Source: an archaeon (GTDB lineage Archaea; Nanobdellota; Nanobdellia; SCGC-AAA011-G17; GW2011-AR20). From it: a stretch of 64,000 nt of DNA. The notes beneath the pieces were generated by a model, which had not been told where the DNA came from, made no database searches, and saw only the letters and a list, made by a program, of their open reading frames with translations. The translations under genes and the position numbers were made by a program. Below, piece after piece: positions 1 through 64,000 of this stretch; the first letter of the stretch is position 1, and every line of letters starts with the position of its first letter. The stretch is taken from contig JAZDEO010000028.1 in the NCBI GenBank assembly GCA_043808705.1, positions 2,703 to 66,702 on the forward strand, in the 5' to 3' direction.

Positions 1-5
1 TAAAA

Positions 6-326
6 ATGGAAAAAATAGATGGTTCTGAAAAGAAAAAAGAGTATGAATTTTATAAGAAAGTGATAAATGAGTACAAAAAGAAAGGTGTTACAATAAAGGA
101 TGAGTGGATTAATCAGCTATATGATGTTAATGCAAAAATATGGGATTTAGAGTTCGATTTAAGAAGAGGAAAAGAAGGAGAATTAGGCTTAGAGGAAGTG
201 GGTAAAAGAGCTCTAAAAATACGAGATTTAAATAAGATAAGAATAAGAATAAAAAACGAAATTGTAGAAACTACTGGTTCTGGTTTTAAAGACATTAAAA
301 TGAATCATGCTTCTGCTGAAAATTAA
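6..326 (+). CDS. hypothetical protein (106 aa, K/E-rich)
   Basis: ORF in track; no recognisable motif. Confidence 0.3.
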   Translation: MEKIDGSEKKKEYEFYKKVINEYKKKGVTIKDEWINQLYDVNAKIWDLEFDLRRGKEGELGLEEVGKRALKIRDLNKIRIRIKNEIVETTGSGFKDIKMNHASAEN

Positions 327-395
327 ATAATAAATTTTATACTAAATTCTTGTTATAATAACTTTACAAAATATTGTCTTTAGAAAAAATAGAAT

Positions 396-983
396 TTATC
401 TCGAAGAATCTGATTGTCTTTCAAGTTCTAGCTTCTTTGAAATTGCTTGTGACTGTTGGTTTAAGCCATATGCATTAATTATTTCATCCGCTAGACATTC
501 ATGAAATTTTTTCTTGTTGTTGAATGATCTTTGATAAGAACCCTGAATCATTTGCCTTAATGTTAAATCTATTCTTCTTTGAGGGGAACATTCTACAGCT
601 TGTGGGTATTTTGCTCCACCATATTCTATTGTTGTTATCTCTTCTCTAGGAGCAGCATTTTCTAAGGCCCTAACAAATACTTCTACAGGATTCTTTTTTG
701 TTTTGTCTTCTATAATTTGGAATGTTTGTAAAACAATCTTATAGGCTTTTTGAGCCTTTCCAGTACATCTTCCTGATGTTGTTTTATGTTTTCTTGCTTT
801 ATGGCCTGGAACCATTATCTTATTTATTAGTCTTTCAACTATATTATACTTAGATTTCCAGAATCTCATTTTAACATATCTTCCAGTTGTTTTAACAACT
901 ATTAAGGGATTTAGATTTATGTAATTTCTTAAACCAGGATCCTGTACCTGGATATTTGTATCATATTTGTTAAATAATTTCAT
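396..983 (-). CDS. rps7: 30S ribosomal protein S7 (uS7)
   Basis: Length and conserved blocks typical of archaeal S7 (…VMKSGKKSLA-like core, C-terminal RW/RY tail); adjacent to S12 as in the str operon. Confidence 0.88.
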   Translation of the reverse strand: MKLFNKYDTNIQVQDPGLRNYINLNPLIVVKTTGRYVKMRFWKSKYNIVERLINKIMVPGHKARKHKTTSGRCTGKAQKAYKIVLQTFQIIEDKTKKNPVEVFVRALENAAPREEITTIEYGGAKYPQAVECSPQRRIDLTLRQMIQGSYQRSFNNKKKFHECLADEIINAYGLNQQSQAISKKLELERQSDSSR

Positions 984-1013
984 ATTCTAAATTTATCTTA
1001 TTATTTTTGTTAT

Positions 1014-1451
1014 TTATCTCCTACCCTTTTCTATCTTACCTTTTAATAAGGCATCTAAACTCTGATCATTAACTTTTATGACTTGCCATCTGATACCTGG
1101 GATGTCTCCTTTAGCTCTTCCCATTTTTCCACCAATACATTCTATTAGAACTTCGTCATGTTCATTTATTAATTTTATGGCATTATAACCAGGAACAAAG
1201 GCAGCTACTTTTTTTCCATTCTTGATTAACTGGACTTTTACTATTTTTCTCATAGCTGAGTTTGGCTGCTTGGCCTCTCTTTGTGATTTTTCTAGAACAA
1301 TTCCTTTTGCCTGAGAAGCTCCTTTTAATGGATCTGATTTTGCTTTCAAGTTTAACATCTTTCTAGCATAATATTTATCATTCCATCTAAATTTACTTCT
1401 TCTTTTCTTTAATTTCTTTCCAGCGTTAAGGCCTTTTGACTTATTTCCCAT
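1014..1451 (-). CDS. rps12: 30S ribosomal protein S12 (uS12/S23e)
   Basis: PNSAMRK…[15 protein letters not shown] motifs characteristic of S12. Confidence 0.9.
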
Positions 1452-1514
1452 TTTATCTTTTCTACTTTTATATTTTTTATTTTTGTTTATTTTTTTATCG
1501 TATCTTTTTATTTA

Positions 1515-1922
1515 TTATCTTATTTTTAAGCTTACCTTAAAATAATGATTTAATATATCATTATATATCTTTAGATTTTTTTGATTTCTTCCAATTAATA
1601 AAGCTTTGGTTTTTGTATCAGCGTTGACTTCAATACAAGAGTTATTAAAATTTATCTCTTGTGGTTTTAAAGGGTATATAAGCTTCTTAAAAAAGTTAAC
1701 AGGATCTGAATTGTATTCTATTATTCTTATTTTCTTTTTGAATAAGTCTGATAATCTTCTTATGTTTGATGCATCCTTGCCTATTGCTTTTCCTATCTCT
1801 CTATCTTCGACAATGAAATTTAATATGCCATTATTTTCAAAATAATTCTTTACTTTAGCTCTCGTTATCTTTTCAAATAGATTTATGTTTTGAATTGTGT
1901 CTTTATCGATTTTATTAAACAT
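1515..1922 (-). CDS. nusA: NusA-like KH-domain transcription factor (archaeal NusA)
   Basis: Two KH-like GKxIGKxGxNIRxL segments; conserved position between L30e and S12. Confidence 0.75.
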   Translation of the reverse strand: MFNKIDKDTIQNINLFEKITRAKVKNYFENNGILNFIVEDREIGKAIGKDASNIRRLSDLFKKKIRIIEYNSDPVNFFKKLIYPLKPQEINFNNSCIEVNADTKTKALLIGRNQKNLKIYNDILNHYFKVSLKIR

Positions 1923-1923
1923 C

Positions 1924-2172
1924 TTAGATACTTAGAACTGATATAGCAAATGGTTTTTTACAAACAATGCCTAGTTCTTCATTATTTTCTTTTAATTCTA
2001 TTAAAGGTATACTGTATAATTTGCAGTAATGTTTTATGTCGTCTTTAACATCCTCATCACAATTAGATGCAATATAAACTTTCTTTACCTTATTCATCTT
2101 TAAATTTTTTAATGTTCTATCTGTGCCTATTATTGCTTTCTTGTTTTTTAACGCTTCTTTAAGTTCTTCCAT
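1924..2172 (-). CDS. rpl30e: 50S ribosomal protein L30e
   Basis: L30e-like sequence (…GIVCKKPFAISVLSI); conserved location upstream of nusA. Confidence 0.8.
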   Translation of the reverse strand: MEELKEALKNKKAIIGTDRTLKNLKMNKVKKVYIASNCDEDVKDDIKHYCKLYSIPLIELKENNEELGIVCKKPFAISVLSI

Positions 2173-2270
2173 CTTCTTTTATTAAGTTATAATTTAAATT
2201 TTTGTTTATTACTCTTATTCTTATTCAATTATATCCCCACTTTATAGAAAGGAGAGTAAATTCAGTGTTT

Positions 2271-2690
2271 TTAAAGGTTACTATCTTTGCTGTCTTTTAA
2301 ATATTTATATATTTTAGGCCATTCTCTTTTTACAAATACCTTTTCCTTTTTGAGCATTAAAGAAAAGCCCTTTCTCTTTAGCTCTTTTGTTACTATGCCG
2401 CCTGCATGAGGATGCTTGTATTTTCTTTCTAGAGGAGAATTAAAACCGTGCATATAATGGGTTAATTCATGAGCAATTGTTATGTCAATTATATATTCAG
2501 GAACTAGTTCATTTTGGAATAAAGAATTTACTACTATTTCTGAATCTTGGCCTATTTTTTTTATATGACCAAATTTTGAGAATGAAGAGCCTTTAAATTT
2601 TATTATTACATTATTTAATTTTGGGGTATCTGGAAATAATAATTCCCATATCTGTTCCAGTCTTTGATTAAGCCATATGTTGTCTCTCAT
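2271..2690 (-). CDS. HExxH zinc metallopeptidase, SprT/DUF45(YgjP)-like
   Basis: IAHELTHYMHGFNSPLERKYKHPH motif (HExxH followed by downstream His). Confidence 0.55.
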   Translation of the reverse strand: MRDNIWLNQRLEQIWELLFPDTPKLNNVIIKFKGSSFSKFGHIKKIGQDSEIVVNSLFQNELVPEYIIDITIAHELTHYMHGFNSPLERKYKHPHAGGIVTKELKRKGFSLMLKKEKVFVKREWPKIYKYLKDSKDSNL

Positions 2691-2756
2691 CAGCAGATTA
2701 AGAAATTTGTCCTTTTAAAAATCTTAGTATTCTTTATTTCTTAGTATTCTTTATTT

Positions 2757-3047
2757 TTAGTAGTCTTGTAATATTTGGTAGCGTGTATCAAAATTTATTT
2801 CAAGGTTTAAAGTTCTAGCCACTTCATATAAACGGGAAGTGTCTATAGAATATTCTATTTGGCCATTAATAGAACTAGAAGAATTAAAACCCAGACCTGT
2901 AAGAGTGCACATATCATCAATAAGATTTTCAGATTCTGCTACTTTTTCTACAGCCAATTCTCCTCTATCAAAATTATCTTGAGATCTAAAGACTAATTTA
3001 AATAAGCCACTCTTTTCTGTTCTTAAAATTGCATAAAAACAAACCAT
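2757..3047 (-). CDS. hypothetical protein (96 aa)
   Basis: ORF only; sits between rpoN and the metallopeptidase. Confidence 0.3.
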   Translation of the reverse strand: MVCFYAILRTEKSGLFKLVFRSQDNFDRGELAVEKVAESENLIDDMCTLTGLGFNSSSSINGQIEYSIDTSRLYEVARTLNLEINFDTRYQILQDY

Positions 3048-3070
3048 ATTAAAAACTCAAGCACTTAATT

Positions 3071-3268
3071 TTAATTTTTTTTGAATTGAGCTATGTCATC
3101 TATCAAATCAACATGACTTGTGAATAATGCTCTACAACAATATCTATCTAAGCCAAGATCATCTAAAACCTTTTTTGGGCTTTCTTTATTTTTTATTCTT
3201 TCTTTGAATTTTTCATAAAGATGTGCTACAGGTTTATTGCAGCTCATACAACGAATAGGAATAATCAT
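3071..3268 (-). CDS. rpoN: DNA-directed RNA polymerase subunit N (Rpo10)
   Basis: MIIPIRCMSCNK…YCCRALFTSHVDLIDDI matches the RpoN/Rpb10 zinc-bundle signature. Confidence 0.88.
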   Translation of the reverse strand: MIIPIRCMSCNKPVAHLYEKFKERIKNKESPKKVLDDLGLDRYCCRALFTSHVDLIDDIAQFKKN

Positions 3269-3329
3269 GGTGTTTTTCCTCCTTAAATATTAAAACAAGA
3301 TAAAATAGGGTTTTATAAAGGTTACTCTT

Positions 3330-4805
3330 TTAATTTTTTAAAATTTTACTTTCTTTGAAATGATTATTATTACCTATTAAATGTTTATAACCTAGGTTTT
3401 CAAGACTATTTTCTTTTCTTACTCTTATTATGACAGAATCACTTACTCTTACTTTATCCATAATTTCTGAGAATTTTACTGTTGGATTTTCTTTATAAAT
3501 ATCAATTATTTTTTGTATCTTTTCCTGAGGAATCTTACATCTTGATTTATTACCTTTGTCAATTTTGTACTTTTTACAAATTCTTCGTACTACACTTTCA
3601 TGAACCCTAAACTGTTTAGCTATTAAATCATTTGATAGATTCATATTTTCTTTAATAAAATCTGCTATTTCATTTCTCTTTTCTTCATCAGTTTTTACTA
3701 CTCTTTCTCCTAGATTATTTTCTTTTAAAACCCTCTGGACTTTTATTTGGCTTACTCCAACTTTTTCAGCTATTTCCAATGTTCTTGTTGTTCCTGAATT
3801 ATACAATTCTATTATCTTTTCTATTTTTTCTTCAGGAATTTTATTCCATATCTTTTTTTCTCCAGTAAAATAACCGGTCTGATTAGAAATATCAGGATAT
3901 TCTTGCATCATAAACAAAAATTTGGAATATTTACTGGGACTTAGGCACATTAATCTTTGTTTAAGAAGTTTGACTAAGTTTTCTCTTTTTGAAATAATCA
4001 TATCCTTATAATCTTTATATTGTTTGATCTCTATTCCAATTTTATTTAAATATTCTTGATATAAATTTCTTTCATCAGAATTATTAGCTGTTAAATGGAT
4101 TCTATATTTTTTACATTTTTTGTCTATTTCCACACAACTTTCTCCTGCTAAAACTCCTTTTATAAAACTAGATATATCCTTTTTATCATAACTATGAAGA
4201 TTATAAGACAAGTTTTTTACATAGCTTTTTATTATTTGACTAAATAATTTGGATTTGTGTTCTATCATTAAAGTTCCATAATAACAATTTTTCAGTTTTG
4301 TATAATTTGAATTTTTGGTGTAAGTAACTGTTTTTGGATATTTAATTTCATCATTTATCTTTGTTTTTGATAACCAGTAATTAATTATTTTATTTTCGAT
4401 CTCTTTTTTGTAATCTAAATCATTTGGTTCTTGCATATTTAATCTAATATACCATCTCCAATTGTTGAAATTTAATTCTAATTCTTTATTGAACCATTCC
4501 ATAACTTTTTTTATTAATCGGTATTCAGAATTAGCAAAGACTAAACAACCGTTATTTGTTTTTCCCATTTCAGCTTGTAATAAACCTAGAACTTCAAATG
4601 TTTCTTCATTACATTTTATTCTTCTTGGTATTGATGTAGAGTGTTCTCTCCAAGAATCGTTAAAATGTTCAGTTATATATGATAAATCAATATAATACTC
4701 TTCAATATTAATATTTAATTTTATTTCTTTTTCATTATCACCAGACAAAATTCTATCTGGAATATACTCTTTTAGATCAATAAATTTTTTGCCCATATTA
4801 GACAA
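3330..4805 (-). CDS. LAGLIDADG-like double-motif nuclease domain fused to three C-terminal HTH repeats (491 aa)
   Basis: Two LAGLIDADG-like segments (LGLLQAEMG at ~aa 73; GVLAGESCV at ~aa 216), each ending in an acidic residue. Three tandem ~50-aa HTH repeats in the C-terminus. Own promoter with conserved upstream motif. Confidence 0.5.
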   Translation of the reverse strand: MSNMGKKFIDLKEYIPDRILSGDNEKEIKLNINIEEYYIDLSYITEHFNDSWREHSTSIPRRIKCNEETFEVLGLLQAEMGKTNNGCLVFANSEYRLIKKVMEWFNKELELNFNNWRWYIRLNMQEPNDLDYKKEIENKIINYWLSKTKINDEIKYPKTVTYTKNSNYTKLKNCYYGTLMIEHKSKLFSQIIKSYVKNLSYNLHSYDKKDISSFIKGVLAGESCVEIDKKCKKYRIHLTANNSDERNLYQEYLNKIGIEIKQYKDYKDMIISKRENLVKLLKQRLMCLSPSKYSKFLFMMQEYPDISNQTGYFTGEKKIWNKIPEEKIEKIIELYNSGTTRTLEIAEKVGVSQIKVQRVLKENNLGERVVKTDEEKRNEIADFIKENMNLSNDLIAKQFRVHESVVRRICKKYKIDKGNKSRCKIPQEKIQKIIDIYKENPTVKFSEIMDKVRVSDSVIIRVRKENSLENLGYKHLIGNNNHFKESKILKN

Positions 4806-4810
4806 TAATA

Positions 4811-4866
4811 AAGACGTTTTAGTTTATAAAGATGGGGGGGCGGAGTTGTCCAGCTGTCCCATATAA
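4811..4866 (-). promoter_or_regulatory. Conserved promoter module copy 1 (GGGACAGCTGGACAA box, 13-nt spacer, TTTATAAA TATA-like box) upstream of the 491-aa HTH gene
   Basis: A ~42-nt stretch matches 63935-63976 base for base on my reading. The GGGACAGCTGGACAA…TTTATAAA core also matches 7188-7242 on the other strand. The TATA-like box ends 24 nt before the ATG. Confidence 0.6.
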
Positions 4867-4913
4867 TAGAATATAGATGATAAAAATGAGAAATATTTAT
4901 ATTTGTTACTACT

Positions 4914-5312
4914 TCAGCGATACGATTTTTGGCGTTTTGCCCTTGCCTTAGAATCATTTGGTTTTCGCTGTTCTTTTCTTCTAATATCTGCTACTAAAAG
5001 CTGTCTATCATAGTCTAAAAACGCTTTTTCAATTCTTTTATCTTGTGTAAATTCAACTATAGCTCTTGCAATAGCTAATCTAATTGCTTCAGACTGAGAG
5101 CGCCATCCTCCACCTCTGACATTAACATCTAATTTTATTTTTTTTGAAATATCTCCAGCTAATATTAAAGGTTCCATTATTTTATCTCGAGCAAATACAG
5201 GATTATAATTACCCAGTAAATTATTATTTATTCTAACTAAGCCTTTGCCTTCCCTTATTGTGGCTCTAGCAATTGCTTTTTTCCTTTTTCCTGACACATG
5301 CACAATTTTCAT
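4914..5312 (-). CDS. rps9: 30S ribosomal protein S9 (uS9)
   Basis: GGGWRSQSEAIRLAIARA…C-terminal KRQKSYR tail typical of S9. Confidence 0.9.
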   Translation of the reverse strand: MKIVHVSGKRKKAIARATIREGKGLVRINNNLLGNYNPVFARDKIMEPLILAGDISKKIKLDVNVRGGGWRSQSEAIRLAIARAIVEFTQDKRIEKAFLDYDRQLLVADIRRKEQRKPNDSKARAKRQKSYR

Positions 5313-5316
5313 ATTT

Positions 5317-5733
5317 TTATACTTCCTTACCTAATAATTTTGCCAAATCTTTAACATAAATAAACCTGAGATTTTTTAATTTTTCCATATTTGCCTTTTT
5401 AATTGTTTCAAACTTTTGATCTTTGAATGAATCTGGAATGCCATTATAACATTTTATGTTCTTAAAGGCTTCTTTTCCTCTAAATTCTCTATGGGAAAGC
5501 ATGCCTCTTATAGTTCTCTTTACTATCTTATCTGAACTTCTTGATAGAAATGGGCCTTTAAATGGTGTTCCCATTTTTATTCTTTTTTCATACTTTTCTA
5601 AGATATTTTCTTTACTGCCAGTTATTACTGCTTTTTCACAATTTATTATATGAATCTCTTCACCTAATAATGCTTGTTTAGCAGCATAACTAGATAATCT
5701 TCCCAAAATTAAATTTTCGGCGTTTATTATCAT
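5317..5733 (-). CDS. rpl13: 50S ribosomal protein L13 (uL13)
   Basis: IINAENLILGRLSSYAAKQ… L13 N-terminal signature; L13-S9 pair. Confidence 0.88.
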   Translation of the reverse strand: MIINAENLILGRLSSYAAKQALLGEEIHIINCEKAVITGSKENILEKYEKRIKMGTPFKGPFLSRSSDKIVKRTIRGMLSHREFRGKEAFKNIKCYNGIPDSFKDQKFETIKKANMEKLKNLRFIYVKDLAKLLGKEV

Positions 5734-5734
5734 T

Positions 5735-5947
5735 TTAATCTTTATATTGGTCTAATTGATAATCTTCTACTGTCTGCTGTCTTTTTTGTGATATGTATCT
5801 AACTTTTCCTGTATCATATCTTAGTCTTTCTGTTTCATCTACAATAAGGTTTGGATCCTCTATTCCAGCTGGTCCACCATCAAATATTAAATTAGGATTT
5901 ACTTTATGAACTAATGTTCTTTGTTGTTTATTTAACATTTTAACCAA
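5735..5947 (-). CDS. hypothetical small protein (70 aa)
   Basis: ORF between L18e and L13, overlaps L18e by 8 nt; no motif recognised. Confidence 0.25.
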   Translation of the reverse strand: MVKMLNKQQRTLVHKVNPNLIFDGGPAGIEDPNLIVDETERLRYDTGKVRYISQKRQQTVEDYQLDQYKD

Positions 5948-6299
5948 TTATCCTTACCTTTTTTCCTTTTTTGTTTTTACTTATTAATTCTTGAATTGAA
6001 ATGGCTTTTCCATTTTTACTTATTTTTTTTAAAGCTTCTGTTGAAAATTGATAAGCAGCTATTGTTATTTTTTTATCTAAACTGCCTAAACTTAAAACCT
6101 TTCCAGGAACTATTGCTGTTTCATCTTCTTTAGTGTATTTATTTATTTTGTATAAGTTAACTTTTCTTCTTTGCCTTGTTGGCCTTTCTAATTCATAAGC
6201 AATTCTTTTCCACAAAGCAACTTTTTCCTTACTAGCTAATATTTTTAGATCTCTAATTAAGTTCTGAAGTTCTAATGTTTGTGGACCTGTTCTTTTCAT
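5940..6299 (-). CDS. rpl18e: 50S ribosomal protein L18e (eL18)
   Basis: …VNLYKINKYTKEDETAIVPGKVLSLGSLDKKITIAA… matches eL18 core; position between rpoD and L13. Confidence 0.82.
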   Translation of the reverse strand: MKRTGPQTLELQNLIRDLKILASKEKVALWKRIAYELERPTRQRRKVNLYKINKYTKEDETAIVPGKVLSLGSLDKKITIAAYQFSTEALKKISKNGKAISIQELISKNKKGKKVRIIG

Positions 6300-6308
6300 T
6301 TTTTATTT

Positions 6309-7085
6309 TTATTTTAATTTCTTGAATTTCTTTTCAAATTCATCTATTTTTTCATTAAGCATAACCATAGATCTTGTTAGAATTTCTTTAGGTGTCAATT
6401 GACCCCAGGATTCTATAAAGAATATGAATTTGTCTCTTGAACTTGCTACTGATATTTTTTCTGAAGATACATCAACGCATGCTTTACAGGCATCACAATT
6501 CTCTATGTTTTTTATTTCTAGTTTATTATCAAATGAAAATACATTTTTAGGACATACCTCAAAGGCTGCCCTTTCATTATAATTATTTAATTTTATTGAA
6601 GGATATTGTCTATAATATGTTAAACATGGACTAAATTTTGTATGTTTTCTTCCAACATCAAGAACAGCTATTGCTTCTAATTCTAAAGACTGGTTTGCTA
6701 ATAATTTTACTATAGGCATTTCAGGATAAACAGGAATACATTTTGGATCTTTGCTCTTTAAATCAGATGCATAAACAGTACAGGGACCTTTTACCTTTAG
6801 TGTAAATTTTAATTCACATAATGCACAACCTTTTCTACTGCATTTACATTGATCTTTTATATTGAAAGATTTAAGGTCTGTTTTTATTGGAATTAACCCC
6901 AATCTATGAGCAAGAATTTCATCATATAATGCTGATTCATTTTTTTCAAAAGTTACAACATCTATAGCTAAACAAGGTGTTTCAAACATTGTTGCTCTTC
7001 TAATTGTATTTGCAATAGTTGGATTTATTTTGTCTAGTATAAATATTAATTTGTTATCTTCTTTTTTTATGACTTTAAGTTCCAT
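6309..7085 (-). CDS. rpoD: DNA-directed RNA polymerase subunit D (Rpo3) with 4Fe-4S-type Cys cluster
   Basis: N-terminal dimerisation domain plus Cys-rich insert (CxxC…CxxC…C) typical of archaeal RpoD. Confidence 0.85.
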   Translation of the reverse strand: MELKVIKKEDNKLIFILDKINPTIANTIRRATMFETPCLAIDVVTFEKNESALYDEILAHRLGLIPIKTDLKSFNIKDQCKCSRKGCALCELKFTLKVKGPCTVYASDLKSKDPKCIPVYPEMPIVKLLANQSLELEAIAVLDVGRKHTKFSPCLTYYRQYPSIKLNNYNERAAFEVCPKNVFSFDNKLEIKNIENCDACKACVDVSSEKISVASSRDKFIFFIESWGQLTPKEILTRSMVMLNEKIDEFEKKFKKLK

Positions 7086-7187
7086 CTTAAGATACTTTCA
7101 AAAATTCGGGTTTAAAAATCTTTCTGAAATGAAGGTTTTTTGTTATTTAATCCTTTAAATAATAATACTTTAACATATATATTACAA

Positions 7188-7242
7188 CATATGGGACAGC
7201 TGGACAAATCATCGAAGAAGCTTTATAAACTAAAAAGTCTTA
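7188..7242 (+). promoter_or_regulatory. Conserved promoter module copy 3 (TATGGGACAGCTGGACAA, 13-nt spacer, CTTTATAAACTAAAAAGTCTT) upstream of the 388-aa HTH gene
   Basis: Aligns with the reverse complement of copies 1 and 2, with the same 13-nt spacer to the TATA-like box. A Shine-Dalgarno-like AGGAGGT lies 5 nt before the ATG at 7295. Confidence 0.6.
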
Positions 7243-7294
7243 ATACTATCGTCGTTATTGAGAGGAAATATTCTTGATAAAATAGGAGGTAAAA

Positions 7295-8461
7295 ATGGAA
7301 TTTTCTAAGGATCTTAGGGAATTAAACCAGGATGAATTTAAGAGGGTTTATGATTATTTAAAAGAAAAAACAAATGATTTCTCTTTTGTTTCTCCTCAAG
7401 TATTATTAGAAAATAATCAATATATGTTAATTTTTCGCATCTGTTTAGGAATGTCTCAAAGGAGTCTAGCTGAATTTATTGGCGTTACTAAAGATTGTTG
7501 CAGGCACATAGAATCAAAAAGATTAAGAATAATCAGCCTAAATAAAGTTAAAAGATACTCAGAAAAAATAAATGAATTAATATCAAACAAAAAAATAAGT
7601 TTTGATAATACTTTATTACACTGGGAAAATTATAATAAATTTCAAAAAAATCAAGTGTTCAAACCTAAATTAATTTTGAGGTCATTTAATGAATTACAAG
7701 TAAAAGATTTAAAAAAGTATTATAAGATACTATTAAACAAAACAAATAATTTTCAAAACATAACGCCGAATTTGATTATGGATGTTCCACAGATAATAGT
7801 TCTTTTAAGAGTCGCTGGATGTATTACATGTTTGAAGATTTCTAAACTTAAAATAGTTTCCCAAAAGAGTTTAAACAATTACGAGAAATTAAAATCTACT
7901 ATTAAGCTCCAAACAGCAAATAAATTCTCAAAATTCTTTAATGAACTGTTTGTTAATAATAAACCAGATTATCAAAAATTTGTGGAGAACTTTAGAATTT
8001 TAAAGGGTTTTTACGGATGCCGTGACTTAAATTTTTTAGTAGAACAAGGATTAAACAGAATGGCAAAAATAAATCCCAACCAATATGAAGATGAGATTGC
8101 TGAGTTGTTAAATAAAAATAATATTAAATTTGAAAAACACAAAATCTTGGATGGGTTAAAGACTAAGTCTAATGTTGATTTTTATATTAAAGAGAAAAAT
8201 ATAGTTATGGAAGTATTTTCTTATAACAGTAAAAAAAGAAGTGATATTAAACTAAAAGCTTGTTTTGTTGATCATAGGTTTCAATCTCTAAAATTAAAAG
8301 AACCTTGTAGGAAAACAATAATATGCATAAAAATTTATGGTAAACCTATATTACATGATTATGTAAAAAGGTATTTGACAATGGACTTAATTAATACAGA
8401 TTTTTTGTTTCTTAATAATGAAATAGAAAATCTTGCAAAAACAATCAAAGAAAATTTGTAA
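7295..8461 (+). CDS. XRE-type HTH protein with an uncharacterised C-terminal domain (388 aa)
   Basis: N-terminal LGMSQRSLAEFIGVTKDCCRHIES looks like an XRE helix-turn-helix. The C-terminus (…VDFYIKEKNIVMEVFSYNSKK…) is a possible PD-(D/E)xK-like segment. The gene is inserted between rpoD and rps11. Confidence 0.45.
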   Translation: MEFSKDLRELNQDEFKRVYDYLKEKTNDFSFVSPQVLLENNQYMLIFRICLGMSQRSLAEFIGVTKDCCRHIESKRLRIISLNKVKRYSEKINELISNKKISFDNTLLHWENYNKFQKNQVFKPKLILRSFNELQVKDLKKYYKILLNKTNNFQNITPNLIMDVPQIIVLLRVAGCITCLKISKLKIVSQKSLNNYEKLKSTIKLQTANKFSKFFNELFVNNKPDYQKFVENFRILKGFYGCRDLNFLVEQGLNRMAKINPNQYEDEIAELLNKNNIKFEKHKILDGLKTKSNVDFYIKEKNIVMEVFSYNSKKRSDIKLKACFVDHRFQSLKLKEPCRKTIICIKIYGKPILHDYVKRYLTMDLINTDFLFLNNEIENLAKTIKENL

Positions 8462-8472
8462 CTACTGTTAAG

Positions 8473-8874
8473 TCACACACGGCGGCCTCTTCGGTAGTGA
8501 GATTTTCTGCAGCCGTCCGTCGGAAACGGTGTTATATCCTCAATGCTTCCTATTCTGAAACCTTCCCTTGATAATGTTCTTACTGCTGCCTGAGCACCAG
8601 GGCCTGGATTTGAAGGACCTTCATGACCGCCAGGAGCTTTTATCTTAACATGTAAAGCATTAATGCCGTGTTCCTTAGCAATTTCTCCTGCTCTTTTTGC
8701 AGCTGCCATCGCTGCTGTTGGAGAACTCTCTAGTCTATGAGTCTTAACTACCATTCCTCCAGATGCTTTAGCAAGAGTTTCAGATCCTGTTATATCGGTA
8801 ATATGAATTATGGTATTATTATAAGAAGCATAAATATATACTAATCCCCATTTTAATTGTTTATCCCTATCCAT
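8473..8874 (-). CDS. rps11: 30S ribosomal protein S11 (uS11)
   Basis: …[27 protein letters not shown]… S11 signature; locally GC-enriched conserved coding. Confidence 0.9.
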
Positions 8875-9556
8875 TTTCTTCCTTTACTTCTTTTTTTATC
8901 TCTTCTTTTTTATCTTTTTTATCGCTTTCTTTTGGATGTTTTAATTCTTTCTCTTTGAATTTTGTGTTTTGTTTCTGTTCTTTTTTCTCTTTTTCTTGTT
9001 TACCTTTTATTGGTTTCTTTTTTTCTTTTTTATCTGCTTTTTCTTCTTTAAATCTTTCTTTATGATCAGGGTTGCTTAAAGCTGATTTTGGGTTAAAGAT
9101 TATTTTGTTTTCTTCATCCCTTAAAACTATATAGGAAGGTGAGGTAATCCTTTTTCCATCTATAAGAATATGACCATGAGTTATAAACTGTCTCGCTTGT
9201 TTTACAGATCTTGAAAGACCTTTCTTAAAAACAATTGTTTGTAATCTTCTTTCTAAAATGCTTTTTAATGTTAAACTTAAAACTTCATCAAATGTTGCGT
9301 TTTTTTCAACTAATCCTAATTTATATAATTTGTTTACTAATTGTTCTTCTTCTTTTTTTGACTGTATTGTTTTTAAACTAATAAGCCTTTTTGCCTGTCT
9401 GGTATATTTTCTAAGTAATGATTGTTGTTTCCAAATCTCTTTTTTATTTTTTAAGGCATATTCTTTTTTTATCTCTCTTTCTTGTTCTATCCTTGTTCTC
9501 TGCCATGGATGTAATGGCTTACTATATTTTTTTCTTATTTTTCTTGGTGCTCCCAT
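8867..9556 (-). CDS. rps4: 30S ribosomal protein S4 (uS4) with a ~60-aa Lys/Glu-rich C-terminal extension
   Basis: S4 core (…[26 protein letters not shown]…) followed by a KE-rich low-complexity tail. Confidence 0.82.
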
Positions 9557-9557
9557 T

Positions 9558-10034
9558 TTATGTTTTACCTGCTGATTTTGCAGCCTTTGCTGGCATTACC
9601 CTTTTCTTTTGCACTCCTACACCTTTACCTTTTCTAAAGTGCGATCTTGTTCTCTGACCTCTAACAGGAAGACCCCAAGCGTGTCTTAATCCTTTATATG
9701 ACTTAACCTGTTTTAATCTTTTAAGATCAAACTCTTTTACTAATTTAAGCTTTGAAGTTGTAATGTGCATATCATGACCGGTTTCATAATCTTTTCTTCT
9801 ATTTAACAACCATTTTGGAAGCTTCTCAGGATTTTCTACTAATGTTTCGATTTTTTTTATTTCCTCTTCTGTTAGTGATCCTAATTTTTTGTCTTTATCT
9901 AAATCCAAAAAATTACATATTGCGTTAGCGAACATAAAATCAATACCTTTTATTTTTCTAAGAGAACTGTAAAGCTTTTTATTGCCATCTAGATCTGTAT
10001 ATATTATTCTAACTATGCTTCTTATTTTCTCCAT
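9558..10034 (-). CDS. rps13: 30S ribosomal protein S13 (uS13)
   Basis: …GLRHAWGLPVRGQRTRSHFRKG… S13 signature. Confidence 0.9.
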   Translation of the reverse strand: MEKIRSIVRIIYTDLDGNKKLYSSLRKIKGIDFMFANAICNFLDLDKDKKLGSLTEEEIKKIETLVENPEKLPKWLLNRRKDYETGHDMHITTSKLKLVKEFDLKRLKQVKSYKGLRHAWGLPVRGQRTRSHFRKGKGVGVQKKRVMPAKAAKSAGKT

Positions 10035-10144
10035 GAGAAAATTTTGTATTTAGAGTATTTATAAAGCTTTTGTTAATTTGACTTTAAACAAGAAAAAGAA
10101 AAGTCAAGAAAAGATATCATTTAATAAAAATAATTTAAGAGGTT

Positions 10145-10426
10145 TTATAGATTTATTATGAACGTAATTTTTATGTTAGAGGGATCTATTCTTGCTTTAA
10201 CTCTTCCGTTTTCATATTCTAATAAATTATTATAAATTGTTCTATATTCTTCAAACCTATTTATTAAATCATCCAGAATAGGTATTCCTATATTATATTC
10301 TTGTCTCTGACTTTTTATACCAAAATCTGGTTTTTGTTGATGAAATAATGTAGTTGAATGATTGAATGATGTATTTAAAGAATATAAGGCAAATAGTGAA
10401 ACAACTATATTTGGCAATGATTTCAT
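10145..10426 (-). CDS. small secreted/membrane hypothetical protein (93 aa)
   Basis: N-terminal hydrophobic signal-like segment. Confidence 0.3.
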   Translation of the reverse strand: MKSLPNIVVSLFALYSLNTSFNHSTTLFHQQKPDFGIKSQRQEYNIGIPILDDLINRFEEYRTIYNNLLEYENGRVKARIDPSNIKITFIINL

Positions 10427-10429
10427 ATT

Positions 10430-10990
10430 TTAATAAGCAACAAATATCTTATATTTATCCTCATTCTTAAGTTCAGAAATTATTCTTCTGATTATTGTTT
10501 TCTCTGGATCAGGCATTAGCTTGACTCTTTTCTTAATGTCTTCCAGATCTTTAAATAAATTTTCTTCCCTTTTTTCAAGAAGTTCCCACATATGCTTTTT
10601 TCCTATTCCTGGTAATAGTTCAATCTGATGCCTTCTTGTATTTATAGGACCTGCTTTATTAAAGAATTCAATAAATCTTGTTTGATCTTTTTTAACTAAC
10701 TCTTTTATAACATATTCTAATTCTGCTTGAGCTGTTTGTGTTAATTTGTCATAAGATATTCTTCCAAATATATGATGAATCTTATCTCTTTTGCCTTCCC
10801 CTATATAGATCTCTTCATGAGGTTGAAGAAATTGTCCTTTTTTTGGGACTAGTTCTAAAAGAATAAAATGCTCTTTACCGATAGCTTGAGCTATTGGTGT
10901 CTTTAAGTGTGATGGTCTTGTGTCGAATAGATGCCCATTTGGCAGAAAGTCCAGTATTATTACATATTCCTCCTTTACAGCCTGTTTCAT
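10430..10990 (-). CDS. DUF655-family protein with helix-hairpin-helix motif
   Basis: ELLPGIGKKHMWELLE HhH motif; conserved archaeal neighbourhood with rpoF-rpl21e. Confidence 0.5.
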   Translation of the reverse strand: MKQAVKEEYVIILDFLPNGHLFDTRPSHLKTPIAQAIGKEHFILLELVPKKGQFLQPHEEIYIGEGKRDKIHHIFGRISYDKLTQTAQAELEYVIKELVKKDQTRFIEFFNKAGPINTRRHQIELLPGIGKKHMWELLEKREENLFKDLEDIKKRVKLMPDPEKTIIRRIISELKNEDKYKIFVAY

Positions 10991-11019
10991 TTTCTTTGTA
11001 TTTTATTTTATCTTTTTTA

Positions 11020-11361
11020 TTATGCATTTTTCAAAGTGTCTAGTATTTTGCTTAAATCCTCTTGCTTTAAAGTTATGTTTTCAGTACTTAATATTATTTT
11101 TAATGAATCTATGTCTTTTGGATTTATATCAATTATCTTGGCTATATGCTTATCTTTTAAACGAGATATGCTTAATCCATCAAGCGATTTCTTTAATTTT
11201 TCAATATCCTTCCTTGATGTCTTTGTGAATTTTTTTAAATACTCGTATGTTTTTTGAGCCCTAGGACTTAAGTCTTTATCTCTTTTTTTCACTTCATCTA
11301 AACTATCTGCTAATTCAGCCATTGTTAATGGTTTTTCAGATATTACTTCTATGTTTGTCAT
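11020..11361 (-). CDS. rpoF: DNA-directed RNA polymerase subunit F (Rpo4)-like
   Basis: ~110-aa acidic/helical protein; conserved position between rpl21e and DUF655. Confidence 0.5.
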   Translation of the reverse strand: MTNIEVISEKPLTMAELADSLDEVKKRDKDLSPRAQKTYEYLKKFTKTSRKDIEKLKKSLDGLSISRLKDKHIAKIIDINPKDIDSLKIILSTENITLKQEDLSKILDTLKNA

Positions 11362-11471
11362 TTTTATTCTTTTAGATTATTATATTATGATTTTATTATA
11401 TTATGATTGTTATACTTTTAGTATTGTTATGTTTGTATTGTTATGTTTTGGTATCTTCTAGTATTCTAGTT

Positions 11472-11762
11472 TTATACTTTTCTTAAATGAACAGGATGCA
11501 CTATAAACTCTTTATCTTTCTTTCCGTCTTTTATTTCTACTTTATAGCATTCACCGATTTTTTCTTTCACTATGCCTGTTTTTCCATGATACCTTGGATA
11601 ATACATACCATCTTGAATTGCGGGTTCTGCTTTAAATAATACTCGGTCTCCTATTTCTAGTTTCTGGAAATAGTTACTTAAGCTAATTTTGCCTTTTCTT
11701 CTTATATTCTTCTTTAGCTTATTTCTAGTTTTTCTTCTAAATCCGCCTATTCTTTGGGTCAT
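11472..11762 (-). CDS. rpl21e: 50S ribosomal protein L21e
   Basis: …GFRRKTRNKLKKNIRRKGKISLSNYFQ…GDRVLFKAEPAIQDGMYYPRYHGKTG… typical eL21. Confidence 0.85.
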   Translation of the reverse strand: MTQRIGGFRRKTRNKLKKNIRRKGKISLSNYFQKLEIGDRVLFKAEPAIQDGMYYPRYHGKTGIVKEKIGECYKVEIKDGKKDKEFIVHPVHLRKV

Positions 11763-11785
11763 TTTCTAAAAGATAAGTAGGAACT

Positions 11786-12088
11786 TTATAAATCTTGTGG
11801 TATCTGTTCCTCTATTTTTTTAAGGGCTTTGTTTAATGCAAAAAACAGATTGAAATCTGTTACCTCAACATTATAGTTCTTGTTGTCAATCATAATCTTA
11901 GCTGATATCTGTGATTCTGAATTATGAATACTTTTTAGATCAAGTACCAAGCTGTTGAATTCTTTATATCTTGTTTGTATCTTTTTTACGAAGTTTCCAA
12001 CTATTTTTTTGACAACAACAAGCTGTTGAGGCTCTATTGCTTTAAAACCAACTAAATTTATATTACCCCCCAACTCTATGGTTTCCAT
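11786..12088 (-). CDS. hypothetical protein (100 aa); weak RaiA/HPF-like pattern
   Basis: Faint resemblance of N- and C-terminal patterns to the ribosome hibernation factor fold; not reliable. Confidence 0.25.
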   Translation of the reverse strand: METIELGGNINLVGFKAIEPQQLVVVKKIVGNFVKKIQTRYKEFNSLVLDLKSIHNSESQISAKIMIDNKNYNVEVTDFNLFFALNKALKKIEEQIPQDL

Positions 12089-12291
12089 AAAAATGCTCTA
12101 ATTTTAAAGAATAAAAAGGTTTTGTTTTTAACTTGTTTTATTTTAATATGGTAAATTAGCAAGTAAAGACTTTTAATAAATGATAAATGCCCATAAACAC
12201 CCTTTTTATGATAAATCCAAAAATTTTATAAATAAACAAATTTACAAAAAACAGGAATGAGAAAAGGAATGCGTTATTTTCTCAGGTTATA

Positions 12292-12621
12292 ATGAAACAA
12301 ATATTGCCTAGCTTAAAGGAAAAAAATAGATATTTGGTATATAGTGTTAGTGAGGATTTAAGCTTTAATGAGGTGAAAAAGATCATACAAAACAATATAT
12401 TAAGGTTTTTGGGTGAACTTGAAATGGCTAAGGCAAATATACGTATAATGGATGACTTTAAATACAAAAAGGGAATAATAAAAGTAGATAATAAATATAC
12501 TGACAAGTTAAGATCAAGCTTAATATTGATAAAAAGTCCGGTTATACAAACTATAGGTATATCGGGAACATTAAAAAAAGCAAGATTAAAATTTTTAAAA
12601 GAGGGTATAAAGGAGGCCTAA
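12292..12621 (+). CDS. rnp2: RNase P protein component Pop5 (Rpp14/Rnp2)
   Basis: LKEKNRYLVYSV… N-terminus. Conserved first gene of the archaeal exosome/proteasome superoperon ahead of psmA. Confidence 0.6.
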   Translation: MKQILPSLKEKNRYLVYSVSEDLSFNEVKKIIQNNILRFLGELEMAKANIRIMDDFKYKKGIIKVDNKYTDKLRSSLILIKSPVIQTIGISGTLKKARLKFLKEGIKEA

Positions 12622-12624
12622 AAA

Positions 12625-13338
12625 ATGGAATCAATGCAACATCAAATGATGGGTTATGATAGAACTTCCACAATGTTTAGCCCAGATGGAAGGTTATTAC
12701 AAGTAGAATATGCTAAAAAGACTGTAAAACAAGGAACAACCGCTATAGGAATGGTATGTAAAGACGGGGTTTTATTAGTTGCTGATAAAAGGATTACTGA
12801 AGAATTGATTATTCCACAATCTATTGAAAAAGTAAGTCAAATAGATGATCATATAGGAGCTACAGGTTCTGGTATATTATCTGATGGCAGAATTTTAATA
12901 GACAGAGCAAGATTATTGGCTCAACAACATAGGATAACATATGATGGACCTATGGACATATTAAGTTTAGTCAAATATATTTGTGATATAAAACAGAGTT
13001 ATACCCAATTTGGAGGAGCAAGACCCTTTGGTGTTTCTTTACTGATAGCTGGAATCAGTGAAAATCCTGAATTATATGTTACTGATCCTACAGGGATATA
13101 TTTTCAATATAGGGCTACTGCAATTGGTGAGGCTGAAAACGAGATTAAAGAAATTTTAAACAAGGAATATAGAGATTCAATAACTGTAGATGAGGGTTTA
13201 AAATTATGTGTTAGGGCATTAAAAAAGATTTTAGCAAAAGACTTTAACATTAAAAGAATAGATGCTGCCTATATAAAATTAAAAGAAAAGCAGTTCTATA
13301 AACTAAATCAAGAAGAATTAGGAAAATTAGTAAAATAA
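12625..13338 (+). CDS. psmA: proteasome subunit alpha
   Basis: YDRTSTMFSPDGRLLQVEYAKKTVKQGTTAIG… alpha-subunit signature. Confidence 0.9.
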   Translation: MESMQHQMMGYDRTSTMFSPDGRLLQVEYAKKTVKQGTTAIGMVCKDGVLLVADKRITEELIIPQSIEKVSQIDDHIGATGSGILSDGRILIDRARLLAQQHRITYDGPMDILSLVKYICDIKQSYTQFGGARPFGVSLLIAGISENPELYVTDPTGIYFQYRATAIGEAENEIKEILNKEYRDSITVDEGLKLCVRALKKILAKDFNIKRIDAAYIKLKEKQFYKLNQEELGKLVK

Positions 13339-13353
13339 GGAGTATGTTTTAAA

Positions 13354-14046
13354 ATGAATGTTGATGAAGCTGTTACTGCAAAATTAAGCATTTCAGGCAA
13401 TGTATTTGAGATATTGGTAGATTGTGAAAAAGCAATTGAATTTAAAAAAGGGAAGGTAACAGATGTTAATGATGTTATTGTAAGTGATGATATATTTAAA
13501 GATGTTAAGAAAGGAGAACATGCATCTAACTTAAGGAAATTCTTTAATACAGAAGATAAGATAGAGATTTGTAAAAGAATAATTAAAGATGGTGAGATTC
13601 AACTGACTACTGAATATAGAAATAAATTAAGAAATGAAAAAAGAAAACAAGTTATTAATTTAATACATAGAAATGCTATAAATCCTGAAAACAATTTACC
13701 TCATCCTTTAACTAGAATTGAAAGTGCATTAGAACAAGCAAAGGTAAAGATTGATGAATTCAAGGCGGGAGAGGAACAGATAAAAGATATTGTCAATAAG
13801 TTAAGATCAATCTTGCCTATAAGATATGAAGTAAGAATTATTGATTTAAAGATAGGAAGTAAACATTCTGGAAAGTGTTATGGTATATTAAAACAATATG
13901 GAAACATAACAAAAGATGAATGGTTAGATGATGGTAGTTTAAATATTGTAATAGAGGTTCCTGCAGGTTTACAACAAGATATGTTTGATAAACTAAACAG
14001 TGTAACTCATGGAGAGATTGAAAGCAAGATATTAAAGACAGTATGA
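13354..14046 (+). CDS. sdo1: SBDS-family ribosome maturation protein (Sdo1)
   Basis: N-terminal FYSH-domain-like sequence; conserved position in the exosome superoperon. Confidence 0.75.
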   Translation: MNVDEAVTAKLSISGNVFEILVDCEKAIEFKKGKVTDVNDVIVSDDIFKDVKKGEHASNLRKFFNTEDKIEICKRIIKDGEIQLTTEYRNKLRNEKRKQVINLIHRNAINPENNLPHPLTRIESALEQAKVKIDEFKAGEEQIKDIVNKLRSILPIRYEVRIIDLKIGSKHSGKCYGILKQYGNITKDEWLDDGSLNIVIEVPAGLQQDMFDKLNSVTHGEIESKILKTV

Positions 14047-14078
14047 TAAATTATGATAAATGTTAAAGGAGTGTTAGA

Positions 14079-14765
14079 ATGGAAAAAATATTGATAAAAG
14101 ATAAGGACATTGTTGTACCTGGTCAAGAATTGGCCAAAAGTATGGAGTATGTTCCTACAGGCGGATGTTTTAGAGAAAATGATTCAATTATAAGTTTTAG
14201 ATTAGGAATAGCAAGTATAACAGGTCATGTTATAAATGTTATACCCTTAACTGGAAAATATATCCCTAAGGAAGGAGACATTGTTATTGGACGAGTTATA
14301 GATATAGGGTTTAATGGATGGTATTTAGACATGGGATGCTCTTATGACGGCAGTTTAATGATTAAAGATGCTACTGAATTTATAGATAAGGGTGCTGATT
14401 TATCTCAGTTTTATGACTTTAATGAATTGGTTATTGCCAAAGTAGTTAAAATAACAAGATTCTCTAATATAAACTTAAGTACAAAAGGTCCTGGCTTAAG
14501 GAAGATTAAGGGTGGAAAGATTATTGATATAACTCCTAGTAAAGTACCTAGGGTAATAGGAAAACAAGGGAGCATGATTAATTTACTTAAGGAAAATACA
14601 AATTGTAGAATTACAGTTGGCCAGAATGGAAAGGTATGGATACAGGGTGATAATGCTGATGATGAGTTATTGGCAACTGAAACAATATTAAAGATAGAAC
14701 TTGAAAGCCATTTGGATGGCTTGACTGATAAGATAAAAGAATTTTTAGAGAGGAAGAGAAAATGA
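14079..14765 (+). CDS. rrp4: exosome complex RNA-binding subunit Rrp4 (S1 + KH)
   Basis: S1 domain followed by KH (VIGKQGSMINLLKE…); position before rrp41. Confidence 0.82.
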   Translation: MEKILIKDKDIVVPGQELAKSMEYVPTGGCFRENDSIISFRLGIASITGHVINVIPLTGKYIPKEGDIVIGRVIDIGFNGWYLDMGCSYDGSLMIKDATEFIDKGADLSQFYDFNELVIAKVVKITRFSNINLSTKGPGLRKIKGGKIIDITPSKVPRVIGKQGSMINLLKENTNCRITVGQNGKVWIQGDNADDELLATETILKIELESHLDGLTDKIKEFLERKRK

Positions 14766-15481
14766 GAATAAACGGAAGAAAAAATGATGAAATGAGAGAG
14801 ATGGAAGCTAGAGTAGGAATTATTAAGAGAGCTGATGGAAGTGCTTATTTTAGAATAGGGGAAACAATAGCTGTTGCAGCTGTTTATGGTCCTAGAGAAC
14901 TTCATCCAAAATTTTTACAAGATCCTGAAAAAGGTATATTAAGATGCAATTATGACATGATGTCTTTTTCTGTTCCTGAAAGAAAAAGACCTGGTCCTTC
15001 TAGAAGATCTGTTGAGATTTCATTAGTAACTGAAAAATCCCTATTACCTGTTCTGGATTTGAGACAGTTTCCAAATGCAGTAGTTGATGTTTTCATTCAA
15101 ATTGTGCAGGCAAATTCAGGAACAAGATGTGCAGGCATAACAGCAGCATCTATGGCATTAGCACATGCTGGAATACCTATGCATGATTTGGTTAGTGCTG
15201 TTTCTGTAGGAAGAATCAATAATGAGATTGTTATTGATCTAGATAAGGAAGAAGAGGATACTGAAAACGCTACTGATATTCCTTTAGCCTTTACTGGCAG
15301 AAAAAAAGAAATTACTTTGTTACAGCTTGACGGAGATGTTAATAAAGAAGAATTAATGAAGGGTATTGAATTAGCTAAAAAGGGATGCGAAAAAATAAAT
15401 GAAATACAGAGAAAGGCATTAGTGCATTATATTAAGGAAAAGGATGATGTAAAAATAAAAGAAAAGGATAGTGAGGAGTGA
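14762..15481 (+). CDS. rrp41: exosome complex exonuclease Rrp41 (RNase PH-like)
   Basis: RKNDEMREMEARVGIIKRADGSAYFRIGET… RNase PH fold signature. Confidence 0.85.
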   Translation: MRINGRKNDEMREMEARVGIIKRADGSAYFRIGETIAVAAVYGPRELHPKFLQDPEKGILRCNYDMMSFSVPERKRPGPSRRSVEISLVTEKSLLPVLDLRQFPNAVVDVFIQIVQANSGTRCAGITAASMALAHAGIPMHDLVSAVSVGRINNEIVIDLDKEEEDTENATDIPLAFTGRKKEITLLQLDGDVNKEELMKGIELAKKGCEKINEIQRKALVHYIKEKDDVKIKEKDSEE

Positions 15482-16242
15482 AAATGAATAACGAGTACAT
15501 ATTCTCATTAATTGAAAAAAATCAAAGAGTGGATGGAAGAAAATTAGACGAGTATAGAGACATTAAGATTGAAACAAATTTAAGTAAGAATGCAGAGGGT
15601 TCTGCAAAGTGTTCTATTGGAGACACAGAGGTAATTGCAGGTGTTAAATTAGAGATAGGAACACCCTATTCTGATAGCCCTGATGAGGGAACTATTATTG
15701 TAAATGCTGAATTAAGTCCTATGGCTAATCCAAAATTTGAACTAGGGCCTCCTGGAACTTATGCTACTGAATTAGCAAGAATAGTTGATAGAGGCATTAG
15801 AGAAAGCAAGTGCCTTGATTTCAAGAAGCTATGCATTAAGGAAGGAGAGAAGGTATGGATTGTTTTGATAGATCTTTATATTATAAATGATGATGGAAAT
15901 TTGATAGATGCATCTGTACTTGCTGCATTAAACGCTTTAAAGAATACTATATATCCAGGCATTAAAAATGATAAAGTGAATTATAAAGAAAGAACTAAGA
16001 AGAAATTGGAATTAGGGAAGATGCCTGTTACTTGTACTCTTTATATAATTAATAATAAGATATTGATTGATGTTAATACTAAAGAAGAAGAATGTGTTGA
16101 CTCAAGATTAAGTGTTGCTGTCTCAAATGGAAGAATACATGCTTTACAGAAAGGCGGGAATAAAGGTTTAAGTATTAAAGACATTGAAGAAATGATTGAT
16201 ATTGCAATTAAAAAGGAAAAAGAATTGAGAAAATTTGCTTAA
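15478..16242 (+). CDS. rrp42: exosome complex subunit Rrp42 (RNase PH-like, inactive)
   Basis: RNase PH-like domain; overlaps rrp41 stop as is typical. Confidence 0.78.
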   Translation: MKMNNEYIFSLIEKNQRVDGRKLDEYRDIKIETNLSKNAEGSAKCSIGDTEVIAGVKLEIGTPYSDSPDEGTIIVNAELSPMANPKFELGPPGTYATELARIVDRGIRESKCLDFKKLCIKEGEKVWIVLIDLYIINDDGNLIDASVLAALNALKNTIYPGIKNDKVNYKERTKKKLELGKMPVTCTLYIINNKILIDVNTKEEECVDSRLSVAVSNGRIHALQKGGNKGLSIKDIEEMIDIAIKKEKELRKFA

Positions 16243-16269
16243 TTTGCTTAAGGGTAAGGGTGCTTAAAA

Positions 16270-16479
16270 ATGGAAAAGATTGAATTCACAAAATATGAAA
16301 AGGCAAGAATTGTTGGGGCGAGGGCATTACAGATTGCTATGGGTGCTCCCATGCTTCTTAAAATGACAGAAGATGATTTTGAAAGACTTAAATATGATCC
16401 TATTAAGATAGCTAAACTTGAATTTGAAAAGGGTATTGTGCCTATAACAATTAAAAGACCAATGCCAAGTAAGAAATAA
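16270..16479 (+). CDS. rpoK: DNA-directed RNA polymerase subunit K (Rpo6)
   Basis: [22 protein letters not shown]… Rpb6/RpoK signature. Confidence 0.82.
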
Positions 16480-16504
16480 GAAAAAACCTATAAAAAATTC
16501 TAAA

Positions 16505-16888
16505 ATGTCTATAAAATATCGTTGTGATACTGGTATTTTTGAAGTAAGCATAATTTTTAAAAGTAATGGTTTAAGTGAAAATGAACTTGAAGAAAAATGT
16601 AAAAGTGAACTTGAAAAAGAATTTGAGAGAAATTTGAAGATTCATTTTAAAAAGGAATTTAAAAAGGTAAATGTACTAAAAGATACTAAAGTGGTTGATA
16701 TTCAACCACATTGTGATGATGACCATTTTTATGCTACGCTTTCTGCTCAGGTTGAATATAATATAAGGGAAAATAGTTTAATTAGGCCAGAGCCTGTAAT
16801 CTCTTCAAATTATCCTATGAACATAAATAGTGTTAGAATACCAGTAGATCAAAGTTATTCACAAAGAGATGGTTTTGGTGGGTTTTAA
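16505..16888 (+). CDS. hypothetical protein (127 aa)
   Basis: ORF only. Confidence 0.3.
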   Translation: MSIKYRCDTGIFEVSIIFKSNGLSENELEEKCKSELEKEFERNLKIHFKKEFKKVNVLKDTKVVDIQPHCDDDHFYATLSAQVEYNIRENSLIRPEPVISSNYPMNINSVRIPVDQSYSQRDGFGGF

Positions 16889-16977
16889 GGTAAATCTTAT
16901 ACAGTCTTTTGTTACTTATTAGTAATTAAAAATAGAAAGGTTTATAAGGTTTAGATTCTTTATTGTATTGATTTAAA

Positions 16978-17403
16978 ATGGTAAATTATAAAAGGGCTTT
17001 ATTAGGAACACATGGAGAAGATGCTTTAATTAGTGCTTATAGTGAAGCACTTAAAACTTATGGATATAATGTTGACTTAGTTTCTCCTATTAGACAGAAT
17101 GGAATATTACAAGAAGGCCCAGAGGAAGTAAAACAAAGATTGCTTGATACTTTTTTAAAAGCAGAACATTCTGAATATGGTTATGATCTTGTTTTAATGG
17201 ATGCAAACCTTAGTAAACCAGGTAATGAACCTAAAGCAGTTAGAGATTTTTCTTCAAATGATATTGTAAAGGGAAGATTGCAGAAGAAAGATCTTAAATT
17301 AATTTGTTTTTCTGGAAATCCAAGAACTGTAGAACAGGCTAAAAGAGAAGGGTTTGATGCTGTTCTTAATGTAGATTTAGTATCAAACTTAGAGATGTTT
17401 TAG
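16978..17403 (+). CDS. stand-alone receiver (REC/CheY-like) domain protein, atypical acidic pocket
   Basis: …YDLVLMDANL (phospho-acceptor Asp context)…LICFSG… Rossmann-like layout. Confidence 0.4.
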   Translation: MVNYKRALLGTHGEDALISAYSEALKTYGYNVDLVSPIRQNGILQEGPEEVKQRLLDTFLKAEHSEYGYDLVLMDANLSKPGNEPKAVRDFSSNDIVKGRLQKKDLKLICFSGNPRTVEQAKREGFDAVLNVDLVSNLEMF

Positions 17404-17456
17404 TACCTTTAGAACAATAATTTTCTATAGTTTTCTATGGTTTTGGAAGTTAAATA

Positions 17457-18486
17457 GGGGTTGGTGCGAAATTAAAATAAGTTAGTTCTTTTTCTATTCT
17501 CATATGATTCCTGTTGGGGGGTAAGGATTCATAGGAGCAACCAATGAAACGCAAATACCCCAACAAGAAGAAGCGCAAAGGCTTCTGGAAAAGATATGAA
17601 CAAGCTCAAATAAAAGATTATCGGAAAGTATGGGATACTGCTATGAGCTTTATAGCAGAGAAAAGTATTCCATTCACTTTCTCTAAGATTGGAAGAAAAC
17701 CAAACTTAACGAGGAAAGAGTATGTTTGTATGTCTATAACTTATGTTTATTTTGATCTTGATTTCAGAGAATTAGAATATTTAATTGAGTTATTAACTCA
17801 AAAAAGATTAGATCATACTAACTGTGTAAGGTGGTTTGGTAAGTTAGACTTAAATTACATTAATGATATTGTGTTCTCTATACACAAGAAGATTATTGGT
17901 ATAGAAGATGTTGGAGATTACATAACAGACAGCACTAAAGCAACATGCGATCGGCTTAAAATCACAAATGACGGCGGAAAAGATACTTATTATCATATCA
18001 CATGGAAACTTCATGTGATTATACAATACATATTCACTCTAGGTGTGATTAGCGTGATAAGTTTATGGTCTACCAACGGAGAAAGAAGTGAATCTCCCAT
18101 ACTAAGAAACAAACTTCTTAATAAAAAGAAACTGCAAAAATCCAGAAAACTTCATGCAGACAAAGGATATTTTGGGAAAGAGAATATCAAGAAATGCAGA
18201 GAGCTAAACTTGATTCCAAATATAGTGCCTAAGGATCAGATTTACACAGATCCTTATATTAAAAAATACATAAGGAAAGACTATGACAATGAATCCAGAA
18301 AGAATAACAGGGGTTTAGTAGAAGGTTTGTTTGGCGGATTCCAAACAGAAACGGATATGAAAATAAGATGCAGAAAAAATAAACATAGAAATATTTATTT
18401 AGGGTTGCTTGGAGTGAAGCATAACCTAAGATCATACTTAAGAGCAACTGCTTTAAGTATTATTAGGTTATTTCGCACCAACCCCA
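17457..18486 (+). mobile_element. Intact IS element (IS4/IS5-superfamily DDE transposase) with 16-bp terminal inverted repeats and a 9-10-bp target-site duplication
   Basis: Left end GGGGTTGGTGCGAAAT (17457-17472) matches the reverse complement of the right end ATTTCGCACCAACCCC (18471-18486) exactly. Direct repeat AGTTAAATA(G) flanks both ends at 17448-17456 and 18487-18495. Confidence 0.85.
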
Positions 18487-18491
18487 GTTAA
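17544..18491 (+). CDS. DDE transposase (DDE_Tnp_1, IS4/IS5 superfamily)
   Basis: …HADKGYFGKEN… and C-terminal …NRGLVEGLFGGFQ… motifs; the stop codon lies in the flanking duplication. Confidence 0.75.
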   Translation: MKRKYPNKKKRKGFWKRYEQAQIKDYRKVWDTAMSFIAEKSIPFTFSKIGRKPNLTRKEYVCMSITYVYFDLDFRELEYLIELLTQKRLDHTNCVRWFGKLDLNYINDIVFSIHKKIIGIEDVGDYITDSTKATCDRLKITNDGGKDTYYHITWKLHVIIQYIFTLGVISVISLWSTNGERSESPILRNKLLNKKKLQKSRKLHADKGYFGKENIKKCRELNLIPNIVPKDQIYTDPYIKKYIRKDYDNESRKNNRGLVEGLFGGFQTETDMKIRCRKNKHRNIYLGLLGVKHNLRSYLRATALSIIRLFRTNPS

Positions 18492-18529
18492 ATAGAATAA
18501 TTTAAATATCTGAAAATAATTTTAATTTT

Positions 18530-19648
18530 ATGATTGTTAAGAAAATCTATAATTCTAGAGGTGAAAGTACAGTAGAGGTTGAATATAATAATGCTGTTGG
18601 AAGAGCGCCTTCTGGAGCATCTAAAGGTGTTAATGAAGTTAAAGACTATAATAAGGATATTGATTTAGAGATTAAAGATCTTAATAAATTAAGCAAAAAG
18701 ATTGAATCTTTAAAGATAAATTCTTTTGATGATCTTGCTAATGTTGAAGAAATTACTAAGGAACTTGGAGGGAATACAAAGATTGCATTAGAGTTCGCAA
18801 TATTTTTAAGCAAGCAAGGATATAAATGGTTGCCTGGAAGAAAATTACCAAGGCCTTTAGGAAATGTTATTGGAGGAGGGAAACATATTAAAGATGGATC
18901 TATAAACATACAGGAATTTTTAGTTGTTGATGGTGAGAGTGAAAGTTTCTTTGATTCTGCTTTTAAGAATTTAAAATTTCATAGATTTATTCATGAAAAA
19001 TTGGAAAGAATTGACAAATTATCTTATAAGAGAATGACAGATGAGGGAGCCTGGAGCCCTAATTTGAGAGATGAGGAAATATTAGATTTATTGTATAGTT
19101 GTTGTAAAAAATTTAAATTAAAACTGGGTATTGATATGGCATCTTCCTCTTTCTTTGATGGACAATATTATACTTATAAAGATGTTAACAAAGATAAAGA
19201 AAAAAAGCTTGATAGAGAGGAACAAATAAAATATGTTAATAAACTTATTAAGAGATATAATTTATATTATGTTGAGGATCCATTATCAGAAACAGACTTT
19301 GAGGGATTTTCTTATATAAGTAAAAAGGCTCTTGTTTGTGGAGATGATTTAGTAACAACTAATATCAAGAGATTAAAAAAGGCTATTGAGGAAAAATCAA
19401 TAAATGCTCTAATAATTAAGCCTAATCAGATTGGAAGTCTTGTAAAAATGAAAGAGGTTATATTAGAGGCTAAAAAATATAATATTGTTCCTGTAATATC
19501 TCATAGATCTGGAGAAACATTAGACTATAGTATATCTGATCTGGCTGTAGGATTTGAAATTCCTATAATTAAATGTGGAATATTCGGAAAAGAACGACAA
19601 GCCAAGATAGATAGATTAATACAGATAGAAAAGGAGCTTAACAAATAA
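18530..19648 (+). CDS. eno: enolase (phosphopyruvate hydratase), short form
   Basis: N-terminal …NSRGESTVEVE… and C-terminal …SHRSGETLDYSISDLAVG… enolase signature. Confidence 0.8.
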   Translation: MIVKKIYNSRGESTVEVEYNNAVGRAPSGASKGVNEVKDYNKDIDLEIKDLNKLSKKIESLKINSFDDLANVEEITKELGGNTKIALEFAIFLSKQGYKWLPGRKLPRPLGNVIGGGKHIKDGSINIQEFLVVDGESESFFDSAFKNLKFHRFIHEKLERIDKLSYKRMTDEGAWSPNLRDEEILDLLYSCCKKFKLKLGIDMASSSFFDGQYYTYKDVNKDKEKKLDREEQIKYVNKLIKRYNLYYVEDPLSETDFEGFSYISKKALVCGDDLVTTNIKRLKKAIEEKSINALIIKPNQIGSLVKMKEVILEAKKYNIVPVISHRSGETLDYSISDLAVGFEIPIIKCGIFGKERQAKIDRLIQIEKELNK

Positions 19649-19793
19649 TTGATTTTTTTTAAAGAAAATTAAAGATTAAATAATTTTTTAACTTTCTATT
19701 TTTTATGTTGTTTATTTAAATATATTTCTATAAATATAGAAAGATTTATAATTATAACAGCAAAATTTATATACTAAAAGATATAGTTTAAAT

Positions 19794-21002
19794 ATGAGAC
19801 TTATGAAAAAAATAGGTGATAGAAAAGCGCAGTCTGCTATGGAATATATTTTAACTTATGGCTGGGCTATTTTAGTTGTTCTTGTTGCTGTAAGTGCTTT
19901 ATTTTATCTGGGTGTTTTTTCTCCTAGGCCACCTAACAATTGTGGTATAACTGCTCCTTTTATTTGTAAGGATGTTATTGCTAATGAGAATAGTGTTGGT
20001 TTATTATTGGGAGGATCTGGAGTTAGTAGTGTTCAAATTGCTAGTATGAAATTAAATGGAAAGGATTGTGTTACAGCTGAATCTAATGGAAAAGGAGGAC
20101 AGTTATATGCTGATACTTCATTAAGTAATATAAATAACCAATTAACTATGGTTAGATGTGTTGGTATAACAAATACTGTTGGCCAAAAAATAAGTGCTGA
20201 AATAAATGTAAATTATGTTTCTGCTCAAACAGGATTATCTCATGTTATTACAGGATATGCCTTTAGTGCTGGAGAAACTGGAAGAGGAACTTTTGATCAA
20301 AGCCACGTTCTTGATAGTTCTATGGTCTTAAATTATGATTTTGAAAGTGTTACAACAGGTAGTAAAGGAGTTAATGATTTATCTGGGAAAAATAATCTAG
20401 GTACTTTAAATGGTGCTGGCGGATTAAATTTTTGTGATAATGTTGGTAAATTTGGAAAAGGTTGTTTATTTAATAATATTAACACTTATATAAGTGTAGA
20501 TGATAGTGACACATTAGATTTTACTGGTTCTGAAGAATTTAGCATTGAATTATGGGTTTATGCCAGTTCAATTAATACAGACGCAATTATATTAAAGACG
20601 ACAGGAATAACATTTCCTCCAACACCCAACGGATATGGATTCTACTTAGTAAGTAATAGATTGAGATATATAATAGGTGATGGATCAGTTTATAGAGATA
20701 CAGACCTTGGTATTTTTTCAACATTAAGTTGGAAACATATAGTAGCTGTATTTGATAGACCAAGCACAGTTAATTTTTATGTAAATGGGCAATTACAAAC
20801 AGTTGCTACACCTAGTTTTGGGGATATTAATAATAACCAAAATCTTTATCTTGGTATGTATTCCTCCTCAAACTTCTTTGAAGGTAAATTAGATTCAGTA
20901 GTAATTTATAATAGGGTTTTATCACCAGAGGAAATAAGAGACCATTATTGTTATACAGAGAAAAATATTGATATAACAAATTGTAATACTTGGGCTCCTT
21001 AG
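19794..21002 (+). CDS. type IV pilin-like protein (class III signal peptide) with C-terminal LamG/ConA-like domain
   Basis: RKA|QSAMEYILTYGWAILVV prepilin-type N-terminus; C-terminal …FSIELWVYASS…LDSVVIYNRVLSPEEI… LamG-like jelly-roll pattern. Confidence 0.6.
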   Translation: MRLMKKIGDRKAQSAMEYILTYGWAILVVLVAVSALFYLGVFSPRPPNNCGITAPFICKDVIANENSVGLLLGGSGVSSVQIASMKLNGKDCVTAESNGKGGQLYADTSLSNINNQLTMVRCVGITNTVGQKISAEINVNYVSAQTGLSHVITGYAFSAGETGRGTFDQSHVLDSSMVLNYDFESVTTGSKGVNDLSGKNNLGTLNGAGGLNFCDNVGKFGKGCLFNNINTYISVDDSDTLDFTGSEEFSIELWVYASSINTDAIILKTTGITFPPTPNGYGFYLVSNRLRYIIGDGSVYRDTDLGIFSTLSWKHIVAVFDRPSTVNFYVNGQLQTVATPSFGDINNNQNLYLGMYSSSNFFEGKLDSVVIYNRVLSPEEIRDHYCYTEKNIDITNCNTWAP

Positions 21003-21128
21003 TAATTAATTTTTGCTTTAAATAATTTTATCACTTTAAAATAGAAAATATAAATCGAAAGCTATATAAATGAAATATTGTTTATAAAACATTATTATAA
21101 TAAATCTATATAAAAGGAGGTGTATTAA

Positions 21129-21809
21129 ATGGCAATTGATGCTGTTACGGCAACTGGTTCTTTGATAATTAATCCACTATTAAGTCTATGGATAGGTTTT
21201 GTTAACGTTCTTCCTGGCTTAGTTGCTGCTATTATAATATTATTAATAGGATATTTTGTAGCTCTAGGAATCGGACATTTATTAAGAATAATTTTAGAAA
21301 AAGCAGGCTTAGATAATTATATGCAGAGGTCTAAGCTAAGCAAGAGTGTAGGTCATATGAAGTTAAGCCATATTTTTGGAGAGATAACAAAATGGTATAT
21401 CTTCATAATATTCCTACAAGCTGGTGTTGACTTATTGAATTTAGGAACATTATCTGCTATTCTAAATGAATTTGTTTTGTGGGTTCCTAATGTAATCATT
21501 GCAGCAATTATCGTTATATTTGGAATTGCATTCAGTCATTTCCTAGGAATGAAGATAGAAGAACATACAGAGATGAGTGGAGTAAAGTTTTTTAGTAAAC
21601 TAGTAAAAGTAGTAATCTTGTTTATAGTGATTGTTATTGGATTACAACAAATTGGGGTAGATGCTTCAATACTAGAAAACACATTCTTGATAATTGTTGG
21701 AGCATTGGCAATTGGAATTGCAGTAGCTTTAGGAATTGGACTTGGTGGAGCATTGAAGACTGATGGAAGAGGAATAATAGATGACATAAAGAAGTTATTA
21801 AAACACTAA
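21129..21809 (+). CDS. integral membrane protein with repeated conserved TM helices
   Basis: Several hydrophobic helices, repeat-like Gly-rich TM segments. Confidence 0.45.
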   Translation: MAIDAVTATGSLIINPLLSLWIGFVNVLPGLVAAIIILLIGYFVALGIGHLLRIILEKAGLDNYMQRSKLSKSVGHMKLSHIFGEITKWYIFIIFLQAGVDLLNLGTLSAILNEFVLWVPNVIIAAIIVIFGIAFSHFLGMKIEEHTEMSGVKFFSKLVKVVILFIVIVIGLQQIGVDASILENTFLIIVGALAIGIAVALGIGLGGALKTDGRGIIDDIKKLLKH

Positions 21810-21902
21810 ACTTTTTCTTTTTTTCTTTTATATTTTTTATATTGATAAAACTTAAATACAAGTATCTTATTCTTTATAAAAATAGGGGTAAATAAAAGTA
21901 TT

Positions 21903-23060
21903 ATGAGAACAATTGGTATTCTTACAGGTGGAGGAGATGTTGCTGGATTAAACGCTGTAATAAGAGATATAACATTTGGACTTTTAGATAGTGGAAGAGA
22001 ATTTAATGTTGTTGGCATAAGAAGGGGTTGGGGTGGCCTTGTATATATGGATCCTAATGATAACACCAACATTAGTAAGCATATAATGGTTTTAGACAAG
22101 TCAAACACAAGAAAAATAGATAGAGATGGCGGAACAATTCTTCACACATCCAGAGTTAGCCCCCTTCATGTCAAGAATCATCCAAACTTATTGAGATTTA
22201 GAGGAATAGCCTTAGAAGATAAAATTGATATGAATATGACTTCAGATCTAATTCATAATCTTGAAAATTTAGGTATTGATACTCTTGTTGTAATAGGTGG
22301 TGATGATACATTAAGCTATGCACGTTATTTGTATAAAATGGGTTTTAAGATAATAGGTGTGCCTAAAACAATGGACGGAGATGTTAATGGTACTGATTAC
22401 TGTATTGGTTTTTCTTCAGCAATATCTAGAGCAAAAAAAGATTTTAAATCTTTAAGAACTGCTTTTGGTTCCCAAGAAGGAATAGGAGTAGTTGAAATAT
22501 TTGGAAGGGATTCTGGTTTTAGCGCACTTTATACAGCTTATGTTGCTAAACCAGATAGACTTATTATTCCTGAAGTGCCATTTGATATTGAAAGACTTGC
22601 AGAATTTTTAGTAAAGGACAGGATGGATAGCCCAAGTGAATATTCTTGTGTTATAATATCAGAGGGATCAACTATAATTGGACAGGGGCAAGTATTTATA
22701 AGTAATATACAAGACGGATTTGGGCACCCAAAATTAGGAGGCATAGGTGATAAAGTAGCAGAATACATTAAAAGAACCAAAGGAATAGACTATATTTCAG
22801 AAAGATTTAGATACCTTCTTAGATCAGGAGACCCAGATCCACTTGATAGTTTTGCTGCGTCACAATATGCTTCTCTTGCTGTAAATGCAATTTTAAATAA
22901 TGAACATGGAATTATGACAGCAAAGAGGGATGGAAAATATTGTTCTGTTCCTTTAAACGATTCTGAAGGCACAAAAAGGGTTGATGTTCCTAACTTTTAT
23001 GATGCTGAAAATTATATACCTTTATTTAACAATCCTCAAGGAAAATCATTTATTCTTTAA
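21903..23060 (+). CDS. pfk: 6-phosphofructokinase (ATP/PPi-dependent PFK-A family)
   Basis: GILTGGGDVAGLNAVIRD…VVIGGDDTLSYA…GVPKTMDGDV… PFK motifs. Confidence 0.85.
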   Translation: MRTIGILTGGGDVAGLNAVIRDITFGLLDSGREFNVVGIRRGWGGLVYMDPNDNTNISKHIMVLDKSNTRKIDRDGGTILHTSRVSPLHVKNHPNLLRFRGIALEDKIDMNMTSDLIHNLENLGIDTLVVIGGDDTLSYARYLYKMGFKIIGVPKTMDGDVNGTDYCIGFSSAISRAKKDFKSLRTAFGSQEGIGVVEIFGRDSGFSALYTAYVAKPDRLIIPEVPFDIERLAEFLVKDRMDSPSEYSCVIISEGSTIIGQGQVFISNIQDGFGHPKLGGIGDKVAEYIKRTKGIDYISERFRYLLRSGDPDPLDSFAASQYASLAVNAILNNEHGIMTAKRDGKYCSVPLNDSEGTKRVDVPNFYDAENYIPLFNNPQGKSFIL

Positions 23061-24684
23061 TCTTAAATTCTTTAACTCTAGATGTTTTTTCCTTAAGCTC
23101 CTGTAAATGTAAGCTATCTATTTTCTTAAATAATAATTCTGGCTGATTTATCTTTTTGATATTAAATTTTTTAATATTGCTAAAATCATTTTCTTTACAA
23201 TTTAAAAGTTCTAATATTCTTTTAGAGGTTCCAGGCAAAAAGGGCTGGATTAATAACCCTAAAACCTTGCATAGATTAATGCAGTTAAATAAAGCATCTT
23301 CATCTATTGTTTTCCAAGGTTCTTTTTTCTGAAAGTATTTATTGCCATGGTCTGATAATTTTAATATTTCTTCTAATGCTTTTCTAAGTTCTACCTTTTC
23401 ATATAGATCAAGAATAATATCTATTCTTTTAGAAACTTCATCATAGAATTCTTTATCTATCTTACCTTTTGTTTTTCCATTAAAATTTTTGTATATAAAT
23501 GAAGATGTTCTGTTTATGAAATTTGAAAAATTATCTATTAAATCATTATTTATTCTTTCCTTGAAATCGTTCCATAAAAATTCAGTATCAGATGTTTCTG
23601 GAATTACAAATGACAAGTAGAACCTCCAATAATCCACATCTAGATCAATATTTAATAAATTCTCACAAAATATTCCATGATGTTTTGATTTTGAAAACTT
23701 ACTACCTTCATAATTTAAATATTGTAGGCCCACTACATTGTATGGAAGATTAAATGAACCTTCTGCCATTAATTCTGCTGGAAATAAAATAGTATGAAAA
23801 GGTATGTTGTCTTTTCCAATGAAATGATATATTTTAGATTTTTTATTCTTCCAGTACATCTCCCAATCTGCTGTAAATTCCTTTGTTGAACTTATATAGC
23901 CAATAGCAGCTTCAGCCCAGACATATATCTTCATGTCTTCATATCCAGATATAGGAACAGGAATACCCCAGTTAATATCTCTGGTTACATCTCTTGGAGT
24001 TAATCCTTCATTAAGCCAAGACATAGCTATGCTCTTTACTGTGTTTCTAAGATTTTTATTCTCTTCTATCCACTTTCTTAATTTTTCAGATAATTTCGGG
24101 AGATTAAAGAATAAATGTTTCTTTTCAATGAATTCTATGTTCTTTTTATTACATACTGTACAGATAGGATTTATAAGTTCTATAGGCTCTAATATTTTTG
24201 AGCATTTTTCACATTGGTCCCCCCTTGCATTTTCATAATTGCAAATAGGACATTTACCTCTAATATATCTATCAGCTAGGGATCTTTTACAATTATTACA
24301 GAAAGGAATCTTAACTCTTTTTTCTATAAAATAATTGTTTTTATACATCTTAAGAAAAAATTCCTGAGCTGTTTTGTGATGTATTTCCTTAGATGTTCTT
24401 GAAAAGTTATCATAACTTATATTAAACCAAGTATAGATATCTTTATGAATCTTATAGAAAAAGTCACATAATTCTTTAGGGCTTACATTATAAATTTGAG
24501 CGGCTATCTCTGAAGTAGTTCCATGTTCATCTGTACCACCTATAAATAAAATTTTATGCTTGCATAATCTTGAATATCTAGCAAAAATATCTGCTGGCAG
24601 ATGACTTCCAACAATATTACCTATATGAGGTACATTATTTGTATATGGGAGTGCTGCTGTTACTAATCTTAATTCCTTTTTCAT
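23050..24684 (-). CDS. metG: methionyl-tRNA synthetase
   Basis: HIGN (HIGH-class) motif, Cys-knuckle zinc motifs, KFSKSK (KMSKS). Confidence 0.9.
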   Translation of the reverse strand: MKKELRLVTAALPYTNNVPHIGNIVGSHLPADIFARYSRLCKHKILFIGGTDEHGTTSEIAAQIYNVSPKELCDFFYKIHKDIYTWFNISYDNFSRTSKEIHHKTAQEFFLKMYKNNYFIEKRVKIPFCNNCKRSLADRYIRGKCPICNYENARGDQCEKCSKILEPIELINPICTVCNKKNIEFIEKKHLFFNLPKLSEKLRKWIEENKNLRNTVKSIAMSWLNEGLTPRDVTRDINWGIPVPISGYEDMKIYVWAEAAIGYISSTKEFTADWEMYWKNKKSKIYHFIGKDNIPFHTILFPAELMAEGSFNLPYNVVGLQYLNYEGSKFSKSKHHGIFCENLLNIDLDVDYWRFYLSFVIPETSDTEFLWNDFKERINNDLIDNFSNFINRTSSFIYKNFNGKTKGKIDKEFYDEVSKRIDIILDLYEKVELRKALEEILKLSDHGNKYFQKKEPWKTIDEDALFNCINLCKVLGLLIQPFLPGTSKRILELLNCKENDFSNIKKFNIKKINQPELLFKKIDSLHLQELKEKTSRVKEFKIKE

Positions 24685-24781
24685 GATAAAAGAAAGATTT
24701 TTTTGATTTATAAATGTTTTATTTTATGATTCTATGTTATATAATATGTATATATCAGAATTTTTAGGGCTTGGAGAATAT

Positions 24782-24967
24782 CTAAACCCCCTTTAATTCA
24801 AAACCAAAAGGAATTGATTTTTTTGGTCTTTGGTAGTAATCTCCTAATTTTCTTTCGATAATTTTTGTTGTAGCTTCTGTTAACATATCTCTATTTAAAT
24901 ATAATGTTCCTTTTAAAATAGACAAATCATTTGCGCTTATAACTTCTGGATATTTTCTGTTATTCAT
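24782..24967 (-). CDS. hypothetical small protein (61 aa)
   Basis: ORF only. Confidence 0.2.
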   Translation of the reverse strand: MNNRKYPEVISANDLSILKGTLYLNRDMLTEATTKIIERKLGDYYQRPKKSIPFGFELKGV

Positions 24968-25060
24968 GTTTGTTTTAATAAAAAACTATTTATAAAATTT
25001 GCTACATTATACAAATCTAAAATAATAAGATTTATAAAGGATGTACTTTTAAAAAAGCTC

Positions 25061-25645
25061 ATGACTGAAGAAAAATTACTAGTACCATTAGAAGATTACT
25101 TGAAAGCGGGCATACATATAGGAACTAAATACAAATGTAAGTATATGGAGCCTTTTATATACAAGTCTAGAAGTGATGGTTTACTTGTTCTAAATGTACA
25201 GGAAGTAAATAAAAGACTAGAGCTAGCTTGTAAGATGATATCTCAATATGATGCTAAGGATATATTAATTGTCTGTAGAAGAGAGAATGGATGGCATGCG
25301 GTTAAATTGTTTTCTGAAGTAACAGGAATTAAAAGTTTTGCTGGAAGATATCCTCCTGGAATTTTAACAAATCGTGAACTGGACAATTTCATTGAAATAA
25401 AATTGATGATTGTTGTGGATCCATGGCCAGACAAGAATGCAGTCAAGGATGCCTTAGATATTAATGTTCCTGTTATTGCCTTATGTGACACAAATAATGA
25501 AAGCAATAAATTAGATTTAGTTGTTCCATGCAATAACAAAGGTAAAAAGAGCTTAGGCTTAATATTTTGGATATTTGCTAATGAATACTTAAAGAATAGA
25601 AACAAAAAACTAGAAAAGACTATTGATGATTTTACAGCAGAATAA
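25061..25645 (+). CDS. rps2: 30S ribosomal protein S2 (uS2)
   Basis: …YLKAGIHIGTKYKCKYMEPFIYKSRSDGLLVLNV… uS2 signature. Confidence 0.85.
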   Translation: MTEEKLLVPLEDYLKAGIHIGTKYKCKYMEPFIYKSRSDGLLVLNVQEVNKRLELACKMISQYDAKDILIVCRRENGWHAVKLFSEVTGIKSFAGRYPPGILTNRELDNFIEIKLMIVVDPWPDKNAVKDALDINVPVIALCDTNNESNKLDLVVPCNNKGKKSLGLIFWIFANEYLKNRNKKLEKTIDDFTAE

Positions 25646-25711
25646 ATGATAAGCTTTATATATATAAAAGATATATAAAAATAACATAAAAGCTTATTAA
25701 AATAATAAGAG

Positions 25712-27106
25712 GTGTGTATGATGAAAAAATTGTTAATCTTTTTAGTTTTATTAATATCTGTTTCTAGTGCTTATGCTGCTTTTTATGATGTTAGCTATGA
25801 GGATGTTAATAGTGTAATCTTACCTGGACAAAAAGCAATATTTAATGTTAACATAAGAAATTTACAGGCTATTAGTGATACTGCAACATTTGTATTATCT
25901 GATTTGGATTGGGAGTGGGAAAAAAAGAATTTTAATTTACCAATAGGTGGACAGACTAGTTTTCAGTTAGAATTAACCCCTCCAGAAAATACTGTATCTG
26001 GTAGACATGCTTTAACTTTAAAGGTTTATTCTTTAAATAATCCTGAAAATTATGTTTATGACAATTTACTTGTTGATGTTTTGCCTTATGAAAATGTTAT
26101 TGGTGTTGAGGGTATTGAAACATCTTTGCCCGAAGGCCTTGATCCTAGAAAAACAAATAAGATTAAATTATTATTAAAGAATAAGTACAATATAGATATA
26201 AATGATGTTTATATTGAATTAAGAAGCGAATTATTTAATAAGGAGTTTACTGTTGATTTTGAGGGTGCTGAACTAAAGGAGATAGAATTTGATGTTGATA
26301 TTGATCCTGATACTATTGAAGGTGAGTATGATATTAATGTTGTTGCAAAACTAGGCCTTAATAAATTATTAGATGATAAAACAAAGTTAAATGTTGTTTA
26401 TTATAGTGATGTTAAGTCTGATGTTCAGGAAAGCACTGGTTTCTTGGTTAAGGATGTTTATGTTCATAAAAGGAATGATGGCAATTCTGTTATAGAACAA
26501 GAATATAGCTTAAGATTAGGCTCTTTTGAAAAAATATTCACATATGCAGATATAGAGCCAACTTATAAGGAAAAGAGGGGAGATGGTTATTATTATATAT
26601 GGAATTTTGAATTACAACCAGGCCAGGAATATAATGTACATGTAAGAACAAACTATAGGGATCCTTTACTTGTGTTAATAATATTAGGATTGATATTCTA
26701 TATATTGTATTATAATTTGACTAAGAAGGTTACATTAAAGAAGAAGATATTGACATTAAAAAGCAATGAGGGTATTTCAGAGATGAAGGTCTTACTTATA
26801 TTAAAGAATCCTGGTAAGAAAACAATTAAAACAATAAGATTAGTTGATCAATTGCATAATATTGTTAAGGTTCCTGATACTTTTGGAAGTCTAAAACCTA
26901 GCAGTATTAAAAAATATGATGATAGAGTAGTTTTAGTATGGGATATTGACAACATTATAGGTGGAGAGGAACGAGTAATATCATATAAGGTTAAAGCTGA
27001 AGTAAATATTATTGGTAGACTAACAATACCAAGAGCATTATGCAGATATAGAAAAGGTAATAGAACTGTTATTGTCAGATCTAATAACAACAGTATTTAT
27101 TCTTAA
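25712..27106 (+). CDS. secreted protein with Sec signal peptide and C-terminal TM anchor (464 aa)
   Basis: N-terminal LLIFLVLLISVSSAYA and a hydrophobic helix near aa 320. Confidence 0.4.
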   Translation: MCMMKKLLIFLVLLISVSSAYAAFYDVSYEDVNSVILPGQKAIFNVNIRNLQAISDTATFVLSDLDWEWEKKNFNLPIGGQTSFQLELTPPENTVSGRHALTLKVYSLNNPENYVYDNLLVDVLPYENVIGVEGIETSLPEGLDPRKTNKIKLLLKNKYNIDINDVYIELRSELFNKEFTVDFEGAELKEIEFDVDIDPDTIEGEYDINVVAKLGLNKLLDDKTKLNVVYYSDVKSDVQESTGFLVKDVYVHKRNDGNSVIEQEYSLRLGSFEKIFTYADIEPTYKEKRGDGYYYIWNFELQPGQEYNVHVRTNYRDPLLVLIILGLIFYILYYNLTKKVTLKKKILTLKSNEGISEMKVLLILKNPGKKTIKTIRLVDQLHNIVKVPDTFGSLKPSSIKKYDDRVVLVWDIDNIIGGEERVISYKVKAEVNIIGRLTIPRALCRYRKGNRTVIVRSNNNSIYS

Positions 27107-27187
27107 TCTTTTTTAATTTTTATATAATTTTTTTAATTACTTTCTTTAATAGTTAAGTTTATTAATCAAAAATAATTATAAAGATTT

Positions 27188-27760
27188 ATGAAAGATGGTG
27201 ATAAAATAAGTAAGAAAAGAGGTCAGTTCTGGTATAGTGATTATTTAATTGGAATAATGGTTTTTATGGTTATTGGGTTCTTATTTTTTAGGACTTTTGT
27301 TGATGTATCTACTAGCAACTCTTTGATGGAAAACCTGATTGATGACGGTATTTCAATAAGCAATTCCTTTATGAGTTCTGGTTATTTGCCTGATTACTGG
27401 GATGATGCTGTTCCTGATGGGAGAATAGGTTTTGTTGATAACGGTAAATTAAATATTGATTTTTATCAGAATTTTACTAATTTAATTGTTCAGGGTGATT
27501 ATGAAAAATCTAAGTATTTGATTGGAACAAGATATGACTACATAGTATATTTTGAGGATGAGAATGGAAATCCTATTGAGAATAATGGTATATTAATGGT
27601 ACTTGGAAAATATTCTAGTTTAACTGAACTTAATAACGCAAATGCAGATGCTATTGTTAAAATAATAAGATTTGTGTGGGTTGATGAGTATGAAACACCT
27701 ATTGCTAATCCTAATGATAAGGGAAGAATCTTAAGAATGGTGGTGATTGTATGGAAATAA
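27188..27760 (+). CDS. pilin-like protein (class III signal peptide)
   Basis: KKRG|QFWYSDYLIGIMVFMVIGF prepilin-like N-terminus. Confidence 0.4.
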   Translation: MKDGDKISKKRGQFWYSDYLIGIMVFMVIGFLFFRTFVDVSTSNSLMENLIDDGISISNSFMSSGYLPDYWDDAVPDGRIGFVDNGKLNIDFYQNFTNLIVQGDYEKSKYLIGTRYDYIVYFEDENGNPIENNGILMVLGKYSSLTELNNANADAIVKIIRFVWVDEYETPIANPNDKGRILRMVVIVWK

Positions 27761-28206
27761 AAAAAGGATTCTTCTTTTCAATTGATGCATTTTTCGCTTT
27801 AATACTCTTTGTACTTATAATAATGTTGGTATATTCCTTTTTTATTAATGTAGGGAGTTTAAGACAGCAGTATTATTTTTCAGAGGATTTATTTAATGTT
27901 ATGAATAGTGTCAAGATTAAAGAGCTTGATGAAACTAATTATACGGAATTTGTTAAATTAGGAGAATTAAATAATAATAGGACAATTATGGAACAAATAG
28001 TTACTTATAGATTAAATTCATCAAGTGTAAATGATTGGGCTTGGAATAATGCTACAATATTGACTGGTATAGTTATTGAGGATTTAACAGGTCAATATGG
28101 TGCTTCTCTTAATATCGAGGGGCTTATATGGCCTGAAAATGAAGAGAGTGCTACAAATATTGTTGTTAGACAAAGAATAGCTAGTGGAGAAGTTAAGATA
28201 GAGTAA
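27751..28206 (+). CDS. pilin-like protein (class III signal peptide)
   Basis: KKG|FFFSIDAFFALILFVLII prepilin-like N-terminus; overlaps the previous ORF like an operon. Confidence 0.4.
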   Translation: MEIKKGFFFSIDAFFALILFVLIIMLVYSFFINVGSLRQQYYFSEDLFNVMNSVKIKELDETNYTEFVKLGELNNNRTIMEQIVTYRLNSSSVNDWAWNNATILTGIVIEDLTGQYGASLNIEGLIWPENEESATNIVVRQRIASGEVKIE

Positions 28207-28249
28207 AGGGATAATTTTTATTTATAACTATTTAAAAAAAGAAAAGTTT

Positions 28250-30070
28250 TTAGAAATCATTTTCTGTTTCACTTAAACTAAATTCAAAATCTTTAGTTTC
28301 TTCATTTATATCTTCACTTATGTTATCTATGTTTGCTGATTCTTGTAATATTCCTAATTTTATAAAATTAAATGAATCTTGTGCATATATTGTTGCGTTT
28401 ACAGCATCATAATCCCCTAAATATGCTCTTAATGTGTATGTTCCTGCTGGAGCTCCTCTTGGTACTGTAAATGTTCTATCTCTATTTATTGAAGATCCTG
28501 CTGGTAATTGAAAATTGTTTATTGGTCCTAGAATAGGCCCATATACTAGACCAGAGGGCAAAATTATATTAACCCAGATATCTACTCTTGATGGTGTTGT
28601 TTCATAATTACCTGCTGCTATATTATAATTTAATCTTCCACCTGAAGGAGGAAATATTGTTGATCCTATAGGATTTACATCAACCCATACATCTGGATAA
28701 TTTAATCCATAGAATGGAAGCCATCTAATCTGTACAGTATTTCCAGATAAATATTCCCATATTACTTTAGATCCTAAGTCAGATATTGATGAAGTTCTTT
28801 GCTCATCTACCACATTATTAGAACCGCTCATTAATTCAGGAGTGCTCCATGTAATTCCTGCATCTTGTGTTATTGTTTTGTATAAATGATTATTTTTTAC
28901 AAATGTTGCCACAAAAGTATTTCCTGAAATATGTTTTAATTGAGGATTACTTTCTCTATCATCAGATGCTGCTACAGTGCTTGTTGCAAGTGAATTTATA
29001 CTACCTGTAGTTGTATTTCTAAATGCTATAATGTCTGTTTCAGAAGGATTTGTTGAGTTATAGACCTCTGCTAAAATTAATAATTTATTATCTTCAGCTG
29101 CTACAACTGGATTTCTTATATTAAGTTGAGGTGTTGTATAAGACCAGGCATAAGCACTCATATAAGGATATCCATTGCCGTGAGTCATTGAATACCAATC
29201 TGCCTTTATTATGAGCAGTTTCCATTTATTTGTAGTTGTATTATACCAATACCAATCATATACTGAATATGTTTTCTGCTGTGTATGATCTATATCTGAG
29301 GATGTTGAATTACAGTTGTTGTATGATACATAATATCTCAGCCATGAATAACCTGTACTATTGAATTGATAGAAGATTGTTGGTGCATTTACTAGTAAGG
29401 GTCCAAAACTAGAATTTATATGACTAATTACAACTGATTGAAAGCCCCAGGCCCAGTCATCAGAACTATTGTCTACTGCTATATCATTCATGGTCATATT
29501 AGTCCAGTTTTGGTTTATCCAGGGCCAGTATGCTGCCCAGTATCTGTCATTAGATGAGTTTGTAATATTCTTGTAATAATACTGAAGCCAGATATTGCCT
29601 CCTGAGCCAGACTCTTTTGGAGTCACCCAGGTACCATAAAAGGCATGTTCCTGATTATTTGGAAGATAGCCCCAATATTCTATACTTGGATAAGTGGCGT
29701 TTGGATATGCATTTATATTTAAGTCTTGTATTTGTCCATCATTGCTATAAGAAATTAATTTCATCATTTTACTATTTGTAATATCATTATATTCTTCGTA
29801 CATCTTTATTAAATAATTATTTCCAGTATTTCCAGAATCAGCTAATGCTGGATGTTTACTATTTATTGAATCAACAATAGAAGATTCAAATTTCTGTTCT
29901 ATTCTTTGTATCTGCATTAGAGATTTACCTGTTTTTGAGTTATCTGCTTCTTCTCCCACTAATGTTAAATCTTGGTTAATATTCATTGAATGAACATTTA
30001 AGCTAAGAACTAAAGTTATTATAAAAAATAGAGTTATTAATACACTGTAGTTTATTTTCATATCTTTCAT
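28250..30070 (-). CDS. large secreted protein with at least one BNR/Asp-box (sialidase-like beta-propeller?)
   Basis: Signal peptide; TQDAGITWS Asp-box (SxDxGxTW). Confidence 0.4.
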   Translation of the reverse strand: MKDMKINYSVLITLFFIITLVLSLNVHSMNINQDLTLVGEEADNSKTGKSLMQIQRIEQKFESSIVDSINSKHPALADSGNTGNNYLIKMYEEYNDITNSKMMKLISYSNDGQIQDLNINAYPNATYPSIEYWGYLPNNQEHAFYGTWVTPKESGSGGNIWLQYYYKNITNSSNDRYWAAYWPWINQNWTNMTMNDIAVDNSSDDWAWGFQSVVISHINSSFGPLLVNAPTIFYQFNSTGYSWLRYYVSYNNCNSTSSDIDHTQQKTYSVYDWYWYNTTTNKWKLLIIKADWYSMTHGNGYPYMSAYAWSYTTPQLNIRNPVVAAEDNKLLILAEVYNSTNPSETDIIAFRNTTTGSINSLATSTVAASDDRESNPQLKHISGNTFVATFVKNNHLYKTITQDAGITWSTPELMSGSNNVVDEQRTSSISDLGSKVIWEYLSGNTVQIRWLPFYGLNYPDVWVDVNPIGSTIFPPSGGRLNYNIAAGNYETTPSRVDIWVNIILPSGLVYGPILGPINNFQLPAGSSINRDRTFTVPRGAPAGTYTLRAYLGDYDAVNATIYAQDSFNFIKLGILQESANIDNISEDINEETKDFEFSLSETENDF

Positions 30071-30184
30071 ATAAATGCCCCTGTTGATATTATAAATTTA
30101 TTATTGATAAACAATCAAATGCTTTTGTGTCATATGTTTTATATAAATACTTTATTATTGTCTAGTATAATATAATTTTTGCGA

Positions 30185-30300
30185 TTAATGGCTCTGGTGC
30201 AACCCTATTTACATCACGACGGTTAGATTTTATGCGAACATTTTGTTTATCTTCGAAACTACAAAAGGGTTGCACCAGAGCCCGATTAATATTAAAAAAG
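30185..30300. repeat. ~115-bp element with ~20-bp near-perfect terminal inverted repeats (MITE-like or structured RNA)
   Basis: TTAATGGCTCTGGTGCAACCCT (30185-30206) pairs with AGGGTTGCACCAGAGCCCGATTAAT (30276-30300). GC content is raised locally. Confidence 0.55.
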
Positions 30301-30325
30301 TTGAAATATTTTTTTATTTTAATTA

Positions 30326-30403
30326 TCCTAATCGAGTAGTAACAGAAAACCTTAAAATACTTAAAAACCATTAAAAAGCTGAGTTAAAATGTCCTTAAAA
30401 AAC
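30326..30403 (+). promoter_or_regulatory. Orphan copy of the metalloprotease promoter module plus first 5 codons (ATGTCCTTAAAAAAC), then diverges and stops early
   Basis: ~75 nt near-identical to 36703-36789 (AGTAGTAACAGAAAACCTTAAA(A)TACTTAAAAACCATTAAAAA…TTAAAATGTCCTTAAAAAA). Confidence 0.6.
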
Positions 30404-30407
30404 AAGC

Positions 30408-31670
30408 TTAATTGGTTTTTATTTTTTCTAAACTATAAGGCAATATTAAAGAATATTCAATATCTTTTTGTGTATTTAGATTAATTAAGTACTTCTTTTT
30501 AGTTTTAGGATATTCTTTCATAAAAGCGTCAAGACCATTGAAATCATCAGATTTTATATTTTGTTTAAACTTTACTTCTAAAGGTATTTGTAAGCTTATA
30601 TTGTCTATAATAAAATCTACTTCAGTTTTATTTTTGTCCTGCCAAAATTTTATATTTTTGATACCCTTTTTTATTAGTTCAGAAAGCACAAAACCCTCAA
30701 ATAAAAAACCAATATCATTCCTTAAGGAGATTTCATTAAAATTCTTAATAAAAAAGTTTCTAACACCATTATCAATAAAATATACTTTTGGGATCTTTAC
30801 AAGTTCTTTATTTTTATTGGTATAAAATGGTTTTAATAAATAAACAAGATATGTTTCTTTCAATATTTCTATATAATTTTTCACTTCTTTATATCTTAAT
30901 GAAAACTTTTCTGAGATTTCTTCATATTTAATCTTTTGACCGTGGTTTACAGCCAGGTATTCTATTAAATTTTTTATATCTAAAATCTTTTCTATGTGTA
31001 AGTAACTGATTAAGTCTTTTTTTGCATATAAGTCAAATATGCTTTCTAGAACTTCTATTTTTTCTTCTTTAGTGTTCTTTAAAACAACCCCAGGATATCC
31101 ACCAAAAATGAGAAATTCTTCTAATAAGTGATTTAATTCAGGTAATAAGATGTAAAGACCATCTCCCTCTAGATTTTTTGCATTATTTAGTTTTTCAATA
31201 ATCTTATCATCTTGTTTGAACCATAAAAATTCTTCAAAATCTAATGCAAAAAGCTCGTTTACTTTTTTTCTGCCAGCAAGACTTTCCTGTACTTGGTCTT
31301 TTATAACCAAAGATGAAGAACTGGAGGCATAAATCTTTATATTATCAAAATTATCATAAACATTCTTCATAATATTTGCAAGATTAATATATTTTTGGAA
31401 TTCGTCCAAGAATAAATAATAAAAATCCTTTTCACTTTCTTTATAACCATTTAGCTTTAGAGTATTAATTAAATTTTCAAAGGTACTTATTTTTTCATAA
31501 TTGGATAGAATATCCAAATCAAGAAAAAGGCATTTGTTAGTTTTTGAAAGCTCTTTATAAAGCTCTTTTAATAATGTTGTTTTTCCAACCTGTCTTGGAC
31601 CTAAAATTATAGATATCTTTTTATCTTTTCTTTGTTCTTTTATCCTTTCAAACAGTTTTCTTGGTAGCAT
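30408..31670 (-). CDS. AAA+ ATPase (AAA_14 + DUF4143 family), paralog 1
   Basis: Walker A ILGPRQVGKTTLLKEL; paralogous to 31867-33126 and 35299-36687. Confidence 0.75.
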   Translation of the reverse strand: MLPRKLFERIKEQRKDKKISIILGPRQVGKTTLLKELYKELSKTNKCLFLDLDILSNYEKISTFENLINTLKLNGYKESEKDFYYLFLDEFQKYINLANIMKNVYDNFDNIKIYASSSSSLVIKDQVQESLAGRKKVNELFALDFEEFLWFKQDDKIIEKLNNAKNLEGDGLYILLPELNHLLEEFLIFGGYPGVVLKNTKEEKIEVLESIFDLYAKKDLISYLHIEKILDIKNLIEYLAVNHGQKIKYEEISEKFSLRYKEVKNYIEILKETYLVYLLKPFYTNKNKELVKIPKVYFIDNGVRNFFIKNFNEISLRNDIGFLFEGFVLSELIKKGIKNIKFWQDKNKTEVDFIIDNISLQIPLEVKFKQNIKSDDFNGLDAFMKEYPKTKKKYLINLNTQKDIEYSLILPYSLEKIKTN

Positions 31671-31810
31671 TTTGTGTTTTTGTTTGTATTTTTATTCTAA
31701 ATTACATCTTTCTTTATTCTAGAGTACTCTAAAATTACTAAATATAGAATAATAGAGTACTATATAAACCTTTCCCTTTTCATATTTTTATTGTTCTATT
31801 TTATATTATC

Positions 31811-31850
31811 CCAACAAAGTAGTAACAGAAAACCTTAAATACTAATATTA
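31811..31850 (+). promoter_or_regulatory. AGTAGTAACAGAAAACCTTAAATAC promoter-module copy (orphan) between AAA paralogs
   Basis: Matches the module at 30334, 36712, and (reverse complement) 44217; a diverged copy is at 33207. Confidence 0.5.
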
Positions 31851-31866
31851 GAAATTATATAGTTAA

Positions 31867-33126
31867 TTATATTGTTGTTTTGTTTAATAATACAAAATAA
31901 AATGGTATAACTTTAATTGTTTTATCTTCAAAATTTATCTCTTGTTTTTTGTTATAACTGATTATGTATCCTATCTTAATATTAAATTTCTTCATGAATT
32001 TTTTTAAACCATCAATATCTATCTTTCCATATTTTATTTCTATAGGTTTTATTATCCCTTTATCCATTTTTATTATGTCTACCTCATTTTTTGATGTATC
32101 TATATAAAAGAATTCAGCTTCTAATTGAATTACAATAAAGTTCTCAAAGGCTTTTGATATTTTTTCAGAGTCTATTAAATCGGGATGTATTATTGAACAA
32201 TAGAACTTCTTTGACTTCTTTTCTGTTTTTCTTATGTTTCTTGAAAAATTATAAAGTTTTCTTATTAAGAAAGAATCCTCAAGATACCTTAAATACAAGC
32301 TTAATGTTTGCCTGGATACAGATAACTCTGAACTTAGCTTGCTTATTTCTATAATTTGTCCTGGATTTAACATTATTATTCTTACTATCTTATCAAGTAA
32401 ATCAATATCCTTAATATCAAAAATTTCGGGAATATCTTTATAGATTATCTTTTCGATTATGCTTTCTTTTAGATATTTTTTGCATGTTTCTATATCTTCA
32501 TTTATTAACTCTGGAAAGCCGTTTGTGATTATATACTGCCTGAATAGATTTAATATATCTCTTTCATACAGTTCTAGATTTTCTCCAATCTTAATATTTT
32601 TAAAAGATATAAATTCTTTAAAGCTTAAAGGTTTTATACTAAATTCATAGAATCTACCTGCGAGACTCTCTCTAGATTTCTTTCTTATAAATAGAGATTC
32701 AGAACCAGAAATTATAAATTTTATATTAGGATAGTTATCATAATATCTTTTTATTTGTTCTTCCCAGTTTTCTAATTTTTGTATTTCATCAAAAAAGAAA
32801 ATATATTTTTCACTTTCAATATTTTTTCCAAATATGTCACAATAAGCTTCTATTACTTCTCTTATTTTAACATCATTAAAATAATCAAAAGAGAAATATA
32901 CAACATTTTCTTTGTTTAGAATTTTTAAATTCTCTTCTATTATTTTAAACATTATTGTTGTTTTTCCTACCCTTCTTAAACCTGTAAGTGCAATAATCTG
33001 TCTTTTATCAATAAATTTTTTTATTTCACCATAAATCTCTCTTGATTTAAACTCTATAGAGAAATCTTTAGTCCACCATTTATTAACATCTCTAAATGCT
33101 GATTTTATATCACTTATTTCTTGCAT
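31867..33126 (-). CDS. AAA+ ATPase (DUF4143 family), paralog 2
   Basis: Walker A LTGLRRVGKTTIMFKI; paralog. Confidence 0.75.
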   Translation of the reverse strand: MQEISDIKSAFRDVNKWWTKDFSIEFKSREIYGEIKKFIDKRQIIALTGLRRVGKTTIMFKIIEENLKILNKENVVYFSFDYFNDVKIREVIEAYCDIFGKNIESEKYIFFFDEIQKLENWEEQIKRYYDNYPNIKFIISGSESLFIRKKSRESLAGRFYEFSIKPLSFKEFISFKNIKIGENLELYERDILNLFRQYIITNGFPELINEDIETCKKYLKESIIEKIIYKDIPEIFDIKDIDLLDKIVRIIMLNPGQIIEISKLSSELSVSRQTLSLYLRYLEDSFLIRKLYNFSRNIRKTEKKSKKFYCSIIHPDLIDSEKISKAFENFIVIQLEAEFFYIDTSKNEVDIIKMDKGIIKPIEIKYGKIDIDGLKKFMKKFNIKIGYIISYNKKQEINFEDKTIKVIPFYFVLLNKTTI

Positions 33127-33245
33127 CTTATAATTAACTTATTATTAATAATATGTTAAGTGTGATTAACATATTTAAATGTTTCTATTTTATATCATTA
33201 TAATCAAGTAGTAACAGAGAAGATTATATAGTTAAAAAGAATAAA

Positions 33246-33270
33246 GAGCGAGAAAATTTTGTGCCTAAGC
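33246..33270 (+). repeat. Repeat A (GAGCGAGAAAATTNTGTGCCTARGC), copy 1
   Basis: Copies at 33246, 33997, 40366, 41391 (partial) and 46891. Confidence 0.7.
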
Positions 33271-33329
33271 CGTCAAGTTACAATTAAAACAATAAACATT
33301 TAAATATGTAAATTAATGTATTCAGTAAG

Positions 33330-33617
33330 ATGAAATACTATATTAAAACAATCAAGTTAAAGGCTTTGCCTGTATTAAAGAAGTATAATATAGCTAGAGC
33401 CGGTATATTCGGAAGTTATGCTAGAGGAGACTATAAAAAGAATAGTGATGTAGATATGTTAATTGAAGTTAAAGATGGTTTCAGTTTACTTGACTTAATT
33501 GGTTTAGAAATGGAACTTAAGAAAATTTTAAAGAAGAAGGTTGATTTATTGACATATGGTTGTATTCATCCTTTATTGAAGGAAAAAATATTAAATGAAG
33601 AGATAAGGATAATATGA
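33330..33617 (+). CDS. minimal nucleotidyltransferase (MNT) antitoxin-type
   Basis: GIFGSYARGDYKKNSDVDMLIEV motif (GS…D.D). Confidence 0.8.
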   Translation: MKYYIKTIKLKALPVLKKYNIARAGIFGSYARGDYKKNSDVDMLIEVKDGFSLLDLIGLEMELKKILKKKVDLLTYGCIHPLLKEKILNEEIRII

Positions 33618-33976
33618 AAAAGGACCCATTAATTTTTATTAGTCATGTTTCAGATAGTATAAACAATATAGAATCATTCTCTAAAAATTTATCTAAAGAT
33701 AAGTTTATTAAAGATAAATTAAGACAAAGTGCGATTATAAGGCAACTAGAAATAATTGGAGAGGCAACAAAAAATCTCCCTTTGGAATTTAGAAAAAAAT
33801 ATCCTGAAACCAAGTGGAAGGAAATTGCTGGGTTAAGAGACAAAATAACCCACCACTATTTTGGCATTAATTTGAATATTGTCTGGGAGGTTGTTGAAAA
33901 GGATATACCTAAATTAAAAGAGAATATCAAAAATATTTTAGATGATTTAAAAGAAGAGAATTCTAATAAAACTTAA
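33614..33976 (+). CDS. HEPN (DUF86) toxin-type protein
   Basis: RDKITHHYFGINLNIVWEVV (Rx4-6H HEPN motif); overlaps the MNT stop. Confidence 0.8.
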   Translation: MKKDPLIFISHVSDSINNIESFSKNLSKDKFIKDKLRQSAIIRQLEIIGEATKNLPLEFRKKYPETKWKEIAGLRDKITHHYFGINLNIVWEVVEKDIPKLKENIKNILDDLKEENSNKT

Positions 33977-33996
33977 TAAGAAAACTTACAATTAAT

Positions 33997-34021
33997 GAGC
34001 GAGAAAATTTTGTGCCTAGGC
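33997..34021 (+). repeat. Repeat A, copy 2
   Basis: GAGCGAGAAAATTTTGTGCCTAGGC. Confidence 0.7.
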
Positions 34022-34105
34022 TGTTTAGTTTTTAGTAATAGAAGATTGTTCCGAAAAGTTTATAAGTAAGATGTAGTTTACATATCTTACAATAGGAGGT
34101 AAAAA

Positions 34106-34378
34106 ATGCAAGTTGAATTAACTAGAATATCTGAAAAAGGACAGGTTGTAATTCCAAGTTCATTAAGAAAAGAAATGGGAATAAATAAATCAGACCAGTT
34201 TATGATATTTGGAGAAGATGGTACTTTAATCCTAAAGAAAATAGAGAAACCAGTTATAAAAAAGAGTTTTGATGAAATAGCAAAACCTTTAAGGATGATT
34301 GCTGAAAAAACAGGATTGACAAAGAAAGATTTAGAAAAAGCTATTAGAGATGTAAGAAATGTTAAGAATAGTTCTTGA
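34106..34378 (+). CDS. vapB: AbrB/SpoVT/MazE-family antitoxin (VapB-like)
   Basis: ISEKGQVVIPSSLRKEMGI swapped-hairpin motif. Confidence 0.75.
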   Translation: MQVELTRISEKGQVVIPSSLRKEMGINKSDQFMIFGEDGTLILKKIEKPVIKKSFDEIAKPLRMIAEKTGLTKKDLEKAIRDVRNVKNSS

Positions 34379-34781
34379 TACAAATGTTTTAGTGTCTGCT
34401 TTCTTTTGGGATGGTAATGAAGCAGAGTTATTTAGAAAAATAGAAGAAAAAAAGGTAGTTCTTCTTATTTCTCAAGAGATTTTAAAAGAGCTTGAAGATG
34501 TTCTTAACAGACCCAAATTTAAAGAGATCATGATTAAGTCTAATATCAATTCAAATGAGATTATACAAAAGATAATTTCAGTTTCACATCTTGTTATTGG
34601 AAATAAACTAAATATCTCTATTTGCAGAGATGAAAAAGACAACAAATTTTTAGAGTGTGCTGAACACGCTAAAGCTGATTATATTGTAAGTGGAGATAGA
34701 GATTTACTTGTTTTAAAACAATATATTAATATTAAAATAGTAAAGACATCTGAAATATTAAAGATAATAACAGTTATATAA
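34359..34781 (+). CDS. vapC: PIN-domain toxin VapC
   Basis: RIVLDTNVLVSAF…VSGDRDLL acidic PIN residues; overlaps vapB. Confidence 0.8.
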   Translation: MLRIVLDTNVLVSAFFWDGNEAELFRKIEEKKVVLLISQEILKELEDVLNRPKFKEIMIKSNINSNEIIQKIISVSHLVIGNKLNISICRDEKDNKFLECAEHAKADYIVSGDRDLLVLKQYINIKIVKTSEILKIITVI

Positions 34782-34784
34782 AAT

Positions 34785-34991
34785 ATGAAATTTGAATATG
34801 ATAAAGAAGTAGATGCCGGGTATATTTATTTAGAGCATCCTATAAAAGAAGGCGGGGTTAAAAAAACAATAGAACTAAATGATAATATAATTCTTGATTT
34901 TGATGAAAAAGGGAAACTTCTTGGTGTTGAAATCTTAAACGCAAGTAAAGTTCTTAATAAGAAAACACTTTTTGAAGCTCAACCAGCTTAA
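34785..34991 (+). CDS. DUF2283-family small protein (TA-associated)
   Basis: …YDKEVDAGYIYLE… typical DUF2283 N-terminus. Confidence 0.55.
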   Translation: MKFEYDKEVDAGYIYLEHPIKEGGVKKTIELNDNIILDFDEKGKLLGVEILNASKVLNKKTLFEAQPA

Positions 34992-34995
34992 TAAT

Positions 34996-35060
34996 TCTAT
35001 CGTCGTTAAAAAGCGACTCCAAAAAGAGGAGCTTTTTGCTTTAAAGAAAAAATATTTAAA
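34996..35060. terminator. Repeat B: bulged hairpin flanked by A- and T-runs on either strand (bidirectional terminator-like), copy 1
   Basis: ATCGTCGTTAAAAAGCGACTCCAAAAAGAGGAGCTTTTTGCTTTAAAGAAAAAA; copies at 34996, 41412 and 46916. Confidence 0.5.
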
Positions 35061-35069
35061 AGAAAATTA

Positions 35070-35230
35070 AAATTTTATTGGTTGTTTCCCTGCGACCAGC
35101 CCCCACCACCAGAACTGGAATATATAATAATATTCTGCCAGTTATAATAATTTATCATAAAAGATGTCCAATAACAACAAGATTCTTCATAAGGTAGAGT
35201 AAAAACAACATCCAGAATTTTGTACATAAC
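35070..35230 (-). pseudogene. 3'-terminal fragment of a paralog of the Cys-rich surface protein gene (…SSGGGGWSQG-like end)
   Basis: GCGACCAGCCCCCACCACCAGAACTGGAATA… aligns with the 3' end of 47004-48920 (47010-47140). Confidence 0.45.
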
Positions 35231-35285
35231 TTAAAAGGTTATTTTAAAGTAAGAAACTACTTTTCTTCAAAACTTCCTTTACTGC
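35213..35285. repeat. Repeat C (ATTTTGTACATAACTTAAA…TTAAAGTAAGAAAC…TTCTTCAAAACTTCCTTT), copy 1
   Basis: Second copy at 41478-41550. Confidence 0.55.
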
Positions 35286-35298
35286 AGTCTTAAATGAT

Positions 35299-36687
35299 CT
35301 ATTCTAATAACCATTTCCATAAAGGAATAAACTGTATTCCCTGCTCTTCTTTTTCCAAATCTTTCGTAATAACAATCAGTTCTTTTGTCTTATTAAACTT
35401 ATTTTTAAAGTCCAGTAAACTATTTATCTCTCTCTCATCTATTTTATTAGTGTAAGAAACATTAATGGCTGTTAAACTCTGGTCTTTATTCTTTATAACA
35501 AAATCAACTTCATACTTATCTTTCCAGTAATATACATCAAGTTCCTTTCTTCTTAGTTCTATGAATACAAGGTTTTCAACAAGCTTTCCCTCATCCTTAG
35601 AAAATTTAAATGAAACCGCATTTCTTAATCCATTATCTATACAGTATATTTTTCTTGGTTTTTGAATCATAATTGATTCTTTTAAAGAATAAGAAAAATA
35701 CTTTAACTGAAATATCAAATAAGCTTCTTCTAAGTAATTTAAATACTCTCTTAGACTATTAATATTAATACCAATATTTTTAGATATCTTATTGTAACTA
35801 AATTCTGTAGATATATTAGTTATGGTATAATAAGCTAATTCTGTTAATTTTCCCATTTCCCTAACATTTTTTGATTTGACTATATCTCTAAATAAAATAC
35901 CATCAAAATATTCCTTTAATCTTTTATTATTTATATCATCATTATTTTCCAATACAACCTCTGGAAATCCGCCTTTGTTTAAATAATCTAAGAGATAATG
36001 CTTTATTTCCTCTTTTTGTAGTATCATGCTATCTATCTTAACTTGATTAAAATTAAGAAATTCTTTAAAAAATAAAGGAAAGATTTGTTTTGTTAAAATT
36101 CTTCCAGTAAGTAATTTTAGTAAATTGCTTGAAAGCATAGAGCTATTTGAACCAGTAATAATAAATTTTATTTCGTTTCCATACATATCATAATATTTTT
36201 TAATCCACCTTTCCCATTCATTAATAACTTGTATTTCATCAAAGAAAACATATTTTCTACCTTTTGGATTATTTATTTCTAAAAATGTTGTAAATACTTG
36301 CTCAAGAACTTCAGTACTTTTATCTTGCAAAGGCTCATCAAAATTAAAGTATAATATATTTTTTGCATTTGTATTATTATTTATTAAATCATTAATTGTT
36401 TGATAAATAAATGTTGATTTTCCAGACCTTCTAACACCAGTTAATACTAGTATTTCCTTTGTTTTTATTAATTTAAGAATATCTTTTAAAATCTCTCCTC
36501 TTATTATCAATACCTTATTCTCTGGAACTTTTTTATATTCCCACCATACATTCCATTTTACAAGTAATTCTTTCATGTTTATTTCTTTCATACCAATAAT
36601 TAATAATTTGTTGCTTATAAATCTTTGCATTGTGATTAAAGGTTTACTATCAAAACTATCATTTATGATTAAAGGTTTATAAGACAT
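35299..36687 (-). CDS. AAA+ ATPase (DUF4143 family), paralog 3
   Basis: Walker A LTGVRRSGKSTFIYQ; paralog. Confidence 0.75.
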   Translation of the reverse strand: MSYKPLIINDSFDSKPLITMQRFISNKLLIIGMKEINMKELLVKWNVWWEYKKVPENKVLIIRGEILKDILKLIKTKEILVLTGVRRSGKSTFIYQTINDLINNNTNAKNILYFNFDEPLQDKSTEVLEQVFTTFLEINNPKGRKYVFFDEIQVINEWERWIKKYYDMYGNEIKFIITGSNSSMLSSNLLKLLTGRILTKQIFPLFFKEFLNFNQVKIDSMILQKEEIKHYLLDYLNKGGFPEVVLENNDDINNKRLKEYFDGILFRDIVKSKNVREMGKLTELAYYTITNISTEFSYNKISKNIGININSLREYLNYLEEAYLIFQLKYFSYSLKESIMIQKPRKIYCIDNGLRNAVSFKFSKDEGKLVENLVFIELRRKELDVYYWKDKYEVDFVIKNKDQSLTAINVSYTNKIDEREINSLLDFKNKFNKTKELIVITKDLEKEEQGIQFIPLWKWLLE

Positions 36688-36702
36688 ATTTTATATAATT
36701 AT

Positions 36703-36774
36703 CCTAATCAAGTAGTAACAGAAAACCTTAAATACTTAAAAACCATTAAAAATACAATTAAAAGGTTGATTAAA
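36703..36774 (+). promoter_or_regulatory. Metalloprotease promoter module (AGTAGTAACAGAAAACCTTAAATACTTAAAAACC…), full copy
   Basis: Directly upstream of the ATG at 36775. Similar module in reverse complement upstream of the paralog at 44174-44235. Confidence 0.55.
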
Positions 36775-38193
36775 ATGTCCTTAAAAAATATTGTTAATGG
36801 AATAAAACATAAAGCAAAGATAGCTGCATTTACAGGACTGGCTGCTTTGGTGTTAGCAGGAACTCCTAAAAAAAGTGATGCTCAAATGCTTTATGGATAT
36901 GTTACTGATGTTATAACAGGACAAGGGATTCCTGATATGAAGGTAATAAATGATGGTGTAGATTCAACTGTTACAGATATTGACGGATATTATAATTTAT
37001 TTGTGACTTATGCTCCTCCTGTTGGTCCTCCAATCATACATCCACAGCTTATAAGGGGAAGATTAATTGATGTATTTAATATTAGGGGAAGTAAAGTTGG
37101 AACACTAAATGAAGGACAAGGATTAGAGGACTTTATAAGAGATAGAGGATTAGCCTTTTCAAATATATATATTTTAAGAACACCTGTACATGATTATTTT
37201 TCTAAGGGTTTTGCAAATCAGCTTGTTGTTATGTTAAATAATAGTGTTGTTGGAACAGGAAAAGAATCTTATACTATTAGAACTGTAAATGCAGATCAGA
37301 ATAATTTTGTTGTTAATTCATCTAGTACAAACCAGAACGCTTTAAGGAATAATAGGAGTAATTATAATGGTCTTAGAGGAAATAGAAGTCTAGATGAAAC
37401 TATTCCTTTATTAATATTCAGAGATGAATCTGATACAACTGATGGAAAATATTGGGACATTGAAAGACAAAATTTTGAAATTTCAGGAGATTCTGCTCAT
37501 AATGAAGAGATGGTTCCAACTTGGATGACTCATATTAGCAATCCTTTTGATTCTACTTTTGTGGATTATAATTACTGGGCAACTATCTTAGATTTTGACC
37601 CAGTTGACCCCACTAATTATGATTTCAATAGTTGGAAATATTGGGATTATGATTCTATAGGAGTTTATGTTCCTCAAGAACCACCTGGTTCAACTCATGA
37701 TTATCAACAACTAGTCATAAATTCTTTAATGGGAAAAACTTCACAAGGAGATCCTTATGATGGATGGAATACTGGAGTAGCTGACTTAAACAGAGCTAAT
37801 AATTATCCTGTATTTTTTATTGCTCCTGACTGCACTTATGTTATTAATAATGGTGGAGCTTTTGTTCAATATTTTCCTACTGCATCATTCAATGCTCACG
37901 TTACTACACTTAGAGGACCCCCTTCACCTTTAAAGAGAATAGAATTTAATTTAGGTTACTTTAATTCAAAATCAGATTCTATTTTTTTAGAAATATCTGC
38001 TCATGAATTTGGTCATGTACAAGGATTAGCAGAAGCATATGATAATGTATATTCTGATAGAATAATGTATGGTAATGTAGGTAATCCTCTCTTCTATACG
38101 GGTGATGGAACAATAGATGATTATTCAAAAAGCGTAGCTACTATAATACGTAACAGAACAGACAATAATTATGGAATTATTAAAAAAAAGTAA
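36775..38193 (+). CDS. secreted HExxH zinc metalloprotease (paralog 1)
   Basis: Start MSLKNIVNG… at the ATG at 36775 (the track's 36766 is a TTG start). Signal peptide; ISAHEFGHVQGL zinc motif near the C-terminus. Confidence 0.6.
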   Translation: MSLKNIVNGIKHKAKIAAFTGLAALVLAGTPKKSDAQMLYGYVTDVITGQGIPDMKVINDGVDSTVTDIDGYYNLFVTYAPPVGPPIIHPQLIRGRLIDVFNIRGSKVGTLNEGQGLEDFIRDRGLAFSNIYILRTPVHDYFSKGFANQLVVMLNNSVVGTGKESYTIRTVNADQNNFVVNSSSTNQNALRNNRSNYNGLRGNRSLDETIPLLIFRDESDTTDGKYWDIERQNFEISGDSAHNEEMVPTWMTHISNPFDSTFVDYNYWATILDFDPVDPTNYDFNSWKYWDYDSIGVYVPQEPPGSTHDYQQLVINSLMGKTSQGDPYDGWNTGVADLNRANNYPVFFIAPDCTYVINNGGAFVQYFPTASFNAHVTTLRGPPSPLKRIEFNLGYFNSKSDSIFLEISAHEFGHVQGLAEAYDNVYSDRIMYGNVGNPLFYTGDGTIDDYSKSVATIIRNRTDNNYGIIKKK

Positions 38194-38278
38194 ATTAATA
38201 AATTTATAGAAGGATAAACTTAATCTTATTTTTTAAAAGCAAATTTTTCTGAAAAAAATCTATTCCAAAGTTCTTTCC

Positions 38279-38389
38279 TTAGTTTTCTATTTTTTTAAAT
38301 TTATCATTACCACAAACACATTCAAATATAGGAATATCTCCGTTTTTTACTTCATAACTTATCTTACATCTTTTGCATATGAATTCCAT
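38279..38389 (-). CDS. 36-aa zinc-ribbon mini-protein (CxxC…CxC)
   Basis: MEFICKRCKISYEVKNGDIPIFECVCGNDKFKKIEN read from the reverse strand; below the track's length cut-off. Confidence 0.3.
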   Translation of the reverse strand: MEFICKRCKISYEVKNGDIPIFECVCGNDKFKKIEN

Positions 38390-38429
38390 AGATAAGAGTA
38401 TTACAAACTTATTAATAGAACCTCTTATA

Positions 38430-38484
38430 GGTAAATTTTGTCAAAAACAATAATTTTTTATATTTGATTGTATTTTGACAAAAT
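38430..38484 (+). promoter_or_regulatory. Inverted repeat TTTTGTCAAAA…TTTTGACAAAA bracketing the TATA-like box of the Lrp/AsnC gene (candidate autoregulatory operator)
   Basis: Two 11-bp half-sites 41 bp apart immediately upstream of ATG 38485. Confidence 0.4.
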
Positions 38485-39489
38485 ATGATCAAATTAGACC
38501 TAAAGGATAAGAAGATATTGTATTTATTAAATAAAGATTGTAGGTTATCAGACACAAAGATAGCAAAGTTCGCAAATTTATCAAAACAAGTGGTTAATTA
38601 TAGGATAAACAGGTTTATTGAGTCAGGGATTATTGATAAGTTCATAGCAATTATAGACACGGAAAAGCTAGGTTATAGTTTTTATAATGTATATCTAGAA
38701 TTGGGTAGCTTATCAAAGGAAAAAGAACAAAATCTGATAAGTAAATTTATAGATGATCCCTCAACAACTTGGGTTATCTCTGGTTTAGGTAGGTGGAATT
38801 TTATAGTCTGCATACTAGCAAAGAATACAAAAGAATTTAATAAAAGTCTTAATAAATTATTTTTATATTCTGGAAAAGATTTAATTGATTATGCTACATT
38901 TACTGTTGTGGAGGCTTTTACATATCCTTATAGAATATTGTTTAAAGATATAGACTTAAGATATACCCCTACTTATATGGGGTCTAAATCTGATAATAAA
39001 GACTTAAACAGATTAGATTTAAACATATTAGATACAATTTCAAATAACGCTAGAATGAAATTAATTGATATATCTAAGAAGTTAAAAGAACAACCAAATT
39101 TAATAAACTACAGATTAAAAAATTTGATATCAAAAAAGTATATAGCTTCTCTTACAACATTAATGAACTTATCTAAACTAAACATTGGTTGGTATTATGT
39201 TTTTCTAAAGGTAAATTATCATAGCGAGGATGAAGAAAAAAATTTAACCTCTTATCTAAAATCTTTAGATAATGTGTTTTATATTATTAAAGGCGTAGGT
39301 AATTATAACTTGGCTTTTGAGATTCATGCTGAAGACACACAAAGATTTAAAGATATTCTAGAAGATATCAAAGAAAAATACAAACCAATAATTAGAAAAG
39401 TAGATACATTACAAATATTGAAAGAATACAAATGCAATTTTTTCCCAAAAACAATACTGGAGGATGAAAATGGAAGTAATAAAATATGA
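38485..39489 (+). CDS. tandem-duplicated Lrp/AsnC-family transcriptional regulator (2× HTH_AsnC + 2× RAM-like)
   Basis: Two HTH_AsnC-like segments: DKKILYLLNKDCRLSDTKIAKFANLSKQVVNYRINRF and LNILDTISNNARMKLIDISKKLKEQPNLINYRLKNL. Confidence 0.6.
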   Translation: MIKLDLKDKKILYLLNKDCRLSDTKIAKFANLSKQVVNYRINRFIESGIIDKFIAIIDTEKLGYSFYNVYLELGSLSKEKEQNLISKFIDDPSTTWVISGLGRWNFIVCILAKNTKEFNKSLNKLFLYSGKDLIDYATFTVVEAFTYPYRILFKDIDLRYTPTYMGSKSDNKDLNRLDLNILDTISNNARMKLIDISKKLKEQPNLINYRLKNLISKKYIASLTTLMNLSKLNIGWYYVFLKVNYHSEDEEKNLTSYLKSLDNVFYIIKGVGNYNLAFEIHAEDTQRFKDILEDIKEKYKPIIRKVDTLQILKEYKCNFFPKTILEDENGSNKI

Positions 39490-39844
39490 AGAATTAAAAT
39501 GGAATTTTTTAGAAAAAGAAAATGTAGAAGTTGGTTTTATTGATAAATTGATATTTAATAATAGATTTGATGTTATTCACGCAAGAATAAAACCTAATGA
39601 AAGATTAAACAAACATTTTCATAACAGACCAGATAATGGAGAAGAGATTTTTTGTTTCTTTAAAGGGGGTCATTTTAAACTGTTATCAGAAAAGGAAGAA
39701 AGAGAATTTAACACAAAAAACGTTTTGTTTATACATTTTAACTCTAAAGAAATTCATGGTGTTCAGAATTTATCAAATAAAGCTTTAGAATTTCAAGTGT
39801 GGTGTTCCCCTCCATTTAAACCAGGAGAGGTAAAGGTATTATAA
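39464..39844 (+). CDS. cupin-domain small protein
   Basis: …EIHGVQNLSNKALEFQVWCSPPF… cupin-like beta-barrel pattern. Confidence 0.35.
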   Translation: MKMEVIKYEELKWNFLEKENVEVGFIDKLIFNNRFDVIHARIKPNERLNKHFHNRPDNGEEIFCFFKGGHFKLLSEKEEREFNTKNVLFIHFNSKEIHGVQNLSNKALEFQVWCSPPFKPGEVKVL

Positions 39845-39865
39845 TTTTTTTAGTAATTTTTTACT

Positions 39866-40261
39866 TTATACTCTTACTTTAATAACCTCCAACTCTTTCG
39901 GATAATGTTTAATCTTCTCTTCAAATTCCTCATCTGTTTCACTGCATAGTATTTCATATACAACTCCTTCAGTAATATCAAATACATCACATCTACATCC
40001 ATTATCAAAGATAGCTTCTGTAATGAACTTATGATTCTTATTCATTAGTTCTATACAAACATCTAGTTTCTTCATAATATGTTGTTTGCTTTCGGACAAG
40101 CTAAATCTCAAGTTATTGATATGACTTCCACTTCTATTGGAAAATCTGATTAAGCTTAGATTATTGCTTACTAGAAAGAGCTTTTCCTTATATCTGTTAA
40201 AGGCTCTTATCTTACATCTTAACTGGCTTTGTTTCATCTTGTTTATATTCATTATAACCAC
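39866..40261 (-). CDS. hypothetical protein, duplicated family (paralog of 46395-46823); possible nuclease-like fold
   Basis: Strongly similar to 46395-46823 (CRCDVFDITEG…YEILCSETDEEFEEKIK). Conserved SD-sequestering hairpin at the 5' end. Confidence 0.4.
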   Translation of the reverse strand: MVIMNINKMKQSQLRCKIRAFNRYKEKLFLVSNNLSLIRFSNRSGSHINNLRFSLSESKQHIMKKLDVCIELMNKNHKFITEAIFDNGCRCDVFDITEGVVYEILCSETDEEFEEKIKHYPKELEVIKVRV

Positions 40262-40285
40262 CTCAAAAAAATAAATAGGTGGTTA
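40250..40285 (-). promoter_or_regulatory. Conserved 10-bp stem hairpin (ATAACCACCT…AGGTGGTTAT) sequestering the Shine-Dalgarno of the 39866 gene
   Basis: On the coding strand AUAACCACCU-loop-AGGUGGUUAUAAUG; same structure at 46785-46820. Confidence 0.5.
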
Positions 40286-40365
40286 TCTTTTCAGGCACAA
40301 TGTAAATTTTGGAGCCATATTCTTTTAATGGCATGACCTTTCTTTCAGAAAGGGAAAAGAATAAT

Positions 40366-40390
40366 GAGCGAGAAAATTATGTGCCTAAGC
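40366..40390 (+). repeat. Repeat A, copy 3
   Basis: GAGCGAGAAAATTATGTGCCTAAGC. Confidence 0.7.
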
Positions 40391-40453
40391 TGTCTGTCTG
40401 GTTAAACTTAAAACAATAAACTTTTAAATATGTAAATTACTATATAATCCAAG

Positions 40454-40744
40454 ATGAAAACCAATATTGAAAAAATAAAATTGAAGGCCTTACCTATACT
40501 AAAAAAACATAATATAGCTAAAGCCGGGATATTTGGCTCTTTTGTTAGAGGTGAAAACAATAAAAATAGCGATGTAGATATTTTAGTAGAGATAAAAGAC
40601 AAAAAAATGAGTCTACTTGGATTTATACACATAAAGCATGAACTTGAAGATGCCTTAGGAAAAAAAATAGATTTGGTTGAGTATAAAATGATAAGACCCG
40701 AGATTAAAAATAATGTTCTAGAAGAGGAAATAAGAATAATATGA
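40454..40744 (+). CDS. minimal nucleotidyltransferase (MNT)
   Basis: GIFGSFVRGENNKNSDVDILVEI. Confidence 0.8.
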   Translation: MKTNIEKIKLKALPILKKHNIAKAGIFGSFVRGENNKNSDVDILVEIKDKKMSLLGFIHIKHELEDALGKKIDLVEYKMIRPEIKNNVLEEEIRII

Positions 40745-41043
40745 AAAACAAAATTTTAAATTCAAAATTTATTATAAAAAAAATTGAAGAGAATAAATAT
40801 AATATTCATAAGTATAGTGTAAAAAAGATAGGTCTGTTTGGTTCTTATTTGAAAAATAATCCAAATAAAAGAAGTGATATAGACTTCATTGTAAGATTAG
40901 ATAAACCCACTTTCGATAATTATATGGAATTAAAATTTTTACTTGAAAAACTGTTCCATAAAAAGGTTGATTTAGTCACTGAAGAAAGCTTAAAACCGGC
41001 ATTAGAATACATAAAAGAGGGTGCCTTATATGCAAAAATATAA
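40741..41043 (+). CDS. second minimal nucleotidyltransferase (MNT)
   Basis: GLFGSYLKNNPNKRSDIDFIVRLD. Confidence 0.7.
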   Translation: MKNKILNSKFIIKKIEENKYNIHKYSVKKIGLFGSYLKNNPNKRSDIDFIVRLDKPTFDNYMELKFLLEKLFHKKVDLVTEESLKPALEYIKEGALYAKI

Positions 41044-41389
41044 AGTTTATTTAGACGATATAATTGAGTCTATAAAAAGAATAGAGAAATATACTAAAAA
41101 TGTATCCTATGAAAATTTTATCAAAAATAAACTATTAATAGACGGAACTGTCAGAAATCTGGAAATTGTAGGTGAAGCAGTAAAAAGAATATCTGAAGAT
41201 ATAAAGAAAAAATATCCAGATGTAGAATGGAAAAAGATTGCAGGACTTAGAGACATACTTATTCATGAATATTCTGGAATTAATCTAAAAATTGTTTGGG
41301 ACGTAATTACTAATAATTTACCTAAACTAAAGAAGAATATTAAAAAAATTCTAAAAGATTTAAAAGAAAAAAATTCTAACCAAACTTAA
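41021..41389 (+). CDS. HEPN (DUF86) toxin-type protein
   Basis: RDILIHEYSGINLKIVWDVI Rx4-6H motif. Confidence 0.8.
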   Translation: MPYMQKYKVYLDDIIESIKRIEKYTKNVSYENFIKNKLLIDGTVRNLEIVGEAVKRISEDIKKKYPDVEWKKIAGLRDILIHEYSGINLKIVWDVITNNLPKLKKNIKKILKDLKEKNSNQT

Positions 41390-41390
41390 T

Positions 41391-41474
41391 AAGAAAATTA
41401 TGTGCCTAAGCTAGTAAAATATCGTCGTTAAAAAGCGACTCCAAAAAGAGGAGCTTTTTGCTTTAAAGAAAAAA
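41391..41474. repeat. Partial repeat A fused to repeat B (copy 2), followed by repeat C copy 2 at 41478-41550
   Basis: AAGAAAATTATGTGCCTAAGC then TAGTAAAATATCGTCGTTAAAAAGCGACTCC…. Confidence 0.6.
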
Positions 41475-41582
41475 GTAAAATTTTGTACATAACTTAAAGA
41501 TAAAAATTTAAAGTAAGAAACCAAGGTTTCTTCAAAACTTCCTTTGTAGATGTTTAATATTAATTTTGAAATAAAAAAGGTT

Positions 41583-42827
41583 TTATTCATTTATAAATTT
41601 GCTTAGGTAATTATATCCGGTAATATTCCAATCATATTGTAAGGTATTAATCTTTATAGCTTCTATTTCTTCTGGAGCAAAATCAGAAGCTTGTACAGGA
41701 GAATGACTAATGTAATTAGGATCCAAACTATGACCAAACATTCCTAAACTATGTGTCATTTCATGACAGAAAGTTCTATATATATTAACAGAACTAGGAA
41801 AATTATTCTTTAGATTTACAACTCCACCAAGTAAATGACTACTAGGCATATTAGGAGCAAAAGAACTACCACCAGATTGAGTATAATTTAAACTAATATT
41901 AGCACTATCAGAGGTACTAACTTCTCTAAATAAATCTAATCCTGTTTTCTGATTCATACTGTCTAGAGCAGCCCTTTCTGTATTAATGTAAAGTTGCCAG
42001 TTGCTTCCACAATATTGTTGAGCCTGTTGTGGATCTAAAAAAACTCTTTGAGGATAAGGAGTTAAAGGATTGTTAGGATATTCTCCATAGTTAACAAAAC
42101 AATCGATTTCAGCAGTTAGGTCATTAATCAATTCTTTTATATCACCATAATACTGAGTATTAATAGGAATATAAGGAATTAATCTAACATTCTTTGTTAC
42201 AGCACTATCAATAGCAATAGTATCAACAAAATCATAAAAACTTCCAATGAATTCAGGAATATTATCATCACTCACATTAAATATATAATCTGTGTCTGTT
42301 CCATTAACTTTTTTAACACCAGCTTTTGAAGAATTATTAGTATTATTAACAAAATTTAAACTCATAATTGGCTGATATATTACATTATATTGGATATTTC
42401 CTCTTATTACATTATTTTGATTAAGAACTATTATTCTTTGAATGCCTTCTCCTATATTATCATTTCTTTGTATAAAATATATGCCTGAGCTTAAATCATT
42501 TACTTTATTTTCTAATGTATTTTCTTCAAACCTTTTAACTCTTCTACCCATTGTATCAAAGATTTCATATCTTATCTGTCTTCCTGCCTGGGGATGTAGT
42601 ATAGGGCTTATAGGAACAGATGTACCTGGAATCTGATAAAATCCATCCAAGTCAGTATAGTCCTGCCCTAATCCAGGAACATCAACCATGGCATCTACTA
42701 TAGGATCTCTAGGATAACTTCCAGAACTATTAATATGACCTTCTATTGATTGAGAATTGGCTGTATTTAATCCTACTAATAAAGACAAGCCAGCTATTCC
42801 CAGTTTTAGTTTGTTTAATAAGGACAT
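41583..42827 (-). CDS. secreted HExxH zinc metalloprotease (paralog 2)
   Basis: MSLLNKLKL… signal peptide; CHEMTHSLGMFGH zinc motif. LSSGIYFIQRND segment resembles a Por/T9SS sorting-domain beta-strand. Confidence 0.55.
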   Translation of the reverse strand: MSLLNKLKLGIAGLSLLVGLNTANSQSIEGHINSSGSYPRDPIVDAMVDVPGLGQDYTDLDGFYQIPGTSVPISPILHPQAGRQIRYEIFDTMGRRVKRFEENTLENKVNDLSSGIYFIQRNDNIGEGIQRIIVLNQNNVIRGNIQYNVIYQPIMSLNFVNNTNNSSKAGVKKVNGTDTDYIFNVSDDNIPEFIGSFYDFVDTIAIDSAVTKNVRLIPYIPINTQYYGDIKELINDLTAEIDCFVNYGEYPNNPLTPYPQRVFLDPQQAQQYCGSNWQLYINTERAALDSMNQKTGLDLFREVSTSDSANISLNYTQSGGSSFAPNMPSSHLLGGVVNLKNNFPSSVNIYRTFCHEMTHSLGMFGHSLDPNYISHSPVQASDFAPEEIEAIKINTLQYDWNITGYNYLSKFINE

Positions 42828-42883
42828 TTTAGGTCAAATTGAGATTGTTAAAATTATAGTTTGAATTAAAATTGTGTTTTATT

Positions 42884-44173
42884 TTACTCTTCAACAAAAT
42901 TATATAAATATCCTGGTCCAGTTACATAGTAAGGATACTGTAGTACATGATTTTGCATTGTTTCTATTTCTTCTGGTTGGAAGTCAAAAGCCTGTACAGG
43001 AGCATAAGAAATATAATCAGGATCATCACTATGTCCTTCCATCCCTAGACCATGTATCCCTAGTTCATGACAGAAAGTTCTGTATATATTAATAAAATTA
43101 GGATAATTACTTTTTAAATTTAAAACTCCCCCAACAAAATAATAGTTCCCACCAATATTTTGATAATTAGGGCTCCAATTACTATTACCTGTTGTGATGT
43201 AATTTAAAGAAATGTTAGCACTATCTGGAGTGCTTACTTCTCTAAATAAATCTAATCCTGTTTTATTATTCATACTGTCTAGAGCAGCTCTTTCTGTATT
43301 AATGTAAAGTTGCCAGTTGCTTCCACAATACTGTTGAGCTTGTGGTGCATTTAAGTAAACTCTTTGAGGATAAGGAGTTAAAGAATTATTAGGATATTCT
43401 CCATAATTTACTATAAAACAGTTTCCACTTGGAAAGGTTTCTAAATCTTTGAATAAATCCAATAATTCATCATAATACTGTGTTCCAATTGTAAACTGAG
43501 GAATCAGTCTAACATCTTTAGTTATGGAAGTATCTACAGCTAGAGTATCTATATAATCATAAAAACTTCCAATGAATTCAGGGATATTATCATCAGAAAC
43601 TGTAAAAATATAATCTGTATCTGTTCCATTAACTTCTTTAACACCAGCTTTTGAAGAATTATTAGTATTATTAACAGAATTTAAACTCATAATTGGTTGA
43701 TATCTTACATTATATTGAATATTTCCTCTTATTACATTATTCTGATTAAGGACTATTATTCTTTGAATGCCTTCCCCTATATTATCATTTCTTTGTATAA
43801 AATATATGCCTGAGCTTAAATCATTTACTTTATTTTCTAAAGGGTCTCCTTCAAACCTTTTAATTACTCTACCCATTACATCAAAGATTTCATATCTTAT
43901 CTGTCTTCCTGCCTGTGGATGTATTATAGGACCTATAGGAACAGATGAGCCTGGAATTTCATAAAATCCATCCAAGTCAGTATAGTCCTGACCTAGTCCA
44001 GGAGCATCAACCATGGCATCTGCTATAGGATCTCTAGGATAACTTCCAGAATCATTAATATGACCTTCAATGGATTGAGCATTAGCTGTATTTAAATTAA
44101 AAGCTAAGGCTAGTCCTGTAACCAGTAATCCTATATTTGTTTTTGCTGATTTTAATCTGCTTTTTAAGGACAT
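42884..44173 (-). CDS. secreted HExxH zinc metalloprotease (paralog 3)
   Basis: MSLKSRLKS… signal; CHELGIHGLGMEGH; ~85% similar to paralog 2 over the N-terminal 200 aa. Confidence 0.55.
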   Translation of the reverse strand: MSLKSRLKSAKTNIGLLVTGLALAFNLNTANAQSIEGHINDSGSYPRDPIADAMVDAPGLGQDYTDLDGFYEIPGSSVPIGPIIHPQAGRQIRYEIFDVMGRVIKRFEGDPLENKVNDLSSGIYFIQRNDNIGEGIQRIIVLNQNNVIRGNIQYNVRYQPIMSLNSVNNTNNSSKAGVKEVNGTDTDYIFTVSDDNIPEFIGSFYDYIDTLAVDTSITKDVRLIPQFTIGTQYYDELLDLFKDLETFPSGNCFIVNYGEYPNNSLTPYPQRVYLNAPQAQQYCGSNWQLYINTERAALDSMNNKTGLDLFREVSTPDSANISLNYITTGNSNWSPNYQNIGGNYYFVGGVLNLKSNYPNFINIYRTFCHELGIHGLGMEGHSDDPDYISYAPVQAFDFQPEEIETMQNHVLQYPYYVTGPGYLYNFVEE

Positions 44174-44385
44174 TTTAACTCATTAAGCTATTATAAGTTT
44201 ATGTATTTAAATCTTTCTGTTACTACTATGTTGAGATAATTAATTTAAGTTAAGTCAAGGGGGCAAACTAGGGTTGCGGCACTCTTCTTGTAGTGTTCTT
44301 TGGTACTTTATCTTTTAAGAAACTCTTCAATATCATCAAATTTAATATTAACATAAGTCTTTAATTTATTTTTTGTAAATAGTTA

Positions 44386-45054
44386 TCATAAAAAGCTACA
44401 AGGAGAGACTTTATTTATGATATATTCAAAATCATAATTTTTTGATTGTGAAGGAAAAATACCTTCTTCTTTTTTATCTTTGTTTATTATTTTTTTAAGT
44501 CTTAAATTATAAATATTTCCATTATTTATTACAAAGTTGACAATGATTAAATCATTTTTTAACCACCCTCTCAAATAATATCCACAAGGAATAAATTCTT
44601 TTTTATTTATTACTATTTTTTCTTTGCTTGCGTGAAAGTTACCTGTAATAAATATGTTTATTTTTTTATTATCTAAATTTAAGTTTTCTTTAATCTCTCT
44701 ATACATAAGATAATCTCTATCCTTTATTTCATTTGGGTCAACACAAATAATCTTTAGATTAAAATCTAACAGACACTTTATTAAATATAAGTTTTCTTTG
44801 CTGTCTCTACCATCTTTATTAGAGTTTTTAAAGAAAGGCATCTTAAACAAATCATTTTCATTTATAGATTTTACATAATCATTGATATATTTCTGTTGAT
44901 CTTTTGGGATTTCTAAGAAAATTAAGTTTATATCATCTTTTAATAAAGTAATAATTTTTTGTATTATCAATGGGATTTCTTTTGTACCATGAATTTCACC
45001 AAATAAAAGAAGTTTCTTGTCTTTTACTCTTTTTAGTAAATAATTATATTCCAT
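44386..45054 (-). CDS. Tiki/TraB/ChaN-superfamily (GExH…GxxH) putative peptidase; likely start at the third in-frame Met
   Basis: LLFGEIHGTKE and ITGNFHASKE paired His motifs; the track ORF extends to 45126, overlapping the ATP-grasp 3' end. Confidence 0.4.
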   Translation of the reverse strand: MEYNYLLKRVKDKKLLLFGEIHGTKEIPLIIQKIITLLKDDINLIFLEIPKDQQKYINDYVKSINENDLFKMPFFKNSNKDGRDSKENLYLIKCLLDFNLKIICVDPNEIKDRDYLMYREIKENLNLDNKKINIFITGNFHASKEKIVINKKEFIPCGYYLRGWLKNDLIIVNFVINNGNIYNLRLKKIINKDKKEEGIFPSQSKNYDFEYIINKVSPCSFL

Positions 45055-45059
45055 TGTAC

Positions 45060-46025
45060 TTAAAGCAGGTTTTCTGCTACATCTTTTGTTAAATTGTAAC
45101 CCGATTTTAATTCTAACCATAACCACTGTCCATTTGGGTTAAGTTCCAAAAAAACGTATTTTCCATCTTTTGTAAATATAAAATCAAATTCCCCAAAGAA
45201 TAGATTATAATGCTTGATCATATCACTGCAAAAGGAAGAAACATTTATAGGTAAATCAACCAATTCATATCTTACATTTTTAAAGTCATATCTCCTAAAA
45301 TCTATTTTTGATAATTCTGAATCTTGAGAATGAATAGCAATACCAATAACTTTATTTTCTAAAGCTGTAATTCTTAATTCATATTCCTTTTTTATATAAG
45401 TCTGAAAAAGACTCGGATTGTTTTTAATAAGATGGGAATATTGCATATTCTCTTCATTTACAATATTATTGTAGGTTGTTAAATATTCTCCATTATCTTT
45501 TTTAACAAGAGCTGCCTTTTGCAGTTTATGGCAAATTTTATGATTCCTTTCTCTATGGACATTATAAAACTTAATAAATATTTCAGAATTATTTGTTAAA
45601 ATAGTTTCAGGTATATCTATACCGCCATAATTTTTAGCAAAACATAATTGATCTATTTTATTGTTTGCTGCAAAATTAGCCTGTGGTCTATTAACTACTT
45701 TCCCCTTATGTGTAAAAAGTAAACCTTCCCAAGTTCTTTTTGTTTCTGTAAAAATAATCTCTTCAAGTTCTTTTGGTGTATCTTTAGGTATCTCTGGATC
45801 CATAACTCTTCTGTTCCATATATTCCAACCTTCATCAATAGTTATTGTTTTGTCACTATTAGCAACAATATAAAGACCACTATTAGAATCAAAACTAATT
45901 CTATAATTCTCTATAAGTTTGTCTGTATTTATCCTAAAATACTCTATTTTTTTATCTTTAAAGAAATTACAAACCGATTCGGCGTGTAAGTCTTCTTCAT
46001 ATGTTAAAATTAATACTTTATTCAC
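45060..46025 (-). CDS. MdnC/MvdD-type RiPP ATP-grasp ligase (graspetide macrocyclase-like)
   Basis: N-terminus VLILTYEEDLHAESV…EYFRINTDKLI and C-terminus YVFLELNPNGQWLWLEL parallel the microviridin ligase pattern from memory (VLIVTFSRD…FRFDTDRFP…YIFLEINPVGEFFWLEL). Internal NIWNRRV and ELRITALENKVIGIAI blocks also match. Confidence 0.65.
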   Translation of the reverse strand: MNKVLILTYEEDLHAESVCNFFKDKKIEYFRINTDKLIENYRISFDSNSGLYIVANSDKTITIDEGWNIWNRRVMDPEIPKDTPKELEEIIFTETKRTWEGLLFTHKGKVVNRPQANFAANNKIDQLCFAKNYGGIDIPETILTNNSEIFIKFYNVHRERNHKICHKLQKAALVKKDNGEYLTTYNNIVNEENMQYSHLIKNNPSLFQTYIKKEYELRITALENKVIGIAIHSQDSELSKIDFRRYDFKNVRYELVDLPINVSSFCSDMIKHYNLFFGEFDFIFTKDGKYVFLELNPNGQWLWLELKSGYNLTKDVAENLL

Positions 46026-46047
46026 TTTATATATTTAAAATAAAAAA

Positions 46048-46236
46048 TTAAAAATCATCTATAACCGGAATCAACTTTATAGTACATGCTGTTGGTGTAA
46101 TTGCCATCTTATAATCTCCAGATATAACTGGTTTTTCTAGATACTGTTGGCAAAATAATGTATATTCTATGCATAAATTTTGATTCGAATTATTCGCTTT
46201 TACTCTTTCCTTTCCAACTATTGATTCTATTTCCAT
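46048..46236 (-). CDS. candidate graspetide precursor peptide (62 aa)
   Basis: Strong Shine-Dalgarno (GGAGGT) 6 nt upstream. Stop is 22 nt before the ligase start. C-terminal core TPTACTIKLIPVIDDF carries Thr/Lys donors and Asp/Asp acceptors. Leader segment YTLFCQQYL loosely resembles the PFFARFL recognition motif. Confidence 0.4.
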   Translation of the reverse strand: MEIESIVGKERVKANNSNQNLCIEYTLFCQQYLEKPVISGDYKMAITPTACTIKLIPVIDDF

Positions 46237-46394
46237 GTTTTATACCTCCACAGTTTTATATATTTTATTGATATTTAAATTTATCTTATATATTTTTACA
46301 TATAAGGTCTATTTTATTAGATATTTTAATTTTAAGAGGTATATAAAGACCTTAGTAAATTTTTTTCTATAATTTTTTTAGTAATTTATTTATT

Positions 46395-46823
46395 CTAAAC
46401 CCTTATCTTAACAATTTCCAATTCCTTAGGATACTTCTTAATCTTCTCTTCAAATTCCTCATCTGTTTCACTGCATAAGATTTCATATATAATTCCTTCA
46501 GTAATATCAAATACATCACATCTGCATCCATTATCAAAAATAGCTTCTGTAATGAACTTATGATTCTTGTTCATTAAATCTAGACATATATCTAATTTCT
46601 TCATAATATGTTTCTTACTTTCTGACAAGCTGAATCTTAAGTTATTGATATGGCTTCCACTTCTATTTGAAAATCTAATCAAACTTAGATTATTGCTAAG
46701 AACAAAGAGCTTTTCCTTATATCTGTTAAATGCTCTTATCTTACATCTCATTTGACTTTGTTTCATCTTTATTATATTCATTATAACCACCTCCGACAAA
46801 TAGGTGGTTATCAAATAGGGCAC
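46395..46823 (-). CDS. hypothetical protein, duplicated family (paralog of 39866-40261); the true start is probably internal, at the residue aligned with the paralog's start
   Basis: Near-identical to 39866-40261. Confidence 0.4.
   Translation of the reverse strand: MPYLITTYLSEVVIMNIIKMKQSQMRCKIRAFNRYKEKLFVLSNNLSLIRFSNRSGSHINNLRFSLSESKKHIMKKLDICLDLMNKNHKFITEAIFDNGCRCDVFDITEGIIYEILCSETDEEFEEKIKKYPKELEIVKIRV
46785..46820 (-). promoter_or_regulatory. Conserved SD-sequestering hairpin (ATAACCACCT…AGGTGGTTAT), copy 2
   Basis: Perfect 10-bp inverted repeat spanning the RBS of the 46395 gene. Confidence 0.5.
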
Positions 46824-46890
46824 ATACCAAATTTTGGAGCCATATTCTTTTAATGGCGTGACCTTTTCCTTGAAAAGGGAAAAGAATAAT

Positions 46891-46980
46891 GAGCGAGAAA
46901 ATTATGTGCCTAAGCTAGTAAAATATCGTCGTTAAAAAGCGACTCCAAAAAGAGGAGCTTTTTGCTTTAAAGAAAAAATA
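46891..46980. repeat. Repeat A copy 5 followed directly by repeat B copy 3 (terminator-like hairpin)
   Basis: GAGCGAGAAAATTATGTGCCTAAGC + TAGTAAAATATCGTCGTTAAAAAGCGACTCCAAAAAGAGGAGCTTTTTGC…. Confidence 0.65.
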
Positions 46981-47003
46981 TTTAAAAGAAAAATAAAATT
47001 TTA

Positions 47004-48920
47004 TTAAGTTTGTCCTTGCGACCAGCCTCCACCACCAGAACTGGAATAAACAACAATATCTTTCCATTCATAGTAATTCATTATTCCTAAACCTATTTTA
47101 AAACAACATGATTCTTCATATGGCAAACTTGATGGAGGGTTATTTATAGGACCAAACTCAATACAAAAGGGGTTTAATAAATTGTAATAAGGAAAAGTTG
47201 AGATAATACAAAAATTATTTTCAGTACCTACATGGCATACATCTCCAATTTCTGTTTGACATCTATTCTGTATTGCATTATAATAAAATCCTTCAGGACA
47301 CCAATGATTGTTAGTACAATGCTCTAATCCAGTATTACCAGGACCAGTATAAATATTAGACAAAGTATTATTATCATAACAAAGTCCATTATAAACACAA
47401 TCAGCAGGAGAGTTACAACAAACAACATCTGCATTATTCTGTCCTTGAGGAACGCAAGTTGTATATGTAAATGGTCCTGAAGTAGGATCATACATACTCC
47501 AAACACAATTACTATATGTCTGTAAACCATTTTCACAACACTTTGTAGAATAAGGAGGATTAACAGGGGGATCTGAACCTTCATAGTATCTACACATAAA
47601 GCCATTAGTAGGAGGAGCTTCAGAGGCTGTACAACAACCATCAATAGCATTTGCAGGACTACAAGTATAACCTGTACCACCACAACATTGTTGTGTATTA
47701 AAGTGACATTTATTAGGCCCTGAGGTATAACATAATAAATTACCTCCAGCATATGGACTATTGATATTATAATTTGTACAATCTTTTCCATTAAGGTTTA
47801 AAGGTGGACCTGGATCACACTGTTCACCTATACTAGGCTCTACTTGACCATTGCCACAGTAAAAACAATCAGGATCAGCTAAATCTATAAGATGATCACA
47901 ATCATTATCTACTCCATCTGTGCATATTTCCCATCCAGGAATTGGATTTGAATTTAGATAAGGACCAGTATTACAAACATCATTAAAAGTTGTACCAAAA
48001 GGACAACAATAAGAGTTAGATTGTACATTTGAGTCATAAAAAAATTTAACTTCACCATCATCACATTCTGGGTCTAAATACTCTACCAACCAATCTCCAC
48101 TATAGTTCCAATAATTATGTGTTACATTAAATCTGAAATTTTCTAGATTAAGGTTTCTACAATAACTACCATCATTAGAAAAACAAAAACCAATTTCAGA
48201 ATAGTCATCTCCAGGATATTTATAATTTGTACCATAATAATTATTATCGATTACATTATAATTAATTCTAATATCTGAAAGATAGGTTGAAGGATAATCT
48301 ATATAAATACCATAACCAGTGTTATTAATTATACAATTATACTTGATGTCTATCAAATCAGCATTTCTTATGTTTATTGCACCACTACCCACCTCTAAAA
48401 AACCCATAATACCACCATTTTTAAAAAATGAGTTTTTTTCTATAAAAATTTTACCACTCCCATAATCTTGATTAGTTGGGATATATATACCGTCTTTATT
48501 ATTAATAAAACTATTATACATAAACTTAATATCTGTAAGCTCTAAATTTGAATTTTCATCAATATAAACCCCTTTTGAAAAATTTTTTATAACACAATTC
48601 CTTATAGTTATATTATAATACCACATATTATTTTGTGCATCCATATATATACCATTATTTAACCATGTTGATCCTATCTGGCTTATAGTATGATTGTTAC
48701 AGTTCAATATCAAATTTGAGCCAGGATTATAAAAATATATTTTTAAAGCAAAAGCCGTATTACAATTTAAATCATTATTTAATGTATAACTGGAGGTTAC
48801 AGTATCCTCACAACTACATGGAGTGAAACCACCACAATTATCTGCATTAACATAAAACAAACTAAACAAAAATACAATCAAAATTAATGGTATTAATAAT
48901 AATTTCTTCATCATAACCAC
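47004..48920 (-). CDS. secreted Cys-rich surface protein with parallel beta-helix (pectate-lyase-like) repeats and a Gly-rich C-terminus
   Basis: Signal peptide; repeated …N/I..N..DG.YI… beta-helix rungs; >40 Cys in the C-terminal half. Confidence 0.5.
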   Translation of the reverse strand: MVMMKKLLLIPLILIVFLFSLFYVNADNCGGFTPCSCEDTVTSSYTLNNDLNCNTAFALKIYFYNPGSNLILNCNNHTISQIGSTWLNNGIYMDAQNNMWYYNITIRNCVIKNFSKGVYIDENSNLELTDIKFMYNSFINNKDGIYIPTNQDYGSGKIFIEKNSFFKNGGIMGFLEVGSGAINIRNADLIDIKYNCIINNTGYGIYIDYPSTYLSDIRINYNVIDNNYYGTNYKYPGDDYSEIGFCFSNDGSYCRNLNLENFRFNVTHNYWNYSGDWLVEYLDPECDDGEVKFFYDSNVQSNSYCCPFGTTFNDVCNTGPYLNSNPIPGWEICTDGVDNDCDHLIDLADPDCFYCGNGQVEPSIGEQCDPGPPLNLNGKDCTNYNINSPYAGGNLLCYTSGPNKCHFNTQQCCGGTGYTCSPANAIDGCCTASEAPPTNGFMCRYYEGSDPPVNPPYSTKCCENGLQTYSNCVWSMYDPTSGPFTYTTCVPQGQNNADVVCCNSPADCVYNGLCYDNNTLSNIYTGPGNTGLEHCTNNHWCPEGFYYNAIQNRCQTEIGDVCHVGTENNFCIISTFPYYNLLNPFCIEFGPINNPPSSLPYEESCCFKIGLGIMNYYEWKDIVVYSSSGGGGWSQGQT

Positions 48921-50119
48921 ACCTTTATCTTGCTTATTACAAGATTTAATATGCTTGTACTTACTTTAGGGCAATTATCCATACATGGTGCACCTTGATT
49001 ATTTAATGTTACATTAGATGCTTCATCATAATTATTACTATTAGCATCTCTAGCTGCTGCTGTTATTCTAAATGCTTTATAGTCTCCACCGCAATTTATT
49101 GAATTCCATGTATAGGTGAATATATTATTATTTCTATTAAAACCTGGTGTTGCTTGTGTGGGTGACCATGTAGCTAATAAGTTACAGTTTGGTTCAATAA
49201 TTGTATTACACCACGCACAATTACTTGTTGGATCTGCTGGTTGATAATATGGTGATGTTGCATTTCCTGTATTTTTATATAAAGTTATATTTAGAGAGGT
49301 TATATTTGTAAAACCTATATCTTCTGGAGGATCTTCTCCAGCCATTCCTGTAATCCTCAATATAAGGTCTCCTTCTAGGCCAGTACCTCCGGAACCAGGA
49401 TTTTCTTCTTCATCTGGTTCTTGAATGCCTGGTTGTGTAGTATATCTACTTGATGCATTTACCTTTATTGGAACATCTCCAATGTATATATGATTTTCAT
49501 CTGGATCTAATACATTTACATATGGTTTTGTTACTCCAGAAACAAATACGGTGTCTAGAGATGCTTGCATATACACCTTATAAGAGTATCTTGTTCCTCC
49601 AAAAGAAGAGGTATAAGCAGTATAGTTTAATGTGCATATTTTTCCTCCAGTAACTGGAATACATGTACAGTCATTTGGGTTGATTGGAGCAATTGAATCC
49701 TGACATTGTATAGCACCTAATTGAATAAAACTCATACCAATTTGTTGAGAGAAGTTAACATAAAACTGTGATATTGATACTGTAAAGAGTTCTACTTGTA
49801 TTAAAGCAAAACTACTTGGAGGTAAATTAGAATCAATTAATGCTGTTAGATTCCCACAATCTGGATTACAATCTGGATCACACGGAAAGCATCTATTATA
49901 AGTACCAGGATAATTATTATTTTGACAGCCAGCAGACAACCAATCTCCATAATATTCTGGGCATTTTTGATCTGATACATAAGAACAAGATAGATTATAT
50001 TGTCCTTGGCAGAATCCAGCCTTTGTACATTGAACAGAATATGCAAAAGGCACTATTAATAATATTAATAATAAGTATATTATGTATTTGGTTTTGATCT
50101 TAATTTTAATTGGTTTCAT
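48911..50119 (-). CDS. secreted Cys-rich protein (402 aa)
   Basis: N-terminal signal/TM; many Cys; overlaps the previous gene like an operon. Confidence 0.4.
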   Translation of the reverse strand: MKPIKIKIKTKYIIYLLLILLIVPFAYSVQCTKAGFCQGQYNLSCSYVSDQKCPEYYGDWLSAGCQNNNYPGTYNRCFPCDPDCNPDCGNLTALIDSNLPPSSFALIQVELFTVSISQFYVNFSQQIGMSFIQLGAIQCQDSIAPINPNDCTCIPVTGGKICTLNYTAYTSSFGGTRYSYKVYMQASLDTVFVSGVTKPYVNVLDPDENHIYIGDVPIKVNASSRYTTQPGIQEPDEEENPGSGGTGLEGDLILRITGMAGEDPPEDIGFTNITSLNITLYKNTGNATSPYYQPADPTSNCAWCNTIIEPNCNLLATWSPTQATPGFNRNNNIFTYTWNSINCGGDYKAFRITAAARDANSNNYDEASNVTLNNQGAPCMDNCPKVSTSILNLVISKIKVWL

Positions 50120-50178
50120 TTTTAATTAAGTTTGACATATGCTTTTTATTTTGATTTAATATTTGATTACAAGGGTTT

Positions 50179-50568
50179 TTATCCTTGTGTATGATATGAT
50201 TTATAAACAGAGTAATCATTTTTGCATGAATTTATATCTTCATTATTAGTTAATTGATTACATAACATTATATTGTCTTCTGATTTTGCCTTTCTTGTGA
50301 TTACAGTTAACTTACATAATTCTATAGCCTCATTACTTGAGAGAGAATTACATCCCTCTAAGTTACCTGCAACAGACAAAGAGTTTATAGTATTAAGATC
50401 ATCACAGAAACTACACCCCTCTTCTACAGGGTTATTATTTATTATAACTTGTTGTTTTTCCTGACTGGGAGAAATTAATACAGTTAATATAATTAATATT
50501 ATAAACAGGAGTAATATAATTATGACTATTGCATAAGGGTTTTTAAAAATATCACCTCTCTTATTCAT
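50179..50568 (-). CDS. small membrane-anchored Cys-containing protein, possibly class-III signal (MNKRG…)
   Basis: MNKRGDIFKNPYAIVIIILLLFIIL. Confidence 0.3.
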   Translation of the reverse strand: MNKRGDIFKNPYAIVIIILLLFIILIILTVLISPSQEKQQVIINNNPVEEGCSFCDDLNTINSLSVAGNLEGCNSLSSNEAIELCKLTVITRKAKSEDNIMLCNQLTNNEDINSCKNDYSVYKSYHTQG

Positions 50569-50727
50569 ATACTTTTATGATTATTTTTTAATATATAAAT
50601 TTGTCGTTTTTTATTTTGTTTAGATTTATAGGATTAAATCAAGTAAATTTTATATAAACCTCTTATTTTCCTTTAGAATTACATAATAGTCATAATAGTT
50701 TTACAAATCTTGTTTTTAATTTAAAGG

Positions 50728-51747
50728 TTATGGTGATTCAGAACTGCACCATTCCATTATATTAATAATCTCATTTTGAGTAAATCCATAATAAATTAAA
50801 TGTGCTTTATCAATACGAAATTCTTTTCCTAATTCTTCAATAAAACAGATGTCTTCTTGTAGTTGAGTTATCTCTGGATGATAATAATGGTCTATCATAT
50901 TAAGATCAGATGGGTTTGAATTAAATGCAGGATTAACTATATACTCAATACCATGACCTTCTGGATTTGTAAAGTTACCTTCCATTCTTTGAAGAAAAGA
51001 TGGTGCATCTGAATTGTTGTTGAATGTGTGATTCCACATCTGATTACTTATTTTGTCTAAATTATCAAACTCTCCACCCATTCCTAATCCTTCTAGTGGT
51101 GTTACATAATCAGTCATATCAGCCTTCATAATTGTAAAATTTAAACCTTCTTCTACTAGGATTACAGGGTCTCTATAATTTGTAATAGGAATATATCCAG
51201 AGATGTTTACTTTATCTGACCATTTTACCTTTCCATCCGAGCTTGATACATTAATCTGAAAGTTTTCTAATGTTATTTTTAATGTCCAGGAATCTTCTTG
51301 TTCTATCTTTGCACTTACTGGATTGTATGAAAAAATTATTTGTGTTTGTGCTGATAAGTCTTTAATTTCATTTAAGGCTGCGTATATTGTATAATTTATC
51401 TCTTGATTATTTTCATCTACTTCAAACATATATTGAAGATTTCCGTTATCTGGACCTTTTCCTGATAATAAAGATTTATTAAAGTCAGTATTTACATTAG
51501 TTAGATAATCCTCTCTATCAATATAGTCTATTAATCCTAATAATGCTCTATCAGAAGAAATTCTTATAGCACTAGGAATATATTCTGTTTTAAGTGACTT
51601 TACAAAGGAATTTAATGTGTCTGTTTGAACAGTAGATTTTGTTATTTCAATTTCGGTTTTTTTATTTGCCTGTATTAAAAAAACTATGATAATGATAGAA
51701 ACTAGGATAATGGCTATTGATGTAAACACAATACCTCTTTTATTCAT
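50728..51747 (-). CDS. membrane-anchored protein, possibly pilin-like (MNKRG|IVF…)
   Basis: KRG followed by a hydrophobic helix. Confidence 0.3.
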   Translation of the reverse strand: MNKRGIVFTSIAIILVSIIIIVFLIQANKKTEIEITKSTVQTDTLNSFVKSLKTEYIPSAIRISSDRALLGLIDYIDREDYLTNVNTDFNKSLLSGKGPDNGNLQYMFEVDENNQEINYTIYAALNEIKDLSAQTQIIFSYNPVSAKIEQEDSWTLKITLENFQINVSSSDGKVKWSDKVNISGYIPITNYRDPVILVEEGLNFTIMKADMTDYVTPLEGLGMGGEFDNLDKISNQMWNHTFNNNSDAPSFLQRMEGNFTNPEGHGIEYIVNPAFNSNPSDLNMIDHYYHPEITQLQEDICFIEELGKEFRIDKAHLIYYGFTQNEIINIMEWCSSESP

Positions 51748-51994
51748 AGATTAATTAAAGAATTTTATCTTTTAAAGGTTTTTGGTTTTTAATAAAAAAT
51801 CAAAGAGTAAAGAGTTAACCTCAACAGATCTTCCAATTAAATGCCAAACTATAATTATTCAATAAAAGTAGTAAGTAAAAACAGTAAGATTTATATACCT
51901 AAATTTTTAATTTAATAATATGGTAAACTACTATTTTTTCTAAAAATAATGTCTTATAGTTATATAAATTTTTTATTCTCTTAGGAGGAGAAGC

Positions 51995-52972
51995 ATGTTA
52001 ACAATCCAAGTAAAAGATCTAAAAAAAGTATACAAAACTCATGAAAGAGAACCTGGCTTAATTAACGCTATAAAATCTCTTGTAAATAGAAAATATGAGA
52101 TTAAAGAGGCTTTAAAGGGGATTACATTTGAAGTAGAGGAGGGAGAAATTTTAGGATTGATAGGACCGAATGGCGCTGGGAAAAGTACAGTATTGAAAAT
52201 ATTATCTGGAGTATTATATCCAGATTCTGGATATGTTAATGTTCTTAACTTTGTACCTTGGAAAGACCGAGTGAAATATGTTAAAAACATAGGTGTTGTT
52301 TTTGGACAGAAAGAGCAGTTATGGTGGGATCTTCCAGCTATTGATACTTTTTATCTACATAAAGAGTTATATGATATTAAAGAACCTGATTTTAAGAATA
52401 GACTTGAAAATATGATTAAGATATTAAATGTAGAGGACATTATTAAGACTCCTGTTAGAGATTTAAGCTTGGGTGAAAGAATGAAATGCAAGATTATAGC
52501 TGCTTTATTGCATAATCCTAAACTTGTATTTTTAGATGAGCCTTCTATAGGATTAGATGTTATAGCTAAGGACAATTTAAGGGATTTTATCAAAGATATA
52601 AATACTAAGTACAAGACAACTTTTATTATAACTACTCATGATATGCAGGACATAGAAAGATTATGTGAAAGAATCATAATAATAAATCATGGTGAGATAA
52701 TATACAATGGATTACTAAGCATGATCAGTAACAAATTTATTAAAACAAAAATAATAGATGTAAAGTTTGAAGATAAATTTGAAGAATTTAATTTTAAGGG
52801 ATGTAAGGTATTGGAAAAAAAGGATTATGAACTAAAAATTGAAATGGAGATTGGAAAACAGACTGTTAAAGATCTGATAAATTATTTGCTAAGTAATTTT
52901 AAAGTAGCTGATATAAATATAGAGGATCCACCAATAGAAGAGATTATCAAATTGATCTATAAAGATGATTAA
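51995..52972 (+). CDS. ABC transporter ATP-binding protein
   Basis: Walker A GPNGAGKST, signature LSLGERMKC, Walker B LVFLDEP, H-loop TTHD. Confidence 0.85.
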   Translation: MLTIQVKDLKKVYKTHEREPGLINAIKSLVNRKYEIKEALKGITFEVEEGEILGLIGPNGAGKSTVLKILSGVLYPDSGYVNVLNFVPWKDRVKYVKNIGVVFGQKEQLWWDLPAIDTFYLHKELYDIKEPDFKNRLENMIKILNVEDIIKTPVRDLSLGERMKCKIIAALLHNPKLVFLDEPSIGLDVIAKDNLRDFIKDINTKYKTTFIITTHDMQDIERLCERIIIINHGEIIYNGLLSMISNKFIKTKIIDVKFEDKFEEFNFKGCKVLEKKDYELKIEMEIGKQTVKDLINYLLSNFKVADINIEDPPIEEIIKLIYKDD

Positions 52973-52980
52973 AAAAAAAG

Positions 52981-53787
52981 ATGATTAAACAATTTAAAAA
53001 AGCTTATGCAATAACTTACGCTGGATTTAAAATAGCTATAGCGTATAGATTCCACTTTTTTGTTTCATTAATAACCTCGCCTTTAAGCTTATTGATATAT
53101 TATTTTTTGTGGAAATCTATATTTGAATATTCTGGACAAGAAGTAATACAGGGTTTTACATTTCAAACAATGATAGCTTATTACGCATTAAATATGATTG
53201 TTGGTTTTTTTGTCTGGACGAATGTTGATGAGTCATTAGAAGATGATGTTGTCTATGGTCATTTATCTGTGACATTATTAAAACCTTTCAATTTTATATT
53301 CTTTTATTTTTTTCAGTTACTTGGAATAAGCTCATTAAGCATTGTTTTAGAGATGATTCCTTTCTTCTTGATAGCTATTTTCTTCTTTAACTTAAGCATA
53401 GCTCCTGTATTTTATTTTGTTATGTTCTTTGTTTCTATAGTGCTTGCTTTATTAATTAATTTTTTCATAAGTTATCTTGTTGGATTGCTTGCTTTCTGGT
53501 TTAATAGGATATCTGGGATTAGGAGAGTAAAGAGAGTATTGATCATATTCTTATCAGGGGGTATGATTCCATTAGCATTTTTTCCTGACTTTCTTCAGAA
53601 GATATTCGAATATCTGCCCTTTCAGTATATAAGATCTGTGTCTATTGGAATTTATCTAGGACAATACAACTATTTAAGGACATTAGAATTATTATTGATA
53701 CAGGTATTATGGATCTTTATTTTATACTGCTTTGTTGTCTTTATGTGGAATCGGGCCTTTAAAAAGTATGCTGGAGCAGGAACATGA
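52981..53787 (+). CDS. ABC-2 family permease
   Basis: 6-TM hydrophobic profile, C-terminal …WNRAFKKYAGAG. Confidence 0.55.
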   Translation: MIKQFKKAYAITYAGFKIAIAYRFHFFVSLITSPLSLLIYYFLWKSIFEYSGQEVIQGFTFQTMIAYYALNMIVGFFVWTNVDESLEDDVVYGHLSVTLLKPFNFIFFYFFQLLGISSLSIVLEMIPFFLIAIFFFNLSIAPVFYFVMFFVSIVLALLINFFISYLVGLLAFWFNRISGIRRVKRVLIIFLSGGMIPLAFFPDFLQKIFEYLPFQYIRSVSIGIYLGQYNYLRTLELLLIQVLWIFILYCFVVFMWNRAFKKYAGAGT

Positions 53788-54569
53788 AATACTTAAGATT
53801 ATTTAATAAAACATTTGCATTAGAATTAAGTAGTGAGATGGCTTACAAGACAAATTTTTTAATAAAAAGCCTTGCTTTGATTACAGCTGATTTAATTGGG
53901 CCTTTAGTAACTTTACTAATATATAATAATTCATCAGGTATTCCTGGATGGAGTTTTGAGGAATTTTTACTTTTCCAAGGTACTTTTGTTTTTATTATGG
54001 GGCTTTCACATTTTTCTTTGATAATGCTGCCTTATCGAGTCATTGATAATGTTAGAGAAGGAACTTTTGATAAGGTATTAATAAAACCCTATAACCCTTT
54101 ATTATACTTAAGCTTTACATCTGTTGACTTGGAGGGGCTTGCTGAAGTATTTGCTGGATTGTTTTTGATAGTCTATAGTTTTATTAAACTAAATCTTATT
54201 TTATTTTCTTTTAATAGCTTGTTTTATATATTCTTAGTTGTAATAGGATTTATCTTTTTGTATTCTGTTTTTGTTCTAATGAGTGCTTTGGCATTTTTAT
54301 TTGTGAAGTCATTCGGATTATTTGATTTGTTTTTTAAGATAATGGATGTCGGAAGATATCCTATAACTATATACGAAGGGGGTATGAGATTTTTATTTAC
54401 ATTCATAATCCCTATAGGCATTGTATCTTTTTATCCTGCTTCTGTATTAATCAGAGGACTGAACTTATTGACTGTTATAGAAATAATAATACCTATATCT
54501 CTATTTTTAATATTTTCCATATGGATGTGGAATCGAGCTATAAAGAAGTATACTAGTGCTGGTGGATAA
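53784..54569 (+). CDS. ABC-2 family permease (second subunit)
   Basis: Paralogous C-terminus …WNRAIKKYTSAG; overlaps the previous stop. Confidence 0.55.
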   Translation: MKYLRLFNKTFALELSSEMAYKTNFLIKSLALITADLIGPLVTLLIYNNSSGIPGWSFEEFLLFQGTFVFIMGLSHFSLIMLPYRVIDNVREGTFDKVLIKPYNPLLYLSFTSVDLEGLAEVFAGLFLIVYSFIKLNLILFSFNSLFYIFLVVIGFIFLYSVFVLMSALAFLFVKSFGLFDLFFKIMDVGRYPITIYEGGMRFLFTFIIPIGIVSFYPASVLIRGLNLLTVIEIIIPISLFLIFSIWMWNRAIKKYTSAGG

Positions 54570-54755
54570 TTTTAGCTGTGAGATAATTTTTGTTAGTGGA
54601 TAAGTTTAAATATTATAAAAACATATAACAATTATGAAGATTTGTATGAGAAAGGTTAATAATTCTGAAAGTATAGAGAGAAAACAAGATAATAAGGAAA
54701 GGGTTAAAGAAATTCTGTTAAATATAGGTTAAGTTCTATTTTGTACTTAAACTAT

Positions 54756-55664
54756 CTACTTTAAAAAAGAATCGTCTAATTTTTGTATGTCCTGTTTATC
54801 TATAGTAAATTTTAATGCATCAATATTTTCTTTTAGATGGTTTTTATTCATGGACATGAATATCATAACAAAATTCTTCTTTGAAGCGATCCAATTTATT
54901 ATGACTTGAGCATCGTTTTTATTGTATTTTTTGGCTATTTCTGAAATTAAAGGAATTTTATCAGTCTTAATTTTACTCCTGCCAAATATCTTATAGGCAG
55001 TAATCATTATGTTGTTTTTCTGACAATACTCAAAGGTTTTTATATTTGGTTTTTTTATATCAGGTTTTGTTTCAGACCATATTTTATATTTCATTTGGTT
55101 GTTTATAATTTTGACTTTTGAGTGTTTTTGAGCCTCTTTCAGTTGTGAGATTGAAAAATTACAGACCCCTATGTATCTTACTAATCCTTTCTTTACTAAC
55201 TCATTCATGGCAAGGATAGTTTCCTTTAAAGGAATATCTGGATTGAATGAATGTATAAGATGTAAATCTATATAGTTGATTTTCATTCTTCTAAGGCTTT
55301 CTTGAGCTGATTTAAGAACATCATCATATCTAAGATTTGTTTTATATACCTTAGTTGTAATAAACAATTTTTCTCTTTCATAACCTTCAATAGCTTTTCC
55401 AACAAGTTCTTCTGTATGACCAGAGCCGTATATTTCTGCAGTATCTATATGTGTATAACCTAGATCAAGGGCAGTTTTTATTGCAGATATCCATTCTTTA
55501 TCATTAGAATAATCAGTTTCATGTTCACCACCAAATGTATAAGTGCCTATGCCCAGTACTGGAAGCTCGAAACCAGAACTTAGTTTCTTCTTATAGATCT
55601 TATTACTATGGGAATTATCTTTGTTCTGATTTTTATTTGTTTCCATAATATCCTTTATGCTCAT
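54756..55664 (-). CDS. aldo/keto reductase
   Basis: LGIGTYTFGGEHETD…HIDTAEIYGSGHTEELVGKAI… AKR motifs. Confidence 0.8.
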   Translation of the reverse strand: MSIKDIMETNKNQNKDNSHSNKIYKKKLSSGFELPVLGIGTYTFGGEHETDYSNDKEWISAIKTALDLGYTHIDTAEIYGSGHTEELVGKAIEGYEREKLFITTKVYKTNLRYDDVLKSAQESLRRMKINYIDLHLIHSFNPDIPLKETILAMNELVKKGLVRYIGVCNFSISQLKEAQKHSKVKIINNQMKYKIWSETKPDIKKPNIKTFEYCQKNNIMITAYKIFGRSKIKTDKIPLISEIAKKYNKNDAQVIINWIASKKNFVMIFMSMNKNHLKENIDALKFTIDKQDIQKLDDSFLK

Positions 55665-55902
55665 TATAACTATTTTTTTAAAAAGATTATTATATCCCCC
55701 ACATTAATTGTGTTCTTTGGCGATTTTATTAGTGAATTTAATTGTTTATAAAGATGATAGGTATCATTGTTACTAATTTTATTTTTTATGAATTTATCAA
55801 AAAAATGAATGGTATTTTTTTGTATAGGGACGCTTTAAATTTAGGAATTTCGAAAGAGATCATAGAAAGAGAATTAGAAAAAGGAACCATCGTCTTTTCA
55901 AA

Positions 55903-56857
55903 ATGATAAGCTATCCTAATTTAACTATACAATTATGTAACTATAATGGACTCAGAAATAAAATTAGAGGCAAAGGCAGATTAGAAATAACTATAGAGAG
56001 TTTATTAGAATGTTGTCCTTTTGTACCGGAAACGAATATCTTACTTATAGATAATGAGTCCAGTGATGGTTCTGATAAGTATTTATTTGCCCTATCTTTT
56101 GGGAATAAAATGTTTATACCACATATTTTTAAGGGGGGGTGGATGGGAATCAACAACAGTTAATAATATGGATGTCTTAAAAAAAACAGTACTTACAACA
56201 AAAACAGATTACATTTGGAGAATAGAAAACGATTCTTACTTTTATAATCATACTAATTTTGTTGAGAGAGCAATTGAAGTCCTAGAAGAAGATTCTGAAA
56301 TCTCAATAATTCATTTAAGAAGATGGACAAAATTAGATGCAAAAGATATGCCTGCAGTAGGAAGAAATATTAATAGGGTGGAACAGGTGAGAAAGTCTAG
56401 AAATGGATTTAATTATTATTTAATGCAACAATCAGAGCAAGAATATTTATGGATTCCTGTTATGAATGATTTAGGAAAAGATTTCATACCTGATGAAGAA
56501 GAAGGTTACGGAAAATGCCCTATAGGAAAAGATGTTATTGGAGCGATACGTGTAAATGAAAATGGAGAAATTGAAAGATTATTAAATGAACATTGGAATT
56601 CTTATACAAACCATGGATGGATAGCCAAAACAAAAGACTTACGATTTCTGATATCAAAATATAATCCAAACAATGAAAGAGAATTGTCTAAGATTTTTAA
56701 AAAACATTTTAGAGCGGGAAAAATAGATCAAGATGCTTTTGTTGCTTTTGGTTGGAGAACAAGAAACATAGGTTATCTTGAAGAGGAGGTTTTGGAGATA
56801 TTTGAGTGGGTTAAGAGAAACAATTATTCATCAATAAAGGATTACGGAAATCTCTAA
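55903..56857 (+). pseudogene. GT2 glycosyltransferase split by a frameshift at a G7 homopolymer (or phase-variable)
   Basis: The N-terminal ORF (55903-56163) has ILLIDNESSDGS, a GT2 DxD-region motif. The frame changes at AAGGGGGGGTGG (56135-56146). A second ORF covers 56054-56857. Confidence 0.5.
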
Positions 56858-57711
56858 CTGTTTAACCCTATAAAGTAATCATATCTAAAACTACCCGATT
56901 TAGTCTTTAAGTTAAACCAACCAGAATCTAATTTTTTAAAATTTTTTTCGTATTCCTTATAAATATGCCTATCCACGCTTATGAACACACCCCCTTTCTT
57001 TAAGTTTTGTTTTGTTAATTTTAATATTTTATCCAACTCGTATTCATTAAAATAATCTAAACTCATACTATTGTAGATGATTCTAAACTTTTTTTTAGAT
57101 TTAAAACTTAATAAATTCGCCTTTATAAATTTACATTTTGATAATACTTCCTTTTTTTTAGCAACGTTTAAACATTTAGATGATATGTCTATTAATACTA
57201 AATTTTTGTATCCTTTTTTAACTAGATGTTCACTTACTAACCCGGTTCCTGCACCTAATTCAAGAATCTCAGTTTCTTTTGATATGTTTAAGTCTTTTAA
57301 TTTATCTAAAATAAATTCAGCAATTTTTTTATTTTGTGGTACCATATCTTCGTAGTCTTCAGCAATTTCATCATAATAGTTTTCATAATCTTCTTTTGTA
57401 TTGTTTAAAGGAAAGAAATAATTTTCAAAATACCTTCTATACCAAAATGCTTCTTCATCTATTAAAATTTTAACAAATTGTACTTTTTTTGGTAAATCTT
57501 TAAATTTCAACCAAGATGGCCTTTTTTTAGATTCTTTATCATACTCAAAATTATACTCATTTTCTACATTTTCTGAAAAATACAACTTATCTAATTTAAT
57601 CATATTTGATAATATTATAACTTTCATTTTTATAAATCTTTCTTTACTGATTTGAATTAGATTATATTGAAAATTAAACATTTTTAAACATTTTTCAATG
57701 GTAAAATACAA
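56854..57711 (-). CDS. class I SAM-dependent methyltransferase
   Basis: ILELGAGTGLVSEHL motif I, LIDIS motif II. Confidence 0.7.
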   Translation of the reverse strand: MYFTIEKCLKMFNFQYNLIQISKERFIKMKVIILSNMIKLDKLYFSENVENEYNFEYDKESKKRPSWLKFKDLPKKVQFVKILIDEEAFWYRRYFENYFFPLNNTKEDYENYYDEIAEDYEDMVPQNKKIAEFILDKLKDLNISKETEILELGAGTGLVSEHLVKKGYKNLVLIDISSKCLNVAKKKEVLSKCKFIKANLLSFKSKKKFRIIYNSMSLDYFNEYELDKILKLTKQNLKKGGVFISVDRHIYKEYEKNFKKLDSGWFNLKTKSGSFRYDYFIGLNS

Positions 57712-57748
57712 AGAAAAGTTTTAAATATCCAGATTAGATAATAATTAT

Positions 57749-58285
57749 ATGCCATCTGATATTAAAACAGCAGTAGACTCTTTAATAGATCTTTTGAAGA
57801 AGAAAAAAAGGATTTCTTTAGATGATGCAAGCAGGGAATTAAAAATACCTACAAATATAATAAATGAATGGGCTTCCTTCTTAGAAGAGGAAAAGATATT
57901 GAAAGTAGAATATAAGTTTACTACCCCTTATCTTATCTATAATGATACCTATAGTGGAAGATCAGAACAAAGAAATCAGGAAATGAGGGATGTTAAAAAA
58001 GATTCCAGCATAGATATTATTAAGAAAAGATTAGAAGGCATACTTGCTTTTGTTAGAAGACAGGAAATCAAACATAAATGTGAAATCAAGGAATTGGCTG
58101 ATATCAACAGGATATTAAGTGATGGCAAAGATAAAGATGATGTGTTGTATGCTCAAAAAAAGTACTTAGAATATGAATTAACAAAGTTAATAAATGAAAT
58201 AAGAAACATAAAAGACAGGGAAAAGATAGAAAGAGATGTAAGAAAGGTTTTGATACATTACGAAACATTTAGGAAAAAATTATAA
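57749..58285 (+). CDS. hypothetical protein preceding pilus ATPase (possible wHTH)
   Basis: ORF; charged helical. Confidence 0.3.
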   Translation: MPSDIKTAVDSLIDLLKKKKRISLDDASRELKIPTNIINEWASFLEEEKILKVEYKFTTPYLIYNDTYSGRSEQRNQEMRDVKKDSSIDIIKKRLEGILAFVRRQEIKHKCEIKELADINRILSDGKDKDDVLYAQKKYLEYELTKLINEIRNIKDREKIERDVRKVLIHYETFRKKL

Positions 58286-58335
58286 TCCATAAAAATCAGT
58301 TTATAAAAAAGATTAGTTTATAAAAAAGAGGTAGG

Positions 58336-59796
58336 ATGATAAAGGAAAATTATAGTTTTTATTCAGATAATATCCCAATAAATATTACTGTTGAAAGTGA
58401 TAAGAATGAATTTGTTCTACTCTATAAAGTAAGCATATCTAAGATAAGCGAGAATACTGAAATTGTTCTTGACAAGATTAGGGATGAGCTAGTTAATAGA
58501 GTAAGCTTAGGAATATCTGAGATATCTGATCCTAAGAAGATGGAGTATGTAAAGAAGAGATTTAGAGAAACCATTGTTTATTTATTGAATAAATATTTTC
58601 CTGACATAAGCGATGATACAAGAGATTTTTTTACAACATACTTAATGCAGAAGAGCTTTGGATTAGGTAAAATTGAAATATTATTGAGTGATAAATTTCT
58701 AGAGGATATAGTCATTAATAATGCAGATGAGCCTGTATGGGTATATCATCATGTTCTTGGATGGTTAAAAACAAACATACTATTAAAGGATGAGGGAATT
58801 ATAAAACATTATTCTAGCTTAATTGGAAGAAAGGTTGGAAGAAGCATTACATTATTAAGGCCTTTATTAGATGCACATCTTGAATCTGGAGACAGAGTAA
58901 ACGCAACATTATTTCCTATAACGACTAAGGGGAATACAATATCAATAAGAAAATTCTCATCCAAGCCAATAACTATAACAAATCTATTGATGACTAAAGT
59001 AATATCATTATCTGCAGCGTCTTTGATATGGACTTGTGTTCAGTATGAACTTTCTGGCCTTATTGCAGGTGGTACTGGCTCAGGAAAAACTACTTTCTTA
59101 GGAGCCATAGCTAATTTTATTCCTCCTAATCAGAGAATAATAAGCATAGAGGATACTAGAGAAATTCAACTTTCTAAACATTTACATTGGGTGCCTATGG
59201 TTACGAGAGAACCAAATACAGAGGGAAAAGGGGAAGTAAGCATGTTAGATTTAGTAGTTAACAGCTTAAGAATGAGACCAGATAGGATAATTGTTGGAGA
59301 GATCAGAAAGAAGAGAGAGGCTGATATATTATTTGAGGCTATGCATACAGGCCATAGTGTATATGCAACATTACATGCCAATGATACTGAAGAAACATTG
59401 AACAGATTGATGAATCCTCCTATTGACATTCCTAAATCATTACTTCCTGCTGTTTCTATGTTATGCATAATGTACAGAAATAGAAGAACAGGTATAAGAA
59501 GAATATTTCAATTTACGGAAATTTTAAGAGATTCAAGAGCAAATGTTTTGTTACAACTTGATTTAAAAGAGGATAAGTTATTGACTGTTTCTAGGTCTGT
59601 TAGGATGCTTCCCGAACTGGAGATACAGACGGGATTAAATCAACAAGAGATAAATGAAAGCTTAAAAGAAAAGAGTTTAGTATTAAAATGGCTCGCTAAA
59701 AAAGGTATTAGCGATGTAAATGACGTTGGTAAGGTTATTGCAACATACTATACGAATAAAGAAGGACTGATGAAGTTTATGGTTAAGAATGTATGA
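58336..59796 (+). CDS. type II/IV secretion-system ATPase (archaeal pilus/archaellum FlaI/PilB-like)
   Basis: Walker A GGTGSGKTTFLGA, IEDTREIQL Asp-box, His-box region. Confidence 0.8.
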   Translation: MIKENYSFYSDNIPINITVESDKNEFVLLYKVSISKISENTEIVLDKIRDELVNRVSLGISEISDPKKMEYVKKRFRETIVYLLNKYFPDISDDTRDFFTTYLMQKSFGLGKIEILLSDKFLEDIVINNADEPVWVYHHVLGWLKTNILLKDEGIIKHYSSLIGRKVGRSITLLRPLLDAHLESGDRVNATLFPITTKGNTISIRKFSSKPITITNLLMTKVISLSAASLIWTCVQYELSGLIAGGTGSGKTTFLGAIANFIPPNQRIISIEDTREIQLSKHLHWVPMVTREPNTEGKGEVSMLDLVVNSLRMRPDRIIVGEIRKKREADILFEAMHTGHSVYATLHANDTEETLNRLMNPPIDIPKSLLPAVSMLCIMYRNRRTGIRRIFQFTEILRDSRANVLLQLDLKEDKLLTVSRSVRMLPELEIQTGLNQQEINESLKEKSLVLKWLAKKGISDVNDVGKVIATYYTNKEGLMKFMVKNV

Positions 59797-60589
59797 GGTT
59801 ATTGCTCAAAGGATTCCTGGATTAAAGAATGATTTAATACAGGCTGGTATAAAAACAAAGCCTGAAGAGTTTGTAAAGAAAACATTATTGTCTACTGTTA
59901 TTGTAACACTAACATTACTTCTTTGCGGGTTAATGATATTACTAAAGTTAAAAAAAAGTCTTGCCTTTCTGATATTAATCATTCCTTTATTTTTTATTGT
60001 CTTTAGCATATTAATAAGATCCCCTAAGTCAAAAATCAGAGGAAAGATTAATGATGTTGACAGAGAAATAGTTTATGCTGGAAGGTTTTTATTAATAGAA
60101 TTAAGTGCCGGCATTCCTTTGTATGATGCTATGATTAATGTTTCTAAAAATTTTAAGTATATAGGTAAAAGTTTTAAGGATATTATTGATCGAGTAGAAA
60201 TTGGAAAACCCATTGATGTTGCTTTAGCTGAGGTTGTTGAGATAACACCCTCTGATAATTTTAGAAAATTAAGCTGGCAGATAATGAGTTCTATGCAGAC
60301 TGGAGGAGACATTAGTGTTGCTATTTCTCAAATTGTGGAACAAATCTCTAGGGAACAAATGATAAATCTTAAGCAGTATAACAAAAGACTGAATCCATTA
60401 GTAATGTTCTATTTGATGATTGCTGTTATTATTCCATCTTTAGGGATAGCTATGTTATCATTACTTTCAACTTTTTTAGGATTTACTTTAAGTTTTGGAT
60501 CATTAATTGGAATAGCTGTCTTTGTTGCAATAACACAACTATTCTTTTTAACAATGGTTAAGGCCTCAAGGCCAGGAATAGCATTATGA
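59789..60589 (+). CDS. TadB-like membrane platform protein (T2SSF domain)
   Basis: T2SSF-like …ELSAGIPLYDAMINV…. Confidence 0.55.
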   Translation: MYEVIAQRIPGLKNDLIQAGIKTKPEEFVKKTLLSTVIVTLTLLLCGLMILLKLKKSLAFLILIIPLFFIVFSILIRSPKSKIRGKINDVDREIVYAGRFLLIELSAGIPLYDAMINVSKNFKYIGKSFKDIIDRVEIGKPIDVALAEVVEITPSDNFRKLSWQIMSSMQTGGDISVAISQIVEQISREQMINLKQYNKRLNPLVMFYLMIAVIIPSLGIAMLSLLSTFLGFTLSFGSLIGIAVFVAITQLFFLTMVKASRPGIAL

Positions 60590-61596
60590 ACAGAGTAGAG
60601 AGATTCTTTTTAACAAGTAGTATCTTGGATATGCTAGAGGGTAATCTAAAGAATGCTGGTATTAAAAAGGAATTACATTATATAATTGTAAGATTGCTTG
60701 TTACAAATTTTGTATTAAGCGTATTTGTTATGTTTTTATTCTTCAAAAGCATTTCAGAATATTCAGGTATTGAATTATTTATATCTTTAATAAGTTATTA
60801 TATCATATCCTTCTTTTTGTCTTTTACTATATTGATTATTCTTTTCTTTATGTATCTAAGTATAAGAAAGTATAACAGAAAGAAAGAGATTGAAAATGTA
60901 CTTCCTGATTATTTACAACTTGTAGCAACAAATATAGGAAGCGGTATGACTATTGATCAAGCTTTGTGGTATGCTGTAAGAAGTAGATTTGGAATTCTTG
61001 CTTTTGAAATGGAGCTTGTTGCTAAAAAGATTATGGGGGGTTCTGAATTAAGAGAGGCATTGCTTGATTTTAGTGATAGATACGATTCCGATATGTTAAA
61101 GAAGTCTATGGTTCTTCTTGTAGAGGGTTTAGAGGCAGGAGGAGAGATAGCTGATTTAATATCAAAAATAGCATGGAACATTAAAGAGACACAAATAATG
61201 AGAAAAGAGGTTAGTGCTGATGTTACAACTTATGTAATATTTATTACCTTTGCTGCTGTTGTTGCTGCTCCTTTGTTATTTGCACTTTCTCATAGAATTG
61301 TTATAGTTATGTCAGAAGTAACCAGTAAAATGGATTTTAGTAATGTTGCTAGTGTTGGAACTAAGTTACCTATTCAAAACATTGGAAAGGGCTTAAATCC
61401 TAGTGAATTTAAGAAGTTTGCATTTATTTGTTTAAGTATAACTGGTTTATTTTCTGCTATGATAATAAGCTCTGTAAGAAAGGGTAATGTTAAAGAAGGT
61501 GTTAGATTAATACCTATATTTATAGGGATATCACTTTTATTATTTTTAGTATTTTCATCTATACTTAGTTATTTCTTCGGGGGTATAGGATTATAA
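60586..61596 (+). CDS. TadC/FlaJ-like membrane platform protein (T2SSF domain)
   Basis: T2SSF-like …GMTIDQALWYAV…LVEGLEAGGEI…. Confidence 0.55.
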   Translation: MNRVERFFLTSSILDMLEGNLKNAGIKKELHYIIVRLLVTNFVLSVFVMFLFFKSISEYSGIELFISLISYYIISFFLSFTILIILFFMYLSIRKYNRKKEIENVLPDYLQLVATNIGSGMTIDQALWYAVRSRFGILAFEMELVAKKIMGGSELREALLDFSDRYDSDMLKKSMVLLVEGLEAGGEIADLISKIAWNIKETQIMRKEVSADVTTYVIFITFAAVVAAPLLFALSHRIVIVMSEVTSKMDFSNVASVGTKLPIQNIGKGLNPSEFKKFAFICLSITGLFSAMIISSVRKGNVKEGVRLIPIFIGISLLLFLVFSSILSYFFGGIGL

Positions 61597-61841
61597 ATTA
61601 AATAGTTAAAAATTAACTTAATTAAATGTCTTTAAGAGATATAGTAAAGTTTTTATATACTTAGTATTTATAAAGTTTTGATTATTATGGCAGACCAAAT
61701 AAGAATGCCATCTGGTATGGGTGGATTAGTAAGGTATTTTGATGATTATAAGAGTAAGATAGAGATAAGACCTGAAATAATTCTAATTTTAATAGCATTA
61801 GTTGTTGTAATAGAATATCTTTTACATCATCTTTAGGTTTT

Positions 61842-62177
61842 TTGAAAATGTTCCCTGGAATGAATCAAGCAATGATGAAACAAGCTATGAAGAAGATGGG
61901 AATAAAACAGGAAGAGTTAGATGCTAACGAAGTCATTATAAAGCTTAAGGATAAAAACTTAGTTATAAAAAATCCTTCTGTAACTAAGATTAATATGCAG
62001 GGCCAGGAATCTTTCCAAATAACAGGAGATGTTGAAGAAAAAGAGAGTGTTAATGAAGAAGACATAAAGACAGTTATTGAACAAACAAGATGTAATAGAA
62101 AAGAAGCTATTGATGCCTTAAAAAAATATGATGACATTGCTGAAGCTATAATTTCTCTAAGCTTTGCACATAAATAA
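61842..62177 (+). CDS. nac: nascent polypeptide-associated complex protein (NAC alpha) with UBA tail
   Basis: NAC domain (…VIIKLKDKNLVIKNPSVTKINMQGQESFQITG…) and C-terminal UBA-like …EAIDALKKYDDIAEAI. Confidence 0.8.
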   Translation: MKMFPGMNQAMMKQAMKKMGIKQEELDANEVIIKLKDKNLVIKNPSVTKINMQGQESFQITGDVEEKESVNEEDIKTVIEQTRCNRKEAIDALKKYDDIAEAIISLSFAHK

Positions 62178-62181
62178 GTAA

Positions 62182-62886
62182 TCACAGATTATTAAATGTG
62201 CTTACTGCTTCACGAGGAGCAGTTTTAGGGCTAAAAGCCATAGCCCCGTCAGAAGATACAAGCTCTTCTGACCTATTTAATATATTTATACAAGCATTCC
62301 AATCAGCATCAAATGAAGTTCTACAATAAGAACATTGAAAAACACTTTGTTTATTTCTGATTCCAATAGAGCCACATCTATGACACAGTCTAGATGTTCC
62401 TCTCTCATCAATCTTAATTACTTTAATACCTTTCATTTGAGCCTTATACATGATCATTTGAGTAAGTCTATAATAAGGCATATTACTTACAATTCTATTA
62501 AATCTCTTACCTTTGCTATTATTCCTTATTCCTTTCAAATTTCCAACAACAATACAAGATTCATCTTCAATAGATTTTTTAATAATAGAATTACTAATTT
62601 TATGTAAGATCCCATTAATAATATTCTTCTCTTTATTTCCAATTAAGTTAATTTTGTCAATAAGCTTTTTATTTCCAAGTTTTTTACGAAGATAAGCATA
62701 ATGTCTTCTTATGCCTCTGACTTCTTTTCCAAGAAAAATAGGTTTTTTATCCTTGCTGCTTACAACAGTAGCAATCCTCTTTTCTCCAAAATCAACAGCT
62801 AGAATATTTTTATATTTCTTGACAGGAACATCAGGAATTTCAAAAAGAAGTCTAACTTCATAATTTCCTTTATTATTCTGAAGCAA
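62182..62886 (-). pseudogene. tnpB: IS200/IS605-family TnpB (OrfB) remnant: RuvC+zinc-finger C-terminal half only
   Basis: ILAVDFGEKRIA (RuvC-I), CHRCGS…CSYCRTSFDADWNACINI (ZnF + RuvC-III). The N-terminal ~170 aa are missing. The position where RuvC-II Glu is expected reads VVGNLKG. Confidence 0.65.
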
Positions 62887-63233
62887 AAAACTATCACAGA
62901 GTTTGGAATTTTCTGGAATGGATTGTTTAGTTTTAATTCCAATCCAAATGCCTCCTCTCTTAATTTTGCTCCTAAATCTTAACCAGTAAGGAGCAACGGT
63001 ATTTTTAGGTTTATTCTCAATTTTAGTAAGTTGAGACCATAATGTAAGAGGATATTCTTTATATCAGTTAAAGCAAGAACACTCAGTTTTTAAAAACTGA
63101 GATGAATTGCGTAAACTATTTCTTCTAGAACTAAAATAAAAGTAGCGTAGCATTGACGCTATGCTACTTGAAACTCACGCTTAGCATGAGCTATATTTTC
63201 TGAGAATAAAAACTTTGCGTCAGGAGCTAAAAA

Positions 63234-63713
63234 ATGAAAAACGAACTAGTCAGAACAACATCAACAGTTGGAGAAAGCAATCTGCACCTGCAGATTACTC
63301 CAGCATACAGAAGAGATATATTTGTTGATAGAGAAGTCTTTGAATTAACAAAGAAATACATACTAGAAAAATCAGAAAGACTAGGTCTTATAATTTCTGC
63401 CATGGATTTAGGACCTAATCATGGCCACGTGTTTATTAGCAATTGGAAAAAACACAGCATAGAAAAAATAGCTAAAGAGCTGAAAGGTTATTCATCATAT
63501 ATGATGAGAAAAAATCATATGGATTTGATCAAGAATAAATTATGGGGCAAGAAGTTCTGGAGCGAGGGTTATTTTTATAGAACTGTTGGTGCTGTAACCA
63601 AAGATTCTATGCAGTTCTACATCGAACATAGCCAGAAGAAACATTGGAAAGCAGTTGATTATCAATATTACAAGTATGAAAAAGAACAGTTAAGATTGAA
63701 CAGTTTTACTTAA
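63234..63713 (+). CDS. tnpA: IS200-type Y1 (HUH) transposase TnpA
   Basis: LHLQITPAYRRDIF, NHGHVFIS (HuH), KGYSSYMMRK, FWSEGYFYRTVG (catalytic Tyr) blocks align with IS608 TnpA. Confidence 0.8.
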   Translation: MKNELVRTTSTVGESNLHLQITPAYRRDIFVDREVFELTKKYILEKSERLGLIISAMDLGPNHGHVFISNWKKHSIEKIAKELKGYSSYMMRKNHMDLIKNKLWGKKFWSEGYFYRTVGAVTKDSMQFYIEHSQKKHWKAVDYQYYKYEKEQLRLNSFT

Positions 63714-63913
63714 TGACGCTCGGGCACTTTAGTGCCGAGTAGTTCACATTTAATGTTTTTAAATTCCCAATTTTTAGCAGTTTTATAAGAAGAATATATT
63801 CCTTCATCAATGCCAAAAATCATCCATTTCTGAAATCCATTATACTCAAAATCAATTATATTTCTCTTAAAATTAGTTAACCCAATAATGCCACCACAAA
63901 CAGTAATTTTCAT
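63710..63913 (-). CDS. hypothetical 67-aa ORF, possibly the N-terminal fragment of a gene disrupted by the IS200/605 insertion
   Basis: Begins MKITVCGGIIGL… (Rossmann-like N-terminus), has its own conserved promoter module, and ends inside the IS hairpin region. Confidence 0.25.
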   Translation of the reverse strand: MKITVCGGIIGLTNFKRNIIDFEYNGFQKWMIFGIDEGIYSSYKTAKNWEFKNIKCELLGTKVPERH

Positions 63914-63921
63914 ACATTATA

Positions 63922-63976
63922 TAAGACTTTTTCATTTATAAAGATGGGGGGGCGGAGTTGTCCAGCTGTCCCATAT
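63922..63976 (-). promoter_or_regulatory. Conserved promoter module copy 2 (identical G-rich box + TATA-like box) upstream of the 63710-63913 ORF
   Basis: 42/42 nt identical to 4823-4865 on my reading; the TATA-like box TTTATAAA lies ~25 nt upstream of the ATG. Confidence 0.6.
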
Positions 63977-64000
63977 ACTAGAAAATATATGTTAAAATAT

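Follow-up and report, generated by a model that had tools for sequence, protein, structure and literature searches.

The region at 30-47 kb of the window, the 64-kb stretch of DNA analyzed here, is a patchwork of about 17 kb in which self-contained gene cassettes meet at a few reused non-coding modules, and it is probably a chromosomal recombination hot spot of a DPANN archaeon with a small genome, at which cassettes are swapped at these conserved modules. The window belongs to a chromosomal contig of a metagenome-assembled genome, and housekeeping genes flank the island on the left and on the right (ribosomal proteins, RNA polymerase subunits, exosome, proteasome, MetRS, enolase, and PFK). 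A preliminary description had proposed a mosaic, variable island stitched together by repeat families A, B, and C and a promoter module. When the window was compared with itself, as in the dot plot suggested there, the majority of its significant repeats fell at 30-47 kb; all four module families were found and were non-random, and contigs of sister strains carried the same junction types with other cassettes, in agreement with that reading. The modules, the sharp junctions, a pair of empty and filled sites within the window, and cassette differences between strains were observed directly; we infer that the recombination is homology-driven.

Table 1. Features of the island, with positions in the window.
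Feature	Position	Strand	Evidence or remark
Inverted repeat, 17-bp perfect, GC-rich, GGCTCTGGTGCAACCCT / AGGGTTGCACCAGAGCC, loop ~60 nt	30176..30298		island left edge
Module P copy 1 (11-mer 30335-30345)	30296..30412	+	77% identical to 36671-36798; alignment
AAA+ ATPase 1 (AAA_14 + DUF4143)	30408..31670	-	Pfam 1.5e-28, 1.7e-36; PADLOC PDC-S01 4.7e-84
Module P copy 2 (11-mer 31818-31828)	31781..31841	+	between AAA+ genes 1 and 2
AAA+ ATPase 2 (AAA_14 + DUF4143)	31867..33126	-	Pfam; PDC-S01 1.3e-62
Module P copy 3 (11-mer 33207-33217)	33165..33232	+	abuts leader remnant and repeat A
Solo repeat A, left of cassette 1	33235..33273	+	leader profile positions 2-35
MNT-HepT cassette 1 (MNT 33330-33617, HepT 33614-33976)	33330..33976	+	Pfam NTP_transf_2 1e-16, HepT-like 1.1e-29; RDKITH motif in HepT
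Solo repeat A, right of cassette 1, upstream of VapBC	33993..34024	+	sequence match
VapB (MazE-type antitoxin)	34106-34378	+	Pfam
VapC (PIN_3)	34359-34781	+	Pfam
DUF2283 protein	34785-34991	+	Pfam
Repeat B copy 1 (A-tract, hairpin, T-tract)	34998..35052		terminator scan, - strand match
Cys-rich surface-protein gene, 3' fragment, ~41 codons	35075..35197	-	84% nt identity to 46924-47123; translation
Repeat C copy 1 (hairpin AAGAAAC..GTTTCTT)	35216..35280		85% identical to 41479-41545
AAA+ ATPase 3 (AAA_14 + DUF4143)	35299..36687	-	Pfam; PDC-S01 9.8e-112
Module P copy 4 (11-mer 36711-36721)	36671..36798	+	putative promoter of secreted protein 1
Secreted protein 1 (HEFGH)	36775..38193	+	sequence motif; no Pfam family
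Lrp/AsnC-type double-HTH regulator	38485-39489	+	Pfam HTH_24 8e-19
Unknown gene, 126 aa	39464-39844	+	no family
p131a, 128 aa	39866..40252	-	start ATG preceded by GAGGTG
p131a leader	40253..40393	-	RNA fold -39.3 kcal/mol, z -3.8
MNT-MNT-HepT cassette 2 (40454-40744, 40741-41043, 41021-41389)	40454..41389	+	Pfam
Truncated repeat A GAAAATTATGTGCCTAAGCT, right of cassette 2	41390..41413	+	sequence match
Repeat B copy 2	41420..41474		inside 41392-41474, 100% identical to 46896-46978
Repeat C copy 2	41479..41545		85% identical to 35216-35280
Secreted protein 2 (HEMTH)	41583-42827	-	Por_Secre_tail-like domain
Secreted protein 3 (HELGIH)	42884-44173	-	Por_Secre_tail-like domain
Module P copy 5 (11-mer 44217-44227)	44152..44248	-	putative promoter of secreted protein 3
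ChaN/Tiki-like protein	44386-45126	-	family search
MvdC/D-like ATP-grasp	45060-46025	-	family search
Graspetide precursor candidate, 62 aa	46048-46236	-	part of the graspetide-type cluster
p131b, 128 aa	46395..46781	-	89% amino-acid identity to p131a
p131b leader, ending in repeat A (46887-46917)	46782..46917	-	'empty' form of the cassette site
Repeat B copy 3, directly downstream of the Cys-rich gene 47004-48920(-)	46924..46978		terminator-like score

The gene inventory given earlier was largely recovered. Pfam detected the families of both HEPN/MNT modules (one of them MNT-MNT-HEPN), of VapBC, and of the DUF2283 protein, and it placed AAA_14 and DUF4143 domains in all three AAA+ paralogs, whose pairwise identity is only 27-34%. 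These AAA+ genes match the candidate defense family PDC-S01, which backs the defense-island label only in part. Orthologues of cassette 1 occur in the sister contigs L011 (76% nucleotide identity) and L015 (84%), the MNT2a protein of cassette 2 shares 98% of its amino acids with a copy in L014, and the VapBC pair is 85% identical in nucleotides to positions 9126-9840 of L001, a Nanoarchaeota contig. The three secreted paralogs are likewise present, although the HExxH motif ascribed to all of them was found in two (HEFGH and HEMTH), the third reading HELGIH; as no peptidase family matches any of the three, the label 'protease' is unproven. Secreted proteins 2 and 3, which lie in tandem, share 72% protein and 81% DNA identity, and secreted protein 1 is only 25-30% identical to them. 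Given these low identities, the AAA+ genes, and secreted protein 1 relative to the other two, are old paralogs and not recent copies. The translation of 35075-35197(-) (..LPYEESCC..YSSSGGGGWSQG.., ending at a stop) matches the C-terminus of the Cys-rich gene at 47004-48920(-), which bears out the 3' fragment reported there. The stretch 44386..46236(-) is a graspetide-type RiPP cluster, a gene association that has been described (PMC8939145). The inverted repeat at the left edge has a strong RNA fold (-43.8 kcal/mol, z -7.85), is present in one copy within the window, and matches no Rfam family. Insertion-sequence genes are present elsewhere in the window.

Module P, a putative promoter and 5'UTR module, has the core AGTAGTAACAG, of which five exact copies occur, every one within the island and in line with the minimum of five counted before; with one mismatch allowed, the window holds 7 matches against 1.1 expected. 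Copy 1 has a TATA-like box, the core, a 5'UTR, and, from the ATG at 30389, the opening ~8 codons of a protease gene, which AAA+ gene 1 cuts short with its 3' end. In the modules that had been called orphaned the 11-mer is perfect and an AAA+ gene adjoins each, so that they may still be in use; the 11-mer is invariant although the adjoining genes are only 27-34% identical. Both B and C form terminator-like hairpins that presumably act as terminators. B has the three copies counted before (34998, 41420, and 46924); the terminator scan matched the first of them on the - strand and gave a terminator-like score to the last, which is likely in its native place as the terminator of the Cys-rich gene. 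The two copies of C stood as described. The C core also occurs in L001, L008, L014, and L015, where the stems differ yet stay complementary, and the cores of both B and C were found in other lineages.

Repeat A (GAGCGAGAAAATTWTGTGCCTARGC) is the conserved first ~30 nt, that is, the 5' end, of the hairpin-forming leader (~100 nt) of p131, an orphan gene of which two copies had been noted with a length of 131-142 aa. Both copies are there, but each encodes 128 aa when read from the ATG that follows GAGGTG. The five copies of A were also recovered, four of them full (33246, 33997, 40366, and 46891, against 0 expected) and one truncated, which lies at 41390 on the right flank of cassette 2. Homologues of p131 numbered only 26 among 5.8 billion proteins, all of them from DPANN or metagenomes. 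The gene and its leader form a unit of ~540 bp with sharp left and right ends, and the leader is kept in L006, L008, L009, L011, L012, and L025. Within the p131a leader, the Shine-Dalgarno sequence is inside a hairpin at 40254-40286, and an irregular hairpin of ~100 nt follows at 40292-40390, its 5' arm carried by the full repeat A at 40362-40393. The full leader site folds into an imperfect ~100-nt hairpin whichever strand is taken, and it does so as DNA as well (z about -3).

Solo copies of A always start at the same end of the leader (profile position 2-3) and stop at varying positions, 28 to 74, an arrangement that fits homology patches of unequal length. The right end of A is sharp, with at least six unrelated sequences coming next. 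In the solo copy at 33993..34024, which is unfolded (z +0.9), 31 of 32 nt are invariant across the window, L011, and L015, whereas the spacer after the HepT stop is far more variable; solo copies are kept up rather than decaying. Repeat A stands on both sides of MNT-HepT twice in the window and also in L011, and in L015 MNT-HepT has a 5'-truncated leader on one side and a solo A on the other. L001 has four A copies, each placed after the stop codon of a cassette with two genes; three of these cassettes are recognizable toxin-antitoxin-type pairs, and a p131 homologue adjoins.

The 46.9-kb locus corresponds to the 40.4-41.5-kb locus with 1,027 nt missing, namely the MNT-MNT-HepT cassette and one repeat copy, a segment that has the 21-nt direct repeat AGAAAATTATGTGCCTAAGCT at its borders, and it looks like the empty form of the 40.4-kb locus. 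To the right of the crossover, 41392-41474 and 46896-46978 are 100% identical over 83 nt, whereas to its left the p131 gene and leader of the two loci are only 87% identical, a difference that points to a recent exchange inside A. Independent metagenomic contigs from sister strains share the frame p131 gene, leader, A, cassette, A, B, C, protease, and differ in its contents (ParE, an IS element, aRF1, or a Bro-N protein, with the graspetide cluster present or absent). In L011, MNT-HepT occupies the A site that is left empty at 46.9 kb in the window, and the graspetide gene cluster of 44.4-46.2 kb is absent; in L015, a ParE toxin-antitoxin pair lies between B and C. Such presence/absence differences within one frame had been anticipated and indicate that the region is truly variable and that an assembly artifact is unlikely, although these contigs are short metagenome pieces and some of the differences could reflect different loci, not alleles.

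In the hot-spot explanation that we favor, discrete expression units (MNT-HepT and VapBC pairs, p131 with its leader, PDC-S01-like AAA+ genes, secreted HExxH proteins, and the graspetide cluster) would be joined by the promoter and 5'UTR of P, the leader start A, and the terminator-like hairpins B and C. Since these modules recur, they would serve as portable homology patches, and recombination at them would cause units to be gained, lost, duplicated, or converted. Toxin-antitoxin cassettes would come and go by Campbell-type insertion and excision of an A-plus-cassette unit at the A of a p131 leader, and after insertion a direct repeat of A would stand on either side of the cassette. The conservation of solo A beside its variable spacer exceeds that of a passive homology patch and points to either a direct function or strong gene conversion; the simple model accounts for neither. 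The orientation of A relative to the cassette genes is opposite in the window and in L001, and this counts against the hot-spot model.

A rather doubtful, though possible, alternative is that the leader acts as RNA to regulate the p131 mRNA in cis; the long hairpin and the hairpin hiding the Shine-Dalgarno sequence would silence a toxic nuclease as a riboswitch, thermometer, or RNA antitoxin. Repeat A would then matter as RNA, and solo copies in neighboring transcripts could pair with one leader arm or would otherwise be recombination by-products. Immediately upstream of p131, the leader passes into a 10-12-bp hairpin with GGAGGTG just before the ATG; the loops of this hairpin vary, and one end pair shows a compensating change (AUAACC../..GGUUAU versus AAAACC../..GGUUUU). 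Besides the leader fold (z -3.8), pairing holds in 97.8% of cells, and at 3 pairs (7 cells) both partners differ, a result equalled in only 1/500 shuffles, but this covariation set holds 8 sequences from about 3 lineages and the majority of its pairs are invariant. The terminal stem occurs in five distinct complementary versions, and one-sided GCCAU/AUGGC changes preserve G-U pairs on the p131-sense strand only; however, the + strand folds nearly as well. Against an RNA role also stand the lack of a conserved promoter upstream of A, where the sequence differs in every context, the lack of an Rfam match for the leader, and the absence of tandem RNA repeats such as type III toxin-antitoxin systems have. 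Nor does it explain why solo A is conserved in L001, where the p131 leader is without A. We consider it unlikely that A is the site recognized by a dedicated system for cassette capture. Such a system would be a functional analogue of an integron that lacks an integrase, in which the p131 protein or a partner would bind or cut A or the folded leader, and toxin-antitoxin cassettes would be integrated, excised, or converted there; alternatively, the unit would be similar to a homing endonuclease that drags its neighbors along. The structure model of p131 (pLDDT 90) has a predicted fold resembling PD-(D/E)xK nucleases, from which a nuclease role may be supposed, and its nearest folds are Vsr/DUF559, endonuclease I, a homing endonuclease, a Holliday-junction resolvase, and TnsA-N, but the resemblance is weak to moderate (best E-value 2e-5, TM 0.58). 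The layout is alike in two lineages, with p131 pointing away, then the leader with A, and then an A-separated cassette array. Capture would also suit the strong conservation of solo A, the sharp A end beside at least six different contexts, the start of the 83-nt identity tract within A, and the hairpin of the full site on both strands with its variable terminal stem. However, solo copies are unfolded half sites without the attC-like fold of integrons, their left edge varies, unlike a fixed crossover point, the p131 leader of L001 is without the A-bearing hairpin, and the distant p131 homologues of L002, L017, L018, and L024 have no comparable leader and no A.

It is very improbable that the mosaic reflects a chimeric or collapsed contig mis-joined at repeats. 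The 83-nt exact repeat is long enough to mislead a short-read assembler, but all remaining repeats are 60-88% identical, hence not collapsed, and both p131 genes lie on a single 66.7-kb NCBI contig. Moreover, most junction types are also present in independent contigs of other samples: L014 has leader-A-MNT2a (92% over 447 nt), L011 and L015 have HepT-A, L015 has both A-B and C-protease, and L011 has protease-P with the sequence beyond (94%). It is hardly credible that the island is a virus, a plasmid, or another self-mobile element that has integrated. Its accessory, defense-like, and toxin-antitoxin genes, the strong inverted repeat at the left edge, and the insertion-sequence genes elsewhere in the window would be compatible with such an origin, but no integrase, replication, capsid, or conjugation gene was found in the island, no tRNA gene was found in the 64-kb window, and the base composition of the island is only slightly below that of its flanks. 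Searches of viral contigs returned a single isolated match to the A core and none to the 3' arm of the leader. Against PHROGs, a DUF2283-like family of unknown function was the sole match, a marginal one (E 0.005), and neither p131 nor the secreted proteins matched anything.

The junction repeats are conserved, functional-looking modules (leader, terminators, and promoter) rather than debris, present in several DPANN lineages, and repeat A also brackets toxin-antitoxin cassettes in related genomes.

The island at 30-47 kb lies between housekeeping genes in a window with a G+C content of about 27%. Both flanks encode ribosomal proteins, RNA polymerase subunits, exosome and proteasome components, SBDS, MetRS, enolase, PFK, and aNAC, together with type IV pilus/archaellum ATPase and membrane genes. 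No tRNA was found in the 64-kb window, and no Rfam family matched it at gathering score. One island protein was 100% identical to NCBI entry MFH1209826.1 (V1663_03485), which has a paralog on the same contig (V1663_03530), and its nearest named relatives were found in Nanoarchaeota and Woesearchaeota MAGs; on this basis the organism is probably a DPANN archaeon.

Pfam searches agreed with the preliminary description on the three AAA_14+DUF4143 ATPases, on the two HEPN/MNT modules (one of them MNT-MNT-HepT), and on VapBC and the DUF2283 protein, which were recognized as a MazE-type antitoxin, a PIN_3 toxin, and DUF2283; a regulator of the Lrp/AsnC type was also present. The reported 3' fragment of the Cys-rich surface-protein gene, when translated, gave the true C-terminus of the full gene. 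Two other entries stood in part. Three secreted paralogs had been described as HExxH proteases, and all three are there, each with a signal peptide, an N-terminal β-sandwich part, and a Por_Secre_tail-like domain; however, HExxH was seen in only two (HEFGH and HEMTH, the third reading HELGIH), and no peptidase family matched any of them, the only matches at the motif being non-significant ones to matrixins (E about 0.5). The orphan gene reported as two copies of 131–142 aa does occur twice, but its length is 128 aa from an ATG preceded by GAGGTG; it is called p131 here. Protein identity was 27–34% among the AAA+ genes in pairwise comparison, 25–30% for secreted protein 1 against 2 and 3, 52% for HepT 1 against HepT 2, 58% for MNT1 against MNT2a, 72% for secreted proteins 2 and 3, and 89% for the two p131 copies, so that, judged from sequence, the paralogs appear to differ widely in age. 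The coordinates of features in and around the island are collected in the table.

Features of the island and of the surrounding window
Feature	Position	Strand	Remarks
Weak LAGLIDADG_3 and HTH matches, 491-aa ORF	3330-4805	-	between ribosomal-protein blocks; adjoins one GGGGGGGCGGAG.. repeat
..GGGGGGGCGGAGTTGTCCAGCTGTCCCATAT.. repeat	4802-4885		
..GGGGGGGCGGAGTTGTCCAGCTGTCCCATAT.. repeat	7169-7210		inverted
..GGGGGGGCGGAGTTGTCCAGCTGTCCCATAT.. repeat	63914-63997		just downstream of the TnpA gene
DDE transposase-like ORF	17544-18491		
Inverted repeat	30176-30298		island left edge; 17 bp, perfect, GC-rich, extended by AUUAAU pairs, about 60 nt enclosed
Palindrome-like TAGAGTACT(C/A)TA, twice	31700-31770		upstream of AAA+ gene 1; operator-like look
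36-aa ORF, previously unlisted	38279-38389	-	two Cys pairs (CKRC...CVC), zinc-ribbon look; in the 291-nt gap from secreted protein 1 to the Lrp/AsnC-type regulator
p131a	39866-40252	-	
p131b	46395-46781	-	
Graspetide/microviridin-like RiPP cluster	44386-46236	-	inside island
ChaN/Tiki-like protein	44386-45126	-	member of RiPP cluster
MvdC/D-like ATP-grasp ligase	45060-46025	-	Pfam pre-ATP-grasp score 41.4 against a cut-off of 27
Candidate precursor, 62 aa	46048-46236	-	ends ..TACTIKLIPVIDDF; directly upstream of ligase; putative precursor role
T2SSE/T2SSF genes	58336-61596		about 12 kb from island
IS200/IS605-type pair	62182-63713		TnpB-like short ORF, 234 aa; Y1 TnpA, 159 aa
Y1 TnpA	63234-63713		

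The toxin-antitoxin modules resembled known HepT-MntA and VapBC systems in domain pairs, gene overlap, and catalytic motifs (HepT Rx4H; MNT GSx2RG..DxD): NTP_transf_2/Polbeta and HepT-like Pfam matches were obtained in both MNT modules, where the RDKITH and RDILIH motifs were present, and the VapBC genes (MazE_antitoxin, 4e-8; PIN_3, 1.7e-24) overlapped by 20 nt. In contrast to the usual HepT-MntA, one module has two MNT genes, and both modules are bracketed by repeat A, described below. The three ATPases matched the PADLOC model PDC-S01 (AAA_14 + DUF4143; 4.7e-84, 1.3e-62, and 9.8e-112), which describes a candidate defence system only, so that a defence role would be putative; they are set apart from it by being deeply diverged, yet having the same upstream module P in common.

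The repeat copies listed in the preliminary description were also recovered: three of the terminator-like hairpin B, two of hairpin C, four full copies of repeat A (0 expected) plus a truncated one against the five claimed, and, for the promoter module P (at least five claimed), five exact copies of its invariant 11-mer AGTAGTAACAG, all within the island. Some P copies had been called orphaned, and those at 31.8 kb and 33.2 kb indeed have no downstream ORF of the secreted-protein family. In its complete form, P consists of a TATA-like box about 20 nt upstream of AGTAGTAACAG, followed by a 5'UTR of about 55 nt that leads to the ATG of a secreted protein; it heads such genes at 36.7 kb, at 44.2 kb, and in the sister-strain contig L011, and at 30.3 kb the first 8 codons of a secreted-protein gene are kept and then cut by the end of AAA+ gene 1. 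By coordinates, all AAA+ genes have a P copy in the upstream region, facing away. Because the 11-mer is perfect while the AAA+ genes are only 27–34% identical, P would either be under selection, for instance as an operator or start site in common use, or have been spread by conversion. A sigma-70 promoter scan, a model not applicable to an archaeon, returned fewer sites than in shuffled sequence.

Repeat B comprises an A-tract, a hairpin, and a T-tract, and had a terminator-like score on the minus strand in 3/3 copies. The copy at 46.9 kb, directly downstream of the Cys-rich gene, is probably in its native place, and the copy at 35.0 kb keeps the last 41 or so codons of that gene. Repeat C is a second hairpin, AAGAAACC..GGTTTCTT, whose core recurred in four contigs from other assemblies (L001, L008, L014, and L015) with stems that were different but complementary.

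Repeat A proved to belong to the p131 gene. The p131 unit of about 540 bp is 87% identical between 39840-40391 and 46368-46916, and it ends exactly with repeat A. A scan of metagenomes for the A core gave 13 loci, 9 of them true relatives; L003, L005, L010, L013, and L016 were set aside as chance matches, being GC-rich or unrelated. At the loci that include a p131 gene, A formed the outer end of a conserved stretch of about 140 nt upstream of p131, referred to here as the leader. In the genome collection, an A 25-mer had no match and a 20-mer had one, in a Kapaibacterium contig, which was judged to be chance; in viral contigs, a single isolated match was obtained with the A core and none with the 3' arm of the leader. 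An interpretation of A as a small ORF (ATGAGCGAG.., MSEKI..) was discarded, as the frame was lost after 6 codons and one copy had no ATG.

On the p131 strand, the leader was predicted to fold into two parts. The outer part is an irregular hairpin of about 100 nt whose closing stem UUAGGCACA/UGUGCCUGA continues through AAUUUU/AAAAUU and GC.CAU.AUUCUUUU/AAAAGAAUAUGGC and ends in a small terminal stem-loop; the inner part is a 10–12-bp hairpin (AUAACCACCU–loop–GGAGGUGGUUAU) holding the Shine-Dalgarno sequence, one base before the AUG. The RNA fold reached -39.3 kcal/mol (z -3.8). In an alignment of eight leader sequences, 97.8% of cells paired, and three pairs (7 cells) changed on both sides, a pairing score reached by 1 of 500 shuffles. 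The closing stem changed from GGCACA/UGUGCC to GCCACA/UGUGGC in the lineage of L009 and L012, and the terminal stem was found in five complementary versions. The opposite strand folded almost equally well, as did single-stranded DNA, and a few one-sided changes keep G-U pairs on the p131 strand only. No Rfam family matched the leader at gathering score, and matches at E values up to 10 were at chance level. We take this as moderate evidence that the leader is a conserved hairpin, which may act as RNA or as DNA.

Repeat A was also found alone, with the rest of the leader missing. A profile search showed that every isolated A begins at the same leader end (profile position 2–3) and that these copies stop variably, at positions 28, 31, 35, 45, 56, 57, or 74; leader 3' parts were found only joined to p131. 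A breaks off sharply at its outer end, where ..GTGCCTAAGCT(GT) gives way to at least six sequences unrelated to one another: the promoters of MNT and of VapBC, repeat B, and a further three from L006, L008, and L011. MNT-HepT cassettes are bracketed by A at 33246/33997 and 40366/41390 in the window and also in L011, and in L015, also a sister-strain contig, the cassette lies between a 5'-truncated leader and a solo A. The A copy that follows HepT was identical at 31 of 32 nt across the window, L011, and L015, whereas the roughly 25 nt between the HepT stop codon and A were much more variable and the sequence beyond A was unrelated; solo A thus does not appear to be decaying.

Within the window, the locus at 46.9 kb corresponds to that at 40.4-41.5 kb minus a segment of 1,027 nt, comprising the MNT-MNT-HepT cassette and one repeat copy, which has the 21-nt direct repeat AGAAAATTATGTGCCTAAGCT at its borders. 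Identity between the two p131 loci is 100% for 83 nt rightward of this repeat and no more than 87% in the p131 unit on its left, which points to the 46.9-kb locus as a probable chimera of recent origin, its crossover lying inside A.

A more distant Nanoarchaeota contig, L001 (GCA_018830825.1, JAHJRH010000005.1), has four A copies, each of them immediately behind the stop codon of a cassette of two genes (RHH + 89 aa, MNT + HEPN-like, 65 aa + ParE, and 89 + 111 aa). They lie next to a VapBC pair 85% identical in nucleotides to that of the window and to a p131 homolog, the orientation of A relative to the cassette genes is opposite to that in the window, and the repeated unit includes a C-terminal fragment of a Cys-rich ORF. 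The 7-kb array as a whole (L001 3100-10372) contains at least seven small cassettes of toxin-antitoxin type (RHH, MNT/HEPN twice, ParE, MazE-PIN, and others) and has repeat families of its own, among them Cys-rich C-terminal fragments (..WELKDGVDNDC..) fused to A; a second, truncated p131 5' end lies at about 7131-7178.

The preliminary description had taken the region for a variable mosaic island and had called for self-comparison and comparison with sister strains. That reading was supported. In a gapped self-comparison, most of the significant repeats of the window fell at 30-47 kb, and the related contigs, which come from other samples, kept the frame of the island and changed its content. 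L011 runs from a protease 5' end through P, a 94% match to 44249-44377, and a 161-aa ORF, which stands in place of the 2-kb graspetide cluster, to p131, leader, A, MNT-HepT of the window's 33-kb type, A, and an IS with a DDE transposase. The order in L015 is p131, truncated leader, MNT-HepT, A, B, a ParE toxin-antitoxin pair, C, and a protease 3' end, and that in L008 is an AAA+ 3' end, aRF1, C, A, leader, and p131. L014 has MNT2a (98% aa identity), A, the terminal stem, a degenerate leader, and a Bro-N protein replacing p131; a p131-like domain hidden in this protein was considered and rejected, there being no similarity to p131. Since most junction types of the window recur in independent assemblies, a chimeric assembly is argued against, the 83-nt exact repeat being the only remaining possible assembly trap.

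The p131 protein had only 26 homologs among 5.8 billion proteins, all from metagenomes or DPANN MAGs, and sequence searches of Pfam, NCBIfam, PADLOC, PHROGs, and the PDB returned no match. A third paralog (MFH1210269.1, V1663_05795; 75% identical) lies on a separate 13.9-kb contig of the same MAG. The AlphaFold model built with the 26 homologs had a pLDDT of 90. Its fold matches in the PDB were weak, the top one and many others being PD-(D/E)xK nucleases: CdiA-CT (4g6v; E 0.03, the best), influenza PA-N, Can2, and PvuRTs1I. Among predicted viral structures (BFVD), the best match was a 133-aa protein (E 2e-5, TM 0.58), followed by a haloarchaeal virus protein (TM 0.61), and further matches included Vsr/DUF559, endonuclease I, a "homing endonuclease," a Holliday-junction resolvase, TnsA-N, and restriction enzymes; most named matches belong to the PD-(D/E)xK nuclease superfamily, again as weak matches. 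E79, D89, E100, and K113 are among the invariant residues, and a classical ExK is absent. Our best guess from this model is that p131 may be a small PD-(D/E)xK-type nuclease. Distant homologs in L002, L017, L018, and L024 have neither leader nor A and sit amid small variable genes, often beside DUF2283. In the Woesearchaeota-like contigs L018 and L024, only a few genes separate them from those for an RsmB-type methyltransferase, PRPP synthetase, and the pilus proteins T2SSF/T2SSE. T2SSE/T2SSF genes are also present in the window, about 12 kb from the island, so this may be a conserved chromosomal neighbourhood for the variable spot.

Considering how the cassettes might have moved, we found no tyrosine recombinase (PF00589) among the approximately 68 ORFs of at least 110 aa in the 64-kb window, and the sole transposase genes there are the DDE gene at 17.5 kb and the IS200/IS605 pair at 62-64 kb. 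The arrangement is consistent with recombination at non-coding modules that are conserved and would serve as portable homology. The lengths of solo A vary while all copies are anchored at the outer end of the leader, and the empty/filled pair at 46.9 and 40.4-41.5 kb is Campbell-like, with the perfectly identical tract beginning in A; both argue for homology-driven recombination, in which A would be the preferred handle for toxin-antitoxin cassettes. Two facts exceed a simple homology model: solo A is strongly conserved, and the p131–leader–A–cassette layout is found in two lineages. These leave room for A as a recognized site, possibly for p131 itself, or for a role at the RNA level, as part of a leader silencing a toxic nuclease. 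The leader does resemble RBS-hiding leaders (riboswitches and thermometers) and type III loci in having a structured element, then a strong Shine-Dalgarno hairpin, then a nuclease-like gene, and in some lineages a U-run follows the hairpin, as in the RNA, terminator, and nuclease order of type III loci. Unlike riboswitches, however, it has no Rfam match, the p131 fold is neither that of ToxN nor that of AbiEii-type toxins, and a ToxIN-like layout was rejected because no tandem RNA repeats were found upstream of either p131. The p131 unit is also comparable with free-standing homing endonuclease genes and Vsr/DUF559 PD-(D/E)xK nucleases, as a small nuclease-like gene in a unit of sharp borders that occurs in many neighbourhoods and beside a tract of recently converted look; in contrast to them, the canonical (D/E)xK motif is not evident in this candidate nuclease, and no allele pair was recognized in which the target site is intact.

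The likeness to integrons is closer in layout than in parts. As in integron arrays and CALINs, archaeal ones included (PMC9668308), a conserved gene at one end is followed by small cassettes, often toxin-antitoxin pairs, with a short conserved repeat between them and strain-dependent presence, and the window cassettes are bounded by a conserved site with presence/absence polymorphism. An integron further has IntI (PF00589 with the IntI-specific patch) beside the array, which the window does not have. CALINs also have no IntI, so this absence alone does not exclude one. An attC at each border is an imperfect palindrome of 55–140 nt that folds as single-stranded DNA, whereas solo A is a non-folding half site: with flanks, solo copies gave z values of +0.9, +1.0, +1.7, and +1.0 (DNA, either strand), no better than shuffled sequence, and A as an attC-like site was rejected. 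The A copies of L001 folded at z about 0, and only the full p131 leader folds, at z about -3. Integron cassettes are, moreover, mostly promoterless and co-oriented, whereas TATA-like boxes precede MNT and VapB here and cassette orientation relative to A is opposite in the window and L001. With no tyrosine recombinase, no hairpins at A, cassettes with promoter-like sequences of their own, and unfixed orientation, the defining features of an integron are absent. There would remain an integrase-free cassette platform of DPANN archaea, in which p131 recognizes its own leader and A sites and cuts or nicks there, driving capture, excision, and conversion of toxin-antitoxin and other cassettes, which we regard as improbable.

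Several other elements were observed in the window. The inverted repeat at the left edge of the island is single-copy there and was predicted to fold as RNA at -43.8 kcal/mol (z -7.85); it had no Rfam match, and viral contigs gave matches to single stems, never to the inverted pair. Suggested options are a small RNA, a MITE-like relic, or a boundary element. The ..GGGGGGGCGGAGTTGTCCAGCTGTCCCATAT.. repeat was also found in the sister-strain contig L014 (1473-1609); its two inverted copies bracket the S9-L13-L18e-Rpo3 block, and these repeats may be IS ends or small elements derived from them. Y1 transposases act on DNA hairpins. One also adjoins a p131 homolog in L021, probably by coincidence. 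The graspetide cluster is absent from L011. Its ATP-grasp protein matched NCBIfam MvdC at 4e-54, but with a score of 183.7 against an equivalog cut-off of 425. Ligases of this type are known to be partnered by Tiki/TraB-family peptidases and by homologs of erythromycin esterase (PMC8939145). A cluster of graspetide type may be unusual in a DPANN archaeon.

The island itself is of an ordinary kind, a strain-variable region of toxin-antitoxin, defence, and surface-protein genes. In its clustering of toxin-antitoxin genes, STAND/AAA-type ATPases, secreted proteins, and orphan genes in a strain-variable part of an otherwise conserved chromosome, it is similar to the defence or "dark matter" islands and the hypervariable toxin-antitoxin-rich regions of archaeal genomes (PMC3632139, PMC4158269). 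It differs in that its joints are a small defined set of conserved non-coding modules (P, A, B, and C) and that one of these is linked to one particular orphan gene and reappears in different DPANN lineages. The type of island is known; what is added here is the anatomy of the joints and the p131–leader–A element, and the search of libraries and papers gave no description of this element.

Variable islands with many toxin-antitoxin and defence genes are common, and DPANN archaea have tiny genomes and depend on hosts. To our knowledge, how cassettes move has been described mainly for bacterial integrons and hardly at all for DPANN archaea. Here the joints are unusually readable: there is a short vocabulary of conserved non-coding modules, an empty and a filled locus in one contig, and a strongly conserved site of 30 nt that is linked to an orphan nuclease-like gene of several lineages, which makes the reshuffling of the island a concretely testable question. 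If only homology-driven exchange were at work, the island would still illustrate clearly how regulatory modules can serve at the same time as handles for recombination; if the p131 platform were true, it would be a functional analogue of the integron, assembled from unrelated parts.

What the first reader, a model, noticed from the sequence alone, without database searches (positions are those of the whole stretch)
44386..46394. Compact precursor + MdnC-type ATP-grasp + Tiki/TraB-like operon: a candidate graspetide RiPP cluster in an archaeal genome
Three co-directional, tightly spaced minus-strand genes. The first is a 62-aa ORF with a strong GGAGGT Shine-Dalgarno 6 nt upstream, whose stop lies 22 nt before the next start. 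The second is a 321-aa protein whose N-terminus, internal blocks and C-terminus (YVFLELNPNGQWLWLEL) follow the microviridin/graspetide ligase (MdnC/MvdD) pattern rather than RimK/GshB. The third is a GExH…GxxH protein of the Tiki/TraB/ChaN superfamily. That superfamily includes PrgY, a peptide-pheromone-processing protease, so this gene is a plausible leader peptidase. The small ORF's C-terminus (KMAITPTACTIKLIPVIDDF) carries the Thr/Lys and Asp residues needed for omega-ester/amide crosslinks. Its leader has an aromatic/hydrophobic YTLFCQQYL stretch loosely reminiscent of the PFFARFL ligase-recognition motif. Graspetide clusters are essentially bacterial, and this peptidase partner is unusual in any case. 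An archaeal (DPANN-like) host with this combination would be new.
Basis: partly seen in the sequence, partly recalled or inferred. Interest (0 to 1): 0.85.

Follow-up and report, generated by a model that had tools for sequence, protein, structure and literature searches.

The report
Graspetide peptide cluster in DPANN archaea
A tiny archaeon carries a three-gene kit (a small peptide, an enzyme that staples it into rings, and a cutting enzyme) that recurs across dozens of related DPANN archaea, and I found no published description of this class of ring-stapled peptides in archaea.

Summary
Window 44386-46236 (minus strand) encodes three genes.

- **Precursor (62 aa).** It has a conserved leader motif and a C-terminal core.
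- **Ligase (321 aa).** By sequence and by predicted fold it is a graspetide macrocyclase of the MdnC/MdnB/CdnC/PsnB type, not RimK.
- **Hydrolase (222 aa).** It is cytoplasmic, belongs to the Tiki/erythromycin-esterase/ChaN superfamily, and keeps the full 2His/2Glu catalytic set.

The contig is archaeal: it also carries proteasome alpha, SBDS, Rrp4 and RNA polymerase D. The cluster has the same G+C content as the rest of the window.

In 29 related loci (nearly all of the named ones are DPANN MAGs) only this trio is conserved. The precursor is recognisable in 25 of 26 loci with upstream DNA (counting two weak hits), and the hydrolase in 22 of 27 with downstream DNA.

About 74 precursors share the core h-[TS]-P-[TS]-x-[C/S]-[TS]-Φ-[K/R]-G-[IV]-P-x-[IL]-D-D-[FWY]. 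Its invariant residues are written with several synonymous codons.

The likely chemistry is Thr/Ser-to-Asp ω-esters. The Lys is not conserved, so a lactam is unlikely. Whether the hydrolase removes the leader or opens lactones is unresolved.

Partial precedents exist: CPR graspetide loci with Tiki/TraB genes (Makarova 2022), and unassigned archaeal ligases in that paper's supplement. I rate this a new variant of a known kind, of moderate to high interest.

The parts
46244..46249 (-). Shine-Dalgarno-like GGAGGT, 7 nt upstream of the precursor ATG
   Evidence: Read directly from the sequence.
46272..46279 (-). TTTAAATA, an archaeal TATA-box-like octamer 36-43 nt upstream of the precursor ATG (weak; the DNA here is AT-rich)
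   Evidence: Read from the sequence. This is inference only. The sigma-70 promoter scan was no better than shuffled sequence.
46048..46236 (-). Graspetide precursor gene (62 aa; NCBI V1663_03525, annotated 'hypothetical protein')
46129..46158 (-). Codons for the leader recognition motif L27-F-C-Q-Q-Y-L-E-K-P36 (family consensus [YF]xxF[ASCG]E[QM][YF][LF]E.P)
   Evidence: Conserved in 23 aligned loci and about 74 precursors.
46051..46098 (-). Codons for the core T47-P-T49-A-C51-T52-I-K54-L-I-P57-V-I-D60-D61-F62
   Evidence: Column statistics over 74 precursors: T/S at -11 in 73/74, C/S at -9 in 73/74, T/S at -8 in 73/74, P at -3 in 72/74, DD in 74/74. Synonymous codons underlie the invariant residues.
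45060..46025 (-). MdnC/MvdD-type ATP-grasp peptide macrocyclase (321 aa; V1663_03520)
44386..45054 (-). Compact cytoplasmic hydrolase of the Tiki/erythromycin-esterase/ChaN superfamily (222 aa; V1663_03515); catalytic E20, H22, E48, H141

Best explanation
This is a self-contained three-gene graspetide (ω-ester peptide) biosynthetic module native to a DPANN archaeon.

**Proposed mechanism.**
1. The 62-aa precursor is translated.
2. Its conserved leader segment (LFCQQYLEKP) docks on the pre-ATP-grasp N-domain of the ligase.
3. The ligase uses ATP to activate the side-chain carboxylates of D60 and D61 as acyl phosphates.
4. Conserved hydroxyl side chains in the T47-x-T49-x-C51-T52 block capture the acyl phosphates. 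This closes one or two macrolactone rings around the Φ-[K/R]-G-[I/V]-P loop, giving a hairpin-like, C-terminally anchored bicycle.
5. The hydrolase, whose start lies 5 nt after the ligase stop, then processes the modified peptide. Most likely it cuts off the leader somewhere between the EKP motif and the core (for example after ...YKMA45).

The product probably acts as a protease inhibitor, like other graspetides.

**Shown here:** the identity of the ligase family; conservation and coding status of the precursor; the catalytic motif and fold of the hydrolase; conservation of the trio; the archaeal host.

**Inferred:** ester chemistry, ring partners, cleavage site, hydrolase substrate, and biological role.
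For: **Ligase**
- PF21068 at 1.7e-10, above its gathering threshold.
- Full-length matches to TIGR04185, TIGR04187 and TIGR04184 at 4e-54 to 2e-46, against RimK at 4e-7.
- The profile finds only six graspetide ligase sequences in the PDB.
- The AF2 model (pLDDT 90.5) matches MdnC, CdnC, AMdnB, MdnB, PruB and PsnB at TM 0.75-0.85, ahead of RimK at 0.62.
- The ATP-grasp residues K167, E216, R218, D281, E294 and N296 are invariant.

**Precursor**
- An ORF scoring E <= 1e-6 against the precursor profile lies next to the ligase in 23 related loci, and two more score weakly.
- The family numbers 63 true representatives at 50% identity.
- The core columns are near-invariant.
- Invariant Thr, Arg, Gly, Pro, Cys and Asp are written with 2-6 synonymous codons each.

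**Hydrolase**
- E20, H22, E48 and H141 are invariant. Their spacing matches RRSP E3900/H3902/E3930/H4030, the residues shown to be essential there (PMC6254334).

**Module and host**
- Only the trio is shared among the 30 loci (29 related loci plus the window).
- The hydrolase is adjacent in 22 of 27 related loci but in only 3 of 130 loci outside the clade.
- Archaeal hallmark genes lie on the same contig, and G+C is uniform.
Against: - There is no chemical evidence. No mass spectrometry, expression or activity data exist.
- The ligase scores below the curated cut-offs of every NCBIfam graspetide equivalog, so its regiochemistry cannot be transferred from a characterised enzyme.
- Four hydroxyl or thiol positions compete for two Asp acceptors, so the ring topology is undetermined.
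- The hydrolase's closest folds are esterases rather than peptidases.
- Five related loci lack the hydrolase, including L081, whose core is almost identical to the window's. It is therefore accessory, replaceable, or encoded elsewhere.
- No exporter or immunity gene accompanies the module.
Confidence: 0.85

Rival explanations
1. The module is as described, but the third protein is not the leader peptidase. Instead it is an ω-ester (macrolactone) hydrolase. It would open the rings of the graspetide for self-protection, turnover, proofreading of mis-closed rings, or timed inactivation.
For: - 5 of 19 family members give weak PF05139 (Erythro_esteras) hits.
- The protein is cytoplasmic, like the ligase, and is dispensable in some loci. 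That is what one expects of an accessory or immunity function.
- Makarova et al. raised the same possibility for an Ere homologue in other graspetide loci.
Against: - The 2His/2Glu site is shared with the peptidase RRSP, so the fold does not discriminate between ester and amide substrates.
- The module would then have no dedicated leader protease at all.
- A hydrolase that undoes the ligase's product, co-translated from the same operon, would create a futile ATP-consuming cycle unless it is regulated.
Confidence: 0.3
2. The crosslink is (also) a Lys-Asp ω-amide, as in microviridins, using K54.
For: - The best NCBIfam and PDB sequence scores go, marginally, to the amide-forming MvdC/MdnB/AMdnB type.
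- The window's core has a Lys at position -6.
Against: - Position -6 is K in 35 precursors, R in 28, and neither in 11 of 74. Ligases of about 50% identity therefore work on Arg-containing cores that cannot form a lactam there.
- Only one ligase gene is present, whereas microviridin clusters use two.
Confidence: 0.07
3. The third gene is a functionally unrelated ChaN-like haem-binding or uptake protein that merely sits next to the ligase.
For: The only Pfam family matched is PF04187 (Cofac_haem_bdg, ChaN), at 25.9 bits.
Against: - The hit falls below the gathering score and covers only the N-terminal GExH region.
- There is no signal peptide or lipobox; the N-terminus is MEYNYLLKRVKDKK.
- The catalytic 2His/2Glu set is invariant.
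- The gene lies 5 nt after, or overlaps, the ligase gene, and is adjacent in 22 of 27 related loci against 3 of 130 outside.
Confidence: 0.03
4. The ligase is a RimK/LysX-type protein-tail ligase, or the small ORF is a spurious ORF and not the substrate.
For: - RimK-family models give weak hits (PF08443 at 0.011; TIGR00768 at 4e-7).
- Some sources label homologues as 'glutathione synthase/RimK-type ligase'.
Against: - Graspetide models outscore RimK by about 150 bits.
- Structural ranking puts all graspetide ligases ahead of RimK.
- The small ORF is conserved in position, in motif, and at the amino-acid level rather than the nucleotide level.
Confidence: 0.02
5. The cluster is bacterial DNA (CPR or Bacteroidota) wrongly joined to, or binned with, an archaeal contig.
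For: - One close homologue lies on a 304-kb contig labelled Lutibacter (L004), and one cluster is labelled Patescibacteria.
- The nearest relatives outside the clade include at least one CPR (Saccharibacteria) locus; most of the others are unlabelled metagenome contigs.
Against: - The same 64-kb window holds archaeal proteasome alpha, SBDS, Rrp4 and RpoD, all scoring above their curated cut-offs.
- G+C of the cluster (25-27%) equals that of the window.
- 15 of the 16 closest genome loci are independent DPANN assemblies, including a single-cell genome.
Confidence: 0.03

Closest known systems
Microviridin system (MdnA precursor; MdnC/MvdD ester ligase; MdnB/MvdC amide ligase)
   Same: - Leader-dependent ATP-grasp macrocyclase with the MvdD pre-ATP-grasp domain.
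- Precursor gene directly upstream of the ligase.
- Aromatic/hydrophobic leader motif: F-x-E-x-Y-L here against PFFARFL there.
- Thr/Ser plus acidic residues in a C-terminal core.
   Different: - One ligase rather than two.
- No conserved Lys.
- The core is h[TS]P[TS]x[CS][TS]Φ[KR]G[IV]Px[IL]DD[FWY] instead of TxKxPSDx(E/D)(D/E).
- No GNAT or ABC-transporter genes.
- Only about 25% identity to MdnC, and below the NCBIfam equivalog cut-offs.
- The host is an archaeon.
CPR-bacterial graspetide loci (branches 1 and 2 of Makarova et al. 2022, PMC8939145)
   Same: - Hosts are small-genome, probably episymbiotic organisms.
- A single ligase.
- Leader motif of the 'Phhx(1,2)h' kind.
- Thr...Asp core signatures.
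- Some loci carry a Tiki/TraB-family hydrolase.
- Here, the CPR loci L038, L125 and L046 have a homologous hydrolase and a loosely similar precursor (PFAALFADFYTNP...TKSATRCGTKEFNIIDD).
   Different: - Ligases are at most 38.5% identical to the DPANN clade, against a 49.5% median within it.
- In the CPR loci found here the hydrolase is on the opposite strand. They commonly also carry 'cluster 23' proteins, SPASM or methyltransferase genes, which are absent here.
- The DPANN core motif does not fit their TxxxTx(6-10)Dx(1-4)D signature.
Plesiocin/thuringinin-type ω-ester peptides (single-ligase, ester-only graspetides; PsnB structure 7drm)
   Same: One ATP-grasp ligase, and an ester-only chemistry is expected. 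The likely topology is hairpin-like, with Thr on one strand and acidic residues on the other (my knowledge of those families). PsnB is a structural match.
   Different: PsnB is a distant match (E 2.8e-11; 16-19% identity). Those precursors carry repeated core units such as TTxxxxEE, from memory. Here there is a single core at the extreme C-terminus, ending in DD plus an aromatic residue.
Tiki / erythromycin esterase / ChaN / RRSP / TraB-PrgY superfamily
   Different: - At 222 aa it is a bare catalytic core, about half the size of Ere enzymes.
- It has no membrane-localisation or N-lobe domains as in RRSP, and no signal peptide as in ChaN.
- It passes no curated family threshold.
- Its substrate is unknown. 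No member of this superfamily has been shown to act on a RiPP, and the 2023 review of RiPP leader proteases does not mention the superfamily.

Membership tests
Graspetide (ω-ester/ω-amide RiPP) biosynthetic cluster | ATP-grasp ligase of the MdnC/MvdD type with the pre-ATP-grasp (leader-binding) N-domain | tested here: met
   PF21068 at 41.4 bits against a cut-off of 27. Full-length hits to four RiPP ATP-grasp NCBIfam models. The PDB profile search returns only graspetide ligases. The fold ranking agrees.
Graspetide (ω-ester/ω-amide RiPP) biosynthetic cluster | Adjacent small precursor gene with a conserved leader and a core holding Thr/Ser/Lys donors and Asp/Glu acceptors | tested here: met
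   A precursor lies next to the ligase in 25 of 26 related loci with upstream DNA (two of them weak hits). The leader motif and the TxTxCT...DD core are conserved, and synonymous codon variation is seen under invariant residues.
Graspetide (ω-ester/ω-amide RiPP) biosynthetic cluster | Side-chain to side-chain ester or amide macrocycles in the mature peptide | not testable with these tools
   Requires co-expression and mass spectrometry.
NCBIfam equivalogs MvdC (TIGR04185), MvdD (TIGR04184), SAV_5884 subfamily (TIGR04187), grasp-with-spasm (TIGR04192) | Score at or above the curated cut-off | tested here: not met
   Scores against cut-offs: 183.7 vs 425; 158.8 vs 475; 168.5 vs 350; 110 vs 230. 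It is related to all four but a member of none, so it is a separate subfamily.
Microviridin family | Two ligases and a TxKxPSDx(E/D)(D/E) core with a conserved Lys | tested here: not met
   There is a single ligase, and only the trio is conserved. Position -6 is K or R and the core motif differs.
Tiki/Ere/ChaN (TIKI) superfamily | α/β TIKI fold with a parallel β-sheet core | tested here: met
Tiki/Ere/ChaN (TIKI) superfamily | Catalytic 2His/2Glu set (GExH ... E ... GxxH) | tested here: met
   E20, H22, E48 and H141 are invariant in 19 sequences. The spacing equals that of RRSP E3900/H3902/E3930/H4030.
ChaN haem-binding lipoprotein (PF04187) | Pfam gathering score; secreted lipoprotein | tested here: not met
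   25.9 bits against a cut-off of 27.7, covering the N-terminal 69 residues only. No signal peptide or lipobox is visible in the sequence. Haem-binding residues were not examined.
Erythromycin esterase (PF05139) | Pfam match at the family threshold; about 400-aa two-lobe enzyme | tested here: not met
   The window protein gives no hit. Only 5 of 19 relatives hit, the best at E 0.0059. The protein is 222 aa.
RiPP leader peptidase | Cleaves the leader from the modified precursor | not testable with these tools
   Only genomic coupling and an intact hydrolase site support this.

The most novel reading that the evidence does not exclude
The module makes the first archaeal graspetide, and its chemistry goes beyond known graspetides in three ways.

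1. The nearly invariant Cys at core position -9 is replaced only by Ser, in 9-10 of 74 precursors. It may be a ring-forming nucleophile, giving a Cys-Asp thiolactone beside a Thr-Asp lactone.
2. The compact Tiki/Ere-like enzyme may be the first member of that superfamily dedicated to processing a RiPP, either by leader removal or by controlled lactone opening.
3. The K/R-G-[IV]-P loop held between the rings may act as a trypsin-type protease-inhibitor loop that DPANN episymbionts use on their hosts.
Probability: 0.12. Interest if true: 0.85.

Novelty: new variant of a known kind. Interest (0 to 1): 0.62.

Why it matters
**A new host domain for a known peptide class.** Graspetides are known from bacteria as protease inhibitors. 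RiPPs of any class are scarce in archaea, and I found no paper linking graspetides with Nanoarchaeota, Woesearchaeota or Pacearchaeota.

**A defined, portable, testable family.** This finding is more than one locus. The three-gene module is found in more than 100 ligase clusters, mostly from DPANN MAGs. Its precursor motif matches no Pfam or NCBIfam model. The whole system is about 1.9 kb with a single substrate, which makes it easy to reconstitute in E. coli.

**What it could reveal:**
- a new ring topology;
- what a Tiki/erythromycin-esterase-type enzyme does to a RiPP;
- what ultra-small, host-dependent archaea use such peptides for.

The link to related CPR-bacterial loci also bears on gene sharing between the two episymbiotic radiations.

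Tried and rejected
- **The look-up of encoding contigs:** returned nothing for the window ligase or for P0001, so I could not retrieve the source record. Host identity came instead from NCBI names and from hallmark genes.
- **tRNA and Rfam scans of the window:** empty.
- **Sigma-70 promoter and terminator scan:** 24 sites against 20.1 expected, so uninformative, and the wrong model for an archaeon.
- **Hydrolase profile against PDB sequences:** only chance hits. Fold comparison was needed instead.
- **afdb50 fold library:** unavailable.
- **PADLOC:** no hit. PHROGs gave only a weak RimK-like hit, so there is no evidence for a defence-system or viral origin.
- **Strict regex for the leader motif:** missed half the precursors. 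I replaced it with an HMM.
- **Biopython NJ tree of 152 ligases:** timed out. I used pairwise identity statistics instead, so monophyly of the DPANN clade rests on distances, not on a tree.
- **Long proteins P0170 and P0203 from the precursor profile search:** repetitive false positives.
- **Neighbouring window genes** (two secreted zincin-like paralogues downstream; the 142-aa ORF and Cys-rich proteins upstream): considered as cluster members and rejected, because none recurs in related loci.
- **Literature:** Ramesh et al. 2021 and Choi & Link 2023 are not held. I could not check whether they list archaeal graspetides.
Full report
**1. What is in the sequence.**
On the minus strand, three ORFs lie head to tail.
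- A 62-aa ORF at 46048..46236. It starts with ATG, and GGAGGT lies 7 nt upstream.
- After a 22-nt gap, a 321-aa ORF at 45060..46025 with a GTG start.
- After a 5-nt gap, a 222-aa ORF at 44386..45054.

The mechanical ORF list extends the third gene to GTG 45126, inside the ligase gene. Homologues begin where the ATG at 45054 does. A precursor HMM run over all six frames found no second precursor anywhere in the window.

**2. The ligase.**
- Pfam gives the MvdD pre-ATP-grasp domain above threshold, and RimK only at E 0.011.
- NCBIfam gives full-length alignments to the MvdC, SAV_5884, MvdD and grasp-with-spasm peptide maturases (4e-54 to 1e-31), against RimK at 4e-7. All of these scores fall below the curated equivalog cut-offs.
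- A profile built from 15 family members finds exactly six sequences in the PDB, all graspetide macrocyclases: AMdnB, MdnB, CdnC, MdnC, PruB (9bou) and PsnB.
- An AF2 model (pLDDT 90.5) ranks 32 chains of those enzymes first, at TM 0.75-0.85. RimK, ArgX and LysX follow at about 0.62.
- The usual ATP-grasp residues are invariant.

The enzyme is a graspetide ligase of a subfamily that no curated model covers.

**3. The small ORF is a real, conserved precursor.**
A genome scan and a metagenome scan with the ligase alignment returned 160 loci. Of these, 29 form a tight clade with the window.
- Ligase identity within the clade has a median of 49.5% and a minimum of 38.9%.
- Identity to everything else has a maximum of 38.5% and a median of 29%.

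In 25 of the 26 clade loci that have upstream DNA, a homologous small ORF sits next to the ligase. It lies directly upstream, except in L008, where it follows the hydrolase. Two of the 25 (L090, L013) match the profile only weakly. Database searches added annotated peptides. They also gave 63 true representatives at 50% identity out of 1.84 billion proteins.

Across 74 precursors the N-terminal ~30 residues are hypervariable. Two conserved elements follow.
- C-terminal core: h-[TS]-P-[TS]-x-[C/S]-[TS]-Φ-[K/R]-G-[I/V]-P-x-[I/L]-D-D. An aromatic last residue follows in 65 of 74, and a short follower in 8.

The column counts are DD in 74/74, T/S at -11 in 73/74, C at -9 in 64 (S in 9), T/S at -8 in 73, and P at -3 in 72.

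The invariant residues are written with several synonymous codons: Thr with 4, Arg with 6, Gly with 3, Pro with 3. Selection therefore acts on the peptide, not on the DNA. The peptide matches no Pfam or NCBIfam model.

**4. The third protein.**
- Nineteen relatives share invariant G19-E20-x-H22-G-T-K-E, E48, G82, S85, G138-x-x-H141 and N183.
- The pattern E-x-H, then 28 residues to E, then about 93 to H, reproduces the 2His/2Glu set (E3900, H3902, E3930, H4030). That set was shown by mutagenesis to be essential in the TIKI-family endopeptidase RRSP (PMC6254334).
- The AF2 model is confident (pLDDT 93).
- All 19 relatives hit PF04187 weakly, and five hit the erythromycin-esterase model weakly. 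None reaches family membership.
- It has no signal peptide or membrane segment.

It is thus an intact, compact, cytoplasmic hydrolase. The fold does not say whether it cuts amides, as RRSP and Tiki do, or esters, as Ere enzymes do.

**5. Module and host.**
All-against-all clustering of ORFs from the 30 loci (29 related loci plus the window) finds only three recurrent families: ligase, hydrolase and precursor. No exporter, immunity gene or further tailoring gene recurs.

The hydrolase is adjacent in 22 of the 27 related loci that have downstream DNA. It usually overlaps the ligase gene or starts within a few nucleotides of its end, and in two loci it is convergent. It is absent in five loci: L004/L085, L013, L081 and L090. 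Outside the clade it appears in 3 of 130 loci, the taxonomically labelled ones being CPR bacteria.

The window is archaeal. It encodes the archaeal proteasome alpha subunit, SBDS, exosome Rrp4 and RNA polymerase subunit D, all above curated cut-offs, plus a FlaI-like ATPase. NCBI names all three cluster proteins '[archaeon]'. The cluster's G+C (25-27%) matches the window.

The closest genome loci come from Nanoarchaeota, Pacearchaeota and Woesearchaeota MAGs and from a single-cell genome. One exception is a 304-kb contig labelled Lutibacter. More than 100 ligase clusters at 45-69% identity exist.

**6. Most likely mechanism (inferred).**
1. The leader motif binds the pre-ATP-grasp domain, as MdnA does in MdnC.
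2. The ligase phosphorylates the D60 and D61 side chains.
3. Conserved hydroxyls attack to form macrolactones. T49 and T52 are the best candidates; T47 and C51 are alternatives. This would fold the Φ-[K/R]-G-[I/V]-P segment into a constrained loop.

A Lys-Asp lactam is unlikely because position -6 is K or R interchangeably.

The hydrolase then processes the product. I favour leader removal in the length-variable linker between EKP and the core. That linker often ends in a small residue followed by a hydrophobic one (AG|F, VG|L, MA|I).

The esterase alternative is serious, and I give it about 0.3. The best fold matches are macrolactone esterases, and the gene is dispensable in a locus whose core is almost the same (L081).

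A protease-inhibitor role with a basic P1-like residue is an analogy with other graspetides, not a result.

**7. Relation to what is known.**
Makarova et al. 2022 (PMC8939145) described graspetide loci in CPR bacteria. They defined a 'Phhx(1,2)h' leader motif and mentioned Tiki/TraB-family and erythromycin-esterase-like genes in some loci. Tiki/TraB is not among their 18 commonly associated families.

Their supplementary table lists ATP-grasps from 'archaeon GW2011_AR18' and a euryarchaeote, with no precursor assigned and no discussion. None of the core strings I searched for occurs in the supplements as held; the file that holds the archaeal entries was truncated when stored.

No paper in the library combines graspetides with DPANN taxa. 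A 2023 review of RiPP leader proteases does not mention the TIKI superfamily. Two key graspetide papers were not available to me.

**8. Verdict.**
The class (graspetide) and the idea of a Tiki-type partner are known. The following are new:
- a coherent, widespread family centred on DPANN archaea;
- a previously undescribed precursor and core signature;
- a tightly coupled minimal Ere/Tiki-like hydrolase;
- a suggestive Cys/Ser position in the core.

I rate it a new variant of a known kind, with interest about 0.6. Chemistry and function remain untested.

Noticed in passing
window 41583-42827 (-) and 42884-44173 (-): Two tandem paralogues (414 and 429 aa) lie just downstream of the module. Each has a signal-like N-terminus, a weak Por_Secre_tail (PF18962) hit in the N-terminal third, and a C-terminal zincin-like HEMTH...G..H motif; the second copy has HELGIH instead. 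Neither is conserved next to the module elsewhere.
   Followed up: partly
window 47004-48920 (-) and 48911-50119 (-): Two large, Cys-rich, secreted-looking proteins (638 and 402 aa) with no Pfam match lie upstream of the module.
   Followed up: no
L004 3812-4966 (RefSeq MAG 'Lutibacter sp.', 304-kb contig) and L085: A precursor plus ligase (53% identical to the window ligase, core KVTITTCTFRNIPTIDDF) occurs without the hydrolase, beside a ThiF/E1-like gene. This could be transfer between DPANN archaea and Bacteroidota, or a mislabelled contig.
   Followed up: partly
core position -9 (window C51; codon 46084-46086): This position is Cys in 64 and Ser in 9-10 of 74 precursors, and never another small residue. 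That exchange pattern is what one expects of a nucleophile (thioester or ester) rather than a packing residue.
   Followed up: partly
L002 2093-2285: The leader and core of the precursor lie in two different reading frames. This is a frameshift, either a pseudogene or an assembly error.
   Followed up: no
L001 3600-3986 (= P0214, 101 aa): This precursor has two leader motifs in tandem (YKTFSEIFLEE and MFFSEQFFERP) before a single core, and a follower PDLDDI that repeats the DD.
   Followed up: no
L012, L091, L092 and P0187, P0190, P0199, P0202, P0207, P0211: A minority of precursors continue past the DD with short acidic followers (ADMLE, ADTW, ADFFEVGG, PDWDDR and others). In L091 and L092 the hydrolase gene is on the opposite strand.
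   Followed up: no
hydrolase C-terminus (window 44389-44409): A nearly invariant C-terminal motif, VSPCSF (P218, C219), lies outside the 2His/2Glu site. Its role is unknown.
   Followed up: no
window 17544-18491 (+) and 3330-4805 (-): A DDE transposase and a LAGLIDADG/HTH protein lie on the same contig, so mobile elements are present in this small genome.
   Followed up: no
L038 3653-3910, L046 3640-3912 (CPR bacteria): CPR loci with a homologous hydrolase carry precursors that loosely resemble the DPANN ones. Examples are PFAALFADFYTNP...TKSATRCGTKEFNIIDDQRSSD and VPFAMRYMQQP...TTTYSTDCGPGSSPDDG. This hints at a shared ancestry of the module across the two episymbiotic radiations.
   Followed up: partly
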